Shown here: one piece after another, positions 1 to 37,664 of the stretch | How the letters are laid out: each line of letters begins with the position of its first letter | Numbering within the stretch: the first letter of the stretch is position 1 | From: Escherichia phage T7 | Strand: one strand, 5' to 3' | Length of the DNA stretch: 37,664 bases | Sequence record: AY264776.1 | The notes under the pieces: generated by a model | What the model saw: only the letters and a program-made list of their open reading frames with translations | Database searches by the model: none | Told to the model about the DNA's origin: nothing | Program-made: the position numbers and the translations under genes

Positions 1-137
1 TCCCCCATAGGGGGTACCTAAAGCCCAGCCAATCATCTAAAGTCAACCTTCGGTTGACCTTGAGGGTTCCCTAAGGGTTGGGGATGACCCTTGGGTTTGT
101 CTTTGGGTGTTACTTTGAGTGTTTCTCTGTGTCCCTA
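1..137. repeat. Left terminal direct repeat (partial; window starts ~23 bp inside the T7 terminal repeat)
   Basis: Bases 1-137 are repeated almost exactly at 37534-37664; sequence matches the T7 terminal redundancy (tcccccatagggggtacctaaagcccagcc...). Confidence 0.9.
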
Positions 138-149
138 TCTGTTACAGTC

Positions 150-350
150 TCCTAAAGTATCCTCCTAAAGTCACCTCTTAACGTCCATCCTAAAGCCAAC
201 ACCTAAAGCCAACACCTAAAGACCCATCAAGTCAACGCCTATCTTAAAGTTTAAACATAAAGACCAGACCTAAAGACCAGACCTAAAGACACTACATAAA
301 GACCAGACCTAAAGACGCCTTGTTGTTAACCATAAAGTGATAACCTTTAA
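150..350. repeat. Left-end short repeat array (cctaaag / ataaag heptamer family, SRL-like)
   Basis: Iterated cctaaag, acctaaagccaac x2, ataaagaccagacctaaagac x3 seen directly; matches the repeat region next to the T7 left terminal repeat. Confidence 0.8.
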
Positions 351-363
351 TCATTGTCTTTAT

Positions 364-386
364 TAATACAACTCACTATAAGGAGA
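364..386 (+). promoter_or_regulatory. T7 RNAP promoter phiOL (variant taatacaactcactataaggaga)
   Basis: 23-bp T7 promoter-like element, position equivalent to phiOL. Confidence 0.8.
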
Positions 387-437
387 GACAACTTAAAGAG
401 ACTTAAAAGATTAATTTAAAATTTATCAAAAAAAGTA

Positions 438-474
438 TTGACTTAAAGTCTAACCTATAGGATACTTACAGCCA
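438..474 (+). promoter_or_regulatory. E. coli sigma70 early promoter A1
   Basis: ttgact -35 (438-443), 17-bp spacer, gatact -10 (461-466); T7 A1 context. Confidence 0.85.
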
Positions 475-564
475 TCGAGAGGGACACGGCGAATAACCAT
501 CCCAATCGACACCGGGGTCAACCGAATAAATAGACAGCCTGATAAGTCGCACGAAAAACAGGTA

Positions 565-602
565 TTGACAACATGAAGTAACATGCAGTAAGATACAAAT
601 CG
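565..602 (+). promoter_or_regulatory. E. coli sigma70 early promoter A2
   Basis: ttgaca -35 (565-570), taagat -10 (589-594). Confidence 0.85.
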
Positions 603-689
603 CTAGGTAACATTAGCAGCGTCAACCGGGCGCACAGTGCCTTCTAGGTGACTTAAGCGCACCACGGCACATAAGGTGAAACAAAACAG

Positions 690-726
690 TTGACAACATG
701 AAGTAAACACGGTACGATGTACCACA
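690..726 (+). promoter_or_regulatory. E. coli sigma70 early promoter A3
   Basis: ttgaca -35 (690-695), 17-bp spacer, tacgat -10 (713-718). Confidence 0.85.
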
Positions 727-825
727 TGAAACGACAGTGAGTTACCACACTGAAAGGTGATGCGGTCTAACGAAACCTGACCTAAGACGCTCTTTAACAA
801 TCTGGTAAATAGCTCTTGAGTGCAT

Positions 826-886
826 GACTAGCGGATAACTCAAGGATATCGCAAGGTGCCCTTTATGATATTCACTAATAACTGCA
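826..886 (+). promoter_or_regulatory. RNase III processing site R0.3 (stem-loop upstream of gene 0.3)
   Basis: Conserved ctcaagg...gccctttatgat hairpin motif shared by other intergenic sites in this window. Confidence 0.5.
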
Positions 887-900
887 CGAGGTAACACAAG

Positions 901-1254
901 ATGGCTATGTCTAACATGACTTACAACAACGTTTTCAACCACGCTTACGAAATGCTGAAAGAAAATATCCGTTATGATGACATCCGTGACACTGATGACC
1001 TGCACGATGCTATTCACATGACTGCCGATAATGCAGTTCCGCACTACTACGCTGACATCTTTAGCGTAATGGCAAGTGAGGGCATTGACCTTGAGTTCGA
1101 AGACTCTGGTCTGATGCCTAACACTAAGGACGTAATCCGCATCCTGCAAGCGCGTATCTATGAGCAATTAACGATTGACCTCTGGGAAGACGCAGAAGAC
1201 TTGCTCAATGAATACTTGGAGGAAGTCGAGGAGTACGAGGAGGAGGAAGAGTAA
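901..1254 (+). CDS. 0.3: Ocr, DNA-mimic inhibitor of type I restriction-modification (T7 gene 0.3)
   Basis: 117-aa ORF, highly acidic, recognised as T7 Ocr ([12 protein letters not shown]...EYEEEEE). Confidence 0.95.
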
Positions 1255-1409
1255 TGTCTACTACCAACGTGCAATACGGTCTGACCGCTCAAACTGTATT
1301 TTTCTATAGCGACATGGTGCGCTGTGGCTTTAACTGGTCACTCGCAATGGCACAGCTCAAAGAACTGTACGAAAACAACAAGGCAATAGCTTTAGAATCT
1401 GCTGAGTGA
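1254..1409 (+). CDS. 0.4: T7 gene 0.4 small protein
   Basis: 51-codon ORF starting at the ATG overlapping the 0.3 stop ([51 protein letters not shown]); below the ORF-track length cutoff. Confidence 0.8.
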   Translation: MSTTNVQYGLTAQTVFFYSDMVRCGFNWSLAMAQLKELYENNKAIALESAE

Positions 1410-1411
1410 TA

Positions 1412-1465
1412 GACTCAAGGTCGCTCCTAGCGAGTGGCCTTTATGATTATCACTTTACTTATGAG
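1412..1465 (+). promoter_or_regulatory. RNase III site R0.5
   Basis: actcaaggtcgctcctagcgagtggcctttatgatt hairpin. Confidence 0.6.
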
Positions 1466-1471
1466 GAAGTA

Positions 1472-1556
1472 ATGTATATGGACTGATAGTCTTATCTTAC
1501 AGGTCATTTGCGGGTGGCCTGAATAGGTACGATTTACTAACTGAAAGAGGCACTAA
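1472..1556 (+). other. Deletion scar: first codons of gene 0.5 (atgtatatg) joined to the sequence immediately upstream of gene 1; genes 0.5, 0.6, 0.7 absent
   Basis: Gene 0.4 is followed after ~150 bp by the RNA polymerase gene; no kinase (0.7) ORF anywhere in the window. Confidence 0.8.
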
Positions 1557-4208
1557 ATGAACACGATTAACATTGCTAAGAACGACTTCTCTGACATCGA
1601 ACTGGCTGCTATCCCGTTCAACACTCTGGCTGACCATTACGGTGAGCGTTTAGCTCGCGAACAGTTGGCTCTTGAACATGAGTCTTACGAGATGGGTGAA
1701 GCACGCTTCCGCAAGATGTTTGAGCGTCAACTTAAAGCTGGTGAGGTTGCGGATAACGCTGCCGCCAAGCCTCTCATCACTACCCTACTCCCTAAGATGA
1801 TTGCACGCATCAACGACTGGTTTGAGGAAGTGAAAGCTAAGCGCGGCAAGCGTCCGACAGCCTTCCAGTTTCTGCAAGAAATCAAGCCGGAAGCCGTAGC
1901 GTACATCACCATTAAAACCACTCTGGCTTGCCTAACCAGTGCTGACAATATAACCGTTCAGGCTGTAGCAAGCGCAATCGGTCGGGCCATTGAGGACGAG
2001 GCTCGCTTCGGTCGTATCCGTGACCTTGAAGCTAAGCACTTCAAGAAAAACGTTGAGGAACAACTCAACAAGCGCGTAGGGCACGTCTACAAGAAAGCAT
2101 TTATGCAAGTTGTCGAGGCTGACATGCTCTCTAAGGGTCTACTCGGTGGCGAGGCGTGGTCTTCGTGGCATAAGGAAGACTCTATTCATGTAGGAGTACG
2201 CTGCATCGAGATGCTCATTGAGTCAACCGGAATGGTTAGCTTACACCGCCAAAATGCTGGCGTAGTAGGTCAAGACTCTGAGACTATCGAACTCGCACCT
2301 GAATACGCTGAGGCTATCGCAACCCGTGCAGGTGCGCTGGCTGGCATTTCTCCAATGTTCCAACCTTGCGTAATTCCTTCTAAGCCGTGGACTGGCATTA
2401 CTGGTGGTGGCTATTGGGCTAACGGTCGTCGTCCTCTGGCGCTGGTGCGTACTCACAGTAAGAAAGCACTGATGCGCTACGAAAACGTTTACATGCCTGA
2501 GGTGTACAAAGCGATTAACATTGCGCAAAACACCGCATGGAAAATCAACAAGAAAGTCCTAGCGGTCGCCAACGTAATTACCAAGTGGAAGCATTGTCCG
2601 GTCGAGGACATCCCTGCGATTGAGCGTGAAGAACTCCCGATGAAACCGAAAGACATCGACATGAATCCTGAGGCTCTCACCGCGTGGAAACGTGCTGCCG
2701 CTGCTGTGTACCGCAAGGACAAGGCTCGCAAATCTCGCCGTATCAACCTTGAGTTCATGCTTGAGCAAGCCAATAAGTTTGCTAACCATAAGGCCATCTG
2801 GTTCCCTTACAACATGGACTGGCGCGGTCGTGTTTACGCTGTGTCAATGTTCAACCCGCAAGGTAACGATATGACCAAAGGACTGCTTACGCTGGCGAAA
2901 GGTAAACCAATCGGTAAGGAAGGTTACTACTGGCTGAAAATCCACGGTGCAAACTGTGCGGGTGTCGATAAGGTTCCGTTCCCTGAGCGCATCAAGTTCA
3001 TTGAGGAAAACCACGAGAACATCATGGCTTGTGCTAAGTCTCCACTGGAGAACACTTGGTGGGCTGAGCAAAATTCTCCGTTCTGCTTCCTTGCGTTCTG
3101 CTTTGAGTACGCTGGAGTACAGCACCACGGCCTGAGCTATAACTGCTCCCTTCCGCTGGCGTTTGACGGGTCTTGCTCTGGCATCCAGCACTTCTCCGCG
3201 ATGCTCCGAGATGAGGTAGGTGGTCGCGCGGTTAACTTGCTTCCTAGTGAAACCGTTCAGGACATCTACGGGATTGTTGCTAAAAAAGTCAACGAGATTC
3301 TACAAGCAGACGCAATCAATGGGACTGATAACGAAGTAGTTACCGTGACCGATGAGAACACTGGTGAAATCTCTGAGAAAATCAAACTGGGCACTAAGGC
3401 ACTGGCTGGTCAATGGCTGGCTTACGGTGTTACTCGCAGTGTGACTAAGCGTTCAGTCATGACGCTGGCTTACGGGTCCAAAGAGTTCGGCTTCCGTCAA
3501 CAAGTGCTAGAAGATACCATTCAGCCAGCTATTGATTCCGGCAAGGGTCTGATGTTCACTCAGCCGAATCAGGCTGCTGGATACATGGCTAAGCTGATTT
3601 GGGAATCTGTGAGCGTGACGGTGGTAGCTGCGGTTGAAGCAATGAACTGGCTTAAGTCTGCTGCTAAGCTGCTGGCTGCTGAGGTCAAAGATAAGAAGAC
3701 TGGAGAGATTCTTCGCAAGCGTTGCGCTGTGCATTGGGTAACTCCTGATGGTTTCCCTGTGTGGCAGGAATACAAGAAGCCTATTCAGACGCGCTTGAAC
3801 CTGATGTTCCTCGGTCAGTTCCGCTTACAGCCTACCATTAATACCAACAAAGATAGCGAGATTGATGCACACAAACAGGAGTCTGGTATCGCTCCTAACT
3901 TTGTACACAGTCAAGACGGTAGCCATCTTCGTAAGACTGTAGTGTGGGCACACGAGAAGTACGGAATCGAATCTTTTGCACTGATTCACGACTCCTTCGG
4001 TACCATTCCGGCTGACGCTGCGAACCTGTGCAAAGCAGTGCGCGAAACTATGGTTGACACATATGAGTCTTGTGATGTACTGGCTGATTTCTACGACCAG
4101 TTCGCTGACCAGTTGCACGAGTCTCAATTGGACAAAATGCCAGCACTTCCGGCTAAAGGTAACTTGAACCTCCGTGACATCTTAGAGTCGGACTTCGCGT
4201 TCGCGTAA
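1557..4208 (+). CDS. 1: T7 DNA-directed RNA polymerase
   Basis: 883 aa; catalytic HDSFG motif and C-terminal FAFA present. Confidence 0.98.
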   Translation: MNTINIAKNDFSDIELAAIPFNTLADHYGERLAREQLALEHESYEMGEARFRKMFERQLKAGEVADNAAAKPLITTLLPKMIARINDWFEEVKAKRGKRPTAFQFLQEIKPEAVAYITIKTTLACLTSADNITVQAVASAIGRAIEDEARFGRIRDLEAKHFKKNVEEQLNKRVGHVYKKAFMQVVEADMLSKGLLGGEAWSSWHKEDSIHVGVRCIEMLIESTGMVSLHRQNAGVVGQDSETIELAPEYAEAIATRAGALAGISPMFQPCVIPSKPWTGITGGGYWANGRRPLALVRTHSKKALMRYENVYMPEVYKAINIAQNTAWKINKKVLAVANVITKWKHCPVEDIPAIEREELPMKPKDIDMNPEALTAWKRAAAAVYRKDKARKSRRINLEFMLEQANKFANHKAIWFPYNMDWRGRVYAVSMFNPQGNDMTKGLLTLAKGKPIGKEGYYWLKIHGANCAGVDKVPFPERIKFIEENHENIMACAKSPLENTWWAEQNSPFCFLAFCFEYAGVQHHGLSYNCSLPLAFDGSCSGIQHFSAMLRDEVGGRAVNLLPSETVQDIYGIVAKKVNEILQADAINGTDNEVVTVTDENTGEISEKIKLGTKALAGQWLAYGVTRSVTKRSVMTLAYGSKEFGFRQQVLEDTIQPAIDSGKGLMFTQPNQAAGYMAKLIWESVSVTVVAAVEAMNWLKSAAKLLAAEVKDKKTGEILRKRCAVHWVTPDGFPVWQEYKKPIQTRLNLMFLGQFRLQPTINTNKDSEIDAHKQESGIAPNFVHSQDGSHLRKTVVWAHEKYGIESFALIHDSFGTIPADAANLCKAVRETMVDTYESCDVLADFYDQFADQLHESQLDKMPALPAKGNLNLRDILESDFAFA

Positions 4209-4215
4209 CGCCAAA

Positions 4216-4239
4216 TCAATACGACTCACTATAGAGGAA
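4216..4239 (+). promoter_or_regulatory. T7 promoter phi1.1A
   Basis: caatacgactcactatagagg. Confidence 0.85.
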
Positions 4240-4291
4240 CAAACTCAAGGTCATTCGCAAAAATGGCCTTTATGATTGATCTTCTTCCGGT

Positions 4292-4313
4292 TAATACGAC
4301 TCACTATAGGAGA
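4292..4313 (+). promoter_or_regulatory. T7 promoter phi1.1B
   Basis: taatacgactcactataggaga. Confidence 0.9.
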
Positions 4314-4392
4314 ACCTTAAGGTTTAACTTTAAGACCCTTAAGTGTTAATTAGAGATTTAAATTAAAGAATTACTAAGAGAGGACTTTAAGT

Positions 4393-4521
4393 ATGCGTAA
4401 CTTCGAAAAGATGATCAAACGTTCTAACCGTAATGCTCGTGACTTCGAGGTAACCAAAGGTCGCAAGTTGAATAAGACTAAGCGTGACCGCTCTCACAAG
4501 CGTAGCTGGGAGAGTCAGTAA
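4393..4521 (+). CDS. 1.1: T7 gene 1.1 protein
   Basis: 42-aa basic ORF MRNFEKMIKRSNRNARDFEVTKGRKLNKTKRDRSHKRSWESQ. Confidence 0.85.
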   Translation: MRNFEKMIKRSNRNARDFEVTKGRKLNKTKRDRSHKRSWESQ

Positions 4522-4522
4522 G

Positions 4523-4780
4523 ATGGGACGTTTATATAGTGGTAATCTGGCAGCATTCAAGGCAGCAACAAACAAGCTGTTCCAGTTAGACTTAGCGGTC
4601 ATTTATGATGACTGGTATGATGTCTATACAAGAAAAGATTGCATACGGTTACGTATTGAGGACAGGAGTGGAAACCTGATTGATACTAACACCTTCTACC
4701 ACCACGACGAGGACGTTCTGTTCAATATGTGTACTGATTGGTTGAACCATATGTATGACCAGTTGAAGGACTGGAAGTAA
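4523..4780 (+). CDS. 1.2: Gene 1.2 protein (inhibitor of host dGTPase)
   Basis: 85 aa from ATG at 4523 (MGRLYSGNLAAFKAATNKLFQ...); ORF track shows an upstream in-frame extension. Confidence 0.9.
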   Translation: MGRLYSGNLAAFKAATNKLFQLDLAVIYDDWYDVYTRKDCIRLRIEDRSGNLIDTNTFYHHDEDVLFNMCTDWLNHMYDQLKDWK

Positions 4781-4800
4781 TACGACTCAGTATAGGGACA
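4778..4800 (+). promoter_or_regulatory. T7 promoter phi1.3
   Basis: taatacgactcagtatagggaca. Confidence 0.9.
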
Positions 4801-4860
4801 ATGCTTAAGGTCGCTCTCTAGGAGTGGCCTTAGTCATTTAACCAATAGGAAATAAACATT

Positions 4861-5940
4861 ATGATGAACATTAAGACTAACCCGTTTAAAGCCGTGTCTT
4901 TCGTAGAGTCTGCCATTAAGAAGGCTCTGGATAACGCTGGGTATCTTATCGCTGAAATCAAGTACAATGATGTACGCGGGAACATCTGCGTAGACAATAC
5001 TGCTAACAGTTACTGGCTCTCTCGTGTATCTAAAACGATTCCGGCACTGGAGCACTTAAACGGGTTTGATGTTCGTTGGAAGCGTTTACTGAACGATGAT
5101 CGTTGCTTCTACAAAGATGGCTTTATGCTTGATGGGGAACTCATGGTCAAGGGCGTAAACTTTAATACAGGGTCCGGTCTACTGCGTACCAAATGGACTG
5201 ACACGAAGAACCAAGAGTTCCATGAAGAGTTATTCGTTGAACCAATCCGTAAGAAAGATAAAGTTCCCTTTAAGCTGCACACTGAACACCTTCACATAAA
5301 ACTGTACGCTATCCTCCCGCTGCACATCGTGGAGTCTGGAAAAGACTGTGATGTCATGACGTTGCTCATGCAGGAACACGTTAAGAACATGCTGCCTCTG
5401 CTACAGGAATATTTTCCTGAAATCGAATGGCAAGCGGCTGAATCTTACGAGGTCTACGATATGGTAGAACTACAGCAACTGTACGAGCAGAAGCGAGCAG
5501 AAGGCCATGAGGGTCTCATTGTGAAAGACCCGATGTGTATCTATAAGCGCGGTAAAAAATCTGGCTGGTGGAAAATGAAACCTGAGAACGAAGCTGACGG
5601 TATCATTCAGGGTCTGATATGGGGTATAAAAGGTCTGGCTAATGAAGGTAAAGTGATTGGTTTTGAGGTGCTTCTTGAGAATGGTCGTTTAGTTAACGCC
5701 ACGAATATTTCTCGTGCCTTAATGGATGAGTTCACTGAGACAGTAAAAGAGGCCACTCTAAGTCAATGGGGATTCTTTAGCCCATACGGTATTGGCGACA
5801 ACGATGCTTGTACTATTAACCCTTACGATGGCTGGGCGTGTCAAATTAGCTACATGGAGGAAACACCTGATGGCTCTTTGCGGCACCCATCGTTCGTAAT
5901 GTTCCGTGGCACTGAGGACAACCCTCAAGAGAAAATGTAA
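4861..5940 (+). CDS. 1.3: ATP-dependent DNA ligase; motif I reads K34-Y-N-D-V-R instead of KxDGxR, so possibly inactive
   Basis: 359 aa; ligase motifs FMLDGELMV, EGLIVKD, WWKMK present; motif I at 4960-4977 is aag tac aat gat gta cgc. Confidence 0.9.
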   Translation: MMNIKTNPFKAVSFVESAIKKALDNAGYLIAEIKYNDVRGNICVDNTANSYWLSRVSKTIPALEHLNGFDVRWKRLLNDDRCFYKDGFMLDGELMVKGVNFNTGSGLLRTKWTDTKNQEFHEELFVEPIRKKDKVPFKLHTEHLHIKLYAILPLHIVESGKDCDVMTLLMQEHVKNMLPLLQEYFPEIEWQAAESYEVYDMVELQQLYEQKRAEGHEGLIVKDPMCIYKRGKKSGWWKMKPENEADGIIQGLIWGIKGLANEGKVIGFEVLLENGRLVNATNISRALMDEFTETVKEATLSQWGFFSPYGIGDNDACTINPYDGWACQISYMEETPDGSLRHPSFVMFRGTEDNPQEKM

Positions 5941-5943
5941 TCA

Positions 5944-5975
5944 CACTGGCTCACCTTCGGGTGGGCTTTTCTGCG
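5944..5975 (+). terminator. Host-type rho-independent terminator TE
   Basis: ggctcaccttcgggtgggc hairpin followed by ttttctgcgttt. Confidence 0.8.
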
Positions 5976-5993
5976 TTTATAAGGAGACACTTT

Positions 5994-6149
5994 ATGTTTA
6001 AGAAGGTTGGTAAATTCCTTGCGGCTTTGGCAGCTATCCTGACGCTTGCGTATATTCTTGCAGTATACCTTCAAGTAGCACTAGTAGTAATTGGCGCTTG
6101 TTATTTAGCGACAGTGTGTGCTTGCGTGTGGAGTATAGTTAACTGGTAA
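5994..6149 (+). CDS. 1.4: T7 gene 1.4 small hydrophobic protein
   Basis: 51 aa MFKKVGKFLAALAAILTLAYILAVYLQVALVVIGACYLATVCACVWSIVNW. Confidence 0.8.
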   Translation: MFKKVGKFLAALAAILTLAYILAVYLQVALVVIGACYLATVCACVWSIVNW

Positions 6150-6170
6150 TACGACTCACTAAAAGAGGTA
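6148..6170 (+). promoter_or_regulatory. T7 promoter phi1.5 (initiating base reads A, not G)
   Basis: taatacgactcactaaaagaggt; compare phi1.6 and phi4.3, which read cactaaaggag. Confidence 0.8.
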
Positions 6171-6176
6171 CACACC

Positions 6177-6269
6177 ATGATGTACTTAATGCCATTACTC
6201 ATCGTCATTGTAGGATGCCTTGCGCTCTACTGTAGCGATGATGATGATATGCCAAATGGTCACGCTTAA
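6177..6269 (+). CDS. 1.5: T7 gene 1.5 small protein
   Basis: 30-codon ORF MMYLMPLLIVIVGCLALYCSDDDDMPNGHA; contains a GAT x4 repeat. Confidence 0.7.
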   Translation: MMYLMPLLIVIVGCLALYCSDDDDMPNGHA

Positions 6270-6289
6270 TACGACTCACTAAAGGAGAC
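6267..6289 (+). promoter_or_regulatory. T7 promoter phi1.6
   Basis: taatacgactcactaaaggagac. Confidence 0.9.
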
Positions 6290-6294
6290 ACTAT

Positions 6295-6555
6295 ATGTTT
6301 CGACTTCATTACAACAAAAGCGTTAAGAATTTCACGATTCGCCGTGCTGACCGTTCAATCGTATGTGCGAGCGAGCGCCGAGCTAAGATACCTCTTATTG
6401 GTAACACAGTTCCTTTGGCACCGAACGTCCACATCATTATCACCCGTGGTGACTTTGAAAAAGCAATAGACAAGAAACGTCCGGTTCTTAGTGTGGCAAT
6501 GACCCGCTTCCCGTTCGTCCGTCTGTTACTCAAACGAATCAAGGAGGTGTTCTGA
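6295..6555 (+). CDS. 1.6: T7 gene 1.6 protein
   Basis: 86-aa ORF at the T7 gene 1.6 position. Confidence 0.85.
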
Positions 6556-7134
6556 TGGGACTGTTAGATGGTGAAGTCTGGGAAAAAAACCCGCCAGTAC
6601 AAGCAACTGGATGTATAGCTTGCTTAGAGAAAGATGACCGTTATCCACACATCTGTAACAAAGGAGCTAACGATATGACTGAACGTGAACAAGAGATGAT
6701 CATTAAGTTGATAGACAATAATGAAGGTCGCCCAAATGATTTGAATGGCTGCGGTATTCTCTGCTCCAATGTCCCTTGCCACTTCTGCCCCACAAATAAC
6801 GATCAAAAGATAACTTTAGGTGAAATCCGAGCGATGGACCCACGTAAACCACATCTGAATAAACCTGAGGTAACTCCTACAGATGACCAGCCTTCCGCTG
6901 AGACAATCGAAGGTGTCACTAAGCCTTCCCACTACATGCTGTTTGACGACATTGAGGCTATCGAAGTGATTGCTCGTTCAATGACCGTTGAGCAGTTCAA
7001 GGGATACTGCTTCGGTAACATCTTAAAGTACAGACTACGTGCTGGTAAGAAGTCAGAGTTAGCGTACTTAGAGAAAGACCTAGCGAAAGCAGACTTCTAT
7101 AAAGAACTCTTTGAGAAACATAAGGATAAATGTT

Positions 7135-7142
<8 letters not shown>
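6555..7142 (+). CDS. 1.7: Gene 1.7 protein (nucleotide kinase)
   Basis: 195-aa ORF, Cys-rich N-terminal region, T7 gp1.7-like. Confidence 0.9.
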
Positions 7143-7475
<333 letters not shown>

Positions 7476-7478
<3 letters not shown>

Positions 7479-7498
7479 TACGACTCACTATTAGGGAA
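7476..7498 (+). promoter_or_regulatory. T7 promoter phi2.5
   Basis: taatacgactcactattagggaa. Confidence 0.9.
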
Positions 7499-7543
7499 GA
7501 CTCCCTCTGAGAAACCAAACGAAACCTAAAGGAGATTAACATT

Positions 7544-8242
7544 ATGGCTAAGAAGATTTTCACCTCTGCGCTGGGTACCGCTGAACCTTACGCTTACATC
7601 GCCAAGCCGGACTACGGTAACGAAGAGCGTGGCTTTGGAAACCCTCGTGGTGTCTATAAAGTTGACCTGACTATTCCCAACAAAGACCCGCGCTGCCAGC
7701 GTATGGTCGATGAAATCGTGAAGTGTCACGAAGAGGCTTATGTTGCTGCCGTTGAGGAATACGAAGCTAATCCACCTGCTGTAGCTCGTGGTAAGAAACC
7801 GCTGAAACCGTATGAGGGTGACATGCCGTTCTTCGATAACGGTGACGGTACGACTACTTTTAAGTTCAAATGCTACGCGTCTTTCCAAGACAAGAAGACC
7901 AAAGAGACCAAGCGCATCAATCTGGTTGTGGTTGACTCAAAAGGTAAGAAGATGGAAGACGTTCCGATTATCGGTGGTGGCTCTAAGCTGAAAGTTAAAT
8001 ATTCTCTGGTTCCATACAAGTGGAACACTGCTGTAGGTGCGAGCGTTAAGCTGCAACTGGAATCCGTGATGCTGGTCGAACTGGCTACCTTTGGTGGCGG
8101 TGAAGACGATTGGGCTGACGAAGTTGAAGAGAACGGCTATGTTGCCTCTGGTTCTGCCAAAGCGAGCAAACCACGCGACGAAGAAAGCTGGGACGAAGAC
8201 GACGAAGAGTCCGAGGAAGCAGACGAAGACGGAGACTTCTAA
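7544..8242 (+). CDS. 2.5: Single-stranded DNA-binding protein gp2.5
   Basis: 232 aa with acidic C-terminal tail ending DEDGDF. Confidence 0.97.
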   Translation: MAKKIFTSALGTAEPYAYIAKPDYGNEERGFGNPRGVYKVDLTIPNKDPRCQRMVDEIVKCHEEAYVAAVEEYEANPPAVARGKKPLKPYEGDMPFFDNGDGTTTFKFKCYASFQDKKTKETKRINLVVVDSKGKKMEDVPIIGGGSKLKVKYSLVPYKWNTAVGASVKLQLESVMLVELATFGGGEDDWADEVEENGYVASGSAKASKPRDEESWDEDDEESEEADEDGDF

Positions 8243-8662
8243 GTGGAACTGCGGGAGAAAATCCTTGAGCGAATCAAGGTGACTTCCTCTGGGTGTTGGG
8301 AGTGGCAGAGCGCTACGAACAATAAAGGGTACGGGCAGGTGTGGTGCAACAATACCGGAAAAGTTGTCTACTGTCATCGCGTAATGTCTAATGCTCCGAA
8401 AGGTTCTACCGTCCTGCACTCCTGTGATAATCCATTATGTTGTAACCCTGAACATCTATCCATAGGAACTCCAAAAGAGAACTCCATTGACATGGTAAAT
8501 AAGGGTCGCTCACACAAGGGGTATAAACTTTCAGACGAAGACGTAATGGCAATCATGGAGTCCAGCGAGTCCAATGTATCCTTAGCTCGCACCTATGGTG
8601 TCTCCCAACAGATTATTTGTGATATACGCAAAAGGAGACGACATGGTAGGTTACGGCGTTAA
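8243..8662 (+). CDS. 2.8: Gene 2.8 protein (HNH endonuclease-like)
   Basis: 139 aa; HNH-like CHRV...H.CDNPLCCNPEHL motif. Confidence 0.85.
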   Translation: MELREKILERIKVTSSGCWEWQSATNNKGYGQVWCNNTGKVVYCHRVMSNAPKGSTVLHSCDNPLCCNPEHLSIGTPKENSIDMVNKGRSHKGYKLSDEDVMAIMESSESNVSLARTYGVSQQIICDIRKRRRHGRLRR

Positions 8663-9092
8663 AGGAATCCGAAAGGTTGGAGCGTTTCGCTCTGGCCTAG
8701 AGGACAAGGTTTCAAAGCAGTTGGAATCAAAAGGTATTAAATTCGAGTATGAAGAGTGGAAAGTGCCTTATGTAATTCCGGCGAGCAATCACACTTACAC
8801 TCCAGACTTCTTACTTCCAAACGGTATATTCGTTGAGACAAAGGGTCTGTGGGAAAGCGATGATAGAAAGAAACACTTATTAATTAGGGAGCAGCACCCC
8901 GAACTAGACATCCGTATTGTCTTCTCAAGCTCACGTACTAAGTTATACAAAGGTTCTCCAACGTCTTATGGAGAGTTCTGCGAAAAACATGGTATTAAGT
9001 TCGCTGATAAACTGATACCTGCTGAGTGGATAAAGGAACCCAAGAAGGAGGTCTCCTTTGATAGATTAAAAAGGAAAGGAGGAAAGAAATAA
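8643..9092 (+). CDS. 3: Endonuclease I (Holliday-junction resolvase)
   Basis: 149 aa from ATG 8643 (MVGYGVKGIRKVGAFRSGLEDK...); ORF track start 8595 is an upstream extension. Confidence 0.93.
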   Translation: MVGYGVKGIRKVGAFRSGLEDKVSKQLESKGIKFEYEEWKVPYVIPASNHTYTPDFLLPNGIFVETKGLWESDDRKKHLLIREQHPELDIRIVFSSSRTKLYKGSPTSYGEFCEKHGIKFADKLIPAEWIKEPKKEVSFDRLKRKGGKK

Positions 9093-9547
9093 TGGCTCGT
9101 GTACAGTTTAAACAACGTGAATCTACTGACGCAATCTTTGTTCACTGCTCGGCTACCAAGCCAAGTCAGAATGTTGGTGTCCGTGAGATTCGCCAGTGGC
9201 ACAAAGAGCAGGGTTGGCTCGATGTGGGATACCACTTTATCATCAAGCGAGACGGTACTGTGGAGGCAGGACGAGATGAGATGGTTGTAGGCTCTCACGC
9301 TAAGGGTTACAATCACAACTCTATCGGCGTCTGCCTTGTTGGTGGTATCGACGATAAAGGTAAGTTCGACGCTAACTTTACGCCAGCCCAAATGCAATCC
9401 CTTCGCTCACTGCTTGTCACATTGCTGGCTAAGTACGAAGGCGCTGTGCTTCGCGCCCATCATGAGGTGGCGCCGAAGGCTTGCCCTTCGTTCGACCTTA
9501 AGCGTTGGTGGGAGAAGAACGAACTGGTCACTTCTGATCGTGGATAA
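9092..9547 (+). CDS. 3.5: T7 lysozyme (N-acetylmuramoyl-L-alanine amidase; RNAP inhibitor)
   Basis: 151 aa MARVQFKQRESTDAIFVHCSATKPSQNVGVREIRQWHKEQGWLDVGYHFII... Confidence 0.97.
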   Translation: MARVQFKQRESTDAIFVHCSATKPSQNVGVREIRQWHKEQGWLDVGYHFIIKRDGTVEAGRDEMVVGSHAKGYNHNSIGVCLVGGIDDKGKFDANFTPAQMQSLRSLLVTLLAKYEGAVLRAHHEVAPKACPSFDLKRWWEKNELVTSDRG

Positions 9548-9548
9548 T

Positions 9549-9571
9549 TAATTGAACTCACTAAAGGGAGA
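9549..9571 (+). promoter_or_regulatory. T7 promoter phi3.8
   Basis: taattgaactcactaaagggaga followed by a leader hairpin resembling the phi10 leader. Confidence 0.85.
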
Positions 9572-9610
9572 CCACAGCGGTTTCCCTTTGTTCGCATTGG
9601 AGGTCAAATA

Positions 9611-9950
9611 ATGCGCAAGTCTTATAAACAATTCTATAAGGTTCCGAGGAGGCATATTCAAGTGTGGGAGGCAGCCAATGGGTCTATACCAAAAGGTTAT
9701 TATATAGACCACATTGACGGCAATCCACTCAACGACACCTTAGACAATCTCCGTCTGGCTCTCCCAAAAGAAAACTCATGGAACATGAAGACTCCAAAGA
9801 GCAATACCTCAGGACTAAAGGGACTGAGTTGGAGCAAGGAAAGGGAGATGTGGAGAGGCACTGTAACAGCTGAGGATAAACAGCATAACTTTCGTAGTAG
9901 AGATCTATTGGAAGTCGTTGCGTGGATTTATAGAACTAGGAGGGAATTGC

Positions 9951-9976
<26 letters not shown>
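9611..9976 (+). CDS. 3.8: Gene 3.8 protein (HNH endonuclease-like)
   Basis: 121-aa ORF, HxD...N HNH-like core. Confidence 0.85.
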
Positions 9977-11709
<1,733 letters not shown>

Positions 11710-11712
<3 letters not shown>

Positions 11713-11732
11713 TACGACTCACTAAAGGAGAC
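11710..11732 (+). promoter_or_regulatory. T7 promoter phi4.3
   Basis: taatacgactcactaaaggagac. Confidence 0.9.
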
Positions 11733-11737
11733 ACACC

Positions 11738-11950
11738 ATGTTCAAACTGATTAAGAAGTTAGGCCAACTGCTGGTTCGTATGTACAACGTGGAAGCCAAG
11801 CGACTGAACGATGAGGCTCGTAAAGAGGCCACACAGTCACGCGCTCTGGCGATTCGCTCCAACGAACTGGCTGACAGTGCATCCACTAAAGTTACCGAGG
11901 CTGCCCGTGTGGCAAACCAAGCTCAACAGCTTTCCAAATTCTTTGAGTAA
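11738..11950 (+). CDS. 4.3: T7 gene 4.3 protein
   Basis: 70-aa ORF MFKLIKKLGQLLVRMYNVEAKRLNDEARKE... Confidence 0.85.
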   Translation: MFKLIKKLGQLLVRMYNVEAKRLNDEARKEATQSRALAIRSNELADSASTKVTEAARVANQAQQLSKFFE

Positions 11951-11969
11951 TCAAACAGAAGAAACCATT

Positions 11970-12239
11970 ATGTCTAACGTAGCTGAAACTATCCGTCTAT
12001 CCGATACAGCTGACCAGTGGAACCGTCGAGTCCACATCAACGTTCGCAACGGTAAGGCGACTATGGTTTACCGCTGGAAGGACTCTAAGTCTTCTAAGAA
12101 TCACACTCAGCGTATGACGTTGACAGATGAGCAAGCACTGCGTCTGGTCAATGCGCTTACCAAAGCTGCCGTGACAGCAATTCATGAAGCTGGTCGCGTC
12201 AATGAAGCTATGGCTATCCTCGACAAGATTGATAACTAA
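11970..12239 (+). CDS. 4.5: T7 gene 4.5 protein
   Basis: 89 aa from ATG 11970 (MSNVAETIRLSDTADQWNRRVHINVRNGK...); the ORF-track entry carries an upstream extension. Confidence 0.85.
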   Translation: MSNVAETIRLSDTADQWNRRVHINVRNGKATMVYRWKDSKSSKNHTQRMTLTDEQALRLVNALTKAAVTAIHEAGRVNEAMAILDKIDN

Positions 12240-12243
12240 GAGT

Positions 12244-12283
12244 GGTATTCTCAAGGTCGCCAAAGTGGTGGCCTTCATGAATA
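12244..12283 (+). promoter_or_regulatory. RNase III site R4.7
   Basis: ggtattctcaaggtcgccaaagtggtggccttcatga hairpin. Confidence 0.55.
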
Positions 12284-12306
12284 CTATTCGACTCACTATA
12301 GGAGAT
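12284..12306 (+). promoter_or_regulatory. T7 promoter phi4.7
   Basis: ctattcgactcactataggagat. Confidence 0.85.
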
Positions 12307-12312
12307 ATTACC

Positions 12313-12720
12313 ATGCGTGACCCTAAAGTTATCCAAGCAGAAATCGCTAAACTGGAAGTTGAACTGGAGGACGTTAAGTACCATGAAGCTAAGACTCGCT
12401 CCGCTGTTCACATCTTGAAAAACTTAGGCTGGACTTGGACAAGACAGACTGGCTGAAAGAAACCAGAAGTTACCAAGTTGAGTCATAAGGTGTTCGATAA
12501 GGACACTATGACCCACATCAAGGCTGGTGATTGGGTTAAGGTTGACATGGGAATTGTTGGTGGATACGACTACGTCCGCTCAGTTAGTGACAAATATGCA
12601 CAAATGTCATACATCACAGATGTTACTCCACGCGGTGCAATCGTTACCGATAAGACCAACATGATTCACACAGATTTCTTGACAGTTGTTTCATATGAAG
12701 AGATTGTTAAGTCACGATAA
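12313..12720 (+). pseudogene. 4.7: Gene 4.7 interrupted by an in-frame opal (TGA) codon at 12454-12456
   Basis: Two same-frame ORFs (12313..12456 and 12478..12720) together span 408 nt, the length of T7 gene 4.7 (135 aa); junction reads ...TRQTG*KKPEVTKLSHK... Confidence 0.8.
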
Positions 12721-12738
12721 TCAATAGGAGAAATCAAT

Positions 12739-14853
12739 ATGATCGTTTCTGACATCGAAGCTAACGCCCTCTTAGAGAGCGTCACTAAGTGCCACTGCGG
12801 GGTTATCTACGACTACTCCACCGCTGAGTACGTAAGCTACCGTCCGAGTGACTTCGGTGCGTATCTGGATGCGCTGGAAGCCGAGGTTGCACGAGGCGGT
12901 CTTATTGTGTTCCACAACGGTCACAAGTATGACGTTCCTGCATTGACCAAACTGGCAAAGTTGCAATTGAACCGAGAGTTCCACCTTCCTCGTGAGAACT
13001 GTATTGACACCCTTGTGTTGTCACGTTTGATTCATTCCAACCTCAAGGACACCGATATGAGTCTTCTGCGTTCCGGCAAATTGCCCGGAAAACGCTTTGG
13101 GTCTCACACTTTGGAGGCGTGGGGTTATCGCTTAGGCGAGATGAAGGGTGAATACAAAGACGACTTTAAGCGTATGCTTGAAGAGCAGGGTGAAGAATAC
13201 GTTGACGGAATGGAGTGGTGGAACTTCAACGAAGAGATGATGGACTATAACGTTCAGGACGTTGTGGTAACTAAAGCTCTTCTTGAGAAGCTACTCTCTG
13301 ACAAACATTACTTCCCTCCTGAGATTGACTTTACGGACATAGGATACACTACGTTCTGGTCAGAATCCCTTGAGGCCGTTGACATTGAACATCGTGCTGC
13401 ATGGATGCTCGCTAAACAAGAGCGCAACGGGTTCCCGTTTGACACAAAAGCAATCGAAGAGTTGTACGTAGAGTTAGCTTCTCGCCGCTCTGAGTTGCTC
13501 CGTAAATTGACCGAAACGTTCGGCTCGTGGTATCAGCCTAAAGGTGGCACTGAGATGTTCTGCCATCCGCGAACAGATAAGCCACTACCTAAATACCCTC
13601 GCATTAAGACACCTAAAGTTGGTGGTATCTTTAAGAAGCCTAAGAACAAGGCACAGCGAGAAGGCCGTGAGCCTTGCGAACTTGATACCCGCGAGTACGT
13701 TGCTGGTGCTCCTTATACCCCAGTTGAACATGTTGTGTTTAACCCTTCGTCTCGTGACCACATTCAGAAGAAACTCCAAGAGGCTGGGTGGGTCCCGACC
13801 AAGTACACCGATAAGGGTGCTCCTGTGGTGGACGATGAGGTACTCGAAGGAGTACGTGTAGATGACCCTGAGAAGCAAGCCGCTATCGACCTCATTAAAG
13901 AGTACTTGATGATTCAGAAGCGAATCGGACAGTCTGCTGAGGGAGACAAAGCATGGCTTCGTTATGTTGCTGAGGATGGTAAGATTCATGGTTCTGTTAA
14001 CCCTAATGGAGCAGTTACGGGTCGTGCGACCCATGCGTTCCCAAACCTTGCGCAAATTCCGAGTGTACGTTCTCCTTATGGAGAGCAGTGTCGCGCTGCT
14101 TTTGGCGCTGAGCACCATTTGGATGGGATAACTGGTAAGCCTTGGGTTCAGGCTGGCATCGACGCATCCGGTCTTGAGCTACGCTGCTTGGCTCACTTCA
14201 TGGCTCGCTTTGATAACGGCGAGTACGCTCACGAGATTCTTAACGGCGACATCCACACTAAGAACCAGATAGCTGCTGAACTACCTACCCGAGATAACGC
14301 TAAGACATTCATCTATGGGTTCCTCTATGGTGCTGGTGATGAGAAGATTGGACAGATTGTTGGTGCTGGTAAAGAGCGCGGTAAGGAACTCAAGAAGAAA
14401 TTCCTTAAGAACACCCCCGCGATTGCAGCACTCCGCGAGTCTATCCAACAGACACTTGTCGAGTCCTTTCAATGGGTAGCTGGTGAGCAACAAGTCAAGT
14501 GGAAACGCCGCTGGATTAAAGGTCTGGATGGTCGTAAGATACACGTTCGTAGTCCTCACGCTGCCTTGAATACCCTACTGCAATCTGCTGGTGCTCTCAT
14601 CTGCAAACTGTGGATTATCAAGACCGAAGAGATGCTCGTAGAGAAAGGCTTGAAGCATGGCTGGGATGGGGACTTTGCGTACATGGCATGGGTACATGAT
14701 GAAATCCAAGTAGGCTGCCGTACCGAAGAGATTGCTCAGGTGGTCATTGAGACCGCACAAGAAGCGATGCGCTGGGTTGGAGATCACTGGAACTTCCGGT
14801 GTCTTCTGGATACCGAAGGTAAGATGGGTCTTAATTGGGCGATTTGCCACTGA
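12739..14853 (+). CDS. 5: T7 DNA polymerase
   Basis: 704 aa; exonuclease D5/E7 motif, polymerase motifs DASGLELR and HDE intact. Confidence 0.98.
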
Positions 14854-14868
14854 TACAGGAGGCTACTC

Positions 14869-15249
14869 ATGAACGAAAGACACTTAACAGGTGCTGCTTC
14901 TGAAATGCTAGTAGCCTACAAATTTACCAAAGCTGGGTACACTGTCTATTACTCTATGCTGACTCAGAGTAAAGAGGACTTGGTTGTATGTAAGGATGGT
15001 AAATTTAGTAAGGTTCAGGTTAAAACAGCTACAACGGTTCAAACCAACACAGGAGATGCCAAGCAGGTTAGGCTAGGTGAATGCGGTAGGTCCGAATATA
15101 AGGATGGAGACTTTGACATTCTTGCAGTTGTGGTTGACGAAGATGTGCTTATTTTCACATGGGACGAAGTAAAAGGTAAGACATCCATGTGTGTCGGCAA
15201 GAGAAACAAAGGCATAAAACTAGAGGAGAAACTTAATGGCACTTCTTGA
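14869..15249 (+). CDS. 5.3: Gene 5.3 fused in frame to the last ~8-9 codons of gene 5.9 (deletion of 5.5, 5.7 and most of 5.9)
   Basis: 126-aa ORF starting MNERHLTGAASEMLVAYKF (gp5.3) and ending ...EEKLNGTS (gp5.9 C-terminus), overlapping the gene 6 start as 5.9 does in T7. Confidence 0.75.
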   Translation: MNERHLTGAASEMLVAYKFTKAGYTVYYSMLTQSKEDLVVCKDGKFSKVQVKTATTVQTNTGDAKQVRLGECGRSEYKDGDFDILAVVVDEDVLIFTWDEVKGKTSMCVGKRNKGIKLEEKLNGTS

Positions 15250-16138
15250 CCTTAAACAATTCTATGAGTTACGTGAAGGCTGCGACGACAAGAGTATCCT
15301 TGTGATGGACGGCGACTGGCTGGTCTTCCAAGCTATGAGTGCTGCTGAGTTTGATGCCTCTTGGGAGGAAGAGATTTGGCACCGATGCTGTGACCACGCT
15401 AAGGCCCGTCAGATTCTTGAGGATTCCATTAAGTCCTACGAGACCCGTAAGAAGGCTTGGGCAGGTGCTCCAATTGTCCTTGCGTTCACCGATAGTGTTA
15501 ACTGGCGTAAAGAACTGGTTGACCCGAACTATAAGACTAACCGTAAGGCCGTGAAGAAACCTGTAGGGTACTTTGAGTTCCTTGATGCTCTCTTTGAGCG
15601 CGAAGAGTTCTATTGCATCCGTGAGCCTATGCTTGAGGGTGATGACGTTATGGGAGTTATTGCTTCCAATCCGTCTGCCTTCGGTGCTCGTAAGGCTGTA
15701 ATCATCTCTTGCGATAAGGACTTTAAGACCATTCCTAACTGTGACTTCCTGTGGTGTACCACTGGTAACATCCTGATTCAGACCGAAGAGTCCGCTGACT
15801 GGTGGCACCTTTTCCAGACCATCAAGGGTGACATCACTGATGGTTACTCAGGGATTGCTGGATGGGGTGATACCGCCGAGGACTTCTTGAATAACCCGTT
15901 CATAATCGAGCCTAAAACGTCTGTGCTTAAGTCCGGTAAGAACAAAGGCCAAGAGGTTACTAAATGGATTAAACGCGATCCTGAGCCTCATGAGACGCTT
16001 TGGGACTGCATTAAGTCCATTGGCGCGAAGGCTGGTATGACCGAAGAGGATATTATCAAGCAGGGCCAAATGGCTCGAATTCTACGGTTCAACGAGTACA
16101 ACTTTATTGACAAGGAGATTTACCTGTGGAGACCGTAG
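15236..16138 (+). CDS. 6: 5'-3' exonuclease gp6
   Basis: 300 aa MALLDLKQFYELREG... Confidence 0.97.
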   Translation: MALLDLKQFYELREGCDDKSILVMDGDWLVFQAMSAAEFDASWEEEIWHRCCDHAKARQILEDSIKSYETRKKAWAGAPIVLAFTDSVNWRKELVDPNYKTNRKAVKKPVGYFEFLDALFEREEFYCIREPMLEGDDVMGVIASNPSAFGARKAVIISCDKDFKTIPNCDFLWCTTGNILIQTEESADWWHLFQTIKGDITDGYSGIAGWGDTAEDFLNNPFIIEPKTSVLKSGKNKGQEVTKWIKRDPEPHETLWDCIKSIGAKAGMTEEDIIKQGQMARILRFNEYNFIDKEIYLWRP

Positions 16139-16239
16139 CGTATATTGGTCTGGGTCTTTGTGTTCTCGGAGTGTGCCTCATTTCGTGGGGCCTTTGGGAC
16201 TTAGTCAGAATAATCAAGTCGTTACACGACACTAAGTGA
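16126..16239 (+). CDS. 6.3: T7 gene 6.3 small protein (GTG start)
   Basis: 37-codon ORF overlapping the end of gene 6, hydrophobic. Confidence 0.6.
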   Translation: METVAYIGLGLCVLGVCLISWGLWDLVRIIKSLHDTK

Positions 16240-16259
16240 TAAACTCAAGGTCCCTAAAT

Positions 16260-16282
16260 TAATACGACTCACTATAGGGAGA
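16260..16282 (+). promoter_or_regulatory. T7 promoter phi6.5 (consensus class III)
   Basis: taatacgactcactatagggaga, inside an RNase III-type hairpin (R6.5). Confidence 0.95.
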
Positions 16283-16336
16283 TAGGGGCCTTTACGATTA
16301 TTACTTTAAGATTTAACTCTAAGAGGAATCTTTATT

Positions 16337-16591
16337 ATGTTAACACCTATTAACCAATTACTTAAGAACCCTAACGATATTCCAGATGTACCTCGTGCAA
16401 CCGCTGAGTATCTACAGGTTCGATTCAACTATGCGTACCTCGAAGCGTCTGGTCATATAGGACTTATGCGTGCTAATGATTGTAGTGAGGCCCACATCTT
16501 GGGTTTCATTCAGGGCCTACAATATGCCTCTAACGTCATTGACGAGATTGAGTTACGCAAGGAACAACTAAGAAATGATGAGGAGAATTGA
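16337..16591 (+). CDS. 6.5: T7 gene 6.5 protein
   Basis: 84-aa ORF. Confidence 0.85.
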
Positions 16592-16595
16592 CACT

Positions 16596-16862
16596 ATGTG
16601 TTTCTCACCGAAAATTAAAACTCCGAAGATGGATACCAATCAGATTCGAGCCGTTGAGCCAACGCCTCTGACCCAAGAAGTGTCAAGCGTGGAGTTCGGT
16701 GGGTCTTCTGATGAGACGGATACCGAGGGCACCGAAGTGTCTGGACGCAAAGGCCTCAAGGTCGAACGTGATGATTCCGTAACGAAGTCTAAAGCCAGCG
16801 GCAATGGCTCCGCTCGTATGAAATCTTCCATCCGTAAGTCCGCATTTGGAGGTAAGAAGTGA
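16596..16862 (+). CDS. 6.7: Gene 6.7 virion protein
   Basis: 88 aa from ATG 16596 (MCFSPKIKTPKMDTNQIRAV...). Confidence 0.85.
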   Translation: MCFSPKIKTPKMDTNQIRAVEPTPLTQEVSSVEFGGSSDETDTEGTEVSGRKGLKVERDDSVTKSKASGNGSARMKSSIRKSAFGGKK

Positions 16863-17263
16863 TGTCTGAGTTCACATGTGTGGAGGCTAAGAGTCGCTTC
16901 CGTGCAATCCGGTGGACTGTGGAACACCTTGGGTTGCCTAAAGGATTCGAAGAACACTTTGTGGGCTACAGCCTCTACGTAGACGAAGTGATGGACATGT
17001 TTGGTTGCCGTGAAGAGTACATTCTGGACTCTACCGGAAAACATGTAGCGTACTTCGCGTGGTGCGTAAGCTGTGACATTCACCACAAAGGAGACATTCT
17101 GGATGTAACATCCGTTGTCATTAATCCTGAGGCAGACTCTAAGGGCTTACAGCGATTCCTAGCGAAACGCTTTAAGTACCTTGCGGAACTCCACGATTGC
17201 GATTGGGTGTCTCGTTGTAAACATGAAAGCGAGACAATGCGTGTATACTTTAAGGAGGTATAA
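16862..17263 (+). CDS. 7: Gene 7 protein (host range / virion)
   Basis: 133 aa from ATG 16862; the ORF track begins at an upstream GTG. Confidence 0.85.
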   Translation: MSEFTCVEAKSRFRAIRWTVEHLGLPKGFEEHFVGYSLYVDEVMDMFGCREEYILDSTGKHVAYFAWCVSCDIHHKGDILDVTSVVINPEADSKGLQRFLAKRFKYLAELHDCDWVSRCKHESETMRVYFKEV

Positions 17264-17266
17264 GTT

Positions 17267-17566
17267 ATGGATATGAAAGTTAAGAAGGCCGTGAAGAAAG
17301 TCGCCAAGTTCGTTAAGAAAGTCGTTAAGGAAGGGGCTCGTCCGGTTACACAGGTTGCTGGCGGTCTAGCTGGTCTGGCTGGTGGTACTGGTGAAGCACA
17401 GATGGTGAAAGTACCACAAGCTGCCGCACAGATTGTTGACGTACCTGAGAAAGAGGTTTCCACTGAGGACGAAGCACAGACAGAAAGCGGACGCAAGAAA
17501 GCTCGTGCTGGCGGTAAGAAATCCTTGAGTGTAGCCCGTAGCTCCGGTAGCGGTATCAACATTTAA
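17267..17566 (+). CDS. 7.3: Gene 7.3 tail-associated protein
   Basis: 99 aa, Lys/Ala-rich MDMKVKKAVKKVAKFVKKVVKEG... Confidence 0.9.
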   Translation: MDMKVKKAVKKVAKFVKKVVKEGARPVTQVAGGLAGLAGGTGEAQMVKVPQAAAQIVDVPEKEVSTEDEAQTESGRKKARAGGKKSLSVARSSGSGINI

Positions 17567-17579
17567 TCAAGAGGTTATC

Positions 17580-17972
17580 GTGGAAGACTGCATCGAATGG
17601 GCCGGAGGTGTCAACTCTAAGGGTTATGATCGTAAGTGGGTTAATGGTAAACTTGTGACTCCACATAGGCACATCTGTGAGGAGACATATGATCCAGTTC
17701 CAACAGGAATTGTGGTGATGCATATCTGCGATAACCCTAGGTGCTATAACATAAAGCACCTTACGCTTGGAACTCCAAAGAATAATTCCGAGGACATGGT
17801 TACCAAAGGTAGACAGGCTAAAGGAGAGGAACTAAGCAAGAAACTTACAGAGTCAGACGTTCTCGCTATACGCTCTTCAACCTTAAGCCACCGCTCCTTA
17901 GGAGAACTGTATGGAGTCAGTCAATCAACCATAACGCGAATACTACAGCGTAAAACATGGAGACACATTTAA
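17580..17972 (+). CDS. 7.7: Gene 7.7 protein (HNH endonuclease-like), GTG start
   Basis: 130 aa; HxxxxDNPRCYNxxHL HNH-like core, paralogous to 2.8. Confidence 0.85.
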   Translation: MEDCIEWAGGVNSKGYDRKWVNGKLVTPHRHICEETYDPVPTGIVVMHICDNPRCYNIKHLTLGTPKNNSEDMVTKGRQAKGEELSKKLTESDVLAIRSSTLSHRSLGELYGVSQSTITRILQRKTWRHI

Positions 17973-19582
17973 TGGCTGAGAAACGAACAGGACTTGCAGA
18001 GGATGGCGCAAAGTCTGTCTATGAGCGTTTAAAGAACGACCGTGCTCCCTATGAGACACGCGCTCAGAATTGCGCTCAATATACCATCCCATCATTGTTC
18101 CCTAAGGACTCCGATAACGCCTCTACAGATTATCAAACTCCGTGGCAAGCCGTGGGCGCTCGTGGTCTGAACAATCTAGCCTCTAAGCTCATGCTGGCTC
18201 TATTCCCTATGCAGACTTGGATGCGACTTACTATATCTGAATATGAAGCAAAGCAGTTACTGAGCGACCCCGATGGACTCGCTAAGGTCGATGAGGGCCT
18301 CTCGATGGTAGAGCGTATCATCATGAACTACATTGAGTCTAACAGTTACCGCGTGACTCTCTTTGAGGCTCTCAAACAGTTAGTCGTAGCTGGTAACGTC
18401 CTGCTGTACCTACCGGAACCGGAAGGGTCAAACTATAATCCCATGAAGCTGTACCGATTGTCTTCTTATGTGGTCCAACGAGACGCATTCGGCAACGTTC
18501 TGCAAATGGTGACTCGTGACCAGATAGCTTTTGGTGCTCTCCCTGAGGACATCCGTAAGGCTGTAGAAGGTCAAGGTGGTGAGAAGAAAGCTGATGAGAC
18601 AATCGACGTATACACTCACATCTATCTGGATGAGGACTCAGGTGAATACCTCCGATACGAAGAGGTCGAGGGTATGGAAGTCCAAGGCTCCGATGGAACT
18701 TATCCTAAAGAGGCTTGCCCATACATCCCGATTCGGATGGTCAGACTAGATGGTGAATCCTACGGTCGTTCGTACATTGAGGAATACTTAGGTGACTTAC
18801 GGTCCCTTGAAAATCTCCAAGAGGCTATCGTCAAGATGTCCATGATTAGCTCTAAGGTTATCGGCTTAGTGAATCCTGCTGGTATCACCCAGCCACGCCG
18901 ACTGACCAAAGCTCAGACTGGTGACTTCGTTACTGGTCGTCCAGAAGACATCTCGTTCCTCCAACTGGAGAAGCAAGCAGACTTTACTGTAGCTAAAGCC
19001 GTAAGTGACGCTATCGAGGCTCGTCTTTCGTTTGCCTTTATGTTGAACTCTGCGGTTCAGCGTACAGGTGAACGTGTGACCGCCGAAGAGATTCGGTATG
19101 TAGCTTCTGAACTTGAAGATACTTTAGGTGGTGTCTACTCTATCCTTTCTCAAGAATTACAATTGCCTCTGGTACGAGTGCTCTTGAAGCAACTACAAGC
19201 CACGCAACAGATTCCTGAGTTACCTAAGGAAGCCGTAGAGCCAACCATTAGTACAGGTCTGGAAGCAATTGGTCGAGGACAAGACCTTGATAAGCTGGAG
19301 CGGTGTGTCACTGCGTGGGCTGCACTGGCACCTATGCGGGACGACCCTGATATTAACCTTGCGATGATTAAGTTACGTATTGCCAACGCTATCGGTATTG
19401 ACACTTCTGGTATTCTACTCACCGAAGAACAGAAGCAACAGAAGATGGTCCAACAGTCTATGCAAATGGGTATGGATAATGGTGCTGCTGCGCTGGCTCA
19501 AGGTATGGCTGCACAAGCTACAGCTTCACCTGAGGCTATGGCTGCTGCCGCTGATTCCGTAGGTTTACAGCCGGGAATTTAA
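17972..19582 (+). CDS. 8: Head-tail connector (portal) protein
   Basis: 536 aa from ATG 17972 (MAEKRTGLAEDGAKSVYERL...). Confidence 0.97.
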   Translation: MAEKRTGLAEDGAKSVYERLKNDRAPYETRAQNCAQYTIPSLFPKDSDNASTDYQTPWQAVGARGLNNLASKLMLALFPMQTWMRLTISEYEAKQLLSDPDGLAKVDEGLSMVERIIMNYIESNSYRVTLFEALKQLVVAGNVLLYLPEPEGSNYNPMKLYRLSSYVVQRDAFGNVLQMVTRDQIAFGALPEDIRKAVEGQGGEKKADETIDVYTHIYLDEDSGEYLRYEEVEGMEVQGSDGTYPKEACPYIPIRMVRLDGESYGRSYIEEYLGDLRSLENLQEAIVKMSMISSKVIGLVNPAGITQPRRLTKAQTGDFVTGRPEDISFLQLEKQADFTVAKAVSDAIEARLSFAFMLNSAVQRTGERVTAEEIRYVASELEDTLGGVYSILSQELQLPLVRVLLKQLQATQQIPELPKEAVEPTISTGLEAIGRGQDLDKLERCVTAWAALAPMRDDPDINLAMIKLRIANAIGIDTSGILLTEEQKQQKMVQQSMQMGMDNGAAALAQGMAAQATASPEAMAAAADSVGLQPGI

Positions 19583-19602
19583 TACGACTCACTATAGGGA
19601 GA
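19580..19602 (+). promoter_or_regulatory. T7 promoter phi9
   Basis: taatacgactcactatagggaga. Confidence 0.95.
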
Positions 19603-19681
19603 CCTCATCTTTGAAATGAGCGATGACAAGAGGTTGGAGTCCTCGGTCTTCCTGTAGTTCAACTTTAAGGAGACAATAATA

Positions 19682-20605
19682 ATGGCTGAATCTAATGCAG
19701 ACGTATATGCATCTTTTGGCGTGAACTCCGCTGTGATGTCTGGTGGTTCCGTTGAGAAACATGAGCAGAACATGCTGGCTCTTGATGTTGCTGCCCGTGA
19801 TGGCGATGATGCAATCGAGTTAGCGTCAGACGAAGTGGAAACAGAACGTGACCTGTATGACAACTCTGACCCGTTCGGTCAAGAGGATGACGAAGGCCGC
19901 ATTCAGGTTCGTATCGGTGATGGCTCTGAGCCGACCGATGTGAACACTGGAGAAGAAGGCGTTGAGGGCACCGAAGGTTCCGAAGAGTTTACCCCACTGG
20001 GCGAGACTCCAGAAGAACTGGTAGCTGCCTCTGAGCAACTTGGTGAGCACGAAGAGGGCTTCCAAGAGATGCTTAACATTGCTGCTGAGCGTGGCATGAG
20101 TGTCGAGACCATTGAGGCTATCCAGCGTGAGTACGAGGAGAACGAAGAGTTGTCCGCCGAGTCCTACGCTAAGTTGGCTGAAATTGGCTACACGAAGGCT
20201 TTCATTGACTCGTATATCCGTGGTCAAGAAGCTCTGGTGAAGCAGTATGTAAACAGTGTCATTGAGTACGCTGGTGGTCGTGAACGTTTTGATGCACTGT
20301 ATAACCACCTTGAGACGCACAACCCTGAGGCTGCACAGTCGCTGGATAATGCGTTGACCAATCGTGACTTAGCGNCCGTTAAGGCTATCATCAACTTGGC
20401 TGATGAATCTCGCGTTAAGGCGTTCGGTCGTAAGCCAACTCGTAGTGTGACTAATCGTGCTATTCCGGCTAAACCTCAGGTTATCAAGTGTGAAGGCTTT
20501 GCGGACCGTAGCGAGATGATTAAAGCTATGAGTGATCCTCGGTATCGCACAGATGCCAACTATCGTCGTCAAGTCGAACAGAAAGTAATCGATTCGAACT
20601 TCTGA
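19682..20605 (+). CDS. 9: Capsid assembly (scaffolding) protein
   Basis: 307 aa, acidic; N base at 20375. Confidence 0.96.
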   Translation: MAESNADVYASFGVNSAVMSGGSVEKHEQNMLALDVAARDGDDAIELASDEVETERDLYDNSDPFGQEDDEGRIQVRIGDGSEPTDVNTGEEGVEGTEGSEEFTPLGETPEELVAASEQLGEHEEGFQEMLNIAAERGMSVETIEAIQREYEENEELSAESYAKLAEIGYTKAFIDSYIRGQEALVKQYVNSVIEYAGGRERFDALYNHLETHNPEAAQSLDNALTNRDLAXVKAIINLADESRVKAFGRKPTRSVTNRAIPAKPQVIKCEGFADRSEMIKAMSDPRYRTDANYRRQVEQKVIDSNF

Positions 20606-20618
20606 TAGACTTCGAAAT

Positions 20619-20641
20619 TAATACGACTCACTATAGGGAGA
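20619..20641 (+). promoter_or_regulatory. T7 promoter phi10 with gene 10 leader
   Basis: taatacgactcactatagggagaccacaacggtttccctctagaaataattttgtttaactttaagaagga, the leader familiar from T7 expression vectors. Confidence 0.97.
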
Positions 20642-20698
20642 CCACAACGGTTTCCCTCTAGAAATAATTTTGTTTAACTTTAAGAAGGAAATATACAT

Positions 20699-21736
20699 AT
20701 GGCTAGCATGACTGGTGGACAGCAAATGGGTACTAATCAAGGTAAAGGTGTAGTTGCTGCTGGAGATAAACTGGCGTTGTTCTTGAAGATATTTGGCGGT
20801 GAAGTCCTGACTGCGTTCGCTCGTACCTCCGTGACCACTTCTCACCACATGGTACGTTCCATCTCCAGCGGTAAATCCGCTCAGTTCCCTGTTCTGGGTC
20901 GCACTCAGGCAGCGTATCTGGCTCCGGGCGAGAACCTCGACGATAAACGTAAGGACATCAAACACACCGAGAAGGTAATCACCATTGACGGTCTCCTGAC
21001 GGCTGACGTTCTGATTTATGATATTGAGGACGCGATGAACCACTACGACGTTCGCTCTGAGTATACCTCTCAGTTGGGTGAATCTCTGGCGATGGCTGCG
21101 GATGGTGCGGTTCTGGCTGAGATTGCCGGTCTGTGTAACGTGGAAAGCAAATATAATGAGAACATCGAGGGCTTAGGTACTGCTACCGTAATTGAGATCA
21201 CTCAGAACAAGCCCGCACTTACCGACCAAGTTGTGCTGGGTAAGGAGATTATTGCGGCTCTGACTAAGGCTCGTGCGACTCTGACCAAGAACTATGTTCC
21301 GGCTGCTGACCGTGTGTTCTACTGTGACCCAGATAGCTACTCTGCGATTCTGGCAGCACTGATGCCGAACGCAGCAAACTACGCTGCTCTGATTGACCCT
21401 GAGAAGGGTTCTATCCGCAACGTTATGGGCTTTGAGGTTGTAGAAGTTCCGCACCTCACCGCTGGTGGTGCTGGTATTGCTCGTGAGGGCACTACTGGTC
21501 AGAAGCACGTCTTCCCTGCCAATAAAGGTGAGGGTAATGTCAAGGTTGCTAAGGACAACGTTATCGGCCTGTTCATGCACCGCTCTGCGGTAGGTACTGT
21601 TAAGCTGCGTGACTTGGCTCTGGAGCGCGCTCGCCGTGCTAACTTCCAAGCGGACCAGATTATCGCTAAGTACGCAATGGGTCACGGTGGTCTTCGCCCA
21701 GAAGCTGCTGGTGCAGTGGTTTTCAAAGTGGAGTAA
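20699..21736 (+). CDS. 10A: Major capsid protein 10A
   Basis: 345 aa beginning MASMTGGQQMG. Confidence 0.98.
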   Translation: MASMTGGQQMGTNQGKGVVAAGDKLALFLKIFGGEVLTAFARTSVTTSHHMVRSISSGKSAQFPVLGRTQAAYLAPGENLDDKRKDIKHTEKVITIDGLLTADVLIYDIEDAMNHYDVRSEYTSQLGESLAMAADGAVLAEIAGLCNVESKYNENIEGLGTATVIEITQNKPALTDQVVLGKEIIAALTKARATLTKNYVPAADRVFYCDPDSYSAILAALMPNAANYAALIDPEKGSIRNVMGFEVVEVPHLTAGGAGIAREGTTGQKHVFPANKGEGNVKVAKDNVIGLFMHRSAVGTVKLRDLALERARRANFQADQIIAKYAMGHGGLRPEAAGAVVFKVE

Positions 21737-21855
21737 TGCTGGGGGTGGCCTCAACGGTCGCTGCTAGTCCCGAAGAGGCGAGTGTTACTCCAACAGAAGA
21801 AACCTTAACGCCAGCACAGGAGGCCGCACGCACCCGCGCTGCTAACAAAGCCTGA
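20699..21855 (+). CDS. 10B: Minor capsid protein 10B (-1 frameshift near the end of 10A); extension ends early at TGA 21853-21855
   Basis: -1 frame from ~21721 reads FQSGVMLGVASTVAASPEEASVTPTEETLTPAQEAARTRAANKA then TGA; in T7 this frame continues to the TAA at 21892-21894. Confidence 0.6.
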
Positions 21856-21893
21856 AAGGAAGCTGAGTTGGCTGCTGTCACCGCTGAGCAATA

Positions 21894-21942
21894 ACTAGCA
21901 TAACCCCTTGGGGCCTCTAAACGGGTCTTGAGGGGTTTTTTG
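21894..21942 (+). terminator. T7 RNAP terminator Tphi
   Basis: ctagcataaccccttggggcctctaaacgggtcttgaggggttttttg. Confidence 0.97.
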
Positions 21943-21959
21943 CTGAAAGGAGGAACTAT

Positions 21960-22550
21960 ATGCGCTCATACGATATGAACGTTGAGACTGCTGCTGAGTT
22001 ATCAGCTGTGAACGACATTTTGGCGTCTATCGGTGAACCTCCGGTATCAACGCTGGAAGGTGACACTAACGCAGATACAGCGAACGCTCGGCGTATTCTC
22101 AACAAGATTAACCGACAGATTCAATCTCGTGGATGGACGTTCAACATTGAGGAAGGCATAACGCTACTACCTGATGTTTACTCCAACCTGATTGTATACA
22201 GTGACGACTATTTATCCCTAATGTCTACTTCCGGTCAATCCATCTACGTTAACCGAGGTGGCTATGTGTATGACCGAACGAATCAATCAGACCGCTTTGA
22301 CTCTGGTATTACTGTGAACATTATTCGTCTCCGCGACTACGATGAGATGCCTGAGTGCTTCCGTTACTGGATTGTCACCAAGGCTTCTCGTCAGTTCAAC
22401 AACCGATTCTTTGGGGCACCGGAAGTAGAGGGTGTACTTCAAGAAGAGGAAGATGAGGCTAGACGTCTCTGCATGGAGTATGAGATGGACTACGGTGGGT
22501 ACAATATGCTGGATGGAGATGCGTTCACTTCTGGTCTACTGACTCGCTAA
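21960..22550 (+). CDS. 11: Tail tubular protein A
   Basis: 196-aa ORF. Confidence 0.96.
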
Positions 22551-22573
22551 CATTAATAAATAAGGAGGCTCTA

Positions 22574-24958
22574 ATGGCACTCATTAGCCAATCAATCAAG
22601 AACTTGAAGGGTGGTATCAGCCAACAGCCTGACATCCTTCGTTATCCAGACCAAGGGTCACGCCAAGTTAACGGTTGGTCTTCGGAGACCGAGGGCCTCC
22701 AAAAGCGTCCACCTCTTGTTTTCTTAAATACACTTGGAGACAACGGTGCGTTAGGTCAAGCTCCGTACATCCACCTGATTAACCGAGATGAGCACGAACA
22801 GTATTACGCTGTGTTCACTGGTAGCGGAATCCGAGTGTTCGACCTTTCTGGTAACGAGAAGCAAGTTAGGTATCCTAACGGTTCCAACTACATCAAGACC
22901 GCTAATCCACGTAACGACCTGCGAATGGTTACTGTAGCAGACTATACGTTCATCGTTAACCGTAACATTGTTGCACAGAAGAACACAAAGTCTGTCAACT
23001 TACCGAATTACAACCCTAATCAAGACGGATTGATTAACGTTCGTGGTGGTCAGTATGGTAGGGAACTAATTGTACACATTAACGGTAAAGACGTTGCGAA
23101 GTATAAAATACCAGATGGTAGTCAACCTGAACACGTAAACAATACGGATGCCCAATGGTTAGCTGAAGAGTTAGCCAAGCAGATGCGCACTAACTTGTCT
23201 GATTGGACTGTAAATGTAGGGCAAGGGTTCATTCATGTGACCGCACCTAGTGGTCAACAGATTGACTCCTTCACGACTAAAGATGGCTACGCAGACCAAT
23301 TGATTAACCCTGTGACCCACTACGCTCAGTCGTTCTCTAAGCTGCCACCTAATGCTCCTAACGGCTACATGGTGAAAATCGTAGGGGACGCTTCTAAGTC
23401 TGCCGACCAGTATTACGTTCGGTATGACGCTGAGCGGAAAGTTTGGACTGAGACTTTAGGTTGGAACACTGAGGACCAAGTTCTATGGGAAACCATGCCA
23501 CACGCTCTTGTGCGAGCCGCTGACGGTAATTTCGACTTCAAGTGGCTTGAGTGGTCTCCTAAGTCTTGTGGTGACGTTGACACCAATCCTTGGCCTTCTT
23601 TTGTTGGTTCAAGTATTAACGATGTGTTCTTCTTCCGTAACCGCTTAGGATTCCTTAGTGGGGAGAACATCATATTGAGTCGTACAGCCAAATACTTCAA
23701 CTTCTACCCTGCGTCCATTGCGAACCTTAGTGATGACGACCCTATAGACGTAGCTGTGAGTACCAACCGAATAGCAATCCTTAAGTACGCCGTTCCGTTC
23801 TCAGAAGAGTTACTCATCTGGTCCGATGAAGCACAATTCGTCTTGACTGCCTCGGGTACTCTCACATCTAAGTCGGTTGAGTTGAACCTAACGACCCAGT
23901 TTGACGTACAGGACCGAGCGAGACCTTTTGGGATTGGACGTAATGTCTACTTTGCTAGTCCGAGGTCCAGCTTCACGTCCATCCACAGGTACTACGCTGT
24001 GCAGGATGTCAGTTCCGTTAAGAATGCTGAGGACATTACATCACACGTTCCTAACTACATCCCTAATGGTGTGTTCAGTATTTGCGGAAGTGGTACGGAA
24101 AACTTCTGTTCGGTACTATCTCACGGGAACCCTAGTAAAATCTTCATGTACAAATTCCTGTACCTGAACGAAGAGTTAAGGCAACAGTCGTGGTCTCATT
24201 GGGACTTTGGGGAAAACGTACAGGTTCTAGCTTGTCAGAGTATCAGCTCAGATATGTATGTGGTTCTTCGTAATGAGTTCAATACGTTTCTAGCTAGAAT
24301 CTCTTTCACTAAGAACGCCATTGACTTACAGGGAGAACCCTATCGTGCCTTTATGGACATGAAGATTCGATACACGATTCCTAGTGGAACATACAACGAT
24401 GACACATTCACTACCTCTATTCATATTCCAACAATTTATGGTGCAAACTTCGGGAGGGGCAAAATCACTGTATTGGAGCCTGATGGTAAGATAACCGTGT
24501 TTGAGCAACCTACGGCTGGGTGGAATAGCGACCCTTGGCTGAGACTCAGCGGTAACTTGGAGGGACGCATGGTGTACATTGGGTTCAACATTAACTTCGT
24601 ATATGAGTTCTCTAAGTTTCTCATCAAGCAGACTGCCGACGACGGGTCTACTTCCACGGAAGACATTGGGCGCTTACAGTTACGCCGAGCGTGGATTAAC
24701 TACGAGAACTCTGGTACGTTTGACATTTATGTTGAGAACCAATCGTCTAACTGGAAGTACACAATGGCTGGTGCCCGATTAGGCTCTAACACTCTGAGGG
24801 CTGGGAGACTGAACTTAGGGACCGGACAATATCGATTTCCTGTGGTTGGTAACGCCAAGTTCAACACTGTATACATCTTGTCAGATGAGACTACCCCTCT
24901 GAACATCATTGGGTGTGGCTGGGAAGGTAACTACTTACGGAGAAGTTCCGGTATTTAA
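22574..24958 (+). CDS. 12: Tail tubular protein B
   Basis: 794-aa ORF. Confidence 0.96.
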   Translation: MALISQSIKNLKGGISQQPDILRYPDQGSRQVNGWSSETEGLQKRPPLVFLNTLGDNGALGQAPYIHLINRDEHEQYYAVFTGSGIRVFDLSGNEKQVRYPNGSNYIKTANPRNDLRMVTVADYTFIVNRNIVAQKNTKSVNLPNYNPNQDGLINVRGGQYGRELIVHINGKDVAKYKIPDGSQPEHVNNTDAQWLAEELAKQMRTNLSDWTVNVGQGFIHVTAPSGQQIDSFTTKDGYADQLINPVTHYAQSFSKLPPNAPNGYMVKIVGDASKSADQYYVRYDAERKVWTETLGWNTEDQVLWETMPHALVRAADGNFDFKWLEWSPKSCGDVDTNPWPSFVGSSINDVFFFRNRLGFLSGENIILSRTAKYFNFYPASIANLSDDDPIDVAVSTNRIAILKYAVPFSEELLIWSDEAQFVLTASGTLTSKSVELNLTTQFDVQDRARPFGIGRNVYFASPRSSFTSIHRYYAVQDVSSVKNAEDITSHVPNYIPNGVFSICGSGTENFCSVLSHGNPSKIFMYKFLYLNEELRQQSWSHWDFGENVQVLACQSISSDMYVVLRNEFNTFLARISFTKNAIDLQGEPYRAFMDMKIRYTIPSGTYNDDTFTTSIHIPTIYGANFGRGKITVLEPDGKITVFEQPTAGWNSDPWLRLSGNLEGRMVYIGFNINFVYEFSKFLIKQTADDGSTSTEDIGRLQLRRAWINYENSGTFDIYVENQSSNWKYTMAGARLGSNTLRAGRLNLGTGQYRFPVVGNAKFNTVYILSDETTPLNIIGCGWEGNYLRRSSGI

Positions 24959-24988
24959 TTAAATATTCTCCCTGTGGTGGCTCGAAAT

Positions 24989-25011
24989 TAATACGACTCA
25001 CTATAGGGAGA
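24989..25011 (+). promoter_or_regulatory. T7 promoter phi13
   Basis: taatacgactcactatagggaga. Confidence 0.95.
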
Positions 25012-25038
25012 ACAATACGACTACGGGAGAGTTTTCTT

Positions 25039-25455
25039 ATGATGACTATAAGACCTACTAAAAGTACAGACTTTGAGGTATTCACTCCGACTCATCATGA
25101 CATTCTTGAAGCTAAGGCTGCTGGTATTGAGCCGAGTTTCCCTGATGCTTCCGAATGTGTCACGTTGAGCCTCTATGGGTTCCCTCTAGCTATCGGTGGT
25201 AACTGCGGGGACCAGTGCTGGTTCGTTACGAGCGACCAAGTGTGGCGACTTAGTGGAAAGGCTAAGCGAAAGTTCCGTAAGTTAATCATGGAGTATCGCG
25301 ATAAGATGCTTGAGAAGTATGATACTCTTTGGAATTACGTATGGGTAGGTAATACGTCCCACATTCGTTTCCTCAAGACTATCGGTGCGGTATTCCATGA
25401 AGAGTACACACGAGATGGTCAATTTCAGTTATTTACAATCACGAAAGGAGGATAA
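25039..25455 (+). CDS. 13: Internal virion protein gp13
   Basis: 138-aa ORF. Confidence 0.93.
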   Translation: MMTIRPTKSTDFEVFTPTHHDILEAKAAGIEPSFPDASECVTLSLYGFPLAIGGNCGDQCWFVTSDQVWRLSGKAKRKFRKLIMEYRDKMLEKYDTLWNYVWVGNTSHIRFLKTIGAVFHEEYTRDGQFQLFTITKGG

Positions 25456-25459
25456 CCAT

Positions 25460-26050
25460 ATGTGTTGGGCAGCCGCAATACCTATCGCTATATCTGGCGC
25501 TCAGGCTATCAGTGGTCAGAACACTCAAGCCAAAATGATTGCCGTTCAGACCGCTGCTGGTCGTCGTCAAGCTATGGAAATCATGAGGCAGACGAACATC
25601 CAGAATGCTGACCTATCGTTGCAAGCTCGAAGTAACCTTGAGAAAGCGTCCGCCGAGTTGACCTCACAGAACATGCANAAGGTCCAAGCTATTGGGTCTA
25701 TCCGAGCGGCTATCGGAGAAAGTATGCTTGAAGGTTCCTCAATGGACCGTATTAAGCGAGTCACAGAAGGACAGTTCATTCGGGAAGCCAATATGGTAAC
25801 TGAGAACTATCGCCGTGACTACCAAGCAATCTTCGTACAGCAACTTGGTGGTACTCAAAGTGCTGCAAGTCAGATTGACGAAATCTATAAGAGCGAACAG
25901 AAACAGAAGAGTAAGCTACAGATGGTTCTGGACCCACTGGCTATCATGGGGTCTTCCGCTGCGAGTGCTTACGCATCCGATGCGTTCGACTCTAAGTTCA
26001 CAACTAAGGCACCTATTGTTGCCGCTAAAGGAACCAAGACGGGGAGGTAA
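25460..26050 (+). CDS. 14: Internal core protein gp14
   Basis: 196 aa from ATG 25460 (MCWAAAIPIAISGAQ...); N base at 25678. Confidence 0.93.
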   Translation: MCWAAAIPIAISGAQAISGQNTQAKMIAVQTAAGRRQAMEIMRQTNIQNADLSLQARSNLEKASAELTSQNMXKVQAIGSIRAAIGESMLEGSSMDRIKRVTEGQFIREANMVTENYRRDYQAIFVQQLGGTQSAASQIDEIYKSEQKQKSKLQMVLDPLAIMGSSAASAYASDAFDSKFTTKAPIVAAKGTKTGR

Positions 26051-26056
26051 TGAGCT

Positions 26057-28300
26057 ATGAGTAAAATTGAATCTGCTCTTCAAGCGACACAACCGGGACT
26101 CTCTCGGTTACGTGGTGGTGCTGGAGGTATGGGCTATCGTGCAGCAACCACTCAGACCGAACAGCCAAGGTCAAGCCTATTGGACATCATTGGTCGGTTC
26201 GCTAAGGCTGGTGCCGATATGTATACCGCTAAGGAGCAACGAGCACGAGACCTAGCTGATGAACGCTCTAACGAGATTATCCGTAAGCTGACCCCTGAGC
26301 AACGTCGAGAAGCTCTCAACAACGGGACCCTTCTGTATCAGGATGACCCATACGCTATGGAAGCACTCCGAGTCAAGACTGGTCGTAACGCTGCGTATCT
26401 TGTGGACGATGACGTTATGCAAAAGATAAAAGAGGGTGTCTTCCGTACTCGCGAAGAGATGGAAAAGTATCGCCATAGTCGCCTTCAAAAAGGCGCTAAG
26501 GAATACGCTGAGCAGTTCGGCATCGACCCTGAGGACGTTGATTATCAGCGTGGTTTCAACGAGGACATTACCGAGCGTAACATCTCGCTGTATGGTGCGC
26601 ATGATAACTTCTTGAGCCAGCAAGCTCAGAAGGGCGCTATCATGAACAGCCGAGTGGAACTCAACGGTGTCCTTCAAGACCCTGATATGCTGCGTCGTCC
26701 AGATTCTGCTGACTTCTTTGAGAAGTATATCGACAACGGTCTGGTTACTGGCGCAATCCCATCTGATGCTCAAGCCACACAGCTTATAAGCCAAGCGTTC
26801 AGTGACGCTTCTAGCCGTGCTGGTGGTGCTGACTTCCTGATGCGAGTCGGTGACAAGAAGGTAACACTTAACGGAGCCACTACGACTTACCGAGAGTTGA
26901 TTGGTGAGGAACAGTGGAACGCTCTCATGGTCACAGCACAACGTTCTCAGTTTGAGACTGACGCGAAGCTGAACGAGCAGTATCGCTTGAAGATTAATTC
27001 TGCGCTGAACCAAGAGGACCCAAGGACAGCTTGGGAGATGCTTCAAGGTATCAAGGCTGAACTAGATAAGGTCCAACCTGATGAGCAGATGACACCACAA
27101 CGTGAGTGGCTAATCTCCGCACAGGAACAAGTTCAGAATCAGATGAATGCATGGACGAAAGCTCAGGCTAAGGCTCTGGACGATTCCATGAAATCAATGA
27201 ACAAACTTGACGTAATCGACAAGCAATTCCAGAAGCGAATCAACGGTGAGTGGGTCTCAACGGATTTTAAGGATATGCCAGTCAACGAGAACACTGGTGA
27301 GTTCAAACATAGCGATATGGTTAACTACGCCAATAAGAAGCTCGCTGAGATTGACAGTATGGACATTCCAGACGGTGCCAAGGATGCTATGAAGTTGAAG
27401 TACCTTCAAGCGGACTCTAAGGACGGAGCATTTCGTACAGCCATCGGAACCATGGTCACTGACGCTGGTCAAGAGTGGTCTGCCGCTGTGATTAACGGTA
27501 AGTTACCAGAACGAACCCCAGCTATGGATGCTTTGCGCAGAATTCGCAATGCTGACCCTCAGTTGATTGCTGCGCTATACCCAGACCAAGCTGAGCTATT
27601 CCTGACGATGGACATGATGGACAAGCAGAGTATTGACCCTCAGGTTATTCTTGATGCCGACCGACTGACTGTTAAGCGGTCCAAAGAGCAACGCTTTGAG
27701 GATGATAAAGCATTCGAGTCTGCACTGAATGCATCTAAGGCTCCTGAGATTGCCCGTATGCCAGCGTCACTGCGCGAATCTGCACGTAAGATTTATGACT
27801 CCGTTAAGTATCGCTCGGGGAACGAAAGCATGGCTATGGAGCAGATGACCAAGTTCCTTAAGGAATCTACCTACACGTTCACTGGTGATGATGTTGACGG
27901 TGATACCGTTGGTGTGATTCCTAAGAATATGATGCAGGTTAACTCTGACCCGAAATCATGGGAGCAAGGTCGGGATATTCTGGAGGAAGCACGTAAGAAA
28001 ATCATTGCGAGCAACCCTTGGATAACCAATAAGCAACTGACCATGTATTCTCAAGGTGACTCCATTTACCTTATGGACACCACAGGTCAAGTCAGAGTCC
28101 GATACGACAAAGAGTTACTCTCGAAGGTCTGGAATGAGAACCAGAAGAAACTCGAAGAGAAAGCTTGTGAGAAGGCTCTGGCTGATGTGAACAAGCGAGC
28201 ACCTATAGTTGCCGCTACGAAGGCCCGTGAAGCTGCTGCTAAACGAGTCCGAGAGAAACGTAAACAGACTCCTAAGTTCATCTACGAACGTAAGGAGTAA
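26057..28300 (+). CDS. 15: Internal core protein gp15
   Basis: 747-aa ORF. Confidence 0.96.
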   Translation: MSKIESALQATQPGLSRLRGGAGGMGYRAATTQTEQPRSSLLDIIGRFAKAGADMYTAKEQRARDLADERSNEIIRKLTPEQRREALNNGTLLYQDDPYAMEALRVKTGRNAAYLVDDDVMQKIKEGVFRTREEMEKYRHSRLQKGAKEYAEQFGIDPEDVDYQRGFNEDITERNISLYGAHDNFLSQQAQKGAIMNSRVELNGVLQDPDMLRRPDSADFFEKYIDNGLVTGAIPSDAQATQLISQAFSDASSRAGGADFLMRVGDKKVTLNGATTTYRELIGEEQWNALMVTAQRSQFETDAKLNEQYRLKINSALNQEDPRTAWEMLQGIKAELDKVQPDEQMTPQREWLISAQEQVQNQMNAWTKAQAKALDDSMKSMNKLDVIDKQFQKRINGEWVSTDFKDMPVNENTGEFKHSDMVNYANKKLAEIDSMDIPDGAKDAMKLKYLQADSKDGAFRTAIGTMVTDAGQEWSAAVINGKLPERTPAMDALRRIRNADPQLIAALYPDQAELFLTMDMMDKQSIDPQVILDADRLTVKRSKEQRFEDDKAFESALNASKAPEIARMPASLRESARKIYDSVKYRSGNESMAMEQMTKFLKESTYTFTGDDVDGDTVGVIPKNMMQVNSDPKSWEQGRDILEEARKKIIASNPWITNKQLTMYSQGDSIYLMDTTGQVRVRYDKELLSKVWNENQKKLEEKACEKALADVNKRAPIVAATKAREAAAKRVREKRKQTPKFIYERKE

Positions 28301-28326
28301 CTAAAGGCTACATAAGGAGGCCCTAA

Positions 28327-31300
28327 ATGGATAAGTACGATAAGAACGTACCAAGTGATTATGATGGTCTGTTCCAAAAGGCTGCTGATGCCAACGGGGT
28401 CTCTTATGACCTTTTACGTAAAATCGCTTGGACAGAATCACGATTTGTGCATACAGCAAAATCTAAGACTGGACCATTAGGCATGATGCAATTTACCAAG
28501 GCAACCGCTAAGGCCCTCGGTCTGCGAGTTACCGATGGTCCAGACGATGACCGACTGAACCCTGAGTTAGCTATTAATGCTGCCGCTAAGCAACTTGCAG
28601 GTCTGGTAGAGAAATTTGATGGCGATGAACTCAAAGCTGCCCTTGCGTACAACCAAGGCGAAGGACGCTTGGGTAATCCACAACTTGAGGCGTACTCTAA
28701 GGGAGACTTCGCATCAATCTCTGAGGAGGGACGTAACTACATGCGTAACCTTCTGGATGTTGTTAAGTCACCTATGGCTGGACAGTTGGAAACTTTTGGT
28801 GGCATAACCCCAAAGGGTAAAGGCATTCCGGCTGAGGTAGGATTGGCTGGAATTGGTCACAAGCAGAAAGTAACACAGGAACTTCCTGAGTCCACAAGTT
28901 TTGACGTTAAGGGTATCGAACAGGAGGCTACGGCGAAACCATTCGCCAAGGACTTTTGGGAGACCCACGGAGAAACACTTGACGAGTACAACAGTCGTTC
29001 AACCTTTTTCGGATTCAAAAATGCTGCCGAAGCTGAACTCTCCAACTCAGTCGCTGGGATGGCTTTCCGTGCTGGTCGTCTCGATAATGGTTTTGATGTG
29101 TTTAAAGATTCCATTACGCCGACTCGCTGGAACTCTCACATCTGGACTCCAGAGGAGTTAGAGAAGATTCGAACAGAGGTTAAGAACCTTGCGTACATCA
29201 ACGTTGTAACTGGTGGTTCCCCTGAGAACCTCGATGACCTCATTAAATTGGCTAACGAGAACTTTGAGAATGACTCCCGCGCTGCCGAGGCTGGCCTAGG
29301 TGCCAAACTGAGTGCTGGTATTATTGGTGCTGGTGTGGACCCGCTTAGCTATGTTCCTATGGTCGGTGTCACTGGTAAGGGCTTTAAGTTAATCAATAAG
29401 GCTCTTGTAGTTGGTGCCGAAAGTGCTGCTCTGAACGTTGCATCCGAAGGTCTCCGTACCTCCGTAGCTGGTGGTGACGCAGACTATGCGGGTGCTGTCT
29501 TAGGTGGCTTTGTGTTTGGCGCAGGCATGTCTGCAATCAGTGACGCTGTAGCTGCTGGACTGAAACGCAATAAACCAGAAGCTGAGTTCGACAATGAGTT
29601 CATCGGTCCTATGATGCGATTGGAAGCCCGTGAGACAGCACGAAACGCCAACTCTGCGGACCTCTCTCGGATGAACACTGAGAATATGAAGTTTGAAGGT
29701 GAACATAATGGTGTCCCTTATGAGGACTTACCAACAGAGAGAGGTGCCGTGGTGTTACATGATGGCTCCGTTCTAAGTGCAAGCAACCCAATCAACCCTA
29801 AGACTCTAAAAGAGTTCTCCGAGGTTGACCCTGAGAAGGCTGCACGAGGAATCAAACTGGCTGGGTTCACCGAGATTGGCTTGAAGACCTTGGGGTCTGA
29901 CGATACTGACATCCGTAGAGTGGCTATCGACCTCGTTCGCTCTCCTACTGGTATGCAGTCTGGTGCCTCAGGTAAGTTCGGTGCAACAGCTTCTGACATC
30001 CATGAGAGACTTCATGGTACTGACCAGCGTACTTATAATGATTTGTACAAAGCAATGTCTGACGCTATGAAAGACCCTGAGTTCTCTACTGGCGGCGTTA
30101 AGATGTCCCGTGAAGAAATTCGATACACTATCTACCGTAGAGCGGCACTAGCTATTGAGCGTCCAGAACTACAGAAGGCACTTACTCCGTCTGAGAGAAT
30201 CGTTATGTACATCATTAAGCGTCACTTTGACACCAAGCGTGAACTTATGGAAAACCCAGCAATATTCGGTAACACAAAGGCTGTGAGTATCTTCCCTGAG
30301 AGTCGCCACAAAGGTACTTACGTTCCTCACGTATATGATCGTCATGCCAAGGCGCTGATGATTCAACGCTACGGTGCCGAAGGTTTGCAGGAAGGGATTG
30401 CCCGCTCATGGATGAACAGCTACGTCTCCAGACCTGAGGTCAAGGCCAGAGTCGATGAGATGCTTAAGGAATTACACGGGGTGAAGGAAGTAACACCAGA
30501 GATGGTAGAGAAGTACGCTATGGATAAGGCTTATGGTATCTCCCACTCAGACCAGTTCACCAACAGTTCCATAATAGAAGAGAACATTGAGGGCTTAGTA
30601 GGTATCGAGAATAACTCATTCCTTGAGGCACGTAACTTGTTTGATTCGGACCTATCCATCACTATGCCAGACGGACAGCAATTCTCAGTGAATGACCTAA
30701 GGGACTTCGATATGTTCCGCATCATGCCAGCGTATGACCGCCGTGTCAATGGTGACATCGCCATCATGGGGTCTACTGGTAAAACCACTAAGGAACTTAA
30801 GGATGAGATTTTGACTCTCAAAGCAAAAGCTGAGGGAGACGGTAAGAAGACTGGCGAGGTACATGCTTTAATGGATACCGTTAAGATTCTTACTGGTCGT
30901 GCTAGACGCAATCAGGACACTGTGTGGGAAACCTCACTGCGTGCCATCAATGACCTAGGGTTCTTCGCTAAGAACGCCTACATGGGTGCTCAGAACATTA
31001 CGGAGATTGCTGGGATGATTGTCACTGGTAACGTTCGTGCTCTAGGGCATGGTATCCCAATTCTGCGTGATACACTCTACAAGTCTAAACCAGTTTCAGC
31101 TAAGGAACTCAAGGAACTCCATGCGTCTCTGTTCGGGAAGGAGGTGGACCAGTTGATTCGGCCTAAACGTGCTGACATTGTGCAGCGCCTAAGGGAAGCA
31201 ACTGATACCGGACCTGCCGTGGCGAACATCGTAGGGACCTTGAAGTATTCAACACAGGAACTGGCTGCTCGCTCTCCGTGGACTAAGCTACTGAACGGAA

Positions 31301-32283
31301 CCACTAACTACCTTCTGGATGCTGCGCGTCAAGGTATGCTTGGGGATGTTATTAGTGCCACCCTAACAGGTAAGACTACCCGCTGGGAGAAAGAAGGCTT
31401 CCTTCGTGGTGCCTCCGTAACTCCTGAGCAGATGGCTGGCATCAAGTCTCTCATCAAGGAACATATGGTACGCGGTGAGAACGGGAAGTTTACCGTTAAG
31501 GACAAGCAAGCGTTCTCTATGGACCCACGGGCTATGGACTTATGGAGATTGGCTGACAAGGTAGCTGATGAGGCAATGCTGCGTCCACATAAGGTGTCCT
31601 TACAGGATTCCCATGCGTTCGGAGCACTAGGTAAGATGGTTATGCAGTTTAAGTCTTTCACTATCAAGTCCCTTAACTCTAAGTTTCTGCGAACCTTCTA
31701 TGATGGATACAAGAACAACCGAGCGATTGACGCTGCGCTGAGCATCATCACCTCTATGGGTCTCGCTGGTGGTTTCTATGCTATGGCTGCACACGTCAAA
31801 GCATACGCTCTGCCTAAGGAGAAACGTAAGGAGTACTTGGAGCGTGCACTGAACCCAACCATGATTGCCCACGCTGCGTTATCTCGTAGTTCTCAATTGG
31901 GTGCTCCTTTGGCTATGGTTGACCTAGTTGGTGGTGTTTTAGGGTTCGAGTCCTCCAAGATGGCTCGCTCTACGATTCTACCTAAGGATACCGTGAAGGA
32001 ACGTGACCCAAACAAACCGTACACCTCTAGAGAGGTAATGGGCGCTATGGGTTCAAACCTTCTGGAACAGATGCCTTCGGCTGGCTTTGTGGCTAACGTA
32101 GGGGCTACCTTAATGAATGCTGCTGGCGTGGTCAATTCACCTAATAAAGCAACCGAGCAGGACTTCATGACTGGTCTTATGAACTCCACAAAAGAGTTAG
32201 TACCGAACGACCCATTGACTCAACAGCTTGTGTTGAAGATTTATGAGGCGAACGGTGTTAACTTGAGGGAGCGTAGGAAATAA
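28327..32283 (+). CDS. 16: Internal core protein gp16 with N-terminal lytic transglycosylase domain
   Basis: 1318 aa; transglycosylase motif near N-terminus (WTESRF...GLMQF). Confidence 0.97.
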   Translation: MDKYDKNVPSDYDGLFQKAADANGVSYDLLRKIAWTESRFVHTAKSKTGPLGMMQFTKATAKALGLRVTDGPDDDRLNPELAINAAAKQLAGLVEKFDGDELKAALAYNQGEGRLGNPQLEAYSKGDFASISEEGRNYMRNLLDVVKSPMAGQLETFGGITPKGKGIPAEVGLAGIGHKQKVTQELPESTSFDVKGIEQEATAKPFAKDFWETHGETLDEYNSRSTFFGFKNAAEAELSNSVAGMAFRAGRLDNGFDVFKDSITPTRWNSHIWTPEELEKIRTEVKNLAYINVVTGGSPENLDDLIKLANENFENDSRAAEAGLGAKLSAGIIGAGVDPLSYVPMVGVTGKGFKLINKALVVGAESAALNVASEGLRTSVAGGDADYAGAVLGGFVFGAGMSAISDAVAAGLKRNKPEAEFDNEFIGPMMRLEARETARNANSADLSRMNTENMKFEGEHNGVPYEDLPTERGAVVLHDGSVLSASNPINPKTLKEFSEVDPEKAARGIKLAGFTEIGLKTLGSDDTDIRRVAIDLVRSPTGMQSGASGKFGATASDIHERLHGTDQRTYNDLYKAMSDAMKDPEFSTGGVKMSREEIRYTIYRRAALAIERPELQKALTPSERIVMYIIKRHFDTKRELMENPAIFGNTKAVSIFPESRHKGTYVPHVYDRHAKALMIQRYGAEGLQEGIARSWMNSYVSRPEVKARVDEMLKELHGVKEVTPEMVEKYAMDKAYGISHSDQFTNSSIIEENIEGLVGIENNSFLEARNLFDSDLSITMPDGQQFSVNDLRDFDMFRIMPAYDRRVNGDIAIMGSTGKTTKELKDEILTLKAKAEGDGKKTGEVHALMDTVKILTGRARRNQDTVWETSLRAINDLGFFAKNAYMGAQNITEIAGMIVTGNVRALGHGIPILRDTLYKSKPVSAKELKELHASLFGKEVDQLIRPKRADIVQRLREATDTGPAVANIVGTLKYSTQELAARSPWTKLLNGTTNYLLDAARQGMLGDVISATLTGKTTRWEKEGFLRGASVTPEQMAGIKSLIKEHMVRGENGKFTVKDKQAFSMDPRAMDLWRLADKVADEAMLRPHKVSLQDSHAFGALGKMVMQFKSFTIKSLNSKFLRTFYDGYKNNRAIDAALSIITSMGLAGGFYAMAAHVKAYALPKEKRKEYLERALNPTMIAHAALSRSSQLGAPLAMVDLVGGVLGFESSKMARSTILPKDTVKERDPNKPYTSREVMGAMGSNLLEQMPSAGFVANVGATLMNAAGVVNSPNKATEQDFMTGLMNSTKELVPNDPLTQQLVLKIYEANGVNLRERRK

Positions 32284-32303
32284 TACGACTCACTATAGGG
32301 AGA
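32281..32303 (+). promoter_or_regulatory. T7 promoter phi17
   Basis: taatacgactcactatagggaga. Confidence 0.95.
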
Positions 32304-32355
32304 GGCGAAATAATCTTCTCCCTGTAGTCTCTTAGATTTACTTTAAGGAGGTCAA

Positions 32356-34017
32356 ATGGCTAACGTAATTAAAACCGTTTTGACTTACCAGTTAGATGGC
32401 TCCAATCGTGATTTTAATATCCCGTTTGAGTATCTAGCCCGTAAGTTCGTAGTGGTAACTCTTATTGGTGTAGACCGAAAGGTCCTTACGATTAATACAG
32501 ACTATCGCTTTGTTACACGTACTACTATCTCTCTGACAAAGGCTTGGGGTCCAGCCGATGGTTACACGACCATCGAGTTACGTCGAGTAACCTCCACTAC
32601 CGATCGATTGGTTGACTTTACGGATGGTTCAATCCTCCGCGCGTATGACCTTAACGTCGCTCAGATTCAAACGATGCACGTAGCGGAAGAGGCCCGTGAC
32701 CTCACTACGGCTACTATCGGTGTCAATAACGATGGTCACTTGGATGCTCGTGGTCGTCGAATTGTGAACCTAGCGAACGCCGTGGATGACCGCGATGTTG
32801 TTCCGTTTGGTCAACTAAAGACCATGAACCAGAACTCATGGCAAGCACGTAATGAAGCCTTACAGTTCCGTAATGAGGCTGAAACTTTCAGAAACCAAGC
32901 GGAGGGCTTTAAGAACGAGTCCAGTACCAACGCTACGAACACAAAGCAGTGGCGCGATGAGACCAAGGGTTTCCGAGACGAAGCCAAGTGGTTCAAGAAT
33001 ACGGCTGGTCAATACGCTACATCTGCTGGGAACTCTGCTTCCGCTGCGCATCAATTTGAGGTAAACGCTGAGAACTCTGCCACAGCATCCGCTAACTCTG
33101 CTCATTTGGCAGAACAGCAAGCAGACCGTGCGGAACGTGAGGCAGACAAGCTGGAAAATTACAATGAATTGGCTGGTGCAATTGATAAGGTAGATGGAAC
33201 CAATGTGTACTGGAAAGGAAATATTCACGCTAACGGGCGCCTTTACATGACCACAAACGGTTTTGACTGTGGCCAGTATCAACAGTTCTTTGGTGGTGTC
33301 ACTAATCGTTACTCTGTCATGGAGTGGGGAGATGAGAACGGATGGCTGATGTATGTTCAACGTAGAGAGTGGACAACAGCGATAGGCGGTAACATCCAGT
33401 TAGTAGTAAACGGACAGATCATCACTCAAGGTGGAGCCATGACCGGTCAGCTAAAATTGCAGAATGGGCATGTTCTTCAATTAGAGTCCGCATCCGACAA
33501 GGCGCACTATATTCTATCTAAAGATGGTAACAGGAATAACTGGTACATTGGTAGAGGGTCAGATAACAACAATGACTGTACCTTCCACTCCTATGTACAT
33601 GGTACGACCTTAACACTCAAGCAGAACTATGCAGTAGTTAACAAACACTTCCACGTAGGTCAGGCCGTTGTGGCCACTGATGGTAATATTCAAGGTACTA
33701 AGTGGGGAGGTAAATGGCTGGATGCTTACCTACGTGACAGCTTCGTTGCGAAGTCCAAGACGTGGACTCAGGTGTGGTCTGGTAGAGCTGGCGGTGGGGT
33801 AAGTGTGACTGTTTCACAGGATCTCCGCTTCCGCAATATCTGGATTAAGTGTGCCAACAACTCTTGGAACTTCTGCCGTACTGGCCCCGATGGAACCTAC
33901 TTCATAGCCTCTGATGGTGGATGGTTACGATTCCAAATACACTCCAACGGTCTCGGATTCAAGAATATTGCAGACAGTCGTTCAGTACCTAATGCAATCA
34001 TGGTGGAGAACGAGTAA
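32356..34017 (+). CDS. 17: Tail fiber protein
   Basis: 553-aa ORF. Confidence 0.97.
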   Translation: MANVIKTVLTYQLDGSNRDFNIPFEYLARKFVVVTLIGVDRKVLTINTDYRFVTRTTISLTKAWGPADGYTTIELRRVTSTTDRLVDFTDGSILRAYDLNVAQIQTMHVAEEARDLTTATIGVNNDGHLDARGRRIVNLANAVDDRDVVPFGQLKTMNQNSWQARNEALQFRNEAETFRNQAEGFKNESSTNATNTKQWRDETKGFRDEAKWFKNTAGQYATSAGNSASAAHQFEVNAENSATASANSAHLAEQQADRAEREADKLENYNELAGAIDKVDGTNVYWKGNIHANGRLYMTTNGFDCGQYQQFFGGVTNRYSVMEWGDENGWLMYVQRREWTTAIGGNIQLVVNGQIITQGGAMTGQLKLQNGHVLQLESASDKAHYILSKDGNRNNWYIGRGSDNNNDCTFHSYVHGTTLTLKQNYAVVNKHFHVGQAVVATDGNIQGTKWGGKWLDAYLRDSFVAKSKTWTQVWSGRAGGGVSVTVSQDLRFRNIWIKCANNSWNFCRTGPDGTYFIASDGGWLRFQIHSNGLGFKNIADSRSVPNAIMVENE

Positions 34018-34075
34018 TTGGTAAATCACAAGGAAAGACGTGTAGTCCACGGATGGACTCTCAAGGAGGTACAAG

Positions 34076-34279
34076 GTGCTATCATTAGACTTTAACAACG
34101 AATTGATTAAGGCTGCTCCAGTTGTTGGGATGGGTGTAGCAGATGTTAGTGCTCGACTGTTCTTTGGGTTAAGCCTTAACGAATGGTTCTACGCTGCTGC
34201 TAGCGCCTACACAGTGGTTCAGATTGGTGCCAAGGTAGTCGATAAGATGATTGACTGGAAGAAAGCTAATAAGGAGTGA
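34076..34279 (+). CDS. 17.5: Holin
   Basis: 67 aa with one hydrophobic segment and charged C-terminus. Confidence 0.93.
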   Translation: MLSLDFNNELIKAAPVVGMGVADVSARLFFGLSLNEWFYAAASAYTVVQIGAKVVDKMIDWKKANKE

Positions 34280-34284
34280 TATGT

Positions 34285-34554
34285 ATGGAAAAGGATAAGA
34301 GCCTTATTACATTCTTAGAGATGTTGGACACTGCGATGGCTCAGCGTATGCTTGCGGATCTTTCGGACCATGAGCGTCGCTCTCCGCAACTCTATAATGC
34401 TATTAACAAACTGTTAGACCGCCACAAGTTCCAGATTAGTAAGTTGCAGCCGGATGTTCACATCTTAGGTGGCCTTGCTGGTGCTCTTGAAGAGTACAAA
34501 GAGAAAGTCGGTGATAACGGTCTTACGGATGATGATATTTACACATTACAGTGA
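34285..34554 (+). CDS. 18: Terminase small subunit
   Basis: 89 aa from ATG 34285 (MEKDKSLITFLEMLDTAMAQR...). Confidence 0.9.
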   Translation: MEKDKSLITFLEMLDTAMAQRMLADLSDHERRSPQLYNAINKLLDRHKFQISKLQPDVHILGGLAGALEEYKEKVGDNGLTDDDIYTLQ

Positions 34555-34555
34555 T

Positions 34556-34612
34556 ATATTCAAGGCCACTACAGATAGTGGTCTTTATGGATGTCATTGT
34601 CTATACGAGATG
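34556..34612 (+). promoter_or_regulatory. RNase III site R18.5
   Basis: ttcaaggccactacagatagtggtctttatggatg hairpin. Confidence 0.55.
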
Positions 34613-34648
34613 CTCCTACGTGAAATCTGAAAGTTAACGGAAGGCATT

Positions 34649-35080
34649 ATGCTAGAATTTTTACGTAAGCTAATCCTTTGGGTTCTCGCTGGGATGCTAT
34701 TCGGGTTAGGATGGCATCTAGGGTCAGACTCAATGGACGCTAAATGGAAACAGGAGGTACACAATGAGTACGTTAAGAGAGTTGAGGCTGCGAAGAGCAC
34801 TCAAAGAGCAATCGATGCGGTATCTGCTAAGTATCAAGAAGACCTTGCCGCGTTGGAAGGGAGCACTGATAGGATTATTTCTGATTTGCGTAGCGACAAT
34901 AAGCGGTTGCGCGTCAGAGTCAAAACTACCGGAACCTTCGATGGTCAGTGTGGATTCGAGCCTGATGGTCGAGCCGAACTTGACGACCGAGATGTTAAAC
35001 GTATTCTCGCAGTGACCCAGAAGGGTGACGCATGGATTCGTGCGTTACAGGATATTATTCGTGAACTGCAACGTAAGTAG
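34649..35080 (+). CDS. 18.5: Rz-like i-spanin
   Basis: 143 aa with N-terminal transmembrane segment. Confidence 0.9.
   Translation: MLEFLRKLILWVLAGMLFGLGWHLGSDSMDAKWKQEVHNEYVKRVEAAKSTQRAIDAVSAKYQEDLAALEGSTDRIISDLRSDNKRLRVRVKTTGTFDGQCGFEPDGRAELDDRDVKRILAVTQKGDAWIRALQDIIRELQRK
34764..35015 (+). CDS. 18.7: Rz1-like o-spanin, embedded in 18.5 in another frame
   Basis: 83-aa embedded ORF with lipobox-like LFLICVATISGCAS. Confidence 0.85.
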   Translation: MSTLRELRLRRALKEQSMRYLLSIKKTLPRWKGALIGLFLICVATISGCASESKLPEPSMVSVDSSLMVEPNLTTEMLNVFSQ

Positions 35081-35101
35081 GAAATCAAGTAAGGAGGCAA
35101 T

Positions 35102-36862
35102 GTGTCTACTCAATCCAATCGTAATGCGCTCGTAGTGGCGCAACTGAAAGGAGACTTCGTGGCGTTCCTATTCGTCTTATGGAAGGCGCTAAACCTACCG
35201 GTGCCCACTAAGTGTCAGATTGACATGGCTAAGGTGCTGGCGAATGGAGACAACAAGAAGTTCATCTTACAGGCTTTCCGTGGTATCGGTAAGTCGTTCA
35301 TCACATGTGCGTTCGTTGTGTGGTCCTTATGGAGAGACCCTCAGTTGAAGATACTTATCGTATCAGCCTCTAAGGAGCGTGCAGACGCTAACTCCATCTT
35401 TATTAAGAACATCATTGACCTGCTGCCATTCCTATCTGAGTTAAAGCCAAGACCCGGACAGCGTGACTCGGTAATCAGCTTTGATGTAGGCCCAGCCAAT
35501 CCTGACCACTCTCCTAGTGTGAAATCAGTGGGTATCACTGGTCAGTTAACTGGTAGTCGTGCTGACATTATCATTGCGGATGACGTTGAGATTCCGTCTN
35601 ACAGCGCAACTATGGGTGCCCGTGAGAAGCTATGGACTCTGGTTCAGGAGTTCGCTGCGNTACTTAAACCGCTGCCTTCCTCTCGCGTTATCTACCTTGG
35701 TACACCTCAGACAGAGATGACTCTCTATAAGGAACTTGAGGATAACCGTGGGTACACAACCATTATCTGGCCTGCTCTGTACCCAAGGACACGTGAAGAG
35801 AACCTCTATTACTCACAGCGTCTTGCTCCTATGTTACGCGCTGAGTACGATGAGAACCCTGAGGCACTTGCTGGGACTCCAACAGACCCAGTGCGCTTTG
35901 ACCGTGATGACCTGCGCGAGCGTGAGTTGGAATACGGTAAGGCTGGCTTTACGCTACAGTTCATGCTTAACCCTAACCTTAGTGATGCCGAGAAGTACCC
36001 GCTGAGGCTTCGTGACGCTATCGTAGCGGCCTTAGACTTAGAGAAGGCCCCAATGCATTACCAGTGGCTTCCGAACCGTCAGAACATCATTGAGGACCTT
36101 CCTAACGTTGGCCTTAAGGGTGATGATCTGCATACGTACCACGATTGTTCCAACAACTTAGGTCAGTATCAACAGAAGATTCTGGTCATTGACCCTAGTG
36201 GTCGCGGTAAGGACGAAACAGGTTACGCTGTGCTGTACACACTGAACGGTTACATCTACCTTATGGAAGCTGGAGGTTTCCGTGATGGCTACTCCGATAA
36301 GACCCTTGAGTTACTCGCTAAGAAGGCAAAGCAATGGGGAATCCAGACGGTTGTCTACGAGAGTAACTTCGGTGACGGTATGTTCGGTAAGGTATTCAGT
36401 CCTATCCTTCTTAAACACCACAACTGTGCGATGGAAGAGATTCGTGCCCGTGATATGAAAGAGATGCGTATTTGCGATACCCTTGAGCCAGTCATGCAGA
36501 CTCACCGCCTTGTAATTCGTGATGAGGTCATTAGGGCCGACTACCAGTCCGCTCGTGACGTAGACGGTAAGCATGACGTTAAGTACTCGTTGTTCTACCA
36601 GATGACCCGTATCACTCGTGAGAAAGGCGCTCTGACTCATGATGACCGATTGGATGCCCTTGCGTTAGGCATTGAGTATCTCCGTGAGTCCATGCAGTTG
36701 GATTCCGTTAAGGTCGAGGGTGAAGTACTTGCTGACTTCCTTGAGGAACACATGGTGCGTCCTACGGTTGCTGCTACGCATATCATTGAGATGTCTGTGG
36801 GAGGAGTTGATGTGTACTCTGAGGACGATGAGGGTTACAGTACGTCTTTCATTGAGTGGTGA
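35102..36862 (+). CDS. 19: Terminase large subunit (GTG start as read)
   Basis: 586 aa; N bases at 35600 and 35660. Confidence 0.96.
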
Positions 36863-36943
36863 TTTATGCATTAGGACTGCATAGGGATGCACTATAGACC
36901 ACGGATGGTCAGTTCTTTAAGTTACTGAAAAGACACGATAAAT

Positions 36944-36966
36944 TAATACGACTCACTATAGGGAGA
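36944..36966 (+). promoter_or_regulatory. T7 promoter phiOR
   Basis: taatacgactcactatagggaga. Confidence 0.95.
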
Positions 36967-37120
36967 GGAGGGACGAAAGGTTACTATATAGATACTGAAT
37001 GAATACTTATAGAGTGCATAAAGTATGCATAATGGTGTACCTAGAGTGACCTCTAAGAATGGTGATTATATTGTATTAGTATCACCTTAACTTAAGGACC
37101 AACATAAAGGGAGGTGACTC

Positions 37121-37270
37121 ATGTTCCGCTTATTGTTGAACCTACTGCGGCATAGAGTCACCTACCGATTTCTTGTGGTACTTTGTGCTGCCCTTGGGTA
37201 CGCATCTCTTACTGGAGACCTCAGTTCACTGGAGTCTGTCGTTTGCTCTATACTCACTTGTAGCGATTAG
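37121..37270 (+). CDS. 19.5: T7 gene 19.5 protein
   Basis: 49-codon hydrophobic ORF MFRLLLNLLRHRVTYRFLVVLCAALGYASLTGDLSSLESVVCSILTCSD. Confidence 0.75.
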   Translation: MFRLLLNLLRHRVTYRFLVVLCAALGYASLTGDLSSLESVVCSILTCSD

Positions 37271-37299
37271 GGTCTTCCTGACCGATTGATGGCTCACCG

Positions 37300-37509
37300 A
37301 GGGATTCAGCGGTATGGTTGCATCACACCACTTCATCCCTATAGAGTCAAGTCCTAAGGTATACCCATAAAGAGTCTCTAATGGTCTATCCTAAGGTCTA
37401 TACCTAAAGATAGGCCATCCTATCAGTGTCACCTAAAGAGGGTCTTAGAGAGGGCCTATGGAGTTCCTATAGGGTCCTTTAAAATATACCATAAAAATCT
37501 GAGTGACTA
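37300..37509. repeat. Right-end short repeat array (cctaaag / ataaag family, SRR-like) next to the concatemer junction
   Basis: Iterated cctaagg, ataaag, cctaaag motifs immediately left of the right terminal repeat. Confidence 0.75.
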
Positions 37510-37664
37510 TCTCACAGTGTACGGACTTAAAGTTCCCCCATAGGGGGTACCTAAAGCCCAGCCAATCATCTAAAGTCAACCTTCGGTTGACCTTGAGGGT
37601 TCCCTAAGGGTTGGGGATGACCCTTGGGTTTGTCTTTGGGTGTTACTTTGAGTGTCTCTCTGTG
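37510..37664. repeat. Right terminal direct repeat (lacks the last ~5 bases)
   Basis: tctcacagtgtacggacttaaagttccccca...; bases 37534-37664 repeat window bases 1-131 with one mismatch. Confidence 0.9.

What the first reader, a model, noticed from the sequence alone, without database searches (positions are those of the whole stretch)
1..37664. Genome-wide excess of G:C-to-A:T transitions, suggesting a mutagenised or long-passaged lineage
Wherever I can recall T7 sequence well (phi10 leader, Tphi-proximal region, terminal repeat, RNAP, capsid), the differences are almost all G-to-A or C-to-T, for example aatcacc to aatcatc and gttacc to gttact in the terminal repeat. Combined with nonsense or motif lesions confined to nonessential genes, this resembles alkylating-agent mutagenesis or mutation accumulation. 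I cannot confirm lineage identity.
Basis: inference. Interest (0 to 1): 0.6.

Follow-up and report, generated by a model that had tools for sequence, protein, structure and literature searches.

The report
Lab-mutagenised phage T7 strain K155

Summary
A full alignment shows 412 substitutions against wild-type T7 (AY264774). Of the 406 unambiguous ones, 367 (90%) are G:C>A:T (184 G>A, 183 C>T), 15 are A:T>G:C and 24 are transversions. The natural relative 13a differs from T7 in a balanced way: 28% GC>AT, 31% AT>GC, 40% transversions.

Mutated guanines are 3.8-fold enriched after a 5' purine, with no 3' effect and no strand bias. This is the O6-methylguanine (MNNG/MNU-type) fingerprint, not deamination.

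Selection was relaxed. Omega is about 0.5 in essential genes, with 0 stop codons against about 12 expected, and about 1.0 in nonessential genes. The only nonsense codon is in gene 4.7.

The window is 31 positions (22 unambiguous) from T7 "isolate K" (AY264775). Its variant proteins are exactly AAP34020, AAP34051 and AAP34058 on a 37,664-bp NCBI contig, which identifies it as AY264776, strain K155 (Bull et al. 2003).

The K>K155 step is different. It has 22 changes, 14 of them transversions, with 16 nonsynonymous to 1 synonymous and every coding change in an essential gene. It also adds two deletions of nonessential genes. This looks like compensatory recovery.

Verdict: real, correctly interpreted, already published, low novelty.

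The parts
1..37664 (.). Near-complete genome of phage T7 strain K155. It lacks the first 24 and last 5 nt of the reference. It carries 410 substitutions versus NC_001604 (412 versus AY264774), of which 367 are G:C>A:T.
1..136 (+). Left terminal repeat (reference positions 25-160), with C>T at window 36, 114 and 123.
37510..37664 (+). Right terminal repeat (repeat positions 1-155), with C>T at window 37527, 37569 and 37647. It lacks the position-147 change present in the left copy.
1477..1478 (+). Junction of a 1,590-bp deletion (reference 1502-3091) that removes genes 0.5, 0.6 and 0.7 and leaves a 4-codon remnant (MYMD*). There is ATG microhomology at both ends. It engulfs the smaller 821-bp deletion of isolate K.
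6237..6239 (+). In-frame +3 nt expansion of a GAT repeat in gene 1.5, shared with isolate K.
6585..6586 (+). Site of an in-frame 3-nt deletion in an A-rich run of gene 1.7 (reference 8197-8199), shared with isolate K.
12313..12720 (+). Nonessential gene 4.7, inactivated by G>A at window 12456 (TGG>TGA, W48*). This is the only nonsense codon in the window.
15217..15232 (+). Junction of a 654-bp deletion (reference 16832-17485) between two imperfect ~15-bp direct repeats, AACTA[T/G]AGGAGAAA, at the ribosome-binding sites of genes 5.5 and 6. It removes genes 5.5, 5.7 and 5.9. Genes 5.7 and 5.9 already carried nonsense codons in isolate K.
14869..15249 (+). Gene 5.3, whose stop codon was replaced by the deletion. 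The ORF is now 126 aa (118 in wild type) and overlaps the start of gene 6 at window 15236.
280..37317 (+). The 22 unambiguous differences from isolate K (recovery-phase changes), at window 280, 338, 4030, 10885, 11666, 12791, 13405, 17274, 17349, 20072, 20844, 21212, 21790, 22077, 25636, 26502, 30208, 32711, 34203, 35530, 36635 and 37317. Fourteen are transversions, the coding changes are 16 nonsynonymous to 1 synonymous, and all coding changes are in essential genes.

Best explanation
The window is the genome of bacteriophage T7 strain K155 (GenBank AY264776), an experimental-evolution product, and its history has two phases.

Phase 1 was mutagenesis. Wild-type T7 was propagated under a guanine-O6-methylating mutagen. 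From memory of Bull et al. [quoted passage not shown] O6-methylguanine pairs with T at replication and gives G:C>A:T, preferentially at G preceded by a purine. The bottlenecks fixed whatever was not lethal, so about 390 such mutations accumulated. Nonessential genes evolved neutrally and collected nonsense codons. Essential genes lost about half of their missense mutations and all of their nonsense mutations to selection. The result was 'isolate K'.

Phase 2 was recovery. Passage under effective selection, apparently without the mutagen, added about 20 mostly transversion, almost all amino-acid-changing substitutions in essential genes. These include second hits at two already mutated nucleotides. 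This phase also produced two deletions that discard nonessential and already-dead genes: 0.5-0.7 and 5.5-5.9.

Shown here: the spectrum, the context, the selection pattern, the relationship to K and the identity of the record. Inferred or recalled: the name of the chemical, the bottleneck protocol and the absence of mutagen in phase 2.
For: Identity: 99.9% identical to AY264775 'isolate K' and 98.8% to T7, with 31 differences from K against 412 from wild type. The gp1, gp10A and gp17 variants match AAP34020.1, AAP34051.1 and AAP34058.1 exactly, on a 37,664-bp contig. AY264776 is the one accession of the series missing from the collection and is named 'K155 strain of T7' in 10.1101/2020.07.05.188268. 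AY264774 is attributed to Bull et al. 2003 in PMC2680503, and that paper is cited for fixing random mutations through extreme bottlenecks in PMC4811365.

Spectrum: 367 of 406 changes are GC>AT.

Context: the per-site rate is 3.14% for purine-G and 0.83% for pyrimidine-G (GG 3.7%, AG 2.7%, CG 1.0%, TG 0.7%), p=2e-30. The 3' neighbour has no effect (p=0.25). The independent line P shows the same pattern at 4.9-fold. There is no strand asymmetry (p=0.22).

Selection: for GC>AT changes only, omega is 0.48 in essential and 0.96 in nonessential genes in the window. It is 0.47 and 1.07 in K, and 0.50 and 0.90 in P. Essential genes have 0 stops in all three, against 12.4, 12.4 and 8.1 expected (all substitutions).

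Phase 2: 8 transitions and 14 transversions, against 376 and 10 in phase 1 (Fisher p=1.6e-14). The 16:1 nonsynonymous-to-synonymous ratio has p=2.5e-4 against the phase-1 ratio. K's nonsense-bearing genes 5.7 and 5.9 are deleted in the window.

Literature: GC>AT dominates after nitrosoguanidine mutagenesis of T7 (PMC6042481). MNNG alkylates O6-G and gives mainly G:C>A:T (PMC12584984; PMC5306230).
Against: I could read neither Bull et al. 2003 nor the AY264776 nucleotide record itself. The chemical and the protocol therefore rest on memory and on citing papers, not on the source. [quoted passage not shown] Comutation clustering, a classical MNNG hallmark, is weak: the same-strand run excess has p=0.014 in the window and is absent in P. 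Two K-specific changes (window 280 and 338) are wild-type in the window, so the sequenced K clone may be a sibling of K155 and not its direct ancestor.
Confidence: 0.93

Rival explanations
1. The window is a natural T7-like relative, and its differences from T7 reflect ordinary divergence.
For: Natural T7 relatives at 90-95% identity exist, such as phage 13a.
Against: T7 versus 13a is balanced (28% GC>AT, 31% AT>GC, 40% transversions), with N/S 0.17 in essential genes and no purine-G preference. The window shows 90% GC>AT and N/S 1.08. The outgroup shows the window is derived from the T7 reference state at 333 of 357 sites. The record belongs to a laboratory series.
Confidence: 0.003
2. The changes come from cytosine-directed damage and not from guanine alkylation. 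Candidates are hydroxylamine or bisulfite treatment, an APOBEC/AID-type or engineered deaminase, or transcription-associated deamination of the non-template strand.
For: Hydroxylamine also gives GC>AT-dominated spectra in T7 (PMC6042481). Transcription-induced C>T in T7 has been described (reference list seen).
Against: The determinant is the base 5' of the G, which is 3' of the C on the other strand (purine-G 3.8-fold). The base 5' of the C, which defines the TC/CC deaminase motifs, has no effect (G-strand 3' neighbour p=0.25). G>A and C>T are equal on the uniformly transcribed + strand (p=0.22), which argues against non-template-strand deamination. By established knowledge the 5'-purine rule belongs to SN1 methylating agents (Burns, Gordon & Glickman 1987; existence of the reference confirmed, content recalled from memory).
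Confidence: 0.03
3. The changes accumulated spontaneously during very long unmutagenised laboratory passage.
For: The deletions in the 0.3-0.7 region are a recurrent outcome of plain laboratory passage of T7 (PMC8923235; PMC6042481).
Against: The steps that look unmutagenised have a different spectrum. K>K155 has 8 transitions and 14 transversions, and P>P82 has 14 transitions and 9 transversions among 23 changes, against 376 transitions and 10 transversions in phase 1. Dozens of other laboratory T7 records remain about as close to the reference as wild type is, all giving 98.8% identity to the window just as the reference does. About 400 fixed near-neutral changes with omega near 1 require both an elevated mutation rate and bottlenecks.
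Confidence: 0.01
4. The differences are sequencing or assembly errors in an old Sanger record.
For: The window contains 6 N positions and incomplete ends.
Against: 386 substitutions are shared with the separately deposited isolate K. The changes show clear biological selection: no stops in essential genes, and omega differing by gene class. They also show a chemical context bias.
Confidence: 0.002

Closest known systems
T7 isolate K (GenBank AY264775), the mutagenised parent line of the same study
   Same: It shares 386 substitutions with the window, plus the +3 nt GAT expansion in gene 1.5, the -3 nt deletion in gene 1.7 and the gene 4.7 W48* nonsense codon.
   Different: The window has 22 further unambiguous differences: 20 new changes and 2 sites that are wild-type in the window. 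Its left-end deletion is larger (1,590 bp against 821 bp). It has a new 654-bp deletion removing genes 5.5-5.9, of which 5.7 and 5.9 carry nonsense codons in K.
T7 isolates P and P82 (AY264777, AY264778), the independent replicate line
   Same: The spectrum is the same (93% GC>AT), as are the purine-G context (4.9-fold), the omega pattern (0.50 and 0.90) and a deletion in gene 0.7.
   Different: The mutated sites are almost entirely different. Only 24 sites are shared, of which 15 are GC>AT against 7.9 expected by chance. The deletion endpoints also differ.
MNNG/MNU-type (SN1 methylating agent) mutational signature, as in classical nitrosoguanidine-derived E. coli mutants
   Same: G:C>A:T predominates, at 80-85% in resequenced nitrosoguanidine mutants (PMC12584984) and 90% here. 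The mechanism is O6-methylguanine mispairing with T (PMC5306230). There is a 5'-purine preference (the rule itself is recalled from Burns et al. 1987).
   Different: The mutations here were accumulated over many sequential rounds in a 40-kb virus and filtered by plaque viability. The observed set is therefore a selected subset and not a raw spectrum. Local clustering is weak.
Wild-type T7 (NC_001604 / V01146 / AY264774)
   Same: Gene order is the same, all 17 phage promoter cores are intact, both terminal repeats are present and every essential ORF is intact.
   Different: There are 410-412 substitutions. GC content is 0.9 percentage points lower. A total of 2,244 bp is deleted in two large blocks, and eight nonessential genes are lost or inactivated: 0.5, 0.6A, 0.6B, 0.7, 4.7, 5.5, 5.7 and 5.9.

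Membership tests
Escherichia phage T7 (Teseptimavirus T7), laboratory derivative | Genome-wide nucleotide identity far above species level, with collinearity to the T7 reference | tested here: met
   98.8% identity over the first 25 kb. One collinear MAFFT alignment with only 5 gap blocks.
Escherichia phage T7 (Teseptimavirus T7), laboratory derivative | T7 promoters, terminal repeats and the full set of essential genes are intact | tested here: met
   All 17 promoter cores are unchanged. Both terminal-repeat copies are present. No essential ORF is disrupted.
GenBank AY264776, T7 strain K155 (Bull et al. 2003 series) | Encoded proteins identical to those deposited under the record, and the same record length | tested here: met
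   The window-specific gp1, gp10A and gp17 are exactly AAP34020.1, AAP34051.1 and AAP34058.1, each on a single 37,664-bp contig. These accessions lie between K's AAP33966-34017 and P's AAP34067 onward.
GenBank AY264776, T7 strain K155 (Bull et al. 2003 series) | Base-for-base nucleotide identity with AY264776.1 | not testable with these tools
   AY264776 is absent from the searchable collection.
GenBank AY264776, T7 strain K155 (Bull et al. 2003 series) | Descent from line K | tested here: met
   386 substitutions and 2 small indels are shared with AY264775, and only 22 unambiguous differences remain. Two of those differences are wild-type in the window, so the sequenced K clone may be a sibling.
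O6-guanine methylating-agent (MNNG/MNU-type) mutational signature | Overwhelming G:C>A:T transitions | tested here: met
   367 of 406 changes, or 90%.
O6-guanine methylating-agent (MNNG/MNU-type) mutational signature | Preference for G preceded by a purine (5'-RG), with no 3' effect | tested here: met
   The RG rate is 3.14% and the YG rate 0.83%, p=2e-30. The 3' neighbour gives p=0.25. The pattern is replicated in line P.
O6-guanine methylating-agent (MNNG/MNU-type) mutational signature | Both strands hit equally in duplex DNA | tested here: met
   184 G>A and 183 C>T, Fisher p=0.22.
O6-guanine methylating-agent (MNNG/MNU-type) mutational signature | Closely linked same-strand comutations (replication-fork clustering) | tested here: inconclusive
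   The runs test gives z=-2.46, p=0.014 in the window and p=0.79 in P. There is no excess of neighbours within 10 or 30 bp.
O6-guanine methylating-agent (MNNG/MNU-type) mutational signature | Documented exposure to the named chemical (MNNG) | not testable with these tools
   Bull et al. 2003 is not held. The same laboratory's use of nitrosoguanidine on T7 is documented only for other studies.
Mutation-accumulation (bottleneck) lineage | Near-neutral evolution of dispensable genes and only partial purging in essential genes | tested here: met
   Omega is 0.96-0.98 in nonessential and 0.48-0.57 in essential genes. There are 0 stops in essential genes against about 12 expected. The natural comparison gives N/S 0.17.
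Natural T7-like relative | Balanced substitution spectrum and strong purifying selection | tested here: not met
   The window has 90% GC>AT and N/S 1.08. The 13a comparison has 28%/31%/40% and N/S 0.17.
Cytosine-deaminase or transcription-associated deamination signature | Dependence on the base 5' of the C (TC/CC), or excess C>T on the non-template strand | tested here: not met
   The G-strand 3' neighbour has no effect (p=0.25), and there is no strand asymmetry (p=0.22).

The most novel reading that the evidence does not exclude
The recovery-phase (K>K155) substitutions are unusually rich in A:T>C:G transversions (9 of 22). They include F18C, next to the exonuclease region of the T7 DNA polymerase, and L223M, on a polymerase that already carried 10 mutagen-induced missense changes. 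One reading not excluded by the data is that the heavily mutated replication machinery of line K had an altered fidelity or spectrum (a mutator-like polymerase, or mishandling of oxidised dGTP). In that case the odd spectrum would be mutational and not purely a product of selection.
Probability: 0.07. Interest if true: 0.35.

Novelty: already known. Interest (0 to 1): 0.12.

Why it matters
As a discovery it matters little, because the strain and its mutation load were published in 2003. Its value is as a clean positive control. From raw sequence alone one can recover the class of mutagen (context-specific G:C>A:T), the population regime (omega near 1 in dispensable genes, about 0.5 in essential genes, no essential nonsense codons) and a later selection-driven recovery phase with a distinct spectrum and gene-shedding deletions. 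The omega of about 0.5 also gives a rough estimate: about half of mutagen-type missense changes in essential T7 genes are too harmful to survive single-plaque transfer. For genome scans, this record should be flagged as an artificial lineage so that its composition and pseudogenes are not mistaken for natural variation.

Tried and rejected
1. Fetching AY264776 directly failed because it is not in the collection. I established identity through exact protein look-up instead.

2. Bull et al. 2003, Springman et al. 2010 and Bull et al. 2013 are not held. Several literature searches found only brief citing statements.

3. I tested whether phage promoters were protected from mutation. There are 0 hits in the 17 promoter cores, but only 1.44 were expected (P(0)=0.24), so I make no claim.

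4. I tested for mutation clustering. There is no excess of close neighbours. The 1-kb overdispersion in the window (variance/mean 2.03 against 1.33) fits higher density in nonessential class II genes, not hotspots. The same-strand run excess is marginal and is not replicated in P.

5. I tested whether the two large deletions recur in other sequenced T7 lines. No other record spans either junction.

6. I considered whether the sites shared by K and P mean shared ancestry. This is partly trivial: two of them are an AY264774-specific TG/GT swap at 11061-11062, and one is a known laboratory-stock polymorphism (15094 G>T, PMC6042481). The rest look like parallel selection.

7. The gene-essentiality classes come from classical T7 genetics (my own knowledge). 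The PhageMaP preprint was consulted but gives a graded scale with acknowledged pooled-screen artefacts, so I did not use it for the binning.

Full report
WHAT THE WINDOW IS. A megablast of the first 25 kb finds phage T7 records at 98.8% identity and one record, AY264775 ('T7 isolate K'), at 99.9%. I fetched NC_001604, AY264774 (the depositing lab's wild-type T7+), AY264775 (K), AY264777 (P) and AY264778 (P82). AY264776, the only accession missing from that run, is not in the collection.

An exact-sequence look-up of three proteins that differ between the window and K (gp1, gp10A, gp17) returns AAP34020.1, AAP34051.1 and AAP34058.1. Each is on one NCBI contig of 37,664 bp, exactly the window length. 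These accessions lie between K's proteins (AAP33966-34017) and P's (AAP34067 onward), so they belong to AY264776. A preprint calls that record 'the K155 strain of the T7 phage' (10.1101/2020.07.05.188268). AY264774 is attributed to Bull et al. 2003 (PMC2680503), a study cited for fixing random mutations by serial extreme bottlenecks (PMC4811365). I could not read the 2003 paper itself.

CHECK OF THE OBSERVATION. A six-genome MAFFT alignment gives 412 substitutions between the window and wild type. These are 184 G>A, 183 C>T, 11 A>G, 4 T>C, 24 transversions and 6 positions that are N in the window. G:C>A:T therefore makes up 367 of 406 unambiguous changes, or 90%. The per-site rate is roughly 20-50 times higher at G/C than the transition rate at A/T.

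The natural relative 13a has the wild-type T7 base at 333 of 357 informative sites, so the window carries the derived states. GC content drops from 48.40% to 47.49%.

As a control for ordinary divergence, T7 versus phage 13a (94.4% identity, 1,994 substitutions) shows 28% GC>AT, 31% AT>GC and 40% transversions. Its N/S in essential genes is 0.17. The window's GC>AT fraction differs from that control with binomial p=6e-153.

WHAT KIND OF MUTATIONAL PROCESS. I read every G:C>A:T change on the strand that carries the G. The mutation rate then depends strongly on the 5' neighbour: GG 3.70%, AG 2.71%, CG 1.04%, TG 0.67%. Purine-G is hit 3.8 times more often than pyrimidine-G (p=2e-30). The 3' neighbour has no effect (p=0.25). 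The independently evolved line P shows the same pattern at 4.9-fold. G>A and C>T are equally frequent on the + strand, which is the coding strand of every T7 gene (Fisher p=0.22).

This combination is what O6-methylguanine mispairing with thymine produces after SN1 methylating agents such as MNNG. The mechanism is stated in PMC12584984 and PMC5306230. The 5'-purine rule is from my own knowledge of Burns, Gordon & Glickman 1987; one search confirms that the reference exists but not what it says.

The pattern is not what cytosine deaminases give, because they depend on the base 5' of the C. It is also not what transcription-linked deamination gives, because that is biased to the non-template strand. 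GC>AT domination after nitrosoguanidine treatment of T7 is documented by the same laboratory (PMC6042481). Classical MNNG comutation clustering is at best weak here: the same-strand runs test gives p=0.014 in the window and p=0.79 in P, with no excess of close neighbours.

WHAT SELECTION REGIME. I built a neutral expectation by applying G>A and C>T at every G/C site of each gene, weighted by the four observed 5'-context rates. I then compared expected and observed synonymous, missense and nonsense counts. Essential and nonessential classes follow classical T7 genetics, which is my own knowledge.

For GC>AT changes only, omega is 0.48 in essential genes and 0.96 in nonessential genes in the window. 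The values are 0.47 and 1.07 in K, and 0.50 and 0.90 in P. With all substitutions counted, the window gives 0.57 and 0.98. Essential genes contain no nonsense codons in any of the three genomes, although 12.4, 12.4 and 8.1 are expected from the synonymous counts.

Nonessential genes do carry nonsense codons: gene 4.7 W48* in the window, and additionally genes 5.7 and 5.9 in K. So dispensable genes drifted neutrally. In essential genes only about half of missense changes, and all nonsense changes, were removed. This is far weaker purging than in nature (N/S 0.17). It fits repeated single-plaque bottlenecks under a high mutation rate.

All 17 phage promoter cores are untouched, but only 1.4 hits were expected, so this is not evidence of protection.

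THE SECOND PHASE (K TO K155). The window differs from K at 31 aligned positions, of which 22 are unambiguous. Their character is entirely different. There are 8 transitions and 14 transversions, against 376 and 10 among the changes shared with K (Fisher p=1.6e-14).

All 17 coding changes lie in essential genes: 1, 4, 5, 7.3, 9, 10, 11, 14, 15, 16, 17, 17.5 and 19. Sixteen of them change the amino acid (p=2.5e-4 against the phase-1 ratio). Two are second hits on nucleotides already mutated in K: gp10A codon 172 went A>T>P, and gp15 codon 149 went V>A>E. Two sites near the left end are wild-type again.

Two deletions are new or enlarged. The first is a 1,590-bp deletion (reference 1502-3091) with ATG microhomology. 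It swallows K's 821-bp deletion and removes genes 0.5-0.7. The second is a 654-bp deletion (reference 16832-17485) between two imperfect ~15-bp direct repeats at the ribosome-binding sites of genes 5.5 and 6. It removes genes 5.5, 5.7 and 5.9, of which 5.7 and 5.9 were already dead in K. Neither junction occurs in any other phage record.

This is the pattern expected from fitness recovery under effective selection without mutagen. The absence of mutagen is my inference from the spectrum.

RIVALS. A natural relative is excluded by the control comparison and the polarity test. Cytosine-directed damage is disfavoured by the context and the strand symmetry. Unmutagenised long passage is disfavoured by the different spectrum of the K>K155 and P>P82 steps. 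Sequencing error is excluded by the 386 changes shared with a separately deposited genome and by the selection signal. Which alkylating chemical was used cannot be settled from sequence alone.

VERDICT. The object is a known, published laboratory strain, so the novelty class is 'already known' and the interest is low. The remaining curiosity is the A:T>C:G-rich spectrum of the recovery phase (9 of 22 changes), which I could not explain.

Noticed in passing
window 123 versus window 37656: The two terminal-repeat copies are not identical. Repeat position 147 is T (C>T) in the left copy but still C in the right copy, whereas positions 60 and 138 are mutated in both. T7 terminal repeats are regenerated from a single copy at each concatemer junction, so a stable difference is unexpected. 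It may be a base-calling error or a very recent change.
   Followed up: partly
window 4030, 10885, 11666, 12791, 17349, 20072, 21212, 25636, 32711, 34203: The K>K155 changes are rich in A:T>C:G transversions (9 of 22). Three changes create cysteines in the transcription and replication enzymes: gp1 F825C, gp4 S312C (a C>G change) and gp5 F18C. The parallel P>P82 step is instead rich in G>T and G>A. No explanation was found.
   Followed up: partly
window 21212 (gene 10A codon 172) and window 26502 (gene 15 codon 149): These are second hits on the very nucleotide mutated in isolate K: capsid A172 went to T and then P, and gp15 V149 went to A and then E. They look like compensatory replacements and not true reversions.
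   Followed up: partly
window 33167, 33786, 33896 (gene 17); 17303, 17310 (gene 7.3): The independent lines K/K155 and P share the amino-acid changes gp17 G271E, S477R and I514T, and gp7.3 T13A and S15F. S477R is reached through different nucleotides (AGT>AGA in the window, AGT>AGG in P), which points to parallel selection on adsorption proteins and not to shared ancestry. Shared GC>AT sites overall number 15, against 7.9 expected (p=0.015).
   Followed up: partly
window 14869-15249 and 15236: The 654-bp deletion replaces the stop codon of gene 5.3. The ORF is now 126 aa instead of 118 and overlaps the start of gene 6, which sits behind the retained right-hand copy of the repeated ribosome-binding-site sequence.
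   Followed up: yes
window 6237-6239 and 6585/6586: There are two in-frame slippage events in nonessential genes, both inherited from K. One is a GAT-repeat expansion (GATGATGAT becomes GATGATGATGAT) in gene 1.5. The other is a 3-nt loss in an A-rich run of gene 1.7.
   Followed up: yes
window about 4390-6380 (reference 6-8 kb, genes 1.1-1.6): This 2-kb bin has the highest mutation density in the genome, 36 GC>AT changes against a typical 12-23. It covers the nonessential class II genes 1.1-1.6. The pattern fits relaxed selection and not a hotspot.
   Followed up: partly
window 10477, 10633, 20375, 25678, 35600, 35660; both ends of the window: The window has six N base calls. It also lacks the first 24 and last 5 nt of the T7 genome. 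Both fit an older Sanger-era deposit with incompletely sequenced ends.
   Followed up: yes
L003 (AY264774) 11062-11063, corresponding to window 9447-9448: The lab's wild-type record AY264774 has GT where NC_001604, the window and line P all have TG (gene 3.5). This looks like a record-specific dinucleotide swap in AY264774 and not a mutation in the evolved lines.
   Followed up: partly
protein cluster 1: The 90%-identity cluster containing T7 RNA polymerase also lists 278-287-aa Monkeypox 'mRNA capping enzyme small subunit' entries and a Bacillus cereus fragment. This appears to be a clustering or contamination oddity in the protein collection and is unrelated to the window.
   Followed up: no

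Follow-up and report, generated by a model that had tools for sequence, protein, structure and literature searches.

The interval at 1472-1556 of the phage DNA analysed here (the window: the whole 37,664-nucleotide stretch of record AY264776.1, Escherichia phage T7, one strand, 5' to 3') is best explained, with a probability of about 0.92, as the scar of a spontaneous deletion that became fixed in a laboratory-evolved T7 lineage, K155, descended from the mutagenised isolate K. The lost stretch comprises gene 0.5 from codon 4 on, genes 0.6A/B and gene 0.7 as far as its penultimate codon, and judged by the coding sequence that is left, the resulting phage should possess neither the Ser/Thr kinase nor the shut-off function of 0.7. 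A sequence-only reading of the same DNA had proposed a laboratory deletion or adaptive loss at this place, and that proposal holds in the sense that a deletion arose spontaneously and became fixed as the line evolved in the laboratory; the early-region loss is real, and is an adaptive or tolerated laboratory loss. The class of deletion is already known and the genome is already published, AY264776 being called the K155 strain of T7 in one published paper. The finding therefore has little import beyond the correct annotation of the record as a laboratory-evolved T7 (K155) without 0.5, 0.6 and the 0.7 kinase/shut-off protein, and the K155 genome is not to be counted as natural T7-group diversity.

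Extent of the deletion

Comparison of the window with wild-type T7 (V01146) by blastn resolved it into three colinear blocks of 98.5-99.1% identity that together span its whole length (Table 1). The gap between the first two blocks corresponds to T7 nt 1505-3094, so that exactly 1590 bp (V01146 numbering; movable by at most 3 nt) are absent, in agreement with the loss of about 1.59 kb that had been estimated from the coordinate offset alone. Numbered on the 39,938-bp T7+ version, in which 0.6A and 0.7 are separated by one base more, the deletion measures 1591 bp. The string 'atgtatatg' at 1472-1480, which begins 62 nt past the stop of gene 0.4 and had been recognised by direct reading of the sequence as the only codons of 0.5 to survive, is indeed all that is left of that gene. 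Genes 0.3 and 0.4 are kept, the product of the latter being 98% identical to T7 gp0.4 and its coordinates the same as in AY264775, and the distance from the gene 0.4 stop to the gene 1 start is 147 nt in the window versus 1737 nt in T7.

Searches of the whole window for the missing material were negative at both the protein and the DNA level. With gp0.5, gp0.6A and gp0.7 as tblastn queries no match was found, the best gp0.7 alignment having E = 0.07 over 38 aa, and the deleted DNA as a blastn query gave nothing beyond matches of at most 20 nt. The earlier statement that 0.5, 0.6 and the 0.7 kinase are absent is borne out by these searches, and a kinase ORF of 0.7 relocated to another part of the genome, the finding that would have told against it, did not appear by tblastn.

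Table 1. Coordinates of the aligned blocks, the deletion junctions and the neighbouring features (window positions unless stated otherwise)
Feature	Position	Strand	Basis
Block 1	1-1480 = T7 25-1504		blastn vs V01146
Block 2	1471-15235 = T7 3085-16848		blastn vs V01146
Block 3	15218-37664 = T7 17486-39932		blastn vs V01146
Gene 0.4, last intact early gene before the deletion	1254-1409	+	51-aa ORF
Hairpin with internal loop in the 0.4/0.5 spacer	1405-1454	+	predicted fold, window and wild-type T7
Surviving left copy of the 12-nt imperfect direct repeat, GTAATGTATATG	1469-1480	+	window/T7/K comparison
Mini-ORF ATG TAT ATG GAC TGA (MYMD-stop)	1472-1486	+	0.7 frame vs V01146 CDS 2021-3100
Crossover: ATG common to both repeat copies	1478-1480	+	three-way window/T7/K comparison
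Retained right flank	1481-1556 = T7 3095-3170	+	alignment with T7, isolate K and Yersinia phage R
R1 RNase III hairpin	about 1488-1534	+	homologous 47 nt annotated in Yersinia phage R
Gene 1 (T7 RNA polymerase), intact	1557-4208	+	883-aa ORF, no internal stops
Junction of the second deletion	15218-15222, within 15218-15249		crossover in AACTA
Three imperfect-repeat pairs of isolate K			RNase III hairpin tops; pair used; 0.6A and gene 1 ribosome-binding sites

Structure of the junction

The junction lies at 1480/1481, ambiguous within the 3 nt of a shared ATG, and consists of GTAATGTATATG joined to GACTGATAG, in a wider reading ...GAGGAAGTAATGTATATG joined to GACTGATAGTC... on the two sides. 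In T7 and isolate K the left flank runs on instead as ...TATATG followed by CTTACT, and the right flank is preceded by ...GCAATGTTAATG in T7 and by ...GTAATGTTAATG in K. This last sequence (K 2239-2250, equivalent to T7 3083-3094) is the partner of the repeat copy that survives in the window. The two copies agree at 10 of 12 positions in K versus 9 of 12 in wild-type T7, the longer match in K being due to a C>T at T7 3084 that also creates a 7-nt exact block. Since the window has the base of the left copy at both mismatches, the crossover must have occurred in the terminal shared ATG, and the exact homology at the crossover is 3 nt only. The pairwise alignment with T7 that had been proposed earlier for defining the breakpoints and any microhomology thus places the loss at T7 1505-3094, with a shared ATG inside an imperfect repeat.

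By our own binomial estimate, which assumes a 25% match per base, a random pair of sites reaches 10 of 12 with a probability of ~4e-5. The interval from 0.4 to gene 1 in K contains three distinct imperfect-repeat pairs that match at 10 or more of 12 positions and lie at least 700 bp apart, one of which was used. The pair used is the sole one of the three that removes every ORF with both hairpins left whole.

On the right, the first letters retained are the final sense codon of gene 0.7, which reads GGC in T7 but GAC in K and the window, and the TGA of that gene. The 70-nt intergenic region between 0.7 and gene 1 comes next, and the flank accordingly comprises the end of 0.7, the -10 region of promoter C together with its start, the R1 hairpin and the ribosome-binding site of gene 1. 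The sequence-only reading had the 0.5 codons joined directly to the DNA just upstream of gene 1, which is nearly the case, except that the join is made to the last codon of 0.7 and is in frame. The result is a mini-ORF behind the ribosome-binding site of 0.5 (GAGGAAGT), in which codons 1-3 of gene 0.5 run directly into the final sense codon of 0.7 and its stop. Two short ORFs on the opposite strand in this area, at 1427-1507 and 1497-1637 across the junction, are mechanical and have no support.

Two explanations that would deprive the junction of biological meaning were weighed against these features. The first is a sequencing or assembly artefact, in which 0.5-0.7 or the remnant of them found in K would still be present in the phage and two similar short sequences would have been collapsed. 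We regard this as extremely unlikely: blocks 1 and 2 do overlap by 10 nt in the blastn alignment, and an assembler could in principle join reads at such an overlap, but reads of the Sanger era are much too long to be collapsed at an imperfect repeat of 12 nt. Moreover, explicit Ns occur elsewhere in the record, and all six N positions in the window are far from the junction, which answers the earlier concern that it might be an assembly gap. The order of the protein accessions AAP34018, 34019 and 34020 would imply that the depositors annotated 0.3, 0.4 and gene 1 in succession, with the same gap, and a second repeat-mediated, in-frame deletion is present in the same genome at 15218-15222. Deletions in this region are, furthermore, the norm in T7 lines.

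The second explanation, that the deletion was engineered by cloning or recombineering, is very improbable as well. T7 laboratories have built many early-region deletions (e.g. strains in PMC3737178), and the in-frame join would suit a design; however, the junction contains no linker or 6-bp restriction site, and because it bears no such scar we regard the event as spontaneous. The sole nearby site, AhdI, lies downstream of the junction and is also found in isolate K. The breakpoints fall within a natural imperfect repeat, the genomic background is one of random mutagenesis, and the close relative K still has the intervening DNA.

Probable descent from isolate K

The window appears to be K155 itself: its gene 1 protein, the one protein compared, exactly matches AAP34020.1, a number lying between the protein accessions of AY264775 (AAP33966-34017) and those of AY264777 (from AAP34067 on), and differs from that of T7 at 9 amino acids, and no difference from AY264776 K155 (Bull, Badgett, Rokyta & Molineux 2003, J Mol Evol 57:241) was detectable. 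Relative to T7 the window carries 413 substitutions, 367 of which (89%) are G:C>A:T, and this excess is the signature of a chemical mutagen. G:C>A:T changes dominate after nitrosoguanidine mutagenesis of T7 (PMC6042481), and a spectrum of this kind has been reported for T7 mutagenised with nitrosoguanidine or hydroxylamine (PMC6042481).

The closest database record is AY264775, 'T7 isolate K', which is ~99.9% identical to the window and has the same coordinates up to nt 1480. Two deletions that isolate K does not have, of 770 bp at the present junction and of 655 bp at 5.5-5.9, distinguish the window from it, along with about 22 point differences. In 18 of the 22 unambiguous differences the window is derived and K is wild type, in 2 the window is wild type, and 2 are third states; among the ~18 that are private to the window, A>C and T>G transversions predominate. 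The mutations of K, including those that flank the junction, are common to the window. This is the pattern expected if, as the comparison of the two genomes suggests, the window was derived from isolate K or from the population of K by later passage without mutagen. K and a further isolate, P, are reportedly terminal lineages of the Hillis-Bull T7 'known phylogeny' experiment, and Bull et al. are said to have sequenced K, P and their fitness-recovered derivatives in 2003.

The two third-state sites, 21212 and 26502, were already mutated in K, which suggests that the changes there are compensatory rather than reversions. Positions 280 and 338 are the sole sites with the wild-type base in the window and a mutant base in K; both fall in non-coding DNA at the left end, in the repeat array and close to phiOL, and may be explained by reversion, by mutations that only the sequenced K isolate has, or by differences in sequencing.

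Two probable nested deletions

Isolate K itself is without 820 bp of T7 (1759-2578), which were deleted between CCGCAAG repeats. This deletion makes an in-frame ORF of 214 aa (K 1612-2256, unannotated) in which residues 1-41 of gp0.6A are joined to residues 187-359 of gp0.7. Judged by the residues retained, the fusion is without the N-terminal half of the kinase domain, which is thereby destroyed, and it has the whole C-terminal host shut-off domain, potentially still expressed. In the window, a further 770 bp are missing compared with K (K 1481-2250; 820 + 770 = 1590), and with them gene 0.5 and all of the 0.6A'-'0.7 fusion of K are taken out. The early genes were thus very probably lost in two successive nested deletions, of 820 bp and then 770 bp, an order read from the K-to-window ancestry because the deletion of K is nested inside that of the window.

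A rival history, in which 1.59 kb were lost at once from a genome whose 0.5-0.7 region was still intact and the window is a sister of K rather than its descendant, is improbable by comparison. The deletion of K is wholly nested within that of the window, which retains no trace of it, and the wild-type bases at 280 and 338 speak for such a relationship. Against this, essentially all of the roughly 380 mutations of K are common to the window, among them those of the right flank beside the junction, and the private changes number 18 in the window as opposed to at most 2 in K. With at most 2 private changes, K must stand at or next to the ancestor, and its own deletion would therefore have to be fitted within 0-2 steps. 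The name 'K155' likewise implies derivation from K. We accordingly retain the two-step history, in which the kinase was lost first and the shut-off domain second; together with the architectures of wild relatives (see below), it is mildly instructive on the boundaries at which loss is tolerated.

Retained genes and expression signals

Essential gene 1 and the signals for its expression appear, from the sequence retained, to have been left intact by the deletion. The ribosome-binding site of gene 1 is retained in the window. The hairpin of the 0.4/0.5 spacer is predicted to have the same structure in the window and in wild-type T7, with folding energies of -23.9 vs -24.4 kcal/mol. We take this hairpin to correspond to the R0.5 RNase III processing site of T7, as part of established T7 knowledge (Dunn & Studier 1983). 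Yersinia phage R annotates promoter C and R1 at positions homologous to those of the right flank, and the core hairpin of R1 is predicted to be unchanged in the window. An Rfam scan of 1200-1800 at E <= 1 returned no matches; no curated Rfam family covers the T7 RNase III sites. The RNA of the whole region 1405-1575 folds into a structure that is not unusually stable (z = -1.5), and for this reason we claim no new structure made by the junction.

The minor E. coli promoters B and C have each lost one hexamer. At promoter B (start T7 1514) the presumed -10 sequence is changed from TATGCT to TATGGA in our own reading of the sequence, and at promoter C (start T7 3113) the -35 sequence TTGACG (T7 3078-3083) is deleted. 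A scan with the sigma-70 consensus found nothing in the window and nothing either in T7 1400-3200, where B and C are annotated; as the scan misses both promoters even in wild-type T7, their fate was judged from the annotated positions and the hexamers.

Comparison with other early-region deletions

Early-region deletions are typical of T7 adaptations (PMC6042481, PMC8923235, PMC5850294), and the recurrent loss of this region in laboratory adaptation has been explained by a deleterious or dispensable gp0.7 (PMC2680503, PMC6042481, PMC5850294). Deletions recovered on serial passage of T7 (Studier et al. 1979; Cunningham et al. 1997) fall in the same 0.3-to-gene 1 interval as that of the window; T7-61 and the Amberless pre-adapted line carry a ~1.49-kb deletion of 0.3-0.7, and the UV line a 2.1-kb deletion of 0.4-0.7. 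The window differs from these in having breakpoints of its own (T7 1505-3094), in keeping both 0.3 and 0.4, and in having very probably reached its present state in two nested steps. Its repeat is also of a different quality, in that the early deletions of T7 have been attributed to recombination between direct repeats only 7-10 bp long (PMC8923235), whereas here the repeat is imperfect and exact over only 3 nt at the crossover. In dozens of T7 lines on deposit the deletion ends at other points on the right (T7 ~1904, 1911, 1981, 2041 and 2724), and the junction of the window occurs in no other record of the phage collection searched. It is one more exactly mapped case among many repeat-mediated deletions of the early region.

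Isolate P (AY264777) offers a parallel. It carries a different deletion of ~0.81 kb inside 0.7 (T7 ~2180-2987), at about 2147-2157, and shares only 21 substitutions with K, out of 370 in K and 275 in P. K and P represent parallel loss of the kinase in separate mutagenised lineages.

Kinase-less members of the T7 group also exist in nature, namely 13a (EU734174), Yersinia phage R (JX000007), YpsP-G and HZP2. Like the window, they have a short early region with an in-frame remnant of the gp0.7 C-terminus just upstream of R1 and gene 1. In phage 13a, 0.4 is followed by a 44-aa ORF (1570-1704) that ends in the gp0.7 C-terminus, and then by promoter C and gene 1; in Yersinia phage R an annotated 0.3-0.7 fusion (186-608) is followed by promoter C, R1 and gene 1. 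In 13a and phage R, promoter C is present together with its -35 sequence, which the window has lost. The natural cases are independent events, with other breakpoints and no mutagen signature. A right-hand boundary near the end of 0.7 thus appears to be repeatedly tolerated in nature.

This likeness in architecture to 13a and Yersinia phage R is what could be said for a natural absence, that is, for the window being a wild T7-group phage that never had the kinase or lost it long ago. The likelihood of such an origin is negligible, given that the identity to T7 is 98.5-99.1% throughout with a spectrum of 89% G:C>A:T, that a laboratory isolate is ~99.9% identical to the window, and that the junction is unlike those of 13a and phage R.

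Origin and spread of the deletion

Under the preferred reading, a spontaneous loss in a laboratory line descended from K, the second deletion of 770 bp (K 1481-2250) would have arisen during later passage of large populations without mutagen, through recombination or replication slippage between short repeats, the usual route for T7 deletions. Its spread may have had one or more of three causes. First, the region may be dispensable on laboratory E. coli poor in defence systems. Recent evidence gives the disarming of bacterial defence systems as the main role of the kinase (PMC13645617), with which the deletions fit, and the phage can do without the kinase on laboratory strains that have few such systems (PMC13645617). 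Second, residual shut-off activity of gp0.7 may have been harmful in rich medium. Third, gene 1 is now 1.59 kb nearer the end of the genome that enters the cell. The T7 genome is mostly pulled in by transcription, which host RNAP carries out at about half of 140 bp/s (PMC3737178); at an entry rate of ~70 bp/s, the removal of 1.59 kb would bring gene 1 into the cell ~23 s earlier than in wild type, and the 770 bp removed relative to K would account for ~11 s of gain over K. Alternatively, the deletion could have hitchhiked with any of ~20 other changes. That K155 is viable, and that the deletion was neutral or beneficial in passage, is what we infer from the deposition of the genome of a propagated strain and from the literature on comparable deletions (PMC2680503, PMC6042481).

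A more specific scenario, which we put forward tentatively and consider rather doubtful, is that the second deletion was selected specifically to purge the 0.6A'-'0.7 shut-off fusion of K, and was helped by the mutagen-induced C>T at T7 3084, by which the repeat match rose from 9/12 to 10/12. If true, the microhomology at which an adaptive deletion later took place would be a product of mutagenesis, and the shut-off domain, not the kinase, would be the costly part of gp0.7 in rich medium. More generally, deletions of this kind show that the T7 kinase is dispensable, or even costly, on defence-poor laboratory hosts.

Other changes in the genome

The second large deletion of the window comprises 655 bp (T7 16837-17491), with which genes 5.5, 5.7 and 5.9 are gone. 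It joins the similar ribosome-binding-site regions of 5.5 and 6, with the AACTA at the crossover lying within a match of 13 of 14 positions. Gene 5.3 has lost its stop and gp5.3 gains the last 8 residues of gp5.9 in frame (...GIKL/EEKLNGTS-stop), such that the extended gene overlaps the start of gene 6 (15236). Genes 5.7 and 5.9 of isolate K already contained nonsense codons.

Smaller changes were also noted. Of the T7 terminal repeats, the window lacks 24 nt at the beginning and 5 nt at the end, and single-base Ns are found at 10477, 10633, 20375, 25678, 35600 and 35660. Gene 4.7 (12313-12720), which the annotation of isolate K gives as 'similar to gene 4.7', has an internal stop at codon 48 and is thus a pseudogene produced by mutagenesis that the genome still carries. 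Finally, two changes that keep the reading frame are found both in the window and in K: a 3-bp insertion (GAT) in gene 1.5 at 6237-6239 and a 3-bp deletion in gene 1.7 (T7 8197-8199) after 6585.

What the first reader, a model, noticed from the sequence alone, without database searches (positions are those of the whole stretch)
4960..4977. DNA ligase motif I reads KYNDVR instead of KxDGxR
The adenylation lysine K34 is present, but the next residues are N36 and D37 (aat gat), where the nucleotidyltransferase motif I requires Asp-Gly. Both would be G-to-A transitions from gat ggt. This would probably inactivate or severely impair ligase, which is dispensable on ligase-proficient hosts.
Basis: partly seen in the sequence, partly recalled or inferred. 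Interest (0 to 1): 0.6.

Follow-up and report, generated by a model that had tools for sequence, protein, structure and literature searches.

The report
Mutagen-killed DNA ligase in lab T7
The phage T7 DNA ligase gene here does carry two adjacent G-to-A mutations that destroy the invariant Asp-Gly of its catalytic motif, but the window is a published, chemically mutagenised laboratory T7 genome with about 400 such mutations, so this is an ordinary knock-out of a dispensable gene.

Summary
Window 4960-4977 encodes K34-Y-N36-D37-V-R39 in T7 gene 1.3 (DNA ligase, 4861-5940, + strand). Wild-type T7 and PDB 1A0I read KYDGVR. The changes are G>A at 4966 (D36N) and G>A at 4970 (G37D).

The window is a near-complete T7 genome with 407 substitutions relative to the lab ancestor AY264774. 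90% are G:C>A:T, and 80% of mutated G have a 5' purine, which is a nitrosoguanidine-type signature. The exact ligase protein is GenBank AAP34023.1, on a 37,664-nt contig. The closest record, T7 'isolate K' (AY264775), already carries KYND. This looks like the Bull et al. 2003 mutation-accumulation series.

Asp36 and Gly37 are invariant in 120/120 natural homologue clusters and in 98/98 IMG/VR ligase loci. No natural ligase had N-D. Published mutagenesis of the equivalent residues (LigIV D275A, Chlorella virus D29A, DraRnl G168A) abolishes nick sealing.

The ligase is very probably catalytically dead and is tolerated because host ligase substitutes. None of its lesions changed between isolate K and this genome, which differ by about 21 other substitutions. 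Activity was not measured. Interest is low, and the case is already known in kind and in sequence.

The parts
4861..5940 (+). T7 gene 1.3, ATP-dependent DNA ligase. The ORF is intact (359 aa) and carries 20 substitutions relative to wild type: 8 amino-acid changes and 12 synonymous.
   Evidence: ORF list. 98.1% nt identity to wild-type T7 gene 1.3 and 99.9% to isolate K. Pfam PF01068 + PF17879. PDB 1A0I, E=6.6e-240. Substitution list.
4960..4977 (+). Nucleotidyltransferase motif I, reading KYNDVR instead of KYDGVR. K34 (adenylation lysine) and R39 are retained.
4966..4966 (+). G>A, GAT>AAT, D36N. It removes the motif I carboxylate, which in homologues acts as a catalytic-metal ligand through water.
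   Evidence: D is invariant in 120/120 homologues. Pfam score -2.8 bits. Role of the equivalent D570 in LIG1: PMC6882888.
4970..4970 (+). G>A, GGT>GAT, G37D. It puts a charged side chain at the invariant motif I glycine. The mutated G has a 5' G, the preferred mutagen context.
   Evidence: G is invariant in 120/120 homologues. Pfam score -6.9 bits. DraRnl G168A has <1% activity.
4851..4851 (+). G>A in the gene 1.3 Shine-Dalgarno (AGGAG>AGGAA). This may weaken translation, but it is not ligase-specific evidence.
   Evidence: SD-region hits occur in 14 of 46 genes, including essential gene 10A with the same GGAG>GGAA change.
4778..4800 (+). T7 promoter phi1.3 (TAATACGACTCAGTATAGGGACA), unchanged from wild type.
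   Evidence: Alignment. Promoter annotated at V01146 6409.
5158..5158 (+). G>A, D100N. A further replacement at a residue invariant in 120/120 close homologues.
5627..5627 (+). C>T, T256I, in the OB-fold C-terminal domain. The residue is invariant in 120/120 homologues and in the 8-genome panel.

Best explanation
The window is a laboratory T7 genome that accumulated about 400 mutations under an alkylating mutagen (nitrosoguanidine-type). It is GenBank-deposited and closely related to, apparently derived from, T7 'isolate K'. Two of those G>A transitions struck adjacent codons of ligase motif I and converted K-Y-D-G-V-R to K-Y-N-D-V-R. D36N removes the carboxylate that, in homologous ligases, positions the catalytic Mg2+ for adenylyl transfer and nick sealing. 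G37D places a bulky acidic side chain at a glycine that no natural homologue replaces. The protein is therefore expected to be made as a full-length but catalytically dead, or nearly dead, ligase. The phage survives because T7 ligase is dispensable when the host's own ligase is functional, so these hits were not purged by selection. Shown here: the sequence change, its mutagenic origin, its provenance, the invariance of both residues, and the absence of any ligase change between isolate K and this genome. Inferred: loss of activity, and tolerance through host ligase.
For: Sequence change. Mutagen origin: 407 non-N substitutions versus ancestor AY264774, of which 367 (90%) are G:C>A:T. The 5' neighbour of the mutated G is a purine in 80% of cases against 51% background. 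GC>AT dominance after nitrosoguanidine mutagenesis of T7 is reported in PMC6042481. Provenance: the exact protein is AAP34023.1 'gene 1.3 [Escherichia phage T7]' on a 37,664-nt contig. Its accession directly follows the protein series of AY264775 isolate K. K is 99.9% identical and already has KYND. Conservation: D36 and G37 are invariant in 120/120 homologue clusters. In IMG/VR, 98/98 verified ligase loci have D-G, and the only two N-D pattern matches are not ligases. The two changes cost 9.7 of the 11.6 bits lost against PF01068. Function of the residues: LIG1 D570 is one of three stringently conserved acidic residues around the catalytic Mg2+ (PMC6882888). LigIV D275A has almost undetectable nick sealing, and Chlorella virus D29A has undetectable or trace activity on the adenylated substrate (PMC6035275). 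DraRnl motif I G168A has <1% activity and is defective in steps 1 and 3 (PMC1807946). Dispensability: phage ligase is 'essential' only on a ligase-defective host (PMC4811365). Selection pattern: replacements in essential genes avoid invariant residues (17 observed, 36.8 expected), while ligase replacements do not (3 observed, 2.2 expected). Non-essential genes pooled have omega 0.98 and essential genes 0.55. About 21 substitutions separate this genome from K, 17 of 18 coding ones are amino-acid changes in other genes, and none touches ligase.
Against: No enzymatic or plating data exist for this allele, so inactivation is inferred from homologues. The published substitutions are mostly to alanine, not D>N or G>D. 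LigIV D275A still sealed a pre-adenylated nick (PMC6035275), so the Asp is not equally critical at every step in every ligase. Within ligase the nonsynonymous:synonymous ratio is 8:12 (omega 0.38). That is lower than neutral expectation (binomial p=0.026, uncorrected) and is not what prolonged neutral decay predicts; it suggests the knock-out came late or that the numbers are simply small. The ligase versus essential-gene contrast at invariant sites is not significant on its own (Fisher p=0.11). The ORF, promoter and all other motifs are intact. The Bull et al. 2003 paper could not be read, so the mutagen, host and passage history rest on citing papers, sequence signatures and my recollection.
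Confidence: 0.87

Rival explanations
1. The KYND ligase is a hypomorph or still functional. For example, Asp37 might partly take over the role of the lost Asp36 (a one-residue register shift of the carboxylate), leaving useful nick-sealing activity.
For: The Asp is not lost from the motif but moved by one position. The ORF, promoter and all other catalytic motifs are intact. The low N:S ratio in ligase (8:12, omega 0.38, p=0.026) could mean the gene was still under some purifying selection. LigIV D275A retained step 3 activity.
Against: No natural homologue uses N-D or anything other than D-G (120/120; 98/98). Even Gly>Ala at this position gives <1% activity in DraRnl. G37D alone costs 6.9 bits against the family profile. 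Two more invariant residues, D100 and T256, are also replaced.
Confidence: 0.07
2. Loss of ligase was positively selected, that is, inactivation was adaptive under the passage or mutagen regime, rather than tolerated neutral damage.
For: Two hits landed in the two most critical adjacent residues, and there is also an SD hit. Other non-essential early genes were deleted outright in this lineage. The lesions are unchanged between isolate K and this genome.
Against: The adjacency is within chance expectation for this mutation density. SD hits are common genome-wide, including in essential genes. The gene was not deleted, although deletions did occur elsewhere. No known benefit of losing ligase exists; Rokyta et al. 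2002, as summarised in PMC4811365, treat loss as costly only on lig-deficient hosts.
Confidence: 0.04
3. The two differences are sequencing or assembly errors in the deposited record.
For: The record is of 2003-era quality, with six N in the window and further N in isolate K.
Against: Both changes are present in two separately deposited genomes, the window and AY264775. They have exactly the mutagen's G>A type, and neither position is ambiguous. The two records come from one lineage and one lab, so they are not fully independent.
Confidence: 0.015
4. It is a natural, divergent T7 relative whose ligase has an unusual motif I.
For: None beyond the bare motif difference.
Against: 90% of the differences from T7 are G:C>A:T in a 5'-purine context, unlike natural divergence. 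Natural relatives at 53-98% identity all keep D-G.
Confidence: 0.005

Closest known systems
Bacteriophage T7 gene 1.3 ATP-dependent DNA ligase (PDB 1A0I; V01146 CAA24393)
   Same: Same gene at the same locus, between genes 1.2 and 1.4 and behind promoter phi1.3. The length is the same at 359 aa, with 351 of 359 residues identical. The Pfam architecture is the same (PF01068 + PF17879), and K34 and R39 of motif I are kept.
   Different: D36N and G37D destroy the Asp-Gly of motif I. Six further replacements are present (D100N, G142E, E161K, V253I, T256I, S274N), plus a G>A in the Shine-Dalgarno.
T7 'isolate K' (AY264775) and the mutagenised T7 lines of Bull, Badgett, Rokyta & Molineux 2003 (J Mol Evol 57:241)
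   Same: 99.9% identical across the genome. The ligase allele is the same, including KYND, and the G:C>A:T load is the same. The protein accession series is adjacent.
   Different: The window has a larger early-region deletion (ancestor 1505-3085) and an extra deletion of genes 5.5-5.9. It also has about 21 additional substitutions, mostly transversions and nearly all amino-acid changes in essential genes. That pattern is typical of a later non-mutagenic recovery phase.
Engineered motif I mutants of nucleotidyltransferase-superfamily ligases (Chlorella virus D29A, human LigIV D275A, D. radiodurans RNA ligase G168A)
   Same: Substitution of the same two motif I positions, with the adenylation lysine retained. 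Those mutants lose nick sealing (PMC6035275, PMC1807946).
   Different: Those are single alanine substitutions made deliberately and assayed in vitro. Here the change is a double Asn/Asp substitution that arose by random mutagenesis in vivo and was never assayed.
T7 and T3 ligase-deletion phages (Rokyta et al. 2002; Harcombe et al. 2009)
   Same: Phage lacking functional ligase yet viable on ligase-proficient hosts (PMC4811365).
   Different: Those are clean deletions that were then adapted on a ligase-deficient host with compensatory changes. Here the gene is retained as a full-length, point-mutated ORF, and there is no evidence of selection for compensation.

Membership tests
ATP-dependent DNA ligase (nucleotidyltransferase superfamily, Pfam PF01068 + PF17879) | Adenylation domain and OB-fold C-terminal domain detected above the curated thresholds | tested here: met
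   PF01068 scores 115.7 bits (cut-off 26.2) and PF17879 scores 245.7 bits (cut-off 25). PDB 1A0I matches with E=6.6e-240.
ATP-dependent DNA ligase (nucleotidyltransferase superfamily, Pfam PF01068 + PF17879) | Motif I K-x-D-G-x-R, with Lys as the AMP acceptor | tested here: not met
   The motif reads K-Y-N-D-V-R. Lys34 and Arg39 are present, but Asp36 and Gly37 are replaced. The gene is a ligase by descent, but it fails the catalytic-motif criterion for an active member.
ATP-dependent DNA ligase (nucleotidyltransferase superfamily, Pfam PF01068 + PF17879) | The remaining catalytic residues unchanged relative to an active, crystallised enzyme | tested here: met
   The residue-by-residue alignment to 1A0I shows only D100N, G142E, E161K, V253I, T256I and S274N besides motif I. 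All other positions are identical. D100 and T256 are themselves invariant in 120 homologues.
ATP-dependent DNA ligase (nucleotidyltransferase superfamily, Pfam PF01068 + PF17879) | Self-adenylylation and nick-sealing activity | not testable with these tools
   This needs purified protein, or plating on a lig-ts host.
T7 gene 1.3 orthologue (Teseptimavirus early/DNA-metabolism region) | Position between genes 1.2 and 1.4, downstream of promoter phi1.3 and upstream of terminator TE | tested here: met
   The window is collinear with V01146 and AY264774. The phi1.3 promoter is identical to wild type.
Chemically mutagenised laboratory T7 lineage (Bull et al. 2003 series) | Hundreds of substitutions relative to T7+, dominated by G:C>A:T | tested here: met
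   407 substitutions, 90% G:C>A:T. GC>AT dominance is reported for nitrosoguanidine-treated T7 (PMC6042481).
Chemically mutagenised laboratory T7 lineage (Bull et al. 2003 series) | Alkylating-agent sequence context (mutated G preceded by a purine) | tested here: met
   80% of mutated G have a 5' purine against 51% background. That this context is typical of MNNG is from my own knowledge and was not checked in a paper here.
Chemically mutagenised laboratory T7 lineage (Bull et al. 2003 series) | Identity with a deposited record of that series | tested here: met
   The exact ligase protein is AAP34023.1, on a 37,664-nt contig equal to the window length. Its number fits the record directly after AY264775 (AAP33966-AAP34017). 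The nucleotide accession itself was not retrieved, and the paper is not held.

The most novel reading that the evidence does not exclude
K-Y-N-D-V-R might be a functional, register-shifted motif I. In that case Asp37 would substitute for Asp36 in organising the catalytic metal, showing unexpected plasticity of the most conserved motif of covalent nucleotidyltransferases. The low N:S ratio in the gene (8:12) would then reflect continued selection on a working enzyme.
Probability: 0.04. Interest if true: 0.45.

Novelty: already known. Interest (0 to 1): 0.12.

Why it matters
It matters little for discovery. The sequence has been public since about 2003 as part of a deliberate mutation-accumulation experiment, and knocking out a dispensable phage gene by chemical mutagenesis is expected. 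It does give a clean worked example of how selection filters mutagen damage. Essential T7 genes avoid hits at invariant residues about two-fold, while the host-redundant ligase takes hits at its two most conserved catalytic residues and shows no change between isolate K and this genome. For annotation, the ORF should be labelled as a probably inactive ligase. Automated pipelines will call it 'ATP-dependent DNA ligase', because both Pfam domains still score far above threshold.

Tried and rejected
1. The primary paper (Bull et al. 2003, PMID 14629033) is not held. The Chlorella virus ligase mutagenesis papers (PMC100343, PMC147278), Shuman's 2009 review (PMC2719376) and the T4 Rnl1 paper (PMC1664725) are not held either. 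I relied on open papers that summarise them.

2. A literature search for E. coli LigA D117A/G118A returned only unrelated ubiquitin-ligase papers.

3. I considered whether two hits 4 nt apart indicate clustered mutagenesis or selection. I rejected this: 13 close pairs were observed against 16.4 expected.

4. I considered the Shine-Dalgarno G>A at 4851 as independent evidence that ligase expression was abandoned. I rejected it as specific evidence. 14 of 46 genes have hits in the -16..-4 window, including essential gene 10A with the identical GGAG>GGAA change. SD tracts are purine-G-rich hot spots for this mutagen.

5. I considered whether the high substitution density in ligase (1.85% against about 1.1% genome-wide) reflects relaxed selection. 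The excess is in synonymous sites (12/184 against 149/5553, p=0.005 uncorrected for 46 genes), not in replacements. So it does not support that reading and is probably regional or chance variation.

The extended patterns worked. The two N-D matches were checked and are not ligases.

7. I did not run structure prediction. AlphaFold confidence would not discriminate an active from an inactive point mutant, and no coordinates are returned for inspecting backbone angles at Gly37.

Full report
**1. Observation**

Window 4960-4977 reads aag tac aat gat gta cgc, that is K-Y-N-D-V-R. These are codons 34-39 of a 359-aa ORF at 4861..5940 on the + strand.

The ORF is phage T7 gene 1.3, the ATP-dependent DNA ligase:
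- It matches the crystallised T7 ligase 1A0I at E=6.6e-240.
- It carries Pfam PF01068 and PF17879.
- It lies behind an unchanged phi1.3 promoter, between genes 1.2 and 1.4.

Wild-type T7 (V01146, AY264774) and 1A0I read KYDGVR. The two differences are G>A at 4966 (GAT>AAT, D36N) and G>A at 4970 (GGT>GAT, G37D).

**2. What the window is**

The whole window aligns collinearly with T7 from ancestor position 25 to 39933. Relative to the same laboratory's wild type (AY264774) it carries:
- 407 unambiguous substitutions, of which 367 (90%) are G:C>A:T. The mutated G is preceded by a purine in 80% of cases, against 51% of all G.
- Two deletions: ancestor 1505-3085, removing genes 0.5-0.7, and roughly 16850-17486, removing genes 5.5-5.9.
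- Two in-frame 3-nt indels.

GC>AT dominance is what this laboratory reports for T7 grown in nitrosoguanidine (PMC6042481). The 5'-purine preference is, from my own knowledge, characteristic of MNNG-type alkylation.

The nearest public record is AY264775, 'T7 isolate K'. It is 99.9% identical and already has KYND.

The exact ligase protein of the window is on record as GenBank AAP34023.1 / UniRef100_Q6WYF8, 'gene 1.3 [Escherichia phage T7]'. It sits on a contig of 37,664 nt, which is the window's length. Its accession falls where gene 1.3 of the record after AY264775 (AAP33966-AAP34017) would fall.

[quoted passage not shown] The paper itself is not held.

**3. How unusual the motif state is**

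Both residues are invariant in natural ligases:
- Among the 120 best natural homologue clusters (66-97% identity), Asp36 and Gly37 are invariant, 120/120.
- A back-translated scan of 2.9 million IMG/VR contigs for [DE]-x-K-x-D-G-[VI]-R-G-N found 112 loci. 98 of them could be verified as ligase genes spanning motif I (53-98% identity), and all read D-G.
- The same pattern with N-D found two loci. One is outside any ORF and the other lies in an unrelated protein. Neither has ligase similarity.

Against the Pfam adenylation-domain profile, D36N costs 2.8 bits, G37D costs 6.9 bits, and both together cost 9.7 bits. The whole mutant protein loses 11.6 bits.

The adjacency of the two hits is not surprising in itself. 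Pairs of substitutions <=4 nt apart number 13, against 16.4 +/- 3.9 expected from random placement on G/C sites.

**4. Likely functional consequence (inferred)**

For the motif I Asp:
- In human LIG1 the equivalent D570 is one of three 'stringently conserved' acidic residues that hold the waters around the catalytic Mg2+ (PMC6882888).
- Alanine substitution of this Asp gives almost undetectable nick sealing in LigIV (D275A).
- In Chlorella virus ligase, D29A gives undetectable or trace activity on the adenylated substrate (PMC6035275).

For the motif I Gly, G168A in D. radiodurans RNA ligase leaves <1% activity and blocks both adenylylation and phosphodiester formation (PMC1807946).

Here the Asp loses its charge and the Gly gains a charged side chain. 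Two further residues invariant in the 120 homologues, D100 and T256, are also replaced.

I therefore expect a full-length but catalytically dead, or nearly dead, protein. No assay exists for this allele. The cited mutants are alanine substitutions in other ligases. LigIV D275A did retain step 3 activity, so some residual activity cannot be excluded.

**5. Why it is tolerated**

Phage ligase is needed only when the host ligase is defective (PMC4811365, citing Rokyta et al. 2002).

The genome-wide pattern fits selective filtering:
- Under the G:C>A:T spectrum, essential genes pooled have omega 0.55 and 0.93% substitutions. Non-essential genes pooled have omega 0.98 and 1.53%.
- I used eight diverse Studiervirinae genomes (L003-L010) to mark invariant residues. 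Replacements in essential genes hit invariant positions 17 times against 36.8 expected. Those in ligase hit 3 times against 2.2 expected, which is indistinguishable from neutral.
- Other non-essential genes are visibly damaged or gone. Gene 4.7 has W48*, and genes 0.5-0.7 and 5.5-5.9 are deleted.
- About 21 substitutions separate the window from isolate K. 17 of the 18 coding ones change amino acids, they are mostly transversions, and they lie in genes such as 1, 4, 5, 9, 10, 14-17. This is the signature of adaptive or compensatory recovery without mutagen. None touches ligase, and none of the ligase lesions reverted.

**6. Caveats from the data**

- The ligase N:S ratio is 8:12 (omega 0.38). 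This is lower than neutral (binomial p=0.026, uncorrected). The gene's excess substitution density is in synonymous sites, not replacements.
- This is not what long neutral decay predicts. The simplest readings are small numbers, or a late knock-out after a period of purifying selection. It also leaves a small opening for residual function.
- The contrast between ligase and essential genes at invariant sites is not significant on its own (Fisher p=0.11).
- The Shine-Dalgarno G>A at 4851 (AGGAG>AGGAA) looked like a third ligase-specific lesion. However, SD-region hits occur in 14 of 46 genes, including the essential capsid gene with the same change. I do not count it as evidence.

**7. Comparison with what is known, and verdict**

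By descent this is T7 gene 1.3. By the defining catalytic motif it fails the test for an active ATP-dependent ligase. It behaves like engineered motif I mutants and, at the phage level, like the ligase-deletion T7 studied by the same laboratory.

The sequence and the experiment that produced it are already public. The finding is an ordinary mutagen-induced lesion in a dispensable gene of a laboratory strain.

Interest is low. The only non-trivial reading left open is a functional register-shifted motif I, to which I give about 4%.

Noticed in passing
whole window, compared with AY264774 (L012): 407 substitutions, 90% G:C>A:T, and 80% of mutated G are preceded by a purine. The window is a complete mutagenised T7 genome, not a natural isolate. 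It spans ancestor positions 25-39933 and contains six N (10477, 10633, 20375, 25678, 35600, 35660).
   Followed up: yes
window 4851: G>A changes the gene 1.3 Shine-Dalgarno from AGGAG to AGGAA. Similar SD-window hits occur in 14 of 46 genes, including essential gene 10A (window 20690, the same GGAG>GGAA) and genes 1, 3, 6.7 and 13. Purine-rich SD tracts appear to be mutagen hot spots.
   Followed up: partly
window ~1471-1480 and ~15218-15235: There are two deletion junctions at short imperfect repeats. The first removes ancestor 1505-3085 (genes 0.5-0.7) and is larger than the deletion in isolate K. The second removes genes 5.5-5.9 by joining the similar SD regions of genes 5.5 and 6. It also deletes the gene 5.3 stop codon, extending 5.3 by about 8 codons.
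   Followed up: partly
window 12313-12720 (gene 4.7): There is a premature stop, W48*, plus 8 further replacements (omega about 2). The isolate K record annotates this region only as 'similar to gene 4.7'. It is another dispensable gene knocked out.
   Followed up: partly
window 4030, 10885, 12791, 13405, 17274, 17349, 20072, 20844, 21212, 22077, 25636, 26502, 30208, 32711, 34203, 36635: The differences from isolate K are mostly transversions (A>C, T>G), and 17 of 18 coding ones change amino acids in essential genes. Examples are RNAP F825C, gp4 S312C, and DNAP F18C and L223M. Two sites changed a second time at an already mutated nucleotide: gene 10A A172>T>P and gene 15 V149>A>E. This looks like compensatory adaptation after mutagenesis stopped. 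Three are F/S>C changes through T>G or C>G, which is an odd bias and could also reflect sequencing chemistry.
   Followed up: partly
window 1557-4208 (gene 1, T7 RNA polymerase): Five of the nine RNA polymerase replacements (V273I, P275S, D310N, D506N, F825C) fall on residues invariant in the eight-genome Studiervirinae panel. That is more than other essential genes show, yet the enzyme must still work.
   Followed up: no
window 4861-5940: The synonymous substitution density in ligase is 12/184 G:C>A:T-accessible sites, about 2.5-fold the rest of the genome (149/5553; p=0.005 uncorrected). Replacement density is not elevated. This may reflect regional heterogeneity of mutagenesis, or chance.
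   Followed up: partly
window 6237-6239 (gene 1.5) and after 6586 (gene 1.7): There is an in-frame 3-nt insertion (GAT) in gene 1.5 and an in-frame 3-nt deletion (AAG) in gene 1.7, relative to both V01146 and AY264774. Both are shared with isolate K.
   Followed up: no

Follow-up and report, generated by a model that had tools for sequence, protein, structure and literature searches.

In the 37,664-nt DNA of phage T7 analysed here (AY264776.1, referred to below as the window), two open reading frames in the same frame were separated only by a TGA codon at the place where T7 carries the 135-residue gene 4.7. This raised the question of whether the locus holds two small genes, one gene whose stop codon is read through, a sequencing error, or a gene broken by mutation. 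The window (1-37664) comprised nearly the whole T7 genome; it began within the left terminal repeat and ended within the right.

A split frame at the position of gene 4.7

The first-pass annotation, made from the letters alone, had proposed that the two frames were gene 4.7 divided by an in-frame opal codon, and alignment bore this out. Window positions 12313-12720 were colinear base for base with T7 gene 4.7 over 408 nt (135 codons and a stop), and no gaps were needed against either V01146 (13927-14334) or AY264774 (13928-14335), with 97.3% identity over all 408 bases in both cases. A megablast search of the phage collection with this stretch matched 155 phage records; V01146, NC_001604 and dozens of further T7 records matched at 97.3% over 408 bases, at annotated gene 4.7, and AY264775.1 was the sole record that matched at an identity of at least 99% (100%). 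The gene order at the locus was 4.3, 4.5, phi4.7, 4.7, 5, the same as in T7, with the stretch following gene 4.5 and phi4.7 directly and preceding the DNA polymerase gene, gene 5. The wild-type gp4.7 matched phrog_4023 at E=3.8e-62. Compared with the wild-type gene (V01146; PHROG 4023), the window copy had the same position and length but carried a stop at Trp48 and eight missense changes. With full-length homology and an interrupted frame, the window copy is a disrupted allele, a pseudogene, and no functional member of the family (PHROG 4023 / PF26857).

The frame was open from ATG 12313 up to the TGA, and past it to TAA 12718-12720; codons 46-50 read ACT GGC TGA AAG AAA. The same-frame split thus stood as described, but the starts in the mechanical list of open reading frames did not: the upstream frame began there at an out-of-context ATG (12184) and the downstream frame at a TTG (12478), whereas the real start of gene 4.7 is ATG 12313, which sits 8 nt past the GGAG of the Shine-Dalgarno sequence and behind the phi4.7 promoter (Table 1). 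The promoter and the Shine-Dalgarno sequence were as in the wild type, since the only difference from T7+ within 12240-12312 was at 12249, outside both. With promoter and ribosome-binding site intact, gene 4.7 should still be transcribed. The TGA was the sole internal in-frame stop among the 44 mapped genes of the window, and the split frame is therefore not a chance pattern. In an annotation the two frames should be entered as one pseudogene, not as two genes.

Table 1. Features of the gene 4.7 locus (window coordinates)
Feature	Position	Strand	Remarks
Promoter phi4.7, T7 class II	12284..12306	+	Transcription start G 12301; phi4.7 of V01146 at 13915 corresponds to window 12301
GGAG, Shine-Dalgarno for gene 4.7	12301-12304	+	Part of the promoter sequence CGACTCACTATAGGAG
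Gene 4.7, 5' part: 47 sense codons up to and including the premature opal stop	12313..12456	+	A16V and one synonymous change
Opal codon TGA replacing Trp48 (TGG)	12454..12456	+	Mutated base 12456, G>A, 5'-G neighbour; context CUGGCUGAAAG
Gene 4.7, untranslated remnant: codons 49-135 and TAA	12457..12720	+	Eight further G:C>A:T changes, seven missense

A stop codon that replaces a tryptophan codon would also be expected if TGA were read as Trp throughout the genome. The stop-codon usage refuted such an alternative code: 12 of the 44 genes, including the essential genes 4A, 5, 9 and 19, ended at TGA at the positions where they end in wild-type T7, no mapped gene had an internal TGA apart from this one, and T7 infects E. 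coli. We give this reading no weight.

The opal codon in the isolate K lineage

A codon-by-codon comparison showed that codon 48 was TGG (Trp48) in T7+ (AY264774) and V01146, as the first-pass annotation had predicted, whereas the window and isolate K both had TGA. The difference was due to one G>A change, at 12456 (T7 position 14070 in V01146 numbering); a stop in reference T7 as well, which would have refuted the proposal, was absent from both wild-type references. Besides the opal change, gene 4.7 contained ten substitutions relative to AY264774, and all 11 were G>A or C>T. Eight were missense (A16V, V81I, G86D, G93D, V98M, G103D, A112T, and G121D) and two were synonymous (K36 and L56). A16V affected a position occupied by Ala in 64 of 67 homologues. 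The opal change and all four Gly>Asp changes were located at 5'-GG sites.

The same pattern extended over the genome. Among the 422 differences between the window and its wild-type parent AY264774 (T7+), 184 were G>A and 183 were C>T, 367 in total. The per-site mutation rate depended on the 5' neighbour of the G: 3.7% for GG, 2.7% for AG, 1.0% for CG, and 0.67% for TG. The opal change, a G:C>A:T transition at a 5'-GG site, agreed with this spectrum both in type and in its 5'-purine neighbour. Nearly exclusive G:C>A:T changes with a preference for a 5' purine (5'-RG) are the signature of N-methyl-N'-nitro-N-nitrosoguanidine (MNNG). The study of Bull et al. 2003 was reportedly a nitrosoguanidine mutation-accumulation experiment, and the isolate K lineage is presumably the lineage of that experiment. 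The spectrum and this study together point to a mutagen of the nitrosoguanidine type as the probable cause. PMC2680503 identifies AY264774 as the T7+ of the laboratory behind Bull et al. 2003, and PMC8923235 cites the “hundreds of mutations” paper. Beyond what the first-pass annotation had seen, the stop belonged to a set of about 367 transitions of mutagen type in a laboratory-mutagenised lineage, and it lay in a gene that the depositors had already annotated as disrupted.

That annotation was found in AY264775.1, “Enterobacteria phage T7 isolate K, complete genome”, where the gene 4.7 stretch (13083-13490) was entered not as a CDS but under misc_feature, with the label “similar to gene 4.7”; the depositors were thus aware that the gene was disrupted. 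In gene 4.7 there were zero differences between the window and isolate K; all 408 bases agreed, among them the codon-48 TGA and the remaining ten substitutions, and the genome-wide G:C>A:T background was shared as well. The two genomes were 99.9% identical, but the window had two extra deletions (K 1481-2235 and K about 16005-16641) and carried 22 further substitutions of a different spectrum. The window is a later, further-deleted descendant of isolate K; AY264776 is called “the K155 strain of the T7 phage” in PMC7694805.

These records also bore on the possibility that the A at 12456 was a miscall and that the phage truly had TGG. The quality of the window sequence was imperfect, as it contained six ambiguous bases (10477, 10633, 20375, 25678, 35600, and 35660, two of which fell inside the primase/helicase gene 4A). 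However, the same TGA was present in the separately deposited AY264775.1, whose own ambiguous bases (7, 6176, 16256, 16439, and 26654) differed from those of the window, which suggested independent determinations. In addition, the depositors had deliberately demoted the gene to a misc_feature, and the change fitted the other 366 transitions in type and 5'-GG context. A sequencing or assembly error is thus very improbable, and the resequencing proposed by the first-pass annotation is largely answered by the second record. The nonsense allele is real; it had been deposited and flagged before and is ordinary.

Between the window and isolate K there were 22 clean substitutions (for example at 4030, 11666, 12791, 17349, 20072, 25636, 32711, and 34203), among them nine A:T>C:G transversions, three G>A and no C>T. 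Two sites had reverted to wild type (280 and 338), and two were in a third state (21212 and 26502). Such a spectrum is suggestive of a later phase without mutagen, which was possibly compensatory, or of another mutational process. Compared with T7+, gene 1.5 of the window had also gained 3 nt in frame (6237-6239), and gene 1.7 had lost 3 nt in frame (after 6585).

Taken together, these results make it highly probable that Trp48 was changed from TGG to TGA as one of several hundred transitions of the lineage, with loss of function in non-essential gene 4.7. The opal codon would have arisen among the several hundred G:C>A:T transitions of the laboratory T7 lineage represented by isolate K. Translation would end within the conserved N-terminal part, and a peptide of 47 residues would still be made. 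Since gp4.7 is not required in laboratory culture, the knockout would have been tolerated; the downstream remnant would then have gathered mutations without constraint, and the stop would have stayed unreverted during later propagation. Observed directly were the base change, its identity with isolate K, the mutation spectrum, the invariance of W48 and the downstream mutation excess; what we infer is the identity of the mutagen, the loss of gp4.7 function, the order of these events and the lack of any polar effect on gene 5.

The distribution of mutations agreed with such an order. Gene 4.7 topped the 45 genes for mutation excess, with 11 transitions against 3.57 expected (P=0.0012), an excess that became borderline once all 45 genes were corrected for (Bonferroni P=0.054). 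It was limited to the codons past the stop, where eight changes were observed against 2.13 expected (Poisson P=0.0016), whereas upstream there were two against 1.4. The downstream excess fits relaxed constraint or drift in a dead frame, but it could instead reflect a weak C-terminal constraint older than the stop. The order of events is thus put forward with reserve, because homologues of gp4.7 are in any case poorly conserved over their C-terminal half.

Predicted truncation of gp4.7 and possible leakiness of the stop

An alignment of 67 homologues, drawn from 104 database hits, showed that W48 was invariant (67/67). In an AlphaFold model of homologue P0004, which is 93% identical (m9badafddaea7; mean pLDDT 82.6), the predicted fold consisted of a long helix (residues 4-37), a β-hairpin (40-50), a low-confidence linker and a small β-barrel (74-126), and W48 was placed in the second strand of the hairpin. 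According to this model, the truncation would remove half of the hairpin, the nearly invariant block of residues 61-73 and the whole β-barrel. Searches for a function of gp4.7 gave little: Pfam returned only a sub-threshold match to HicA_toxin (E=0.074, residues 31-61), PHROGs placed the protein in a family of unknown function (PHROG 4023), and a PDB profile search returned only a non-significant match to a KOW-like uL24 (E=2.6). A structure search with the model found weak matches to generic small β-barrels (KOW, SH3, and Tudor-like), none at E<=0.001. The predicted barrel was KOW/SH3-like; the barrel and the HicA_toxin-like match serve as leads only. Truncated homologues were also present in public assemblies of T7-like phages (P0045, P0047, and P0075, with 80, 92, and 74 residues, respectively). 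All three kept W48 and the N-terminal part, so these natural disruptions fall further downstream than the stop in the window.

UGA is the leakiest stop codon of E. coli, and the near-cognate tRNA-Trp would insert the wild-type residue at this very position. A leaky stop, with readthrough by tRNA-Trp or a restart downstream, could on these grounds still yield useful gp4.7 or a C-terminal fragment; for a restart, an in-frame ATG (M66, 12508) followed an AAGGA, and a C>T change had produced a new TTG (12478). Several results argued against it. No stop occurred at codon 48 in any of the 67 homologues, and in IMG/VR the TGA allele had no exact match while the TGG allele was found in six contigs; this is therefore no conserved recoding site. 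RNA folding of 12440-12520 gave no stable structure at the UGA or directly behind it; the weak stem predicted around it was missing from the centroid. One stable hairpin alone was predicted, at about 12479-12515; it was located about 25 nt 3' of the UGA and would sequester both the AAGGA and the ATG of M66. The seven missense changes of the remnant, including the four Gly>Asp, are what would be expected if selection had gone. Useful product from a leaky stop or a restart is accordingly very improbable; any readthrough would be of the generic, percent-level kind, and no result pointed to its being of importance. Programmed readthrough or selenocysteine insertion was rejected, as the stop was unconserved and no stable structure lay directly 3' of it. 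The 81-nt fold containing the 12479-12515 hairpin had a z-score of -2.2, a weak signal.

A related reading is that the leaky opal codon keeps a low but relevant level of full-length gp4.7, or that the 47-residue fragment, a helix plus hairpin, stays active. We regard it as similarly improbable; if true, it would account for the survival of the remnant when the 5.7 and 5.9 pseudogenes of isolate K were lost by deletion.

Nonsense alleles, deletions and comparison with other T7 lines

The number of nonsense alleles to be expected was calculated by applying the context-specific rates to all sites at which G>A or C>T makes a stop. About 12.3 nonsense changes were expected without selection, and isolate K has three (P of three or fewer = 0.002), which implied that nonsense changes were purged except in three small genes. 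All three were Trp>stop (4.7 W48*, 5.7 W52*, and 5.9 W13*), and the window keeps one of them. The 5.7 and 5.9 alleles of isolate K resembled that of gene 4.7 in lying in small genes and in being annotated “similar to”, but both genes were deleted from the window, whereas the gene 4.7 remnant was retained. The value of the present allele is modest: it illustrates that of about 12 nonsense changes expected among about 370 transitions three survived, all in small genes, and it identifies gene 4.7 as a gene that the phage did not need under the conditions of passage.

At 14869-15249 (junction about 15225-15235), the window lacked roughly 640 bp that T7+ and isolate K both contain; the deletion lay between two copies of an AACTA-AGGAGAAA-like sequence. 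It took out genes 5.5 and 5.7 and most of 5.9, and thus the two other Trp>stop pseudogenes of isolate K, and it fused gene 5.3 to the last eight codons of 5.9 in a 126-aa open reading frame; the start of gene 6 was kept. In the early region, a second junction at window 1471-1480 marked the loss of T7+ about 1505-3085 (genes 0.5-0.7), a larger deletion than that of isolate K (T7+ about 1759-2568). The flanking alignments overlapped there by about 10 nt, which suggests microhomology at the junction.

The stop in gene 4.7 was unreverted in the window, the descendant of isolate K, which suggests that restoring gp4.7 brought no meaningful advantage. According to PMC8923235, genes 4.5-4.7 are non-essential, and deletions of these whole genes were fixed repeatedly in evolved T7 lines. 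The heat-adapted lines described there resembled the lineage of the window in that the loss of gp4.7 was tolerated during laboratory propagation. They differed in the kind of lesion, which was a deletion of 769-1019 bp between short repeats and not a point nonsense change as at Trp48.

Follow-up and report, generated by a model that had tools for sequence, protein, structure and literature searches.

Directly downstream of the DNA polymerase gene, the window (the whole stretch of DNA analysed here, a complete T7-type genome of 37,664 bp) carries an open reading frame (ORF) that begins as gene 5.3 and ends as gene 5.9. The ORF list, tblastn and translation define it, and the features of the locus are listed below, with their T7 equivalents where these apply.

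12739 to 14853, + strand: gene 5 (DNA polymerase), intact, adjoining the fusion ORF on its upstream side
14869 to 15249, + strand: fusion ORF of 126 aa, with an ATG start and a TGA stop
14869 to 15222, + strand: part derived from gene 5.3, codons 1-118, equivalent to T7 16483-16836
15218 to 15222, + strand: deletion junction, pentamer AACTA, with parental copies at T7 16832-16836 and 17486-17490
15218 to 15231, + strand: surviving hybrid copy of the 14-nt repeat AACTA[T/G]AGGAGAAA, carrying the downstream (G) allele
15223 to 15249, + strand: remnant of gene 5.9, codons 45-52 and TGA stop, equivalent to T7 17491-17517
15223 to 15228, + strand: Shine-Dalgarno sequence of gene 6, GAGGAG, intact, 7 nt upstream of the ATG and identical to T7 17491-17496
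15236 to 16138, + strand: gene 6 (exonuclease), intact, 300 aa, 98.3% identical to T7 gp6

The original prediction for this locus, made from the DNA letters, described an in-frame 5.3::5.9 fusion whose last residues, EEKLNGTS, are the C-terminus of gp5.9. Both tblastn and alignment agree with it: the ORF encodes residues 1-118 of gp5.3, followed by residues 45-52 of gp5.9 (EEKLNGTS) and the 5.9 stop codon. With T7 gp5.3 as the tblastn query, 118 of 118 residues aligned to 14869-15222 at 98.3% identity (E=2e-76), and this part differs from the wild type by P29S and G71E. The gp5.9 match in the window is limited to residues 43-52, at 15217-15246 (tblastn). At the junction, one leucine serves as both Leu118 of gp5.3 and Leu44 of gp5.9, and the last eight codons of 5.9 are identical to those of wild-type T7.

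The fusion is a complete gp5.3 with an eight-residue C-terminal tail. Gene 5.3 is annotated as a hypothetical protein in the T7 RefSeq record. Residues 5-97 of the fusion protein correspond to the Pfam domain PF11645 (PDDEXK_5, PD-(D/E)XK_5), with a score of 36 bits against a cutoff of 26.1, and the added tail (residues 119-126) falls outside this domain. An exact look-up of the fusion protein sequence among about 15 billion proteins found no match. The fusion protein arose incidentally and most likely behaves as an ordinary gp5.3. We would label the ORF as gene 5.3 with a C-terminal extension caused by the 5.5-5.9 deletion, and not as a new gene.

On its downstream side the fusion ORF, ending at 15249, overlaps the start of gene 6 (15236) by 14 nt, the same overlap as in the wild type (T7 17504/17517), so that the predicted retention of this arrangement holds. 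As parts of the wild-type block 5.3-5.5-5.7-5.9-6 (NC_001604, 16483-18406), gene 6, its Shine-Dalgarno sequence and the 14-nt overlap are unchanged in the window, which differs from that block in lacking both 16837-17490 and the 5.3 stop codon. The gene 6 product carries the same five substitutions as that of T7 isolate K, a close relative described below.

A 654-bp deletion between two direct repeats

In a three-way MAFFT alignment of the window, T7 (NC_001604) and isolate K (AY264775), the window shows a single gap of 654 nt, between T7 16832 and 17486. As AACTA is present at both ends, this gap is the same as a deletion of T7 16837-17490. The missing segment is therefore exactly 654 bp long, a length that the original prediction had given as approximate and that BLAST and the three-way alignment both return; because 654 is 3 x 218, the deletion is in frame. 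The gap is a deterministic outcome of the alignment, in which chance plays no part. Comparison with T7 16483-17520 likewise displays the deletion, and not an intact native gene.

Both endpoints sit in a 14-nt direct repeat, AACTA[T/G]AGGAGAAA, the copies of which are identical at 13 of 14 positions. A direct-repeat search of isolate K located the pair at 15988-16001 and 16642-16655 (AACTATAGGAGAAA / AACTAGAGGAGAAA; 93% identical), the starts of the two being exactly 654 nt apart, and this pair is the best long, near-perfect direct repeat within the 1.1-kb region of that genome. The upstream copy is the ribosome-binding region of gene 5.5, and the downstream one that of gene 6. The parental sequence reads ...GGCATAAAACTA|TAGGAGAAATTATTATGGC from the end of 5.3 to the start of 5.5, and ...GTAGCGGAACTA|GAGGAGAAACTTAATGGC from the end of 5.9 to the start of 6, while the window reads GGCATAAAACTAGAGGAGAAACTTAATGGC across the junction. 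The bases to the left of the pentamer (AAAA) are of the 5.3 type and those to its right (GAGGAGAAAC) are of the 5.9 type, with no inserted or foreign bases between them in the sequence comparison. The locus thus has the features of a deletion mediated by direct repeats, namely that both endpoints lie in a repeat whose spacing equals the deletion length (654) and that a single hybrid copy is kept at the junction.

To judge from these flanking bases, the crossover must fall within AACTA, to the left of the repeat mismatch; the pentamer (15218-15222) lies inside the interval of about 15210-15225 that had been estimated beforehand. With the downstream G at the mismatch, the TAG stop codon of 5.3 becomes GAG and gp5.3 reads on. 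A crossover to the right of the mismatch would give the same 654-bp deletion with the 5.3 stop kept, and the fusion is therefore a side effect.

The event may be pictured as a spontaneous deletion between the translation-initiation repeats of gene 5.5 and gene 6, 654 bp apart. Slipped mispairing or single-strand annealing would be the likely route, and annealing stimulated by a break is also possible. Resolution of the exchange in the first five bases of the repeat would leave G, and not T, at the mismatch; the TAG stop of 5.3 would then be destroyed, and gp5.3 would continue through the last eight codons of 5.9.

Deletions of this kind between short direct repeats have been described in T7 (Studier 1979; Kong and Masker 1994, both as cited in PMC5630979). 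Like these spontaneous deletions, the one in the window has its endpoints in a short repeat, keeps one hybrid copy and removes only non-essential genes. The best-known recurrent T7 deletions affect the early region, genes 0.3-0.7, whereas the present one lies in the class II DNA-metabolism region and, unlike those of the early region, uses two ribosome-binding sites as its repeat.

A deliberate in-frame knockout of 5.5-5.9 would also account for a deletion that is in frame and that neatly keeps the ribosome-binding site and overlap of gene 6. The junction, however, carries no restriction site, linker or scar, and its endpoints are the best natural direct repeat of the region, with a spacing equal to the deletion size. 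The hundreds of random mutations and the second repeat-bounded deletion of this genome, described in the next section, are moreover typical of evolution experiments. We consider engineering very improbable.

A mutagenised laboratory lineage related to isolate K

Of 50,697 phage records, the window matches AY264775.1 ("Enterobacteria phage T7 isolate K") best, with 99.9% identity, while wild-type T7 records are about 99% identical to the window. Relative to the wild type, the window and isolate K have 384 substitutions in common, out of the 386 real substitutions of K. These shared changes are dominated by GC>AT (364/384, 95%), a bias that has been reported for T7 treated with nitrosoguanidine or hydroxylamine (PMC6042481). 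The K lineage has been heavily mutagenised, and its spectrum is that of an alkylating mutagen.

The 18 substitutions private to the window (against two real ones private to K) are of a different kind. Only three of them are GC>AT (3/18 versus 364/384; Fisher p=3e-15), and the ratio of nonsynonymous to synonymous changes is 15:1, compared with 188:156 among the shared ones (Fisher p=0.0014). This pattern indicates a later, non-mutagenic and selective phase. Two deletions are likewise found in the window but not in K, the 654-bp one and an enlargement of a deletion in the early region. We also observed that eight of the 18 private changes are A:T>C:G transversions (T>G three times, A>C five times), 15 of the 18 being nonsynonymous; example private sites are 4030, 11666, 12791, 17349, 20072, 25636, 32711 and 34203. 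Selection for compensatory changes, or a mutT-like bias of the later passage host, could explain this excess.

Isolate K presumably is a member of the Hillis/Bull nitrosoguanidine T7 lineages, and we take it to be a terminal lineage of that phylogeny. In the work of Bull et al. in 2003, isolate K was reportedly sequenced and later re-adapted for fitness recovery. It is almost certain that the genome stems from an evolution experiment that has been published. On the simplest reading of the sequence comparison, the window would be a descendant of K, or of a near-identical sibling of K, after mutagen-free growth under selection. The original prediction had not recognised this background, and it makes the deletion unremarkable, because the genome is that of a mutagenised laboratory lineage.

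Several smaller features are common to the two genomes. Besides P29S and G71E in gp5.3, they share a W48* nonsense codon in gene 4.7 (window 12313-12720) and two in-frame 3-nt indels, an insertion in gene 1.5 (window 6237-6240) and a deletion in gene 1.7 (window 6585-6586). Isolate K keeps the 654 bp, whereas the window lacks them and has its 18 extra substitutions. At T7 304 (G>A) and 362 (T>G), which are window 280 and 338, K differs from both the wild type and the window; these sites either reverted in the window or are private to the sequenced K clone. The window begins 24 nt inside the T7 terminal repeat and stops 5 nt short at the right; K likewise lacks these 24 nt at the left but is full length at the right. 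The window also contains six Ns (for example at 10477, 10633, 20375, 25678, 35600 and 35660). The ambiguous bases are consistent with an older genome sequence obtained by primer walking.

The second deletion (window 1466-1486) removes about 1590 bp of the early region, T7 ~1505-3094, comprising genes 0.5, 0.6 and 0.7; the corresponding deletion in K is 820 bp. Its junction lies within the repeat GTAATGT(A/T)(T/A)ATG. In K, a mutagen-induced C>T at T7 3084 (GCAATGT to GTAATGT) had lengthened the homology of this repeat. The junction leaves a four-codon mini-ORF, ATG TAT ATG GAC TGA, in which the 0.5 start is in frame with the 0.7 end, and a probe across it had no match in public data. As this deletion also falls in a short direct repeat, it provides a precedent for repeat-mediated deletion in the same genome.

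With these comparisons in hand, a sequencing or assembly artefact, or alternatively an intact native gene of a natural T7 relative, is the least probable account of the 654-bp gap, which we regard as hardly credible. The six Ns do reveal imperfect sequencing, and the junction occurs in no independent record: with a 101-nt junction probe searched against the 50,697 phage records, none covered at least 80% of the probe. A 14-nt repeat is nevertheless far too short for assembly collapse, and both flanks align without error. As to a native gene, the closest relatives all have the 654 bp, and the mutation spectrum is that of laboratory-mutagenised T7, not of a wild phage; the alignments and the retention of the segment in relatives rule out this second possibility. 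We are highly confident that the window represents a laboratory T7 lineage that descends from K, or from a phage almost identical to the ancestor of K, and that underwent a spontaneous, repeat-bounded deletion of 654 bp with an incidental readthrough fusion.

Isolate K also informs on the state of the genes before their removal. It carries the nonsense codons W13* in 5.9 and W52* in 5.7, both G>A, and its record annotates 5.7 and 5.9 only as "similar to"; gene 5.5 is still open in K, with four changes. As the window has 384 of the 386 real K substitutions, W13* and W52* were almost certainly present in its ancestor as well. The deletion would then probably have removed mainly two dead genes, together with 5.5, the sole still-open gene lost. 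The RecBCD inhibitor was thus probably lost before the deletion took place, a deduction drawn from K, as the nonsense sites are inside the deleted segment. Gene 4.7, mentioned above, adds a third non-essential gene that the mutagen has inactivated and that is not yet deleted.

Lost functions and persistence of the deletion

Genes 5.5 and 5.7 are deleted in full, and gene 5.9 loses its codons 1-44; with them goes the frameshift product of 5.5-5.7. In tblastn searches, gp5.5 and gp5.7 were absent throughout the window (best E values of 2.6 and 0.2), and the deleted DNA, as a blastn query, had no matches in the window beyond stretches of 13-15 nt attributable to chance. The forecast loss of 5.5, 5.7 and most of 5.9 is therefore real. 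No promoter, terminator or other regulatory feature is annotated in T7 between phi4.7 (13915) and phi6.5 (18545), so that the loss concerns coding sequence only.

The three lost proteins all act on host functions. The product of 5.5 binds H-NS and is required on lambda lysogens (PMC11482910; V01146 annotation), and gp5.7 is an inhibitor of transcription by sigma-S RNA polymerase that is sensed by some defence systems (PMC11482910). The third, gp5.9, is a coiled-coil DNA mimic that blocks RecBCD and has been modelled for residues 1-49; its fold is a parallel coiled-coil dimer with an N-terminal beta-strand and an acidic surface (PMC9836394). It blocks MukBEF too (PMC7617805), and it triggers the retron Ec48 (bioRxiv 10.1101/2020.06.21.156273). 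The eight C-terminal residues of gp5.9 (45-52) that alone remain here, against a fold built from residues 1-49, cannot form the DNA mimic, and the phage is without gp5.5 and functional gp5.9, as anticipated.

Genes 5.5, 5.7 and 5.9 are non-essential or needed only conditionally, and are dispensable on ordinary laboratory hosts (PMC11482910; PMC9825161). The phage is therefore expected to be viable, and its existence agrees with this. A comparable situation is found in the gp5.9 L23P escapers of retron Ec48, in which the RecBCD inhibitor is lost and the phage is viable, as here (bioRxiv 10.1101/2020.06.21.156273). In contrast to these escapers, 5.9 has been physically deleted in the window except for eight codons, together with 5.5 and 5.7, and the first hit was likely a mutagen-induced nonsense codon, with no selection by a defence system.

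Why such a deletion was kept can be explained in several ways. The one that we rank first, and hold to be somewhat better than an even bet, is that the loss was near-neutral or slightly beneficial and rose by drift, through a bottleneck or by hitch-hiking; a possible gain would be a shorter genome that no longer spends resources on truncated or damaged proteins. In K, two of the three genes are already pseudogenes, all three are dispensable on standard laboratory hosts, and 654 bp amounts to 1.7% of the genome. Early-region deletions, furthermore, are repeatedly fixed in laboratory T7 lines (PMC8923235; PMC6042481). Against this, the segment is kept at no less than 99% identity in 106 T7-type records, so that loss of the block is not routine in laboratory passage, and the window branch as a whole has been under strong selection. 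The genomes keeping the segment include some as small as 36.6 kb, in the series MZ375233-MZ375294. We assume this series to be the CiPGr genome-reduction set, although the accession prefix is absent from the text of the CiPGr paper.

The selection on this branch leaves room for another possibility, which we find rather unlikely but well above engineering or artefact: that the deletion was compensatory and positively selected. The nonsense codons in 5.7 and 5.9 of K would break the overlapping 5.5-5.7-5.9-6 translation chain, so that some 107 nt ahead of the gene 6 start would go untranslated and expression of the essential exonuclease would fall; by bringing 5.3 up to the gene 6 start, the deletion would restore translational coupling. 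The nonsense codons of K do sit upstream of gene 6, and the deletion arose on a branch rich in nonsynonymous, apparently adaptive changes. Yet gene 6 has its own strong GAGGAG site, and K is viable despite its nonsense codons. The fusion itself is not required for such an effect, as the alternative exchange product, in which the TAG is kept 11 nt ahead of the ATG, would probably allow coupling too.

RNA folding around the gene 6 start served as a check on the coupling idea. The predicted unpaired probability of the gene 6 Shine-Dalgarno sequence is 0.67-0.71 in the window, versus 0.42-0.50 in the wild type and K, but this result varies with the stretch folded, and the accessibility of the AUG was opposite in one setting (0.22 versus 0.67). 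Being stretch-dependent and inconsistent at the AUG, the folding was rejected as evidence either way. If the compensatory explanation were true, repeated Shine-Dalgarno regions would act as built-in recombination sites that excise damaged cassettes while downstream expression is kept.

Every gene and protein concerned is already known, as is this type of event, and the finding is an ordinary one, with slight significance beyond correct annotation. The genome nonetheless represents a natural triple knockout of gp5.5, gp5.7 and gp5.9. From this triple loss, we would predict that the phage does not grow on lambda lysogens, that it does not trigger retron Ec48 or the defences that sense gp5.7, such as RADAR2, and that it leaves RecBCD and MukBEF uninhibited. 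For the biology of T7, it exemplifies how short repeats allow the phage to lose non-essential genes, and how a gene may acquire nonsense mutations before it is physically lost.

Follow-up and report, generated by a model that had tools for sequence, protein, structure and literature searches.

A G-to-A substitution in the gene 10 Shine-Dalgarno sequence of a probably mutagenized T7 genome

The gene 10 leader and its Shine-Dalgarno variant

The wild-type leader of T7 gene 10 (g10RBS), associated with work by Olins et al. in 1988 and Olins and Rangwala in 1989, is the ribosome-binding site (RBS) of the pET vectors. The T7 g10RBS is described in PMC8748333, where Enh is a 9-nt element upstream of the Shine-Dalgarno sequence (SD). 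T7 burst size follows capsid abundance, such that halving gp10 translation halved burst size (PMC5592923), and capsid supply has been reduced by design through codon deoptimization of gene 10 and knockouts of the phi9/phi10 promoters (PMC5592923, PMC6068830). Here we describe a change in the gene 10 SD of T7 record AY264776.1, of which we analyzed a stretch of 37,664 nucleotides (the window). Like the designed reductions, it acts in cis and is expected to lower gp10; the designed changes work on elongation or transcription, with measured effects, whereas the window change arose at random, would act on initiation via the SD, and has a predicted effect. The nearest relative is T7 isolate K (AY264775), which at 39,093 bp is longer than the window and carries the identical SD mutation together with ~390 substitutions in common with it.

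Between positions 20606 and 20698 the window differs from the wild-type g10RBS at one base, in an SD that reads AAGGAA; phi10, the 5' hairpin, Enh TTAACTTTA, the remainder of the SD, the ATATACAT spacer, and the ATG are all shared (Table 1). Position 20690 is A in the window and G at the homologous nucleotide 22958 of V01146, and both wild-type references used here (V01146.1 and AY264774.1, the latter the Bull-laboratory T7+) have G at this site within the gene 10 RBS AAGGAGATATACATATG. Locally the window sequence is TTTAACTTTAAGAAGGAAATATACATATGGCTAGC. Gene 10 starts with the ATG that occupies 20699-20701; positions 20684-20698 read GAAGGAAATATACAT, and a 20-mer around the SD occurs once in the window. 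The substitution is the sole change from the end of gene 9 (20605) to the gene 10 ATG. Every other feature that defines the g10RBS locus was found. The lone exception is the canonical SD hexamer AAGGAG, with its GGAGAT core, that precedes the ATG by 8 nt: its terminal G is A at 20690, which makes the locus a point mutant rather than the canonical g10RBS allele. The first-pass annotation had described exactly this base within 20684-20698, had placed it in the gene 10 leader, and had contrasted it with the widely used T7 gene 10 RBS; our direct reading of the window agrees on each point, the leader being driven by phi10 and AAGGAG being the form in reference T7 and in expression vectors. A reference carrying AAGGAA would have overturned that description, and because both references carry G, it stands. 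The difference from the reference is genuine.

The surrounding elements are otherwise as in wild type. The phi10 promoter is homologous to "T7 promoter phi10" at 22904 of V01146 and is identical to wild type in the alignment, the 5' hairpin is predicted to be identical for window and wild-type transcripts in both minimum free energy (MFE) and centroid structures, and phi9 and Tphi are intact. We searched phi9, phi10, Tphi, and the leader for compensating cis changes and found none there. Gene 10A itself has 10 nucleotide and 7 amino acid substitutions relative to wild type (V31I, R49H, T167I, A172P, A179V, A194T, and T260I), and the window gp11 is an exact match to AAP34052.1. The accession numbers of the matched gp10A and gp11 proteins lie between those of the K proteins (AAP33966-34017) and those of P (AAP34067 onward).

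Table 1. Parts of the gene 10 region and weakened SD sites in the window; duplex energies are predicted for SD:anti-SD pairing (kcal/mol)
Feature	Position in window	Strand	Wild-type duplex	Window duplex	Remarks
Class III promoter phi10 TAATACGACTCACTATAGGGAGA	20619..20641	+			Exact consensus match; start of transcription 20636; unmutated
Leader RNA 5' stem-loop GGGAGACCACAACGGUUUCCC	20636..20656	+			Predicted 8-bp hairpin; unmutated
A/U-rich translational enhancer Enh/epsilon TTAACTTTA	20674..20682	+			Read directly; identical to wild type
Gene 10 SD AAGGAA	20685..20690	+			G>A at 20690 relative to wild-type AAGGAG
SD-to-start spacer ATATACAT	20691..20698	+			Unmutated
Gene 10A, major capsid protein	20699..21736	+			From mapping and translation; product identical to AAP34051.1 ("gene 10A [Escherichia phage T7]")
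Gene 0.5 SD	1467		-7.3	-6.3	
Gene 1.2 SD	4513		-10.7	-7.3	
Gene 1.3 SD	4851		-7.3	-4.2	
Gene 1.5 SD	6164		-12.9	-7.1	
Gene 3 SD	8633/8638		-11.3	-8.7	
Gene 4.5 SD	11959		-7.4	-1.0	GGAG to GAAG; most severe
Gene 6.7 SD	16581/16586		-11.5	-9.4	
Gene 7.7 SD	17570		-11.0	-6.5	
Gene 10A SD	20690		-8.8	-5.7	
Gene 13 SD	25030		-10.8	-7.4	
Gene 18.5 SD	34641		-10.3	-5.7	

Origin of the substitution in a probably mutagenized lineage

Whole-genome alignment to wild-type T7 recovered ~415 substitutions in the window, 367 of which (88%) are G>A (184) or C>T (183). Isolate K has 414 substitutions relative to wild type (93% G:C>A:T), and in the independent lineage P the count is 305 (94% G:C>A:T). Per-site rates depend on the 5' neighbor of the mutated G, at 2.7% for A-G and 3.7% for G-G compared to 1.0% for C-G and 0.7% for T-G, so that 5'-RG sites mutated 3 to 5 times as often as 5'-YG sites. 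A G preceded by a purine is the classical target of alkylating agents of the MNNG type, and the genome-wide G:C>A:T spectrum shows this preference. The SD change is itself a G:C>A:T transition (G in wild type, A in the window), as expected of an alkylating agent, and the mutated G is preceded by A, placing it in the 5'-A-G context. The mutagen used on the T7 K lineage was probably nitrosoguanidine, and the spectrum supports this. Sites at which a G:C transition would be synonymous mutated at 2.7%, versus 1.5% for nonsynonymous ones, indicating that some purifying selection persisted during accumulation. PMC4811365 (Bull 2015) cites Bull et al. 2003 as an instance of random-mutation fixation through extreme population bottlenecks, and PMC2680503 and PMC6938266 credit AY264774 to the same 2003 study.

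The lineage of the window can be traced through its closest matches. Whether the query was a 601-bp segment containing the site or the initial 25 kb of the window, the best DNA match was AY264775.1 ("T7 isolate K") at 99.8 to 99.9% identity, compared to 98.2 to 98.8% for wild-type T7 records, and whole-genome alignment of the window to K shows 35 differing positions, 9 of which involve an N. At position 20690 the allele is A in K and the window and G in wild type, P, and P82. An 81-nt query in which the SD base is the only difference from wild type had a 100% match to AY264775 alone among 177 phage records; the mutation is absent from P, P82, and 175 other phage records. This distribution argues for a single origin in the K line during mutation accumulation, followed by inheritance by the window genome. 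The substitution is not new to the databases: AY264775 and AY264776 have made it publicly available since 2003.

The gene 10 SD is one of many translation signals altered in this genome. When SD:anti-SD duplexes were recomputed for every annotated T7 gene, 11 annotated genes, including 10A, had weakened SDs (Table 1); the ligase gene 1.3 has the same GGAGA-to-GGAAA change as gene 10. SD cores (GGAG, GGAGG) consist largely of 5'-purine-G sites, the preferred targets of the mutagen, so random hits in SDs are expected. We counted 14 G>A changes in the SD windows (-16 to -5) of 51 genes, where 9.3 are expected at context-matched synonymous-site rates (P = 0.09). A genome-wide context-specific baseline gives 6.1 expected versus the 14 observed (P = 0.004), but this baseline is lowered by purifying selection on coding (nonsynonymous) sites. 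Preferential targeting or selection of SDs was rejected on these grounds, since the excess disappears against context-matched synonymous sites; SDs were hit about as fast as neutral sites, so that no purging of SD hits can be detected and no excess of them is convincing. At the same synonymous-site rates the chance of at least one hit among the three Gs of the gene 10 AAGGAG is ~12%, and the change is statistically unsurprising in this genome. The special significance implied by the first-pass annotation is therefore unwarranted, given an apparently mutagenized lineage with ~415 substitutions, 10 other weakened SDs, and the same base in the ancestor AY264775. Ordinary in this context, the SD change matters little beyond bookkeeping, and what interest remains is that nature has here supplied an experiment on how much slack the SD of a phage late gene has; a viable, recoverable T7 with 11 weakened SDs, that of the capsid gene among them, is anecdotal evidence of slack in translation signals.

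The changes that separate the window from K have a different character. Relative to K, the window has 20 new substitutions, 3 apparent reversions (sites back to the wild-type base), 2 re-mutated sites, and two larger deletions (one that extends the loss in genes 0.5 to 0.7 and one that removes genes 5.5 to 5.9); the SD A was kept. The new substitutions include those at 4030, 10885, 12791, 13405, 17274, 17349, 20072, 20844, 21212, 22077, 25636, 26502, 30208, 32711, 34203, and 36635. Of the 16 in coding sequence, 15 are nonsynonymous. G:C>A:T accounts for just 3 of the 20 and A:T>C:G transversions for 10, a spectrum unlike that of the mutagen and unlike that of the P-to-P82 interval. Most of the new changes affect genes for structure or morphogenesis (two in 7.3 and the rest in 9, 10A, 11, 14, 16, 17, 17.5, and 19), with others in genes 1, 4, and 5; the DNA polymerase encoded by gene 5 gained F18C and L223M. 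The re-mutated sites lie in genes 10A and 15, where codon 172 of gene 10A (21212; A172T and then T172P) and codon 149 of gene 15 (26502) moved to a third state, as is typical when damaged residues undergo compensatory evolution. As a whole, the K-to-window pattern looks like adaptive or compensatory recovery and suggests that these substitutions are selected compensatory changes, possibly acquired in a mutator condition.

Predicted effect on initiation and alternative readings

The SD duplex with the 3' end of 16S rRNA (ACCUCCUUA) is predicted to fall from 6 bp at -8.8 kcal/mol to 5 bp at -5.7 kcal/mol with the register unchanged, a loss of ~3.1 kcal/mol and of one base pair with the anti-SD. 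Removal of this last G-C pair bears out the earlier claim that complementarity is cut from AAGGAG to AAGGA. Across 51 T7 genes, the gene 10 SD is mid-range in wild type but one of the five weakest in the window. A structural rearrangement of the leader was rejected as a mechanism, since the predicted folds of the mutant and wild-type leaders are essentially identical (isogenic MFEs of -25.6 and -25.7 kcal/mol), and the SD/AUG region is predicted to be unpaired in the window centroid structure and largely unpaired in wild type. As modeled, the only direct consequence is that the SD helix is one G-C pair shorter. Under the thermodynamic initiation model associated with Salis et al. in 2009, in which the rate is said to be proportional to exp(-0.45 × ΔG), this loss would lead to a drop of up to ~4-fold, and the effect may be smaller. 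On these calculations, translation initiation on the capsid gene is likely lowered by the weakened SD.

Published measurements bear on the size of this effect in both directions, and a search of the accessible literature found no direct data for the exact gene 10 AAGGAA variant. In the full-length g10RBS, another single-base SD change (GGAGAT to GGAGGT, which lengthens the pairing by one) shifted output by only ~20% (PMC8748333), so the effect of the G>A change could also be small. Vimberg et al. 2007 found that a strong A/U-rich enhancer widens the differences among SD strengths in a cooperative manner, with the enhancer benefiting strong SDs more (PMC2176067). The idea that the A/U-rich enhancer buffers a weak SD was rejected because it is contradicted by this cooperativity, which also leads us to favor reduced initiation, with neutrality as its rival.

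Conservation provides a further view of the site. AGAAGGAGA is invariant in 10 of 10 aligned sequences from outside the K lineage, which comprise laboratory T7 (including wild type and P) and 8 natural relatives; in two of the relatives, Salmonella phage Ayanbimpe and Yersinia phage vB_YenP_WW2, it is still invariant although the upstream leader is unrelated. This invariance, a pattern in aligned sequences, argues for purifying selection in nature. Within the K lineage, the SD A was left unreverted from K to the window while other sites reverted, which argues that the cost is not large; the fitness cost of the SD change is probably real but modest relative to the other improvements available.

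Taking these lines of evidence together, we consider it very probable that the substitution is a mutagen-induced G>A of the K lineage, a passenger fixed without selection that weakens the SD and is probably mildly deleterious. According to this reconstruction, the isolate K line (AY264775) would have gained its ~414 substitutions when T7 was mutagenized and passed through bottlenecks by Bull et al. 2003, with the 20690 G>A presumably arising in the mutation-accumulation phase as an alkylation-type G:C>A:T transition. The change would then have been fixed as a passenger, by drift or hitchhiking rather than selection, and passed unchanged to AY264776, the putative descendant of K. The SD:anti-SD helix would lose its 3'-most G-C pair and hybridization would weaken by ~3 kcal/mol, with no change to the mRNA fold, the spacing register, the enhancer, the promoters, or the terminator. 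Recruitment of the 30S subunit to gene 10 mRNA, and with it initiation, would be reduced, and the phage would tolerate somewhat less capsid protein at a modest fitness cost.

It is possible, if somewhat doubtful, that the change is instead functionally neutral, with initiation not limited by the sixth SD pair and AAGGA at ~9 nt spacing the equal of AAGGAG in a g10 leader that is unstructured, A/U-rich, and equipped with an Enh element. The persistence of the A when other sites reverted fits this proposal, as do the small response of the g10RBS to a one-pair SD lengthening, the predicted absence of pairing at the SD/AUG, and a genome-wide rate of SD-window G>A at or above that of synonymous sites, which indicates no detectable purifying selection on SDs in the line. 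The proposal fits less well with the invariance of the G in all 10 sequences from outside the K lineage, some with divergent leaders, and in 175 other records, with the amplification of SD-strength differences by strong enhancers (Vimberg et al.; PMC2176067), and with the low rank that the mutated SD now holds among T7 genes. The difference between strict neutrality, which is plausible, and a mildly deleterious passenger is one of magnitude only.

A related reading, which we regard as unlikely, is that loss of the pair is essentially cost-free in the top-expressed gene of T7, or else that later changes in the K lineage partly compensate for reduced capsid supply; candidates for the latter may include the capsid changes R49H and A172T followed by T172P, together with other structural-gene changes. 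If either were true, the archived isolates of K and AY264776 would be a ready-made test of SD strength in a native phage late gene.

Positive selection for the SD change itself, to turn capsid synthesis down in compensation for other damage (for example, a rebalancing of capsid against scaffold or portal amid damaged morphogenesis genes), appears very improbable. Retention of the A through the K-to-window phase and the many amino acid changes in genes 9 (10 changes) and 10 (7 changes) could be read in its favor, as could the nominal excess of SD hits (14 versus 9.3), but that excess is not significant (P = 0.09), the change has the exact signature and context of the mutagen, and it is found in only one of two lineages, P having no SD change. 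In addition, capsid abundance limits T7 burst size (PMC5592923). An error of sequencing or base calling in the deposited record is scarcely credible, for although the sequence dates from 2003 and contains six N calls, K and the window, which were deposited as separate genomes, have the same A, no N lies within ~300 nt (the nearest is at 20375), and the change fits the genome-wide spectrum.

Other differences among the window, isolate K, and lineage P

The six N positions in the record are 10477, 10633, 20375, 25678, 35600, and 35660. The ends of the window (1-135 and 37534-37664) correspond to the T7 terminal repeat, and because the window begins at wild-type nucleotide 25, the left repeat is truncated. 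Two larger deletions are present. The first removes wild-type positions ~1505-3084 (most of genes 0.5, 0.6, and 0.7) and exceeds the 844-bp deletion of isolate K; its junction, at window positions ~1466-1480, lies in a short imperfect repeat (GTAATGTATATGG versus GTAATGTTAATGG) and leaves a 4-codon remnant open reading frame, ATGTATATGGACTGA. The second, absent in K, spans 637 bp and takes out genes 5.5, 5.7, and 5.9 (wild-type ~16849-17485; junction at window 15218-15235). It joins the RBS region of gene 5.5 (AACTATAGGAGAAATTATTATGG) to that of gene 6 (AACTAGAGGAGAAACTTAATGG), which is similar to it, and gene 6 retains its own RBS. The K annotation already calls genes 5.7 and 5.9 merely "similar to" their namesakes.

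Smaller lesions were also found. Gene 4.7 (12313-12720) has an internal stop at W48 and 9 amino acid changes and is therefore a pseudogene; in the K annotation it is only "similar to gene 4.7." An in-frame 3-bp insertion in gene 1.5 (window 6237-6239) extends DDD to DDDD, and an in-frame 3-bp deletion in gene 1.7 (window ~6586) removes E from EKENPP.

K and P have 21 identical substitutions relative to wild type (for example, at wild-type positions 3284, 5540, 7842, 19571, and 19578), which could be the product of a short shared ancestry or of mutational hotspots. Isolate P (AY264777) has two C>T changes inside its phi10 promoter (TAATACGATTCATTATAGGGAGA, ~22054-22076), at promoter positions -9 and -5, and both are kept in P82. 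Together with the SD change in K, these show that both apparently mutagenized lineages were hit in gene 10 signals, at the level of transcription in P and of translation in K.

Follow-up and report, generated by a model that had tools for sequence, protein, structure and literature searches.

Gene 10 of phage T7 encodes the major capsid protein 10A and, through a −1 frameshift, the minor capsid protein 10B. The T7 genome analysed here (AY264776.1; the whole stretch of 37,664 nucleotides is called the window) carries a TGA in the 10B frame. This triplet raises the questions of whether 10B is truncated in this strain, how the stop arose and whether it has any particular meaning. The gene 10 region contains the following features, in which isolate K is the T7 record AY264775.1.

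20619–20641, plus strand: T7 promoter phi10 (TAATACGACTCACTATAGGGAGA), read from the sequence and matching the phi10 annotation in V01146
20684–20690, plus strand: Shine–Dalgarno region of gene 10, with AAGGAA in place of AAGGAG through G>A at 20690; common to isolate K
20699–21736, plus strand: gene 10A, major capsid protein, 345 codons plus TAA, from the open reading frame list and comparison with T7
21718–21724, plus strand: slippery heptamer G_GTT_TTC for the −1 frameshift, same as wild type in the alignment
21724–21852, plus strand: 10B-specific extension as now read in the −1 frame, 43 codons (QSGVMLGVASTVAASPEEASVTPTEETLTPAQEAARTRAANKA), by reconstruction
21790, plus strand: T>C found in the window only, Ser>Pro, from alignment with K and wild type
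21853–21855, plus strand: premature TGA in the 10B frame, common to isolate K, by alignment
21856–21894, plus strand: last 12 former 10B sense codons and the old TAA, now untranslated, holding the C>T at 21878, by alignment
21902–21942, plus strand: Tphi terminator hairpin and T-run, including CCCC, identical to wild type by alignment and fold

The 10B reading frame and its frameshift signals

The triplet at 21853–21855 reads TGA in the letters, in the context aaagccTGAaagg, and the surrounding segment 21847–21862 is aaagccTGAaaggaag. It shares its frame with a 39-residue open reading frame at 21736–21855, which is −1 relative to 10A (20699–21736). Alignment with the T7 reference V01146 places a C>T change at 21853 (reference 24121) that converts the Arg386 codon from CGA to TGA, as the original prediction had stated. 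That prediction had also assigned the stop to the −1 frame of 10B, and the assignment holds: the frame is entered at GGTTTTC and the reconstruction ends at this TGA.

For the reconstruction, 10B was rebuilt explicitly by reading the 0 frame through the heptamer and then re-reading its C. The T7 protein obtained in this way is composed of 342 + 56 = 398 codons and stops at TAA, and that of the window is composed of 342 + 43 = 385 codons and stops at TGA. The residues lost are RKEAELAAATAEQ, exactly 13, in agreement with the earlier estimate of about 13. The computed mature 10B has 384 residues and a mass of ~40.4 kDa in the window, compared with 41.7 kDa in wild type. The wild-type stop TAA lies at 21892–21894, which accounts for the feature end of 21894 given earlier. 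The −1 frame is thus open for only 43 codons before the TGA closes it, short of the ~56 codons of a T7-type frameshift. 10A keeps its 0-frame stop and is unaffected by the TGA, because 21853 lies 3' of that stop codon.

Four differences from V01146 are present between 21660 and 21960. The C>T at 21682 is synonymous in 10A, and the C>T at 21853 creates the stop. The C>T at 21878 (reference 24146) is the second C-to-T change that had been noticed downstream; it alters GCC to GTC in the 10B frame, would be Ala>Val, and is also present in K. The fourth, T>C at 21790 (reference 24058), replaces Ser with Pro at residue 23 of the extension. This third change in the extension was missing from the original prediction, and it is private to the window, being found neither in isolate K nor in wild type.

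The signals for frameshifting are preserved. The slippery heptamer GGTTTTC lies at 21718–21724 with GTT in frame with 10A and a 0-frame tail of VFKVE*, and G_GUU_UUC is named as the slippery site of gene 10 in a review of recoding (PMC5009743). Positions 21894–21960 are identical to T7 and contain the Tphi hairpin, with a fold of −22.8 kcal/mol; the distant 3' stimulator is intact. A CCCC inside Tphi helps to stimulate the gene 10 frameshift from more than 200 nucleotides away (PMC5009743), and the frameshift occurs in ~10% of translations (PMC1635266). As read from these elements, the window contains the frameshift system with a product predicted to be truncated.

Lineage and origin of the stop

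Isolate K, deposited as ‘Enterobacteria phage T7 isolate K’, was the top megablast match when 24 kb of the window was compared with 50,697 phage records, with 99.9% identity; ordinary T7 records reached ~99.0% in the same search. In a whole-genome alignment, the window differed from K by 22 substitutions and in two deletions, and from the wild-type T7+ of the Bull laboratory (AY264774) by ~406 substitutions. G:C>A:T changes account for 367 of these 406 (183 C>T and 184 G>A) and for 387 of the 412 substitutions leading from wild type to K. Such an excess of G:C>A:T is the signature of an alkylating mutagen.

In a five-way alignment of the window with wild type, K and the isolates P and P82, 23 changes were common to the K and P lineages, 266 were found only in P and P82, and 362 only in K and the window. 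The last group includes the TGA. The window adds 18 private changes and 2 reversions, and P82 adds 17 private changes, such that the window relates to K as P82 relates to P. The two reversions, out of ~412 K mutations, fall in non-coding DNA of the left end, at 280 and 338. By these alignments, the window genome is a laboratory-mutagenised T7 and appears to be a later descendant of K. The lineages were reportedly produced by Bull et al. 2003 (J Mol Evol 57:241) through mutagen-assisted bottleneck passage followed by recovery. The mutagen is said to have been nitrosoguanidine, for which the spectrum described here is indirect support. The lineage paper is cited in PMC8923235 and PMC4811365, and AY264776 appears in the VIRIDIC preprint (10.1101/2020.07.05.188268) under the name ‘K155 strain of the T7 phage’.

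The distribution of the TGA follows this layout. Isolate K has both the TGA and the C>T at 21878, and wild type, P and P82 have neither. The P lineage contains two other G>A changes in the 10B extension, with no stop. A 43-base query was positioned so that each 28-base megablast seed covers the mutated base; among the 50,697 phage records, the TGA was matched only in AY264775. The original prediction had named a reference containing the same TGA as grounds against it. V01146 has CGA, and so do all nine natural Teseptimavirus relatives compared (C5, ESh3, YpsP-G, CQ615, phiA1122, Ebrios, 13a, vB_YpYeO9 and a Vi06-like Salmonella phage), none of which has a stop at this position. The one record that does share the TGA is that of the mutagenised ancestor, which explains the origin of the change and does not refute the observation. 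Its presence in K and its absence from wild type, P, P82 and the relatives indicate that the stop arose once, by C>T at CGA, in the K bottleneck lineage.

The base that makes the stop is contained in GenBank under AY264775, a sequence made public with the 2003 deposits. The GenBank annotation of K downgrades genes 4.7, 5.7 and 5.9 to ‘similar to gene ...’. 10B is unannotated in all Bull-laboratory records, wild type included, and for this reason its truncation is unflagged. The truncation itself is the only point that the deposited records leave unstated.

Mutational load, tolerance and rival explanations

A stop in the 10B extension is real and is not unexpected for this genome. The G:C>A:T rate in K is 387 of 18,922 G:C sites, or 2.05%. 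In the 10B-specific extension of K, 2 of the 98 G:C sites are changed (2.0%), equal to the genome average, and one of the two made the stop. The extension contains four sites at which G:C>A:T gives a stop codon. By arithmetic from these counts, the probability that at least one of the four is changed is ~8% at 2.05% and ~11% at 2.96%, the latter being the rate at synonymous sites of dispensable genes in K.

We divided the genes into essential and dispensable classes that we take from general knowledge of T7 genetics. In essential genes of K, 0 of 717 nonsense-capable G:C sites are changed, compared with ~18.6 expected at their own synonymous rate of 2.6%. In dispensable coding sequence 4 of 230 such sites are changed, one each in genes 4.7, 5.7, 5.9 and the 10B tail. 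Nonsense mutations in K survive only in dispensable sequence, and the 10B tail behaves as ordinary dispensable coding sequence under mutational load. The pattern provides a clean view of purifying selection filtering a heavy mutagen load: dispensable genes have several nonsense changes and essential genes have none. In the window, W48* of gene 4.7 (TGG>TGA, 12454) is the sole nonsense mutation left besides that of 10B; genes 5.7 and 5.9 had acquired theirs in K, before a 654-bp deletion in the window.

The dispensability of 10B for T7 growth, as originally asserted, is borne out by the literature: form B ‘is not essential’ (PMC5592923), and PMC9967953 supports the same conclusion. The C terminus of 10B is an unstructured surface extension that is replaced in display vectors and evolves readily (PMC8923235).

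It is highly probable that the stop is a tolerated, chemically induced nonsense mutation in 10B that became fixed through drift. In line K, during accumulation of mutations with the help of a mutagen, a C>T turned codon 386 of 10B from CGA (Arg) to TGA, and the window genome inherited it from K. Approximately one in ten ribosomes would slip by −1 at G_GUU_UUC close to the end of 10A and would stop at the UGA 13 codons early, yielding a 385-codon 10B that lacks RKEAELAAATAEQ. The peptide KEAELAAVTAEQ would be absent from 10B in this strain, and translation would no longer reach the second C>T, at 21878. The stop would have persisted because growth does not require 10B or, in particular, its exposed C-terminal tail. 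Frameshifting would continue at its usual rate in the window; as the slippery site and Tphi are intact, the shortened 10B is probably still produced. Truncated 10B is expected to assemble into capsids, and the fitness effect of the stop would be about neutral.

Three other explanations were weighed. In the first, the three clustered substitutions, or the truncation itself, might act at the RNA level by altering −1 frameshift efficiency and hence the 10A:10B ratio, or by altering the behaviour of gene 10 mRNA, through changed structure or ribosome traffic upstream of a terminator that contains the distant stimulator. All three changes do sit in the RNA between the slippery site and Tphi, and the minimum free energy predicted for the 225-nucleotide segment from the heptamer to Tphi shifts modestly, from −86.2 kcal/mol in wild type to −81.2 in K and −84.1 in the window. 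In addition, T>C at 21790 is predicted to convert a G.U pair into G-C in a stem at ~21729–21791 that starts ~5 nucleotides 3' of the heptamer. However, wild type, K and the window share one predicted fold topology for the segment, with an unchanged terminator hairpin. Compensatory covariation was found in 0 of the 29 pairs of the predicted stem among 10 relatives compared, and a conserved stem 3' of the heptamer was dropped from consideration on this ground. The mutation density of the extension, equal to the genome average, also gives no sign of selection on the segment. We regard an RNA-level effect as improbable, and the more specific proposal, that the three substitutions, among them the T>C at 21790 that strengthens the predicted stem, and the earlier −1-frame termination measurably alter the efficiency of gene 10 frameshifting, as very improbable. 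If it were true, this strain would offer a natural means of probing the long-range stimulator of T7 10B synthesis, which still lacks an explanation.

It is even harder to credit that the stop was positively selected or compensatory in K, with a shorter tail aiding a capsid that bears seven changes in 10A. The stop was kept through the recovery phase, and in the window 10A has itself gained R49H, as well as T172P over A172T. Yet nearly all K mutations were kept, and with only 2 of ~412 reverted the retention of the stop is uninformative. The change is of the mutagen type and arose in a bottleneck line, in which drift dominates, and the independent P lineage has no stop of any kind in the extension. 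A sequencing or assembly error in a phage that lacks the stop has next to no credibility. The six N bases in the window indicate that base-calling was imperfect in places, but position 21853 is unambiguous, the change belongs to the dominant mutation type, and the ancestor, deposited separately as AY264775, has the T as well; for the last reason an error was rejected as the source of the TGA. With the fixed and tolerated nonsense mutation as the preferred explanation, the stop is one ordinary member of ~400 mutagen-induced changes and has no special significance. In a modest way it confirms that T7 can do without the final 13 residues of 10B under laboratory conditions.

Relation to known systems and further changes in the window

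Compared with the 10A/10B frameshift of T7 itself (V01146 / NC_001604), the window has the same gene, G_GTT_TTC site, 0-frame stop and Tphi, and the first 43 codons of the extension are the same save for one Ser>Pro. The two differ in that the −1 reading frame ends with TGA after 43 codons in the window and with TAA after 56 in wild type. Isolate K, a mutation-accumulation line of the Bull laboratory, shares with the window the TGA, the second C>T and the 362 K-specific substitutions. Relative to K, the window adds 18 substitutions, including the T>C at 21790, 2 reversions, a larger early deletion and the 654-bp deletion in the 5.5–5.9 region. T7 display vectors and other engineered or evolved 10B tails are similar in that the tail is shortened, replaced or extended in phages that remain viable (PMC8923235; 10.1101/2023.12.07.570578). 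Those tails were engineered or selected, whereas the stop in the window is an incidental mutagen change.

A naturally short extension is found in the Vi06-like Salmonella phage CHRF_10025, which has 48 codons and a different C terminus, so that the length of the 10B tail is not fixed across Teseptimavirus. The extension of CHRF_10025 diverges in sequence and then terminates at an ochre codon; that of the window is interrupted by an internal CGA>TGA in the conserved ARKEAELAAATAEQ motif. The extensions of the relatives were rebuilt from DNA. A tblastn search with the 56-residue extension aligned residues 1–30 only, and the low-complexity filter of tblastn masks the Ala/Glu/Lys-rich 10B tail. 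A 56-codon extension is present in wild type and in 8 of the 9 natural relatives sampled. The last 13 residues of 10B are identical in 5 of the 9 and identical or nearly so in 7–8. This conservation hints faintly at a natural function of the 10B tail, and it is weak evidence because the relatives are very similar in DNA overall.

P82 and Ebrios display other peculiarities in the region. In P82 (AY264778) a G>A of the P lineage replaces Glu with Lys at residue 33 of the extension; all nine natural relatives sampled have Lys there, making the Glu of T7 the odd one out. In Ebrios the shift site is CGTTTTC rather than GGTTTTC, and the downstream 10B-like frame is annotated as a separate ‘capsid and scaffold protein’ open reading frame.

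The 10A protein of the window differs from wild type by seven amino-acid changes, V31I, R49H, T167I, A172P, A179V, A194T and T260I. Codon 172 (window 21212) was mutated twice: K has Ala>Thr, to which the window adds Thr>Pro. R49H (window 20844) is new in the window relative to K. R49H and the second change of codon 172 are candidates for compensatory mutations from the recovery. Position 26502 is another third-state site, like codon 172 of 10A. Upstream of 10A, the G>A at 20690 makes a weaker ribosome-binding site for the T7 gene with the highest expression, and may be a factor in the fitness loss of lineage K.

Of the 22 changes leading from K to the window, 9 are A:T>C:G transversions, compared with 2 of 23 from P to P82. 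These are unlike the mutagen spectrum, and the enrichment could reflect selection or another mutational regime during recovery. The six N bases of the window lie at 10477, 10633, 20375, 25678, 35600 and 35660; K is the same as wild type at all six. They presumably mark sites at which the sequenced population was polymorphic or the base could not be resolved.

Two deletions further distinguish the window from K. K lacks the 654-bp deletion at 15217|15218 (T7 reference 16832–17485), through which the window has lost the end of gene 5.3, the whole of 5.5 and 5.7, and most of 5.9. The deletion in the early region, at 1477|1478 (T7 reference 1502–3091), measures 1591 bp, compared with 821 bp in K, and takes genes 0.5, 0.6 and almost all of 0.7.
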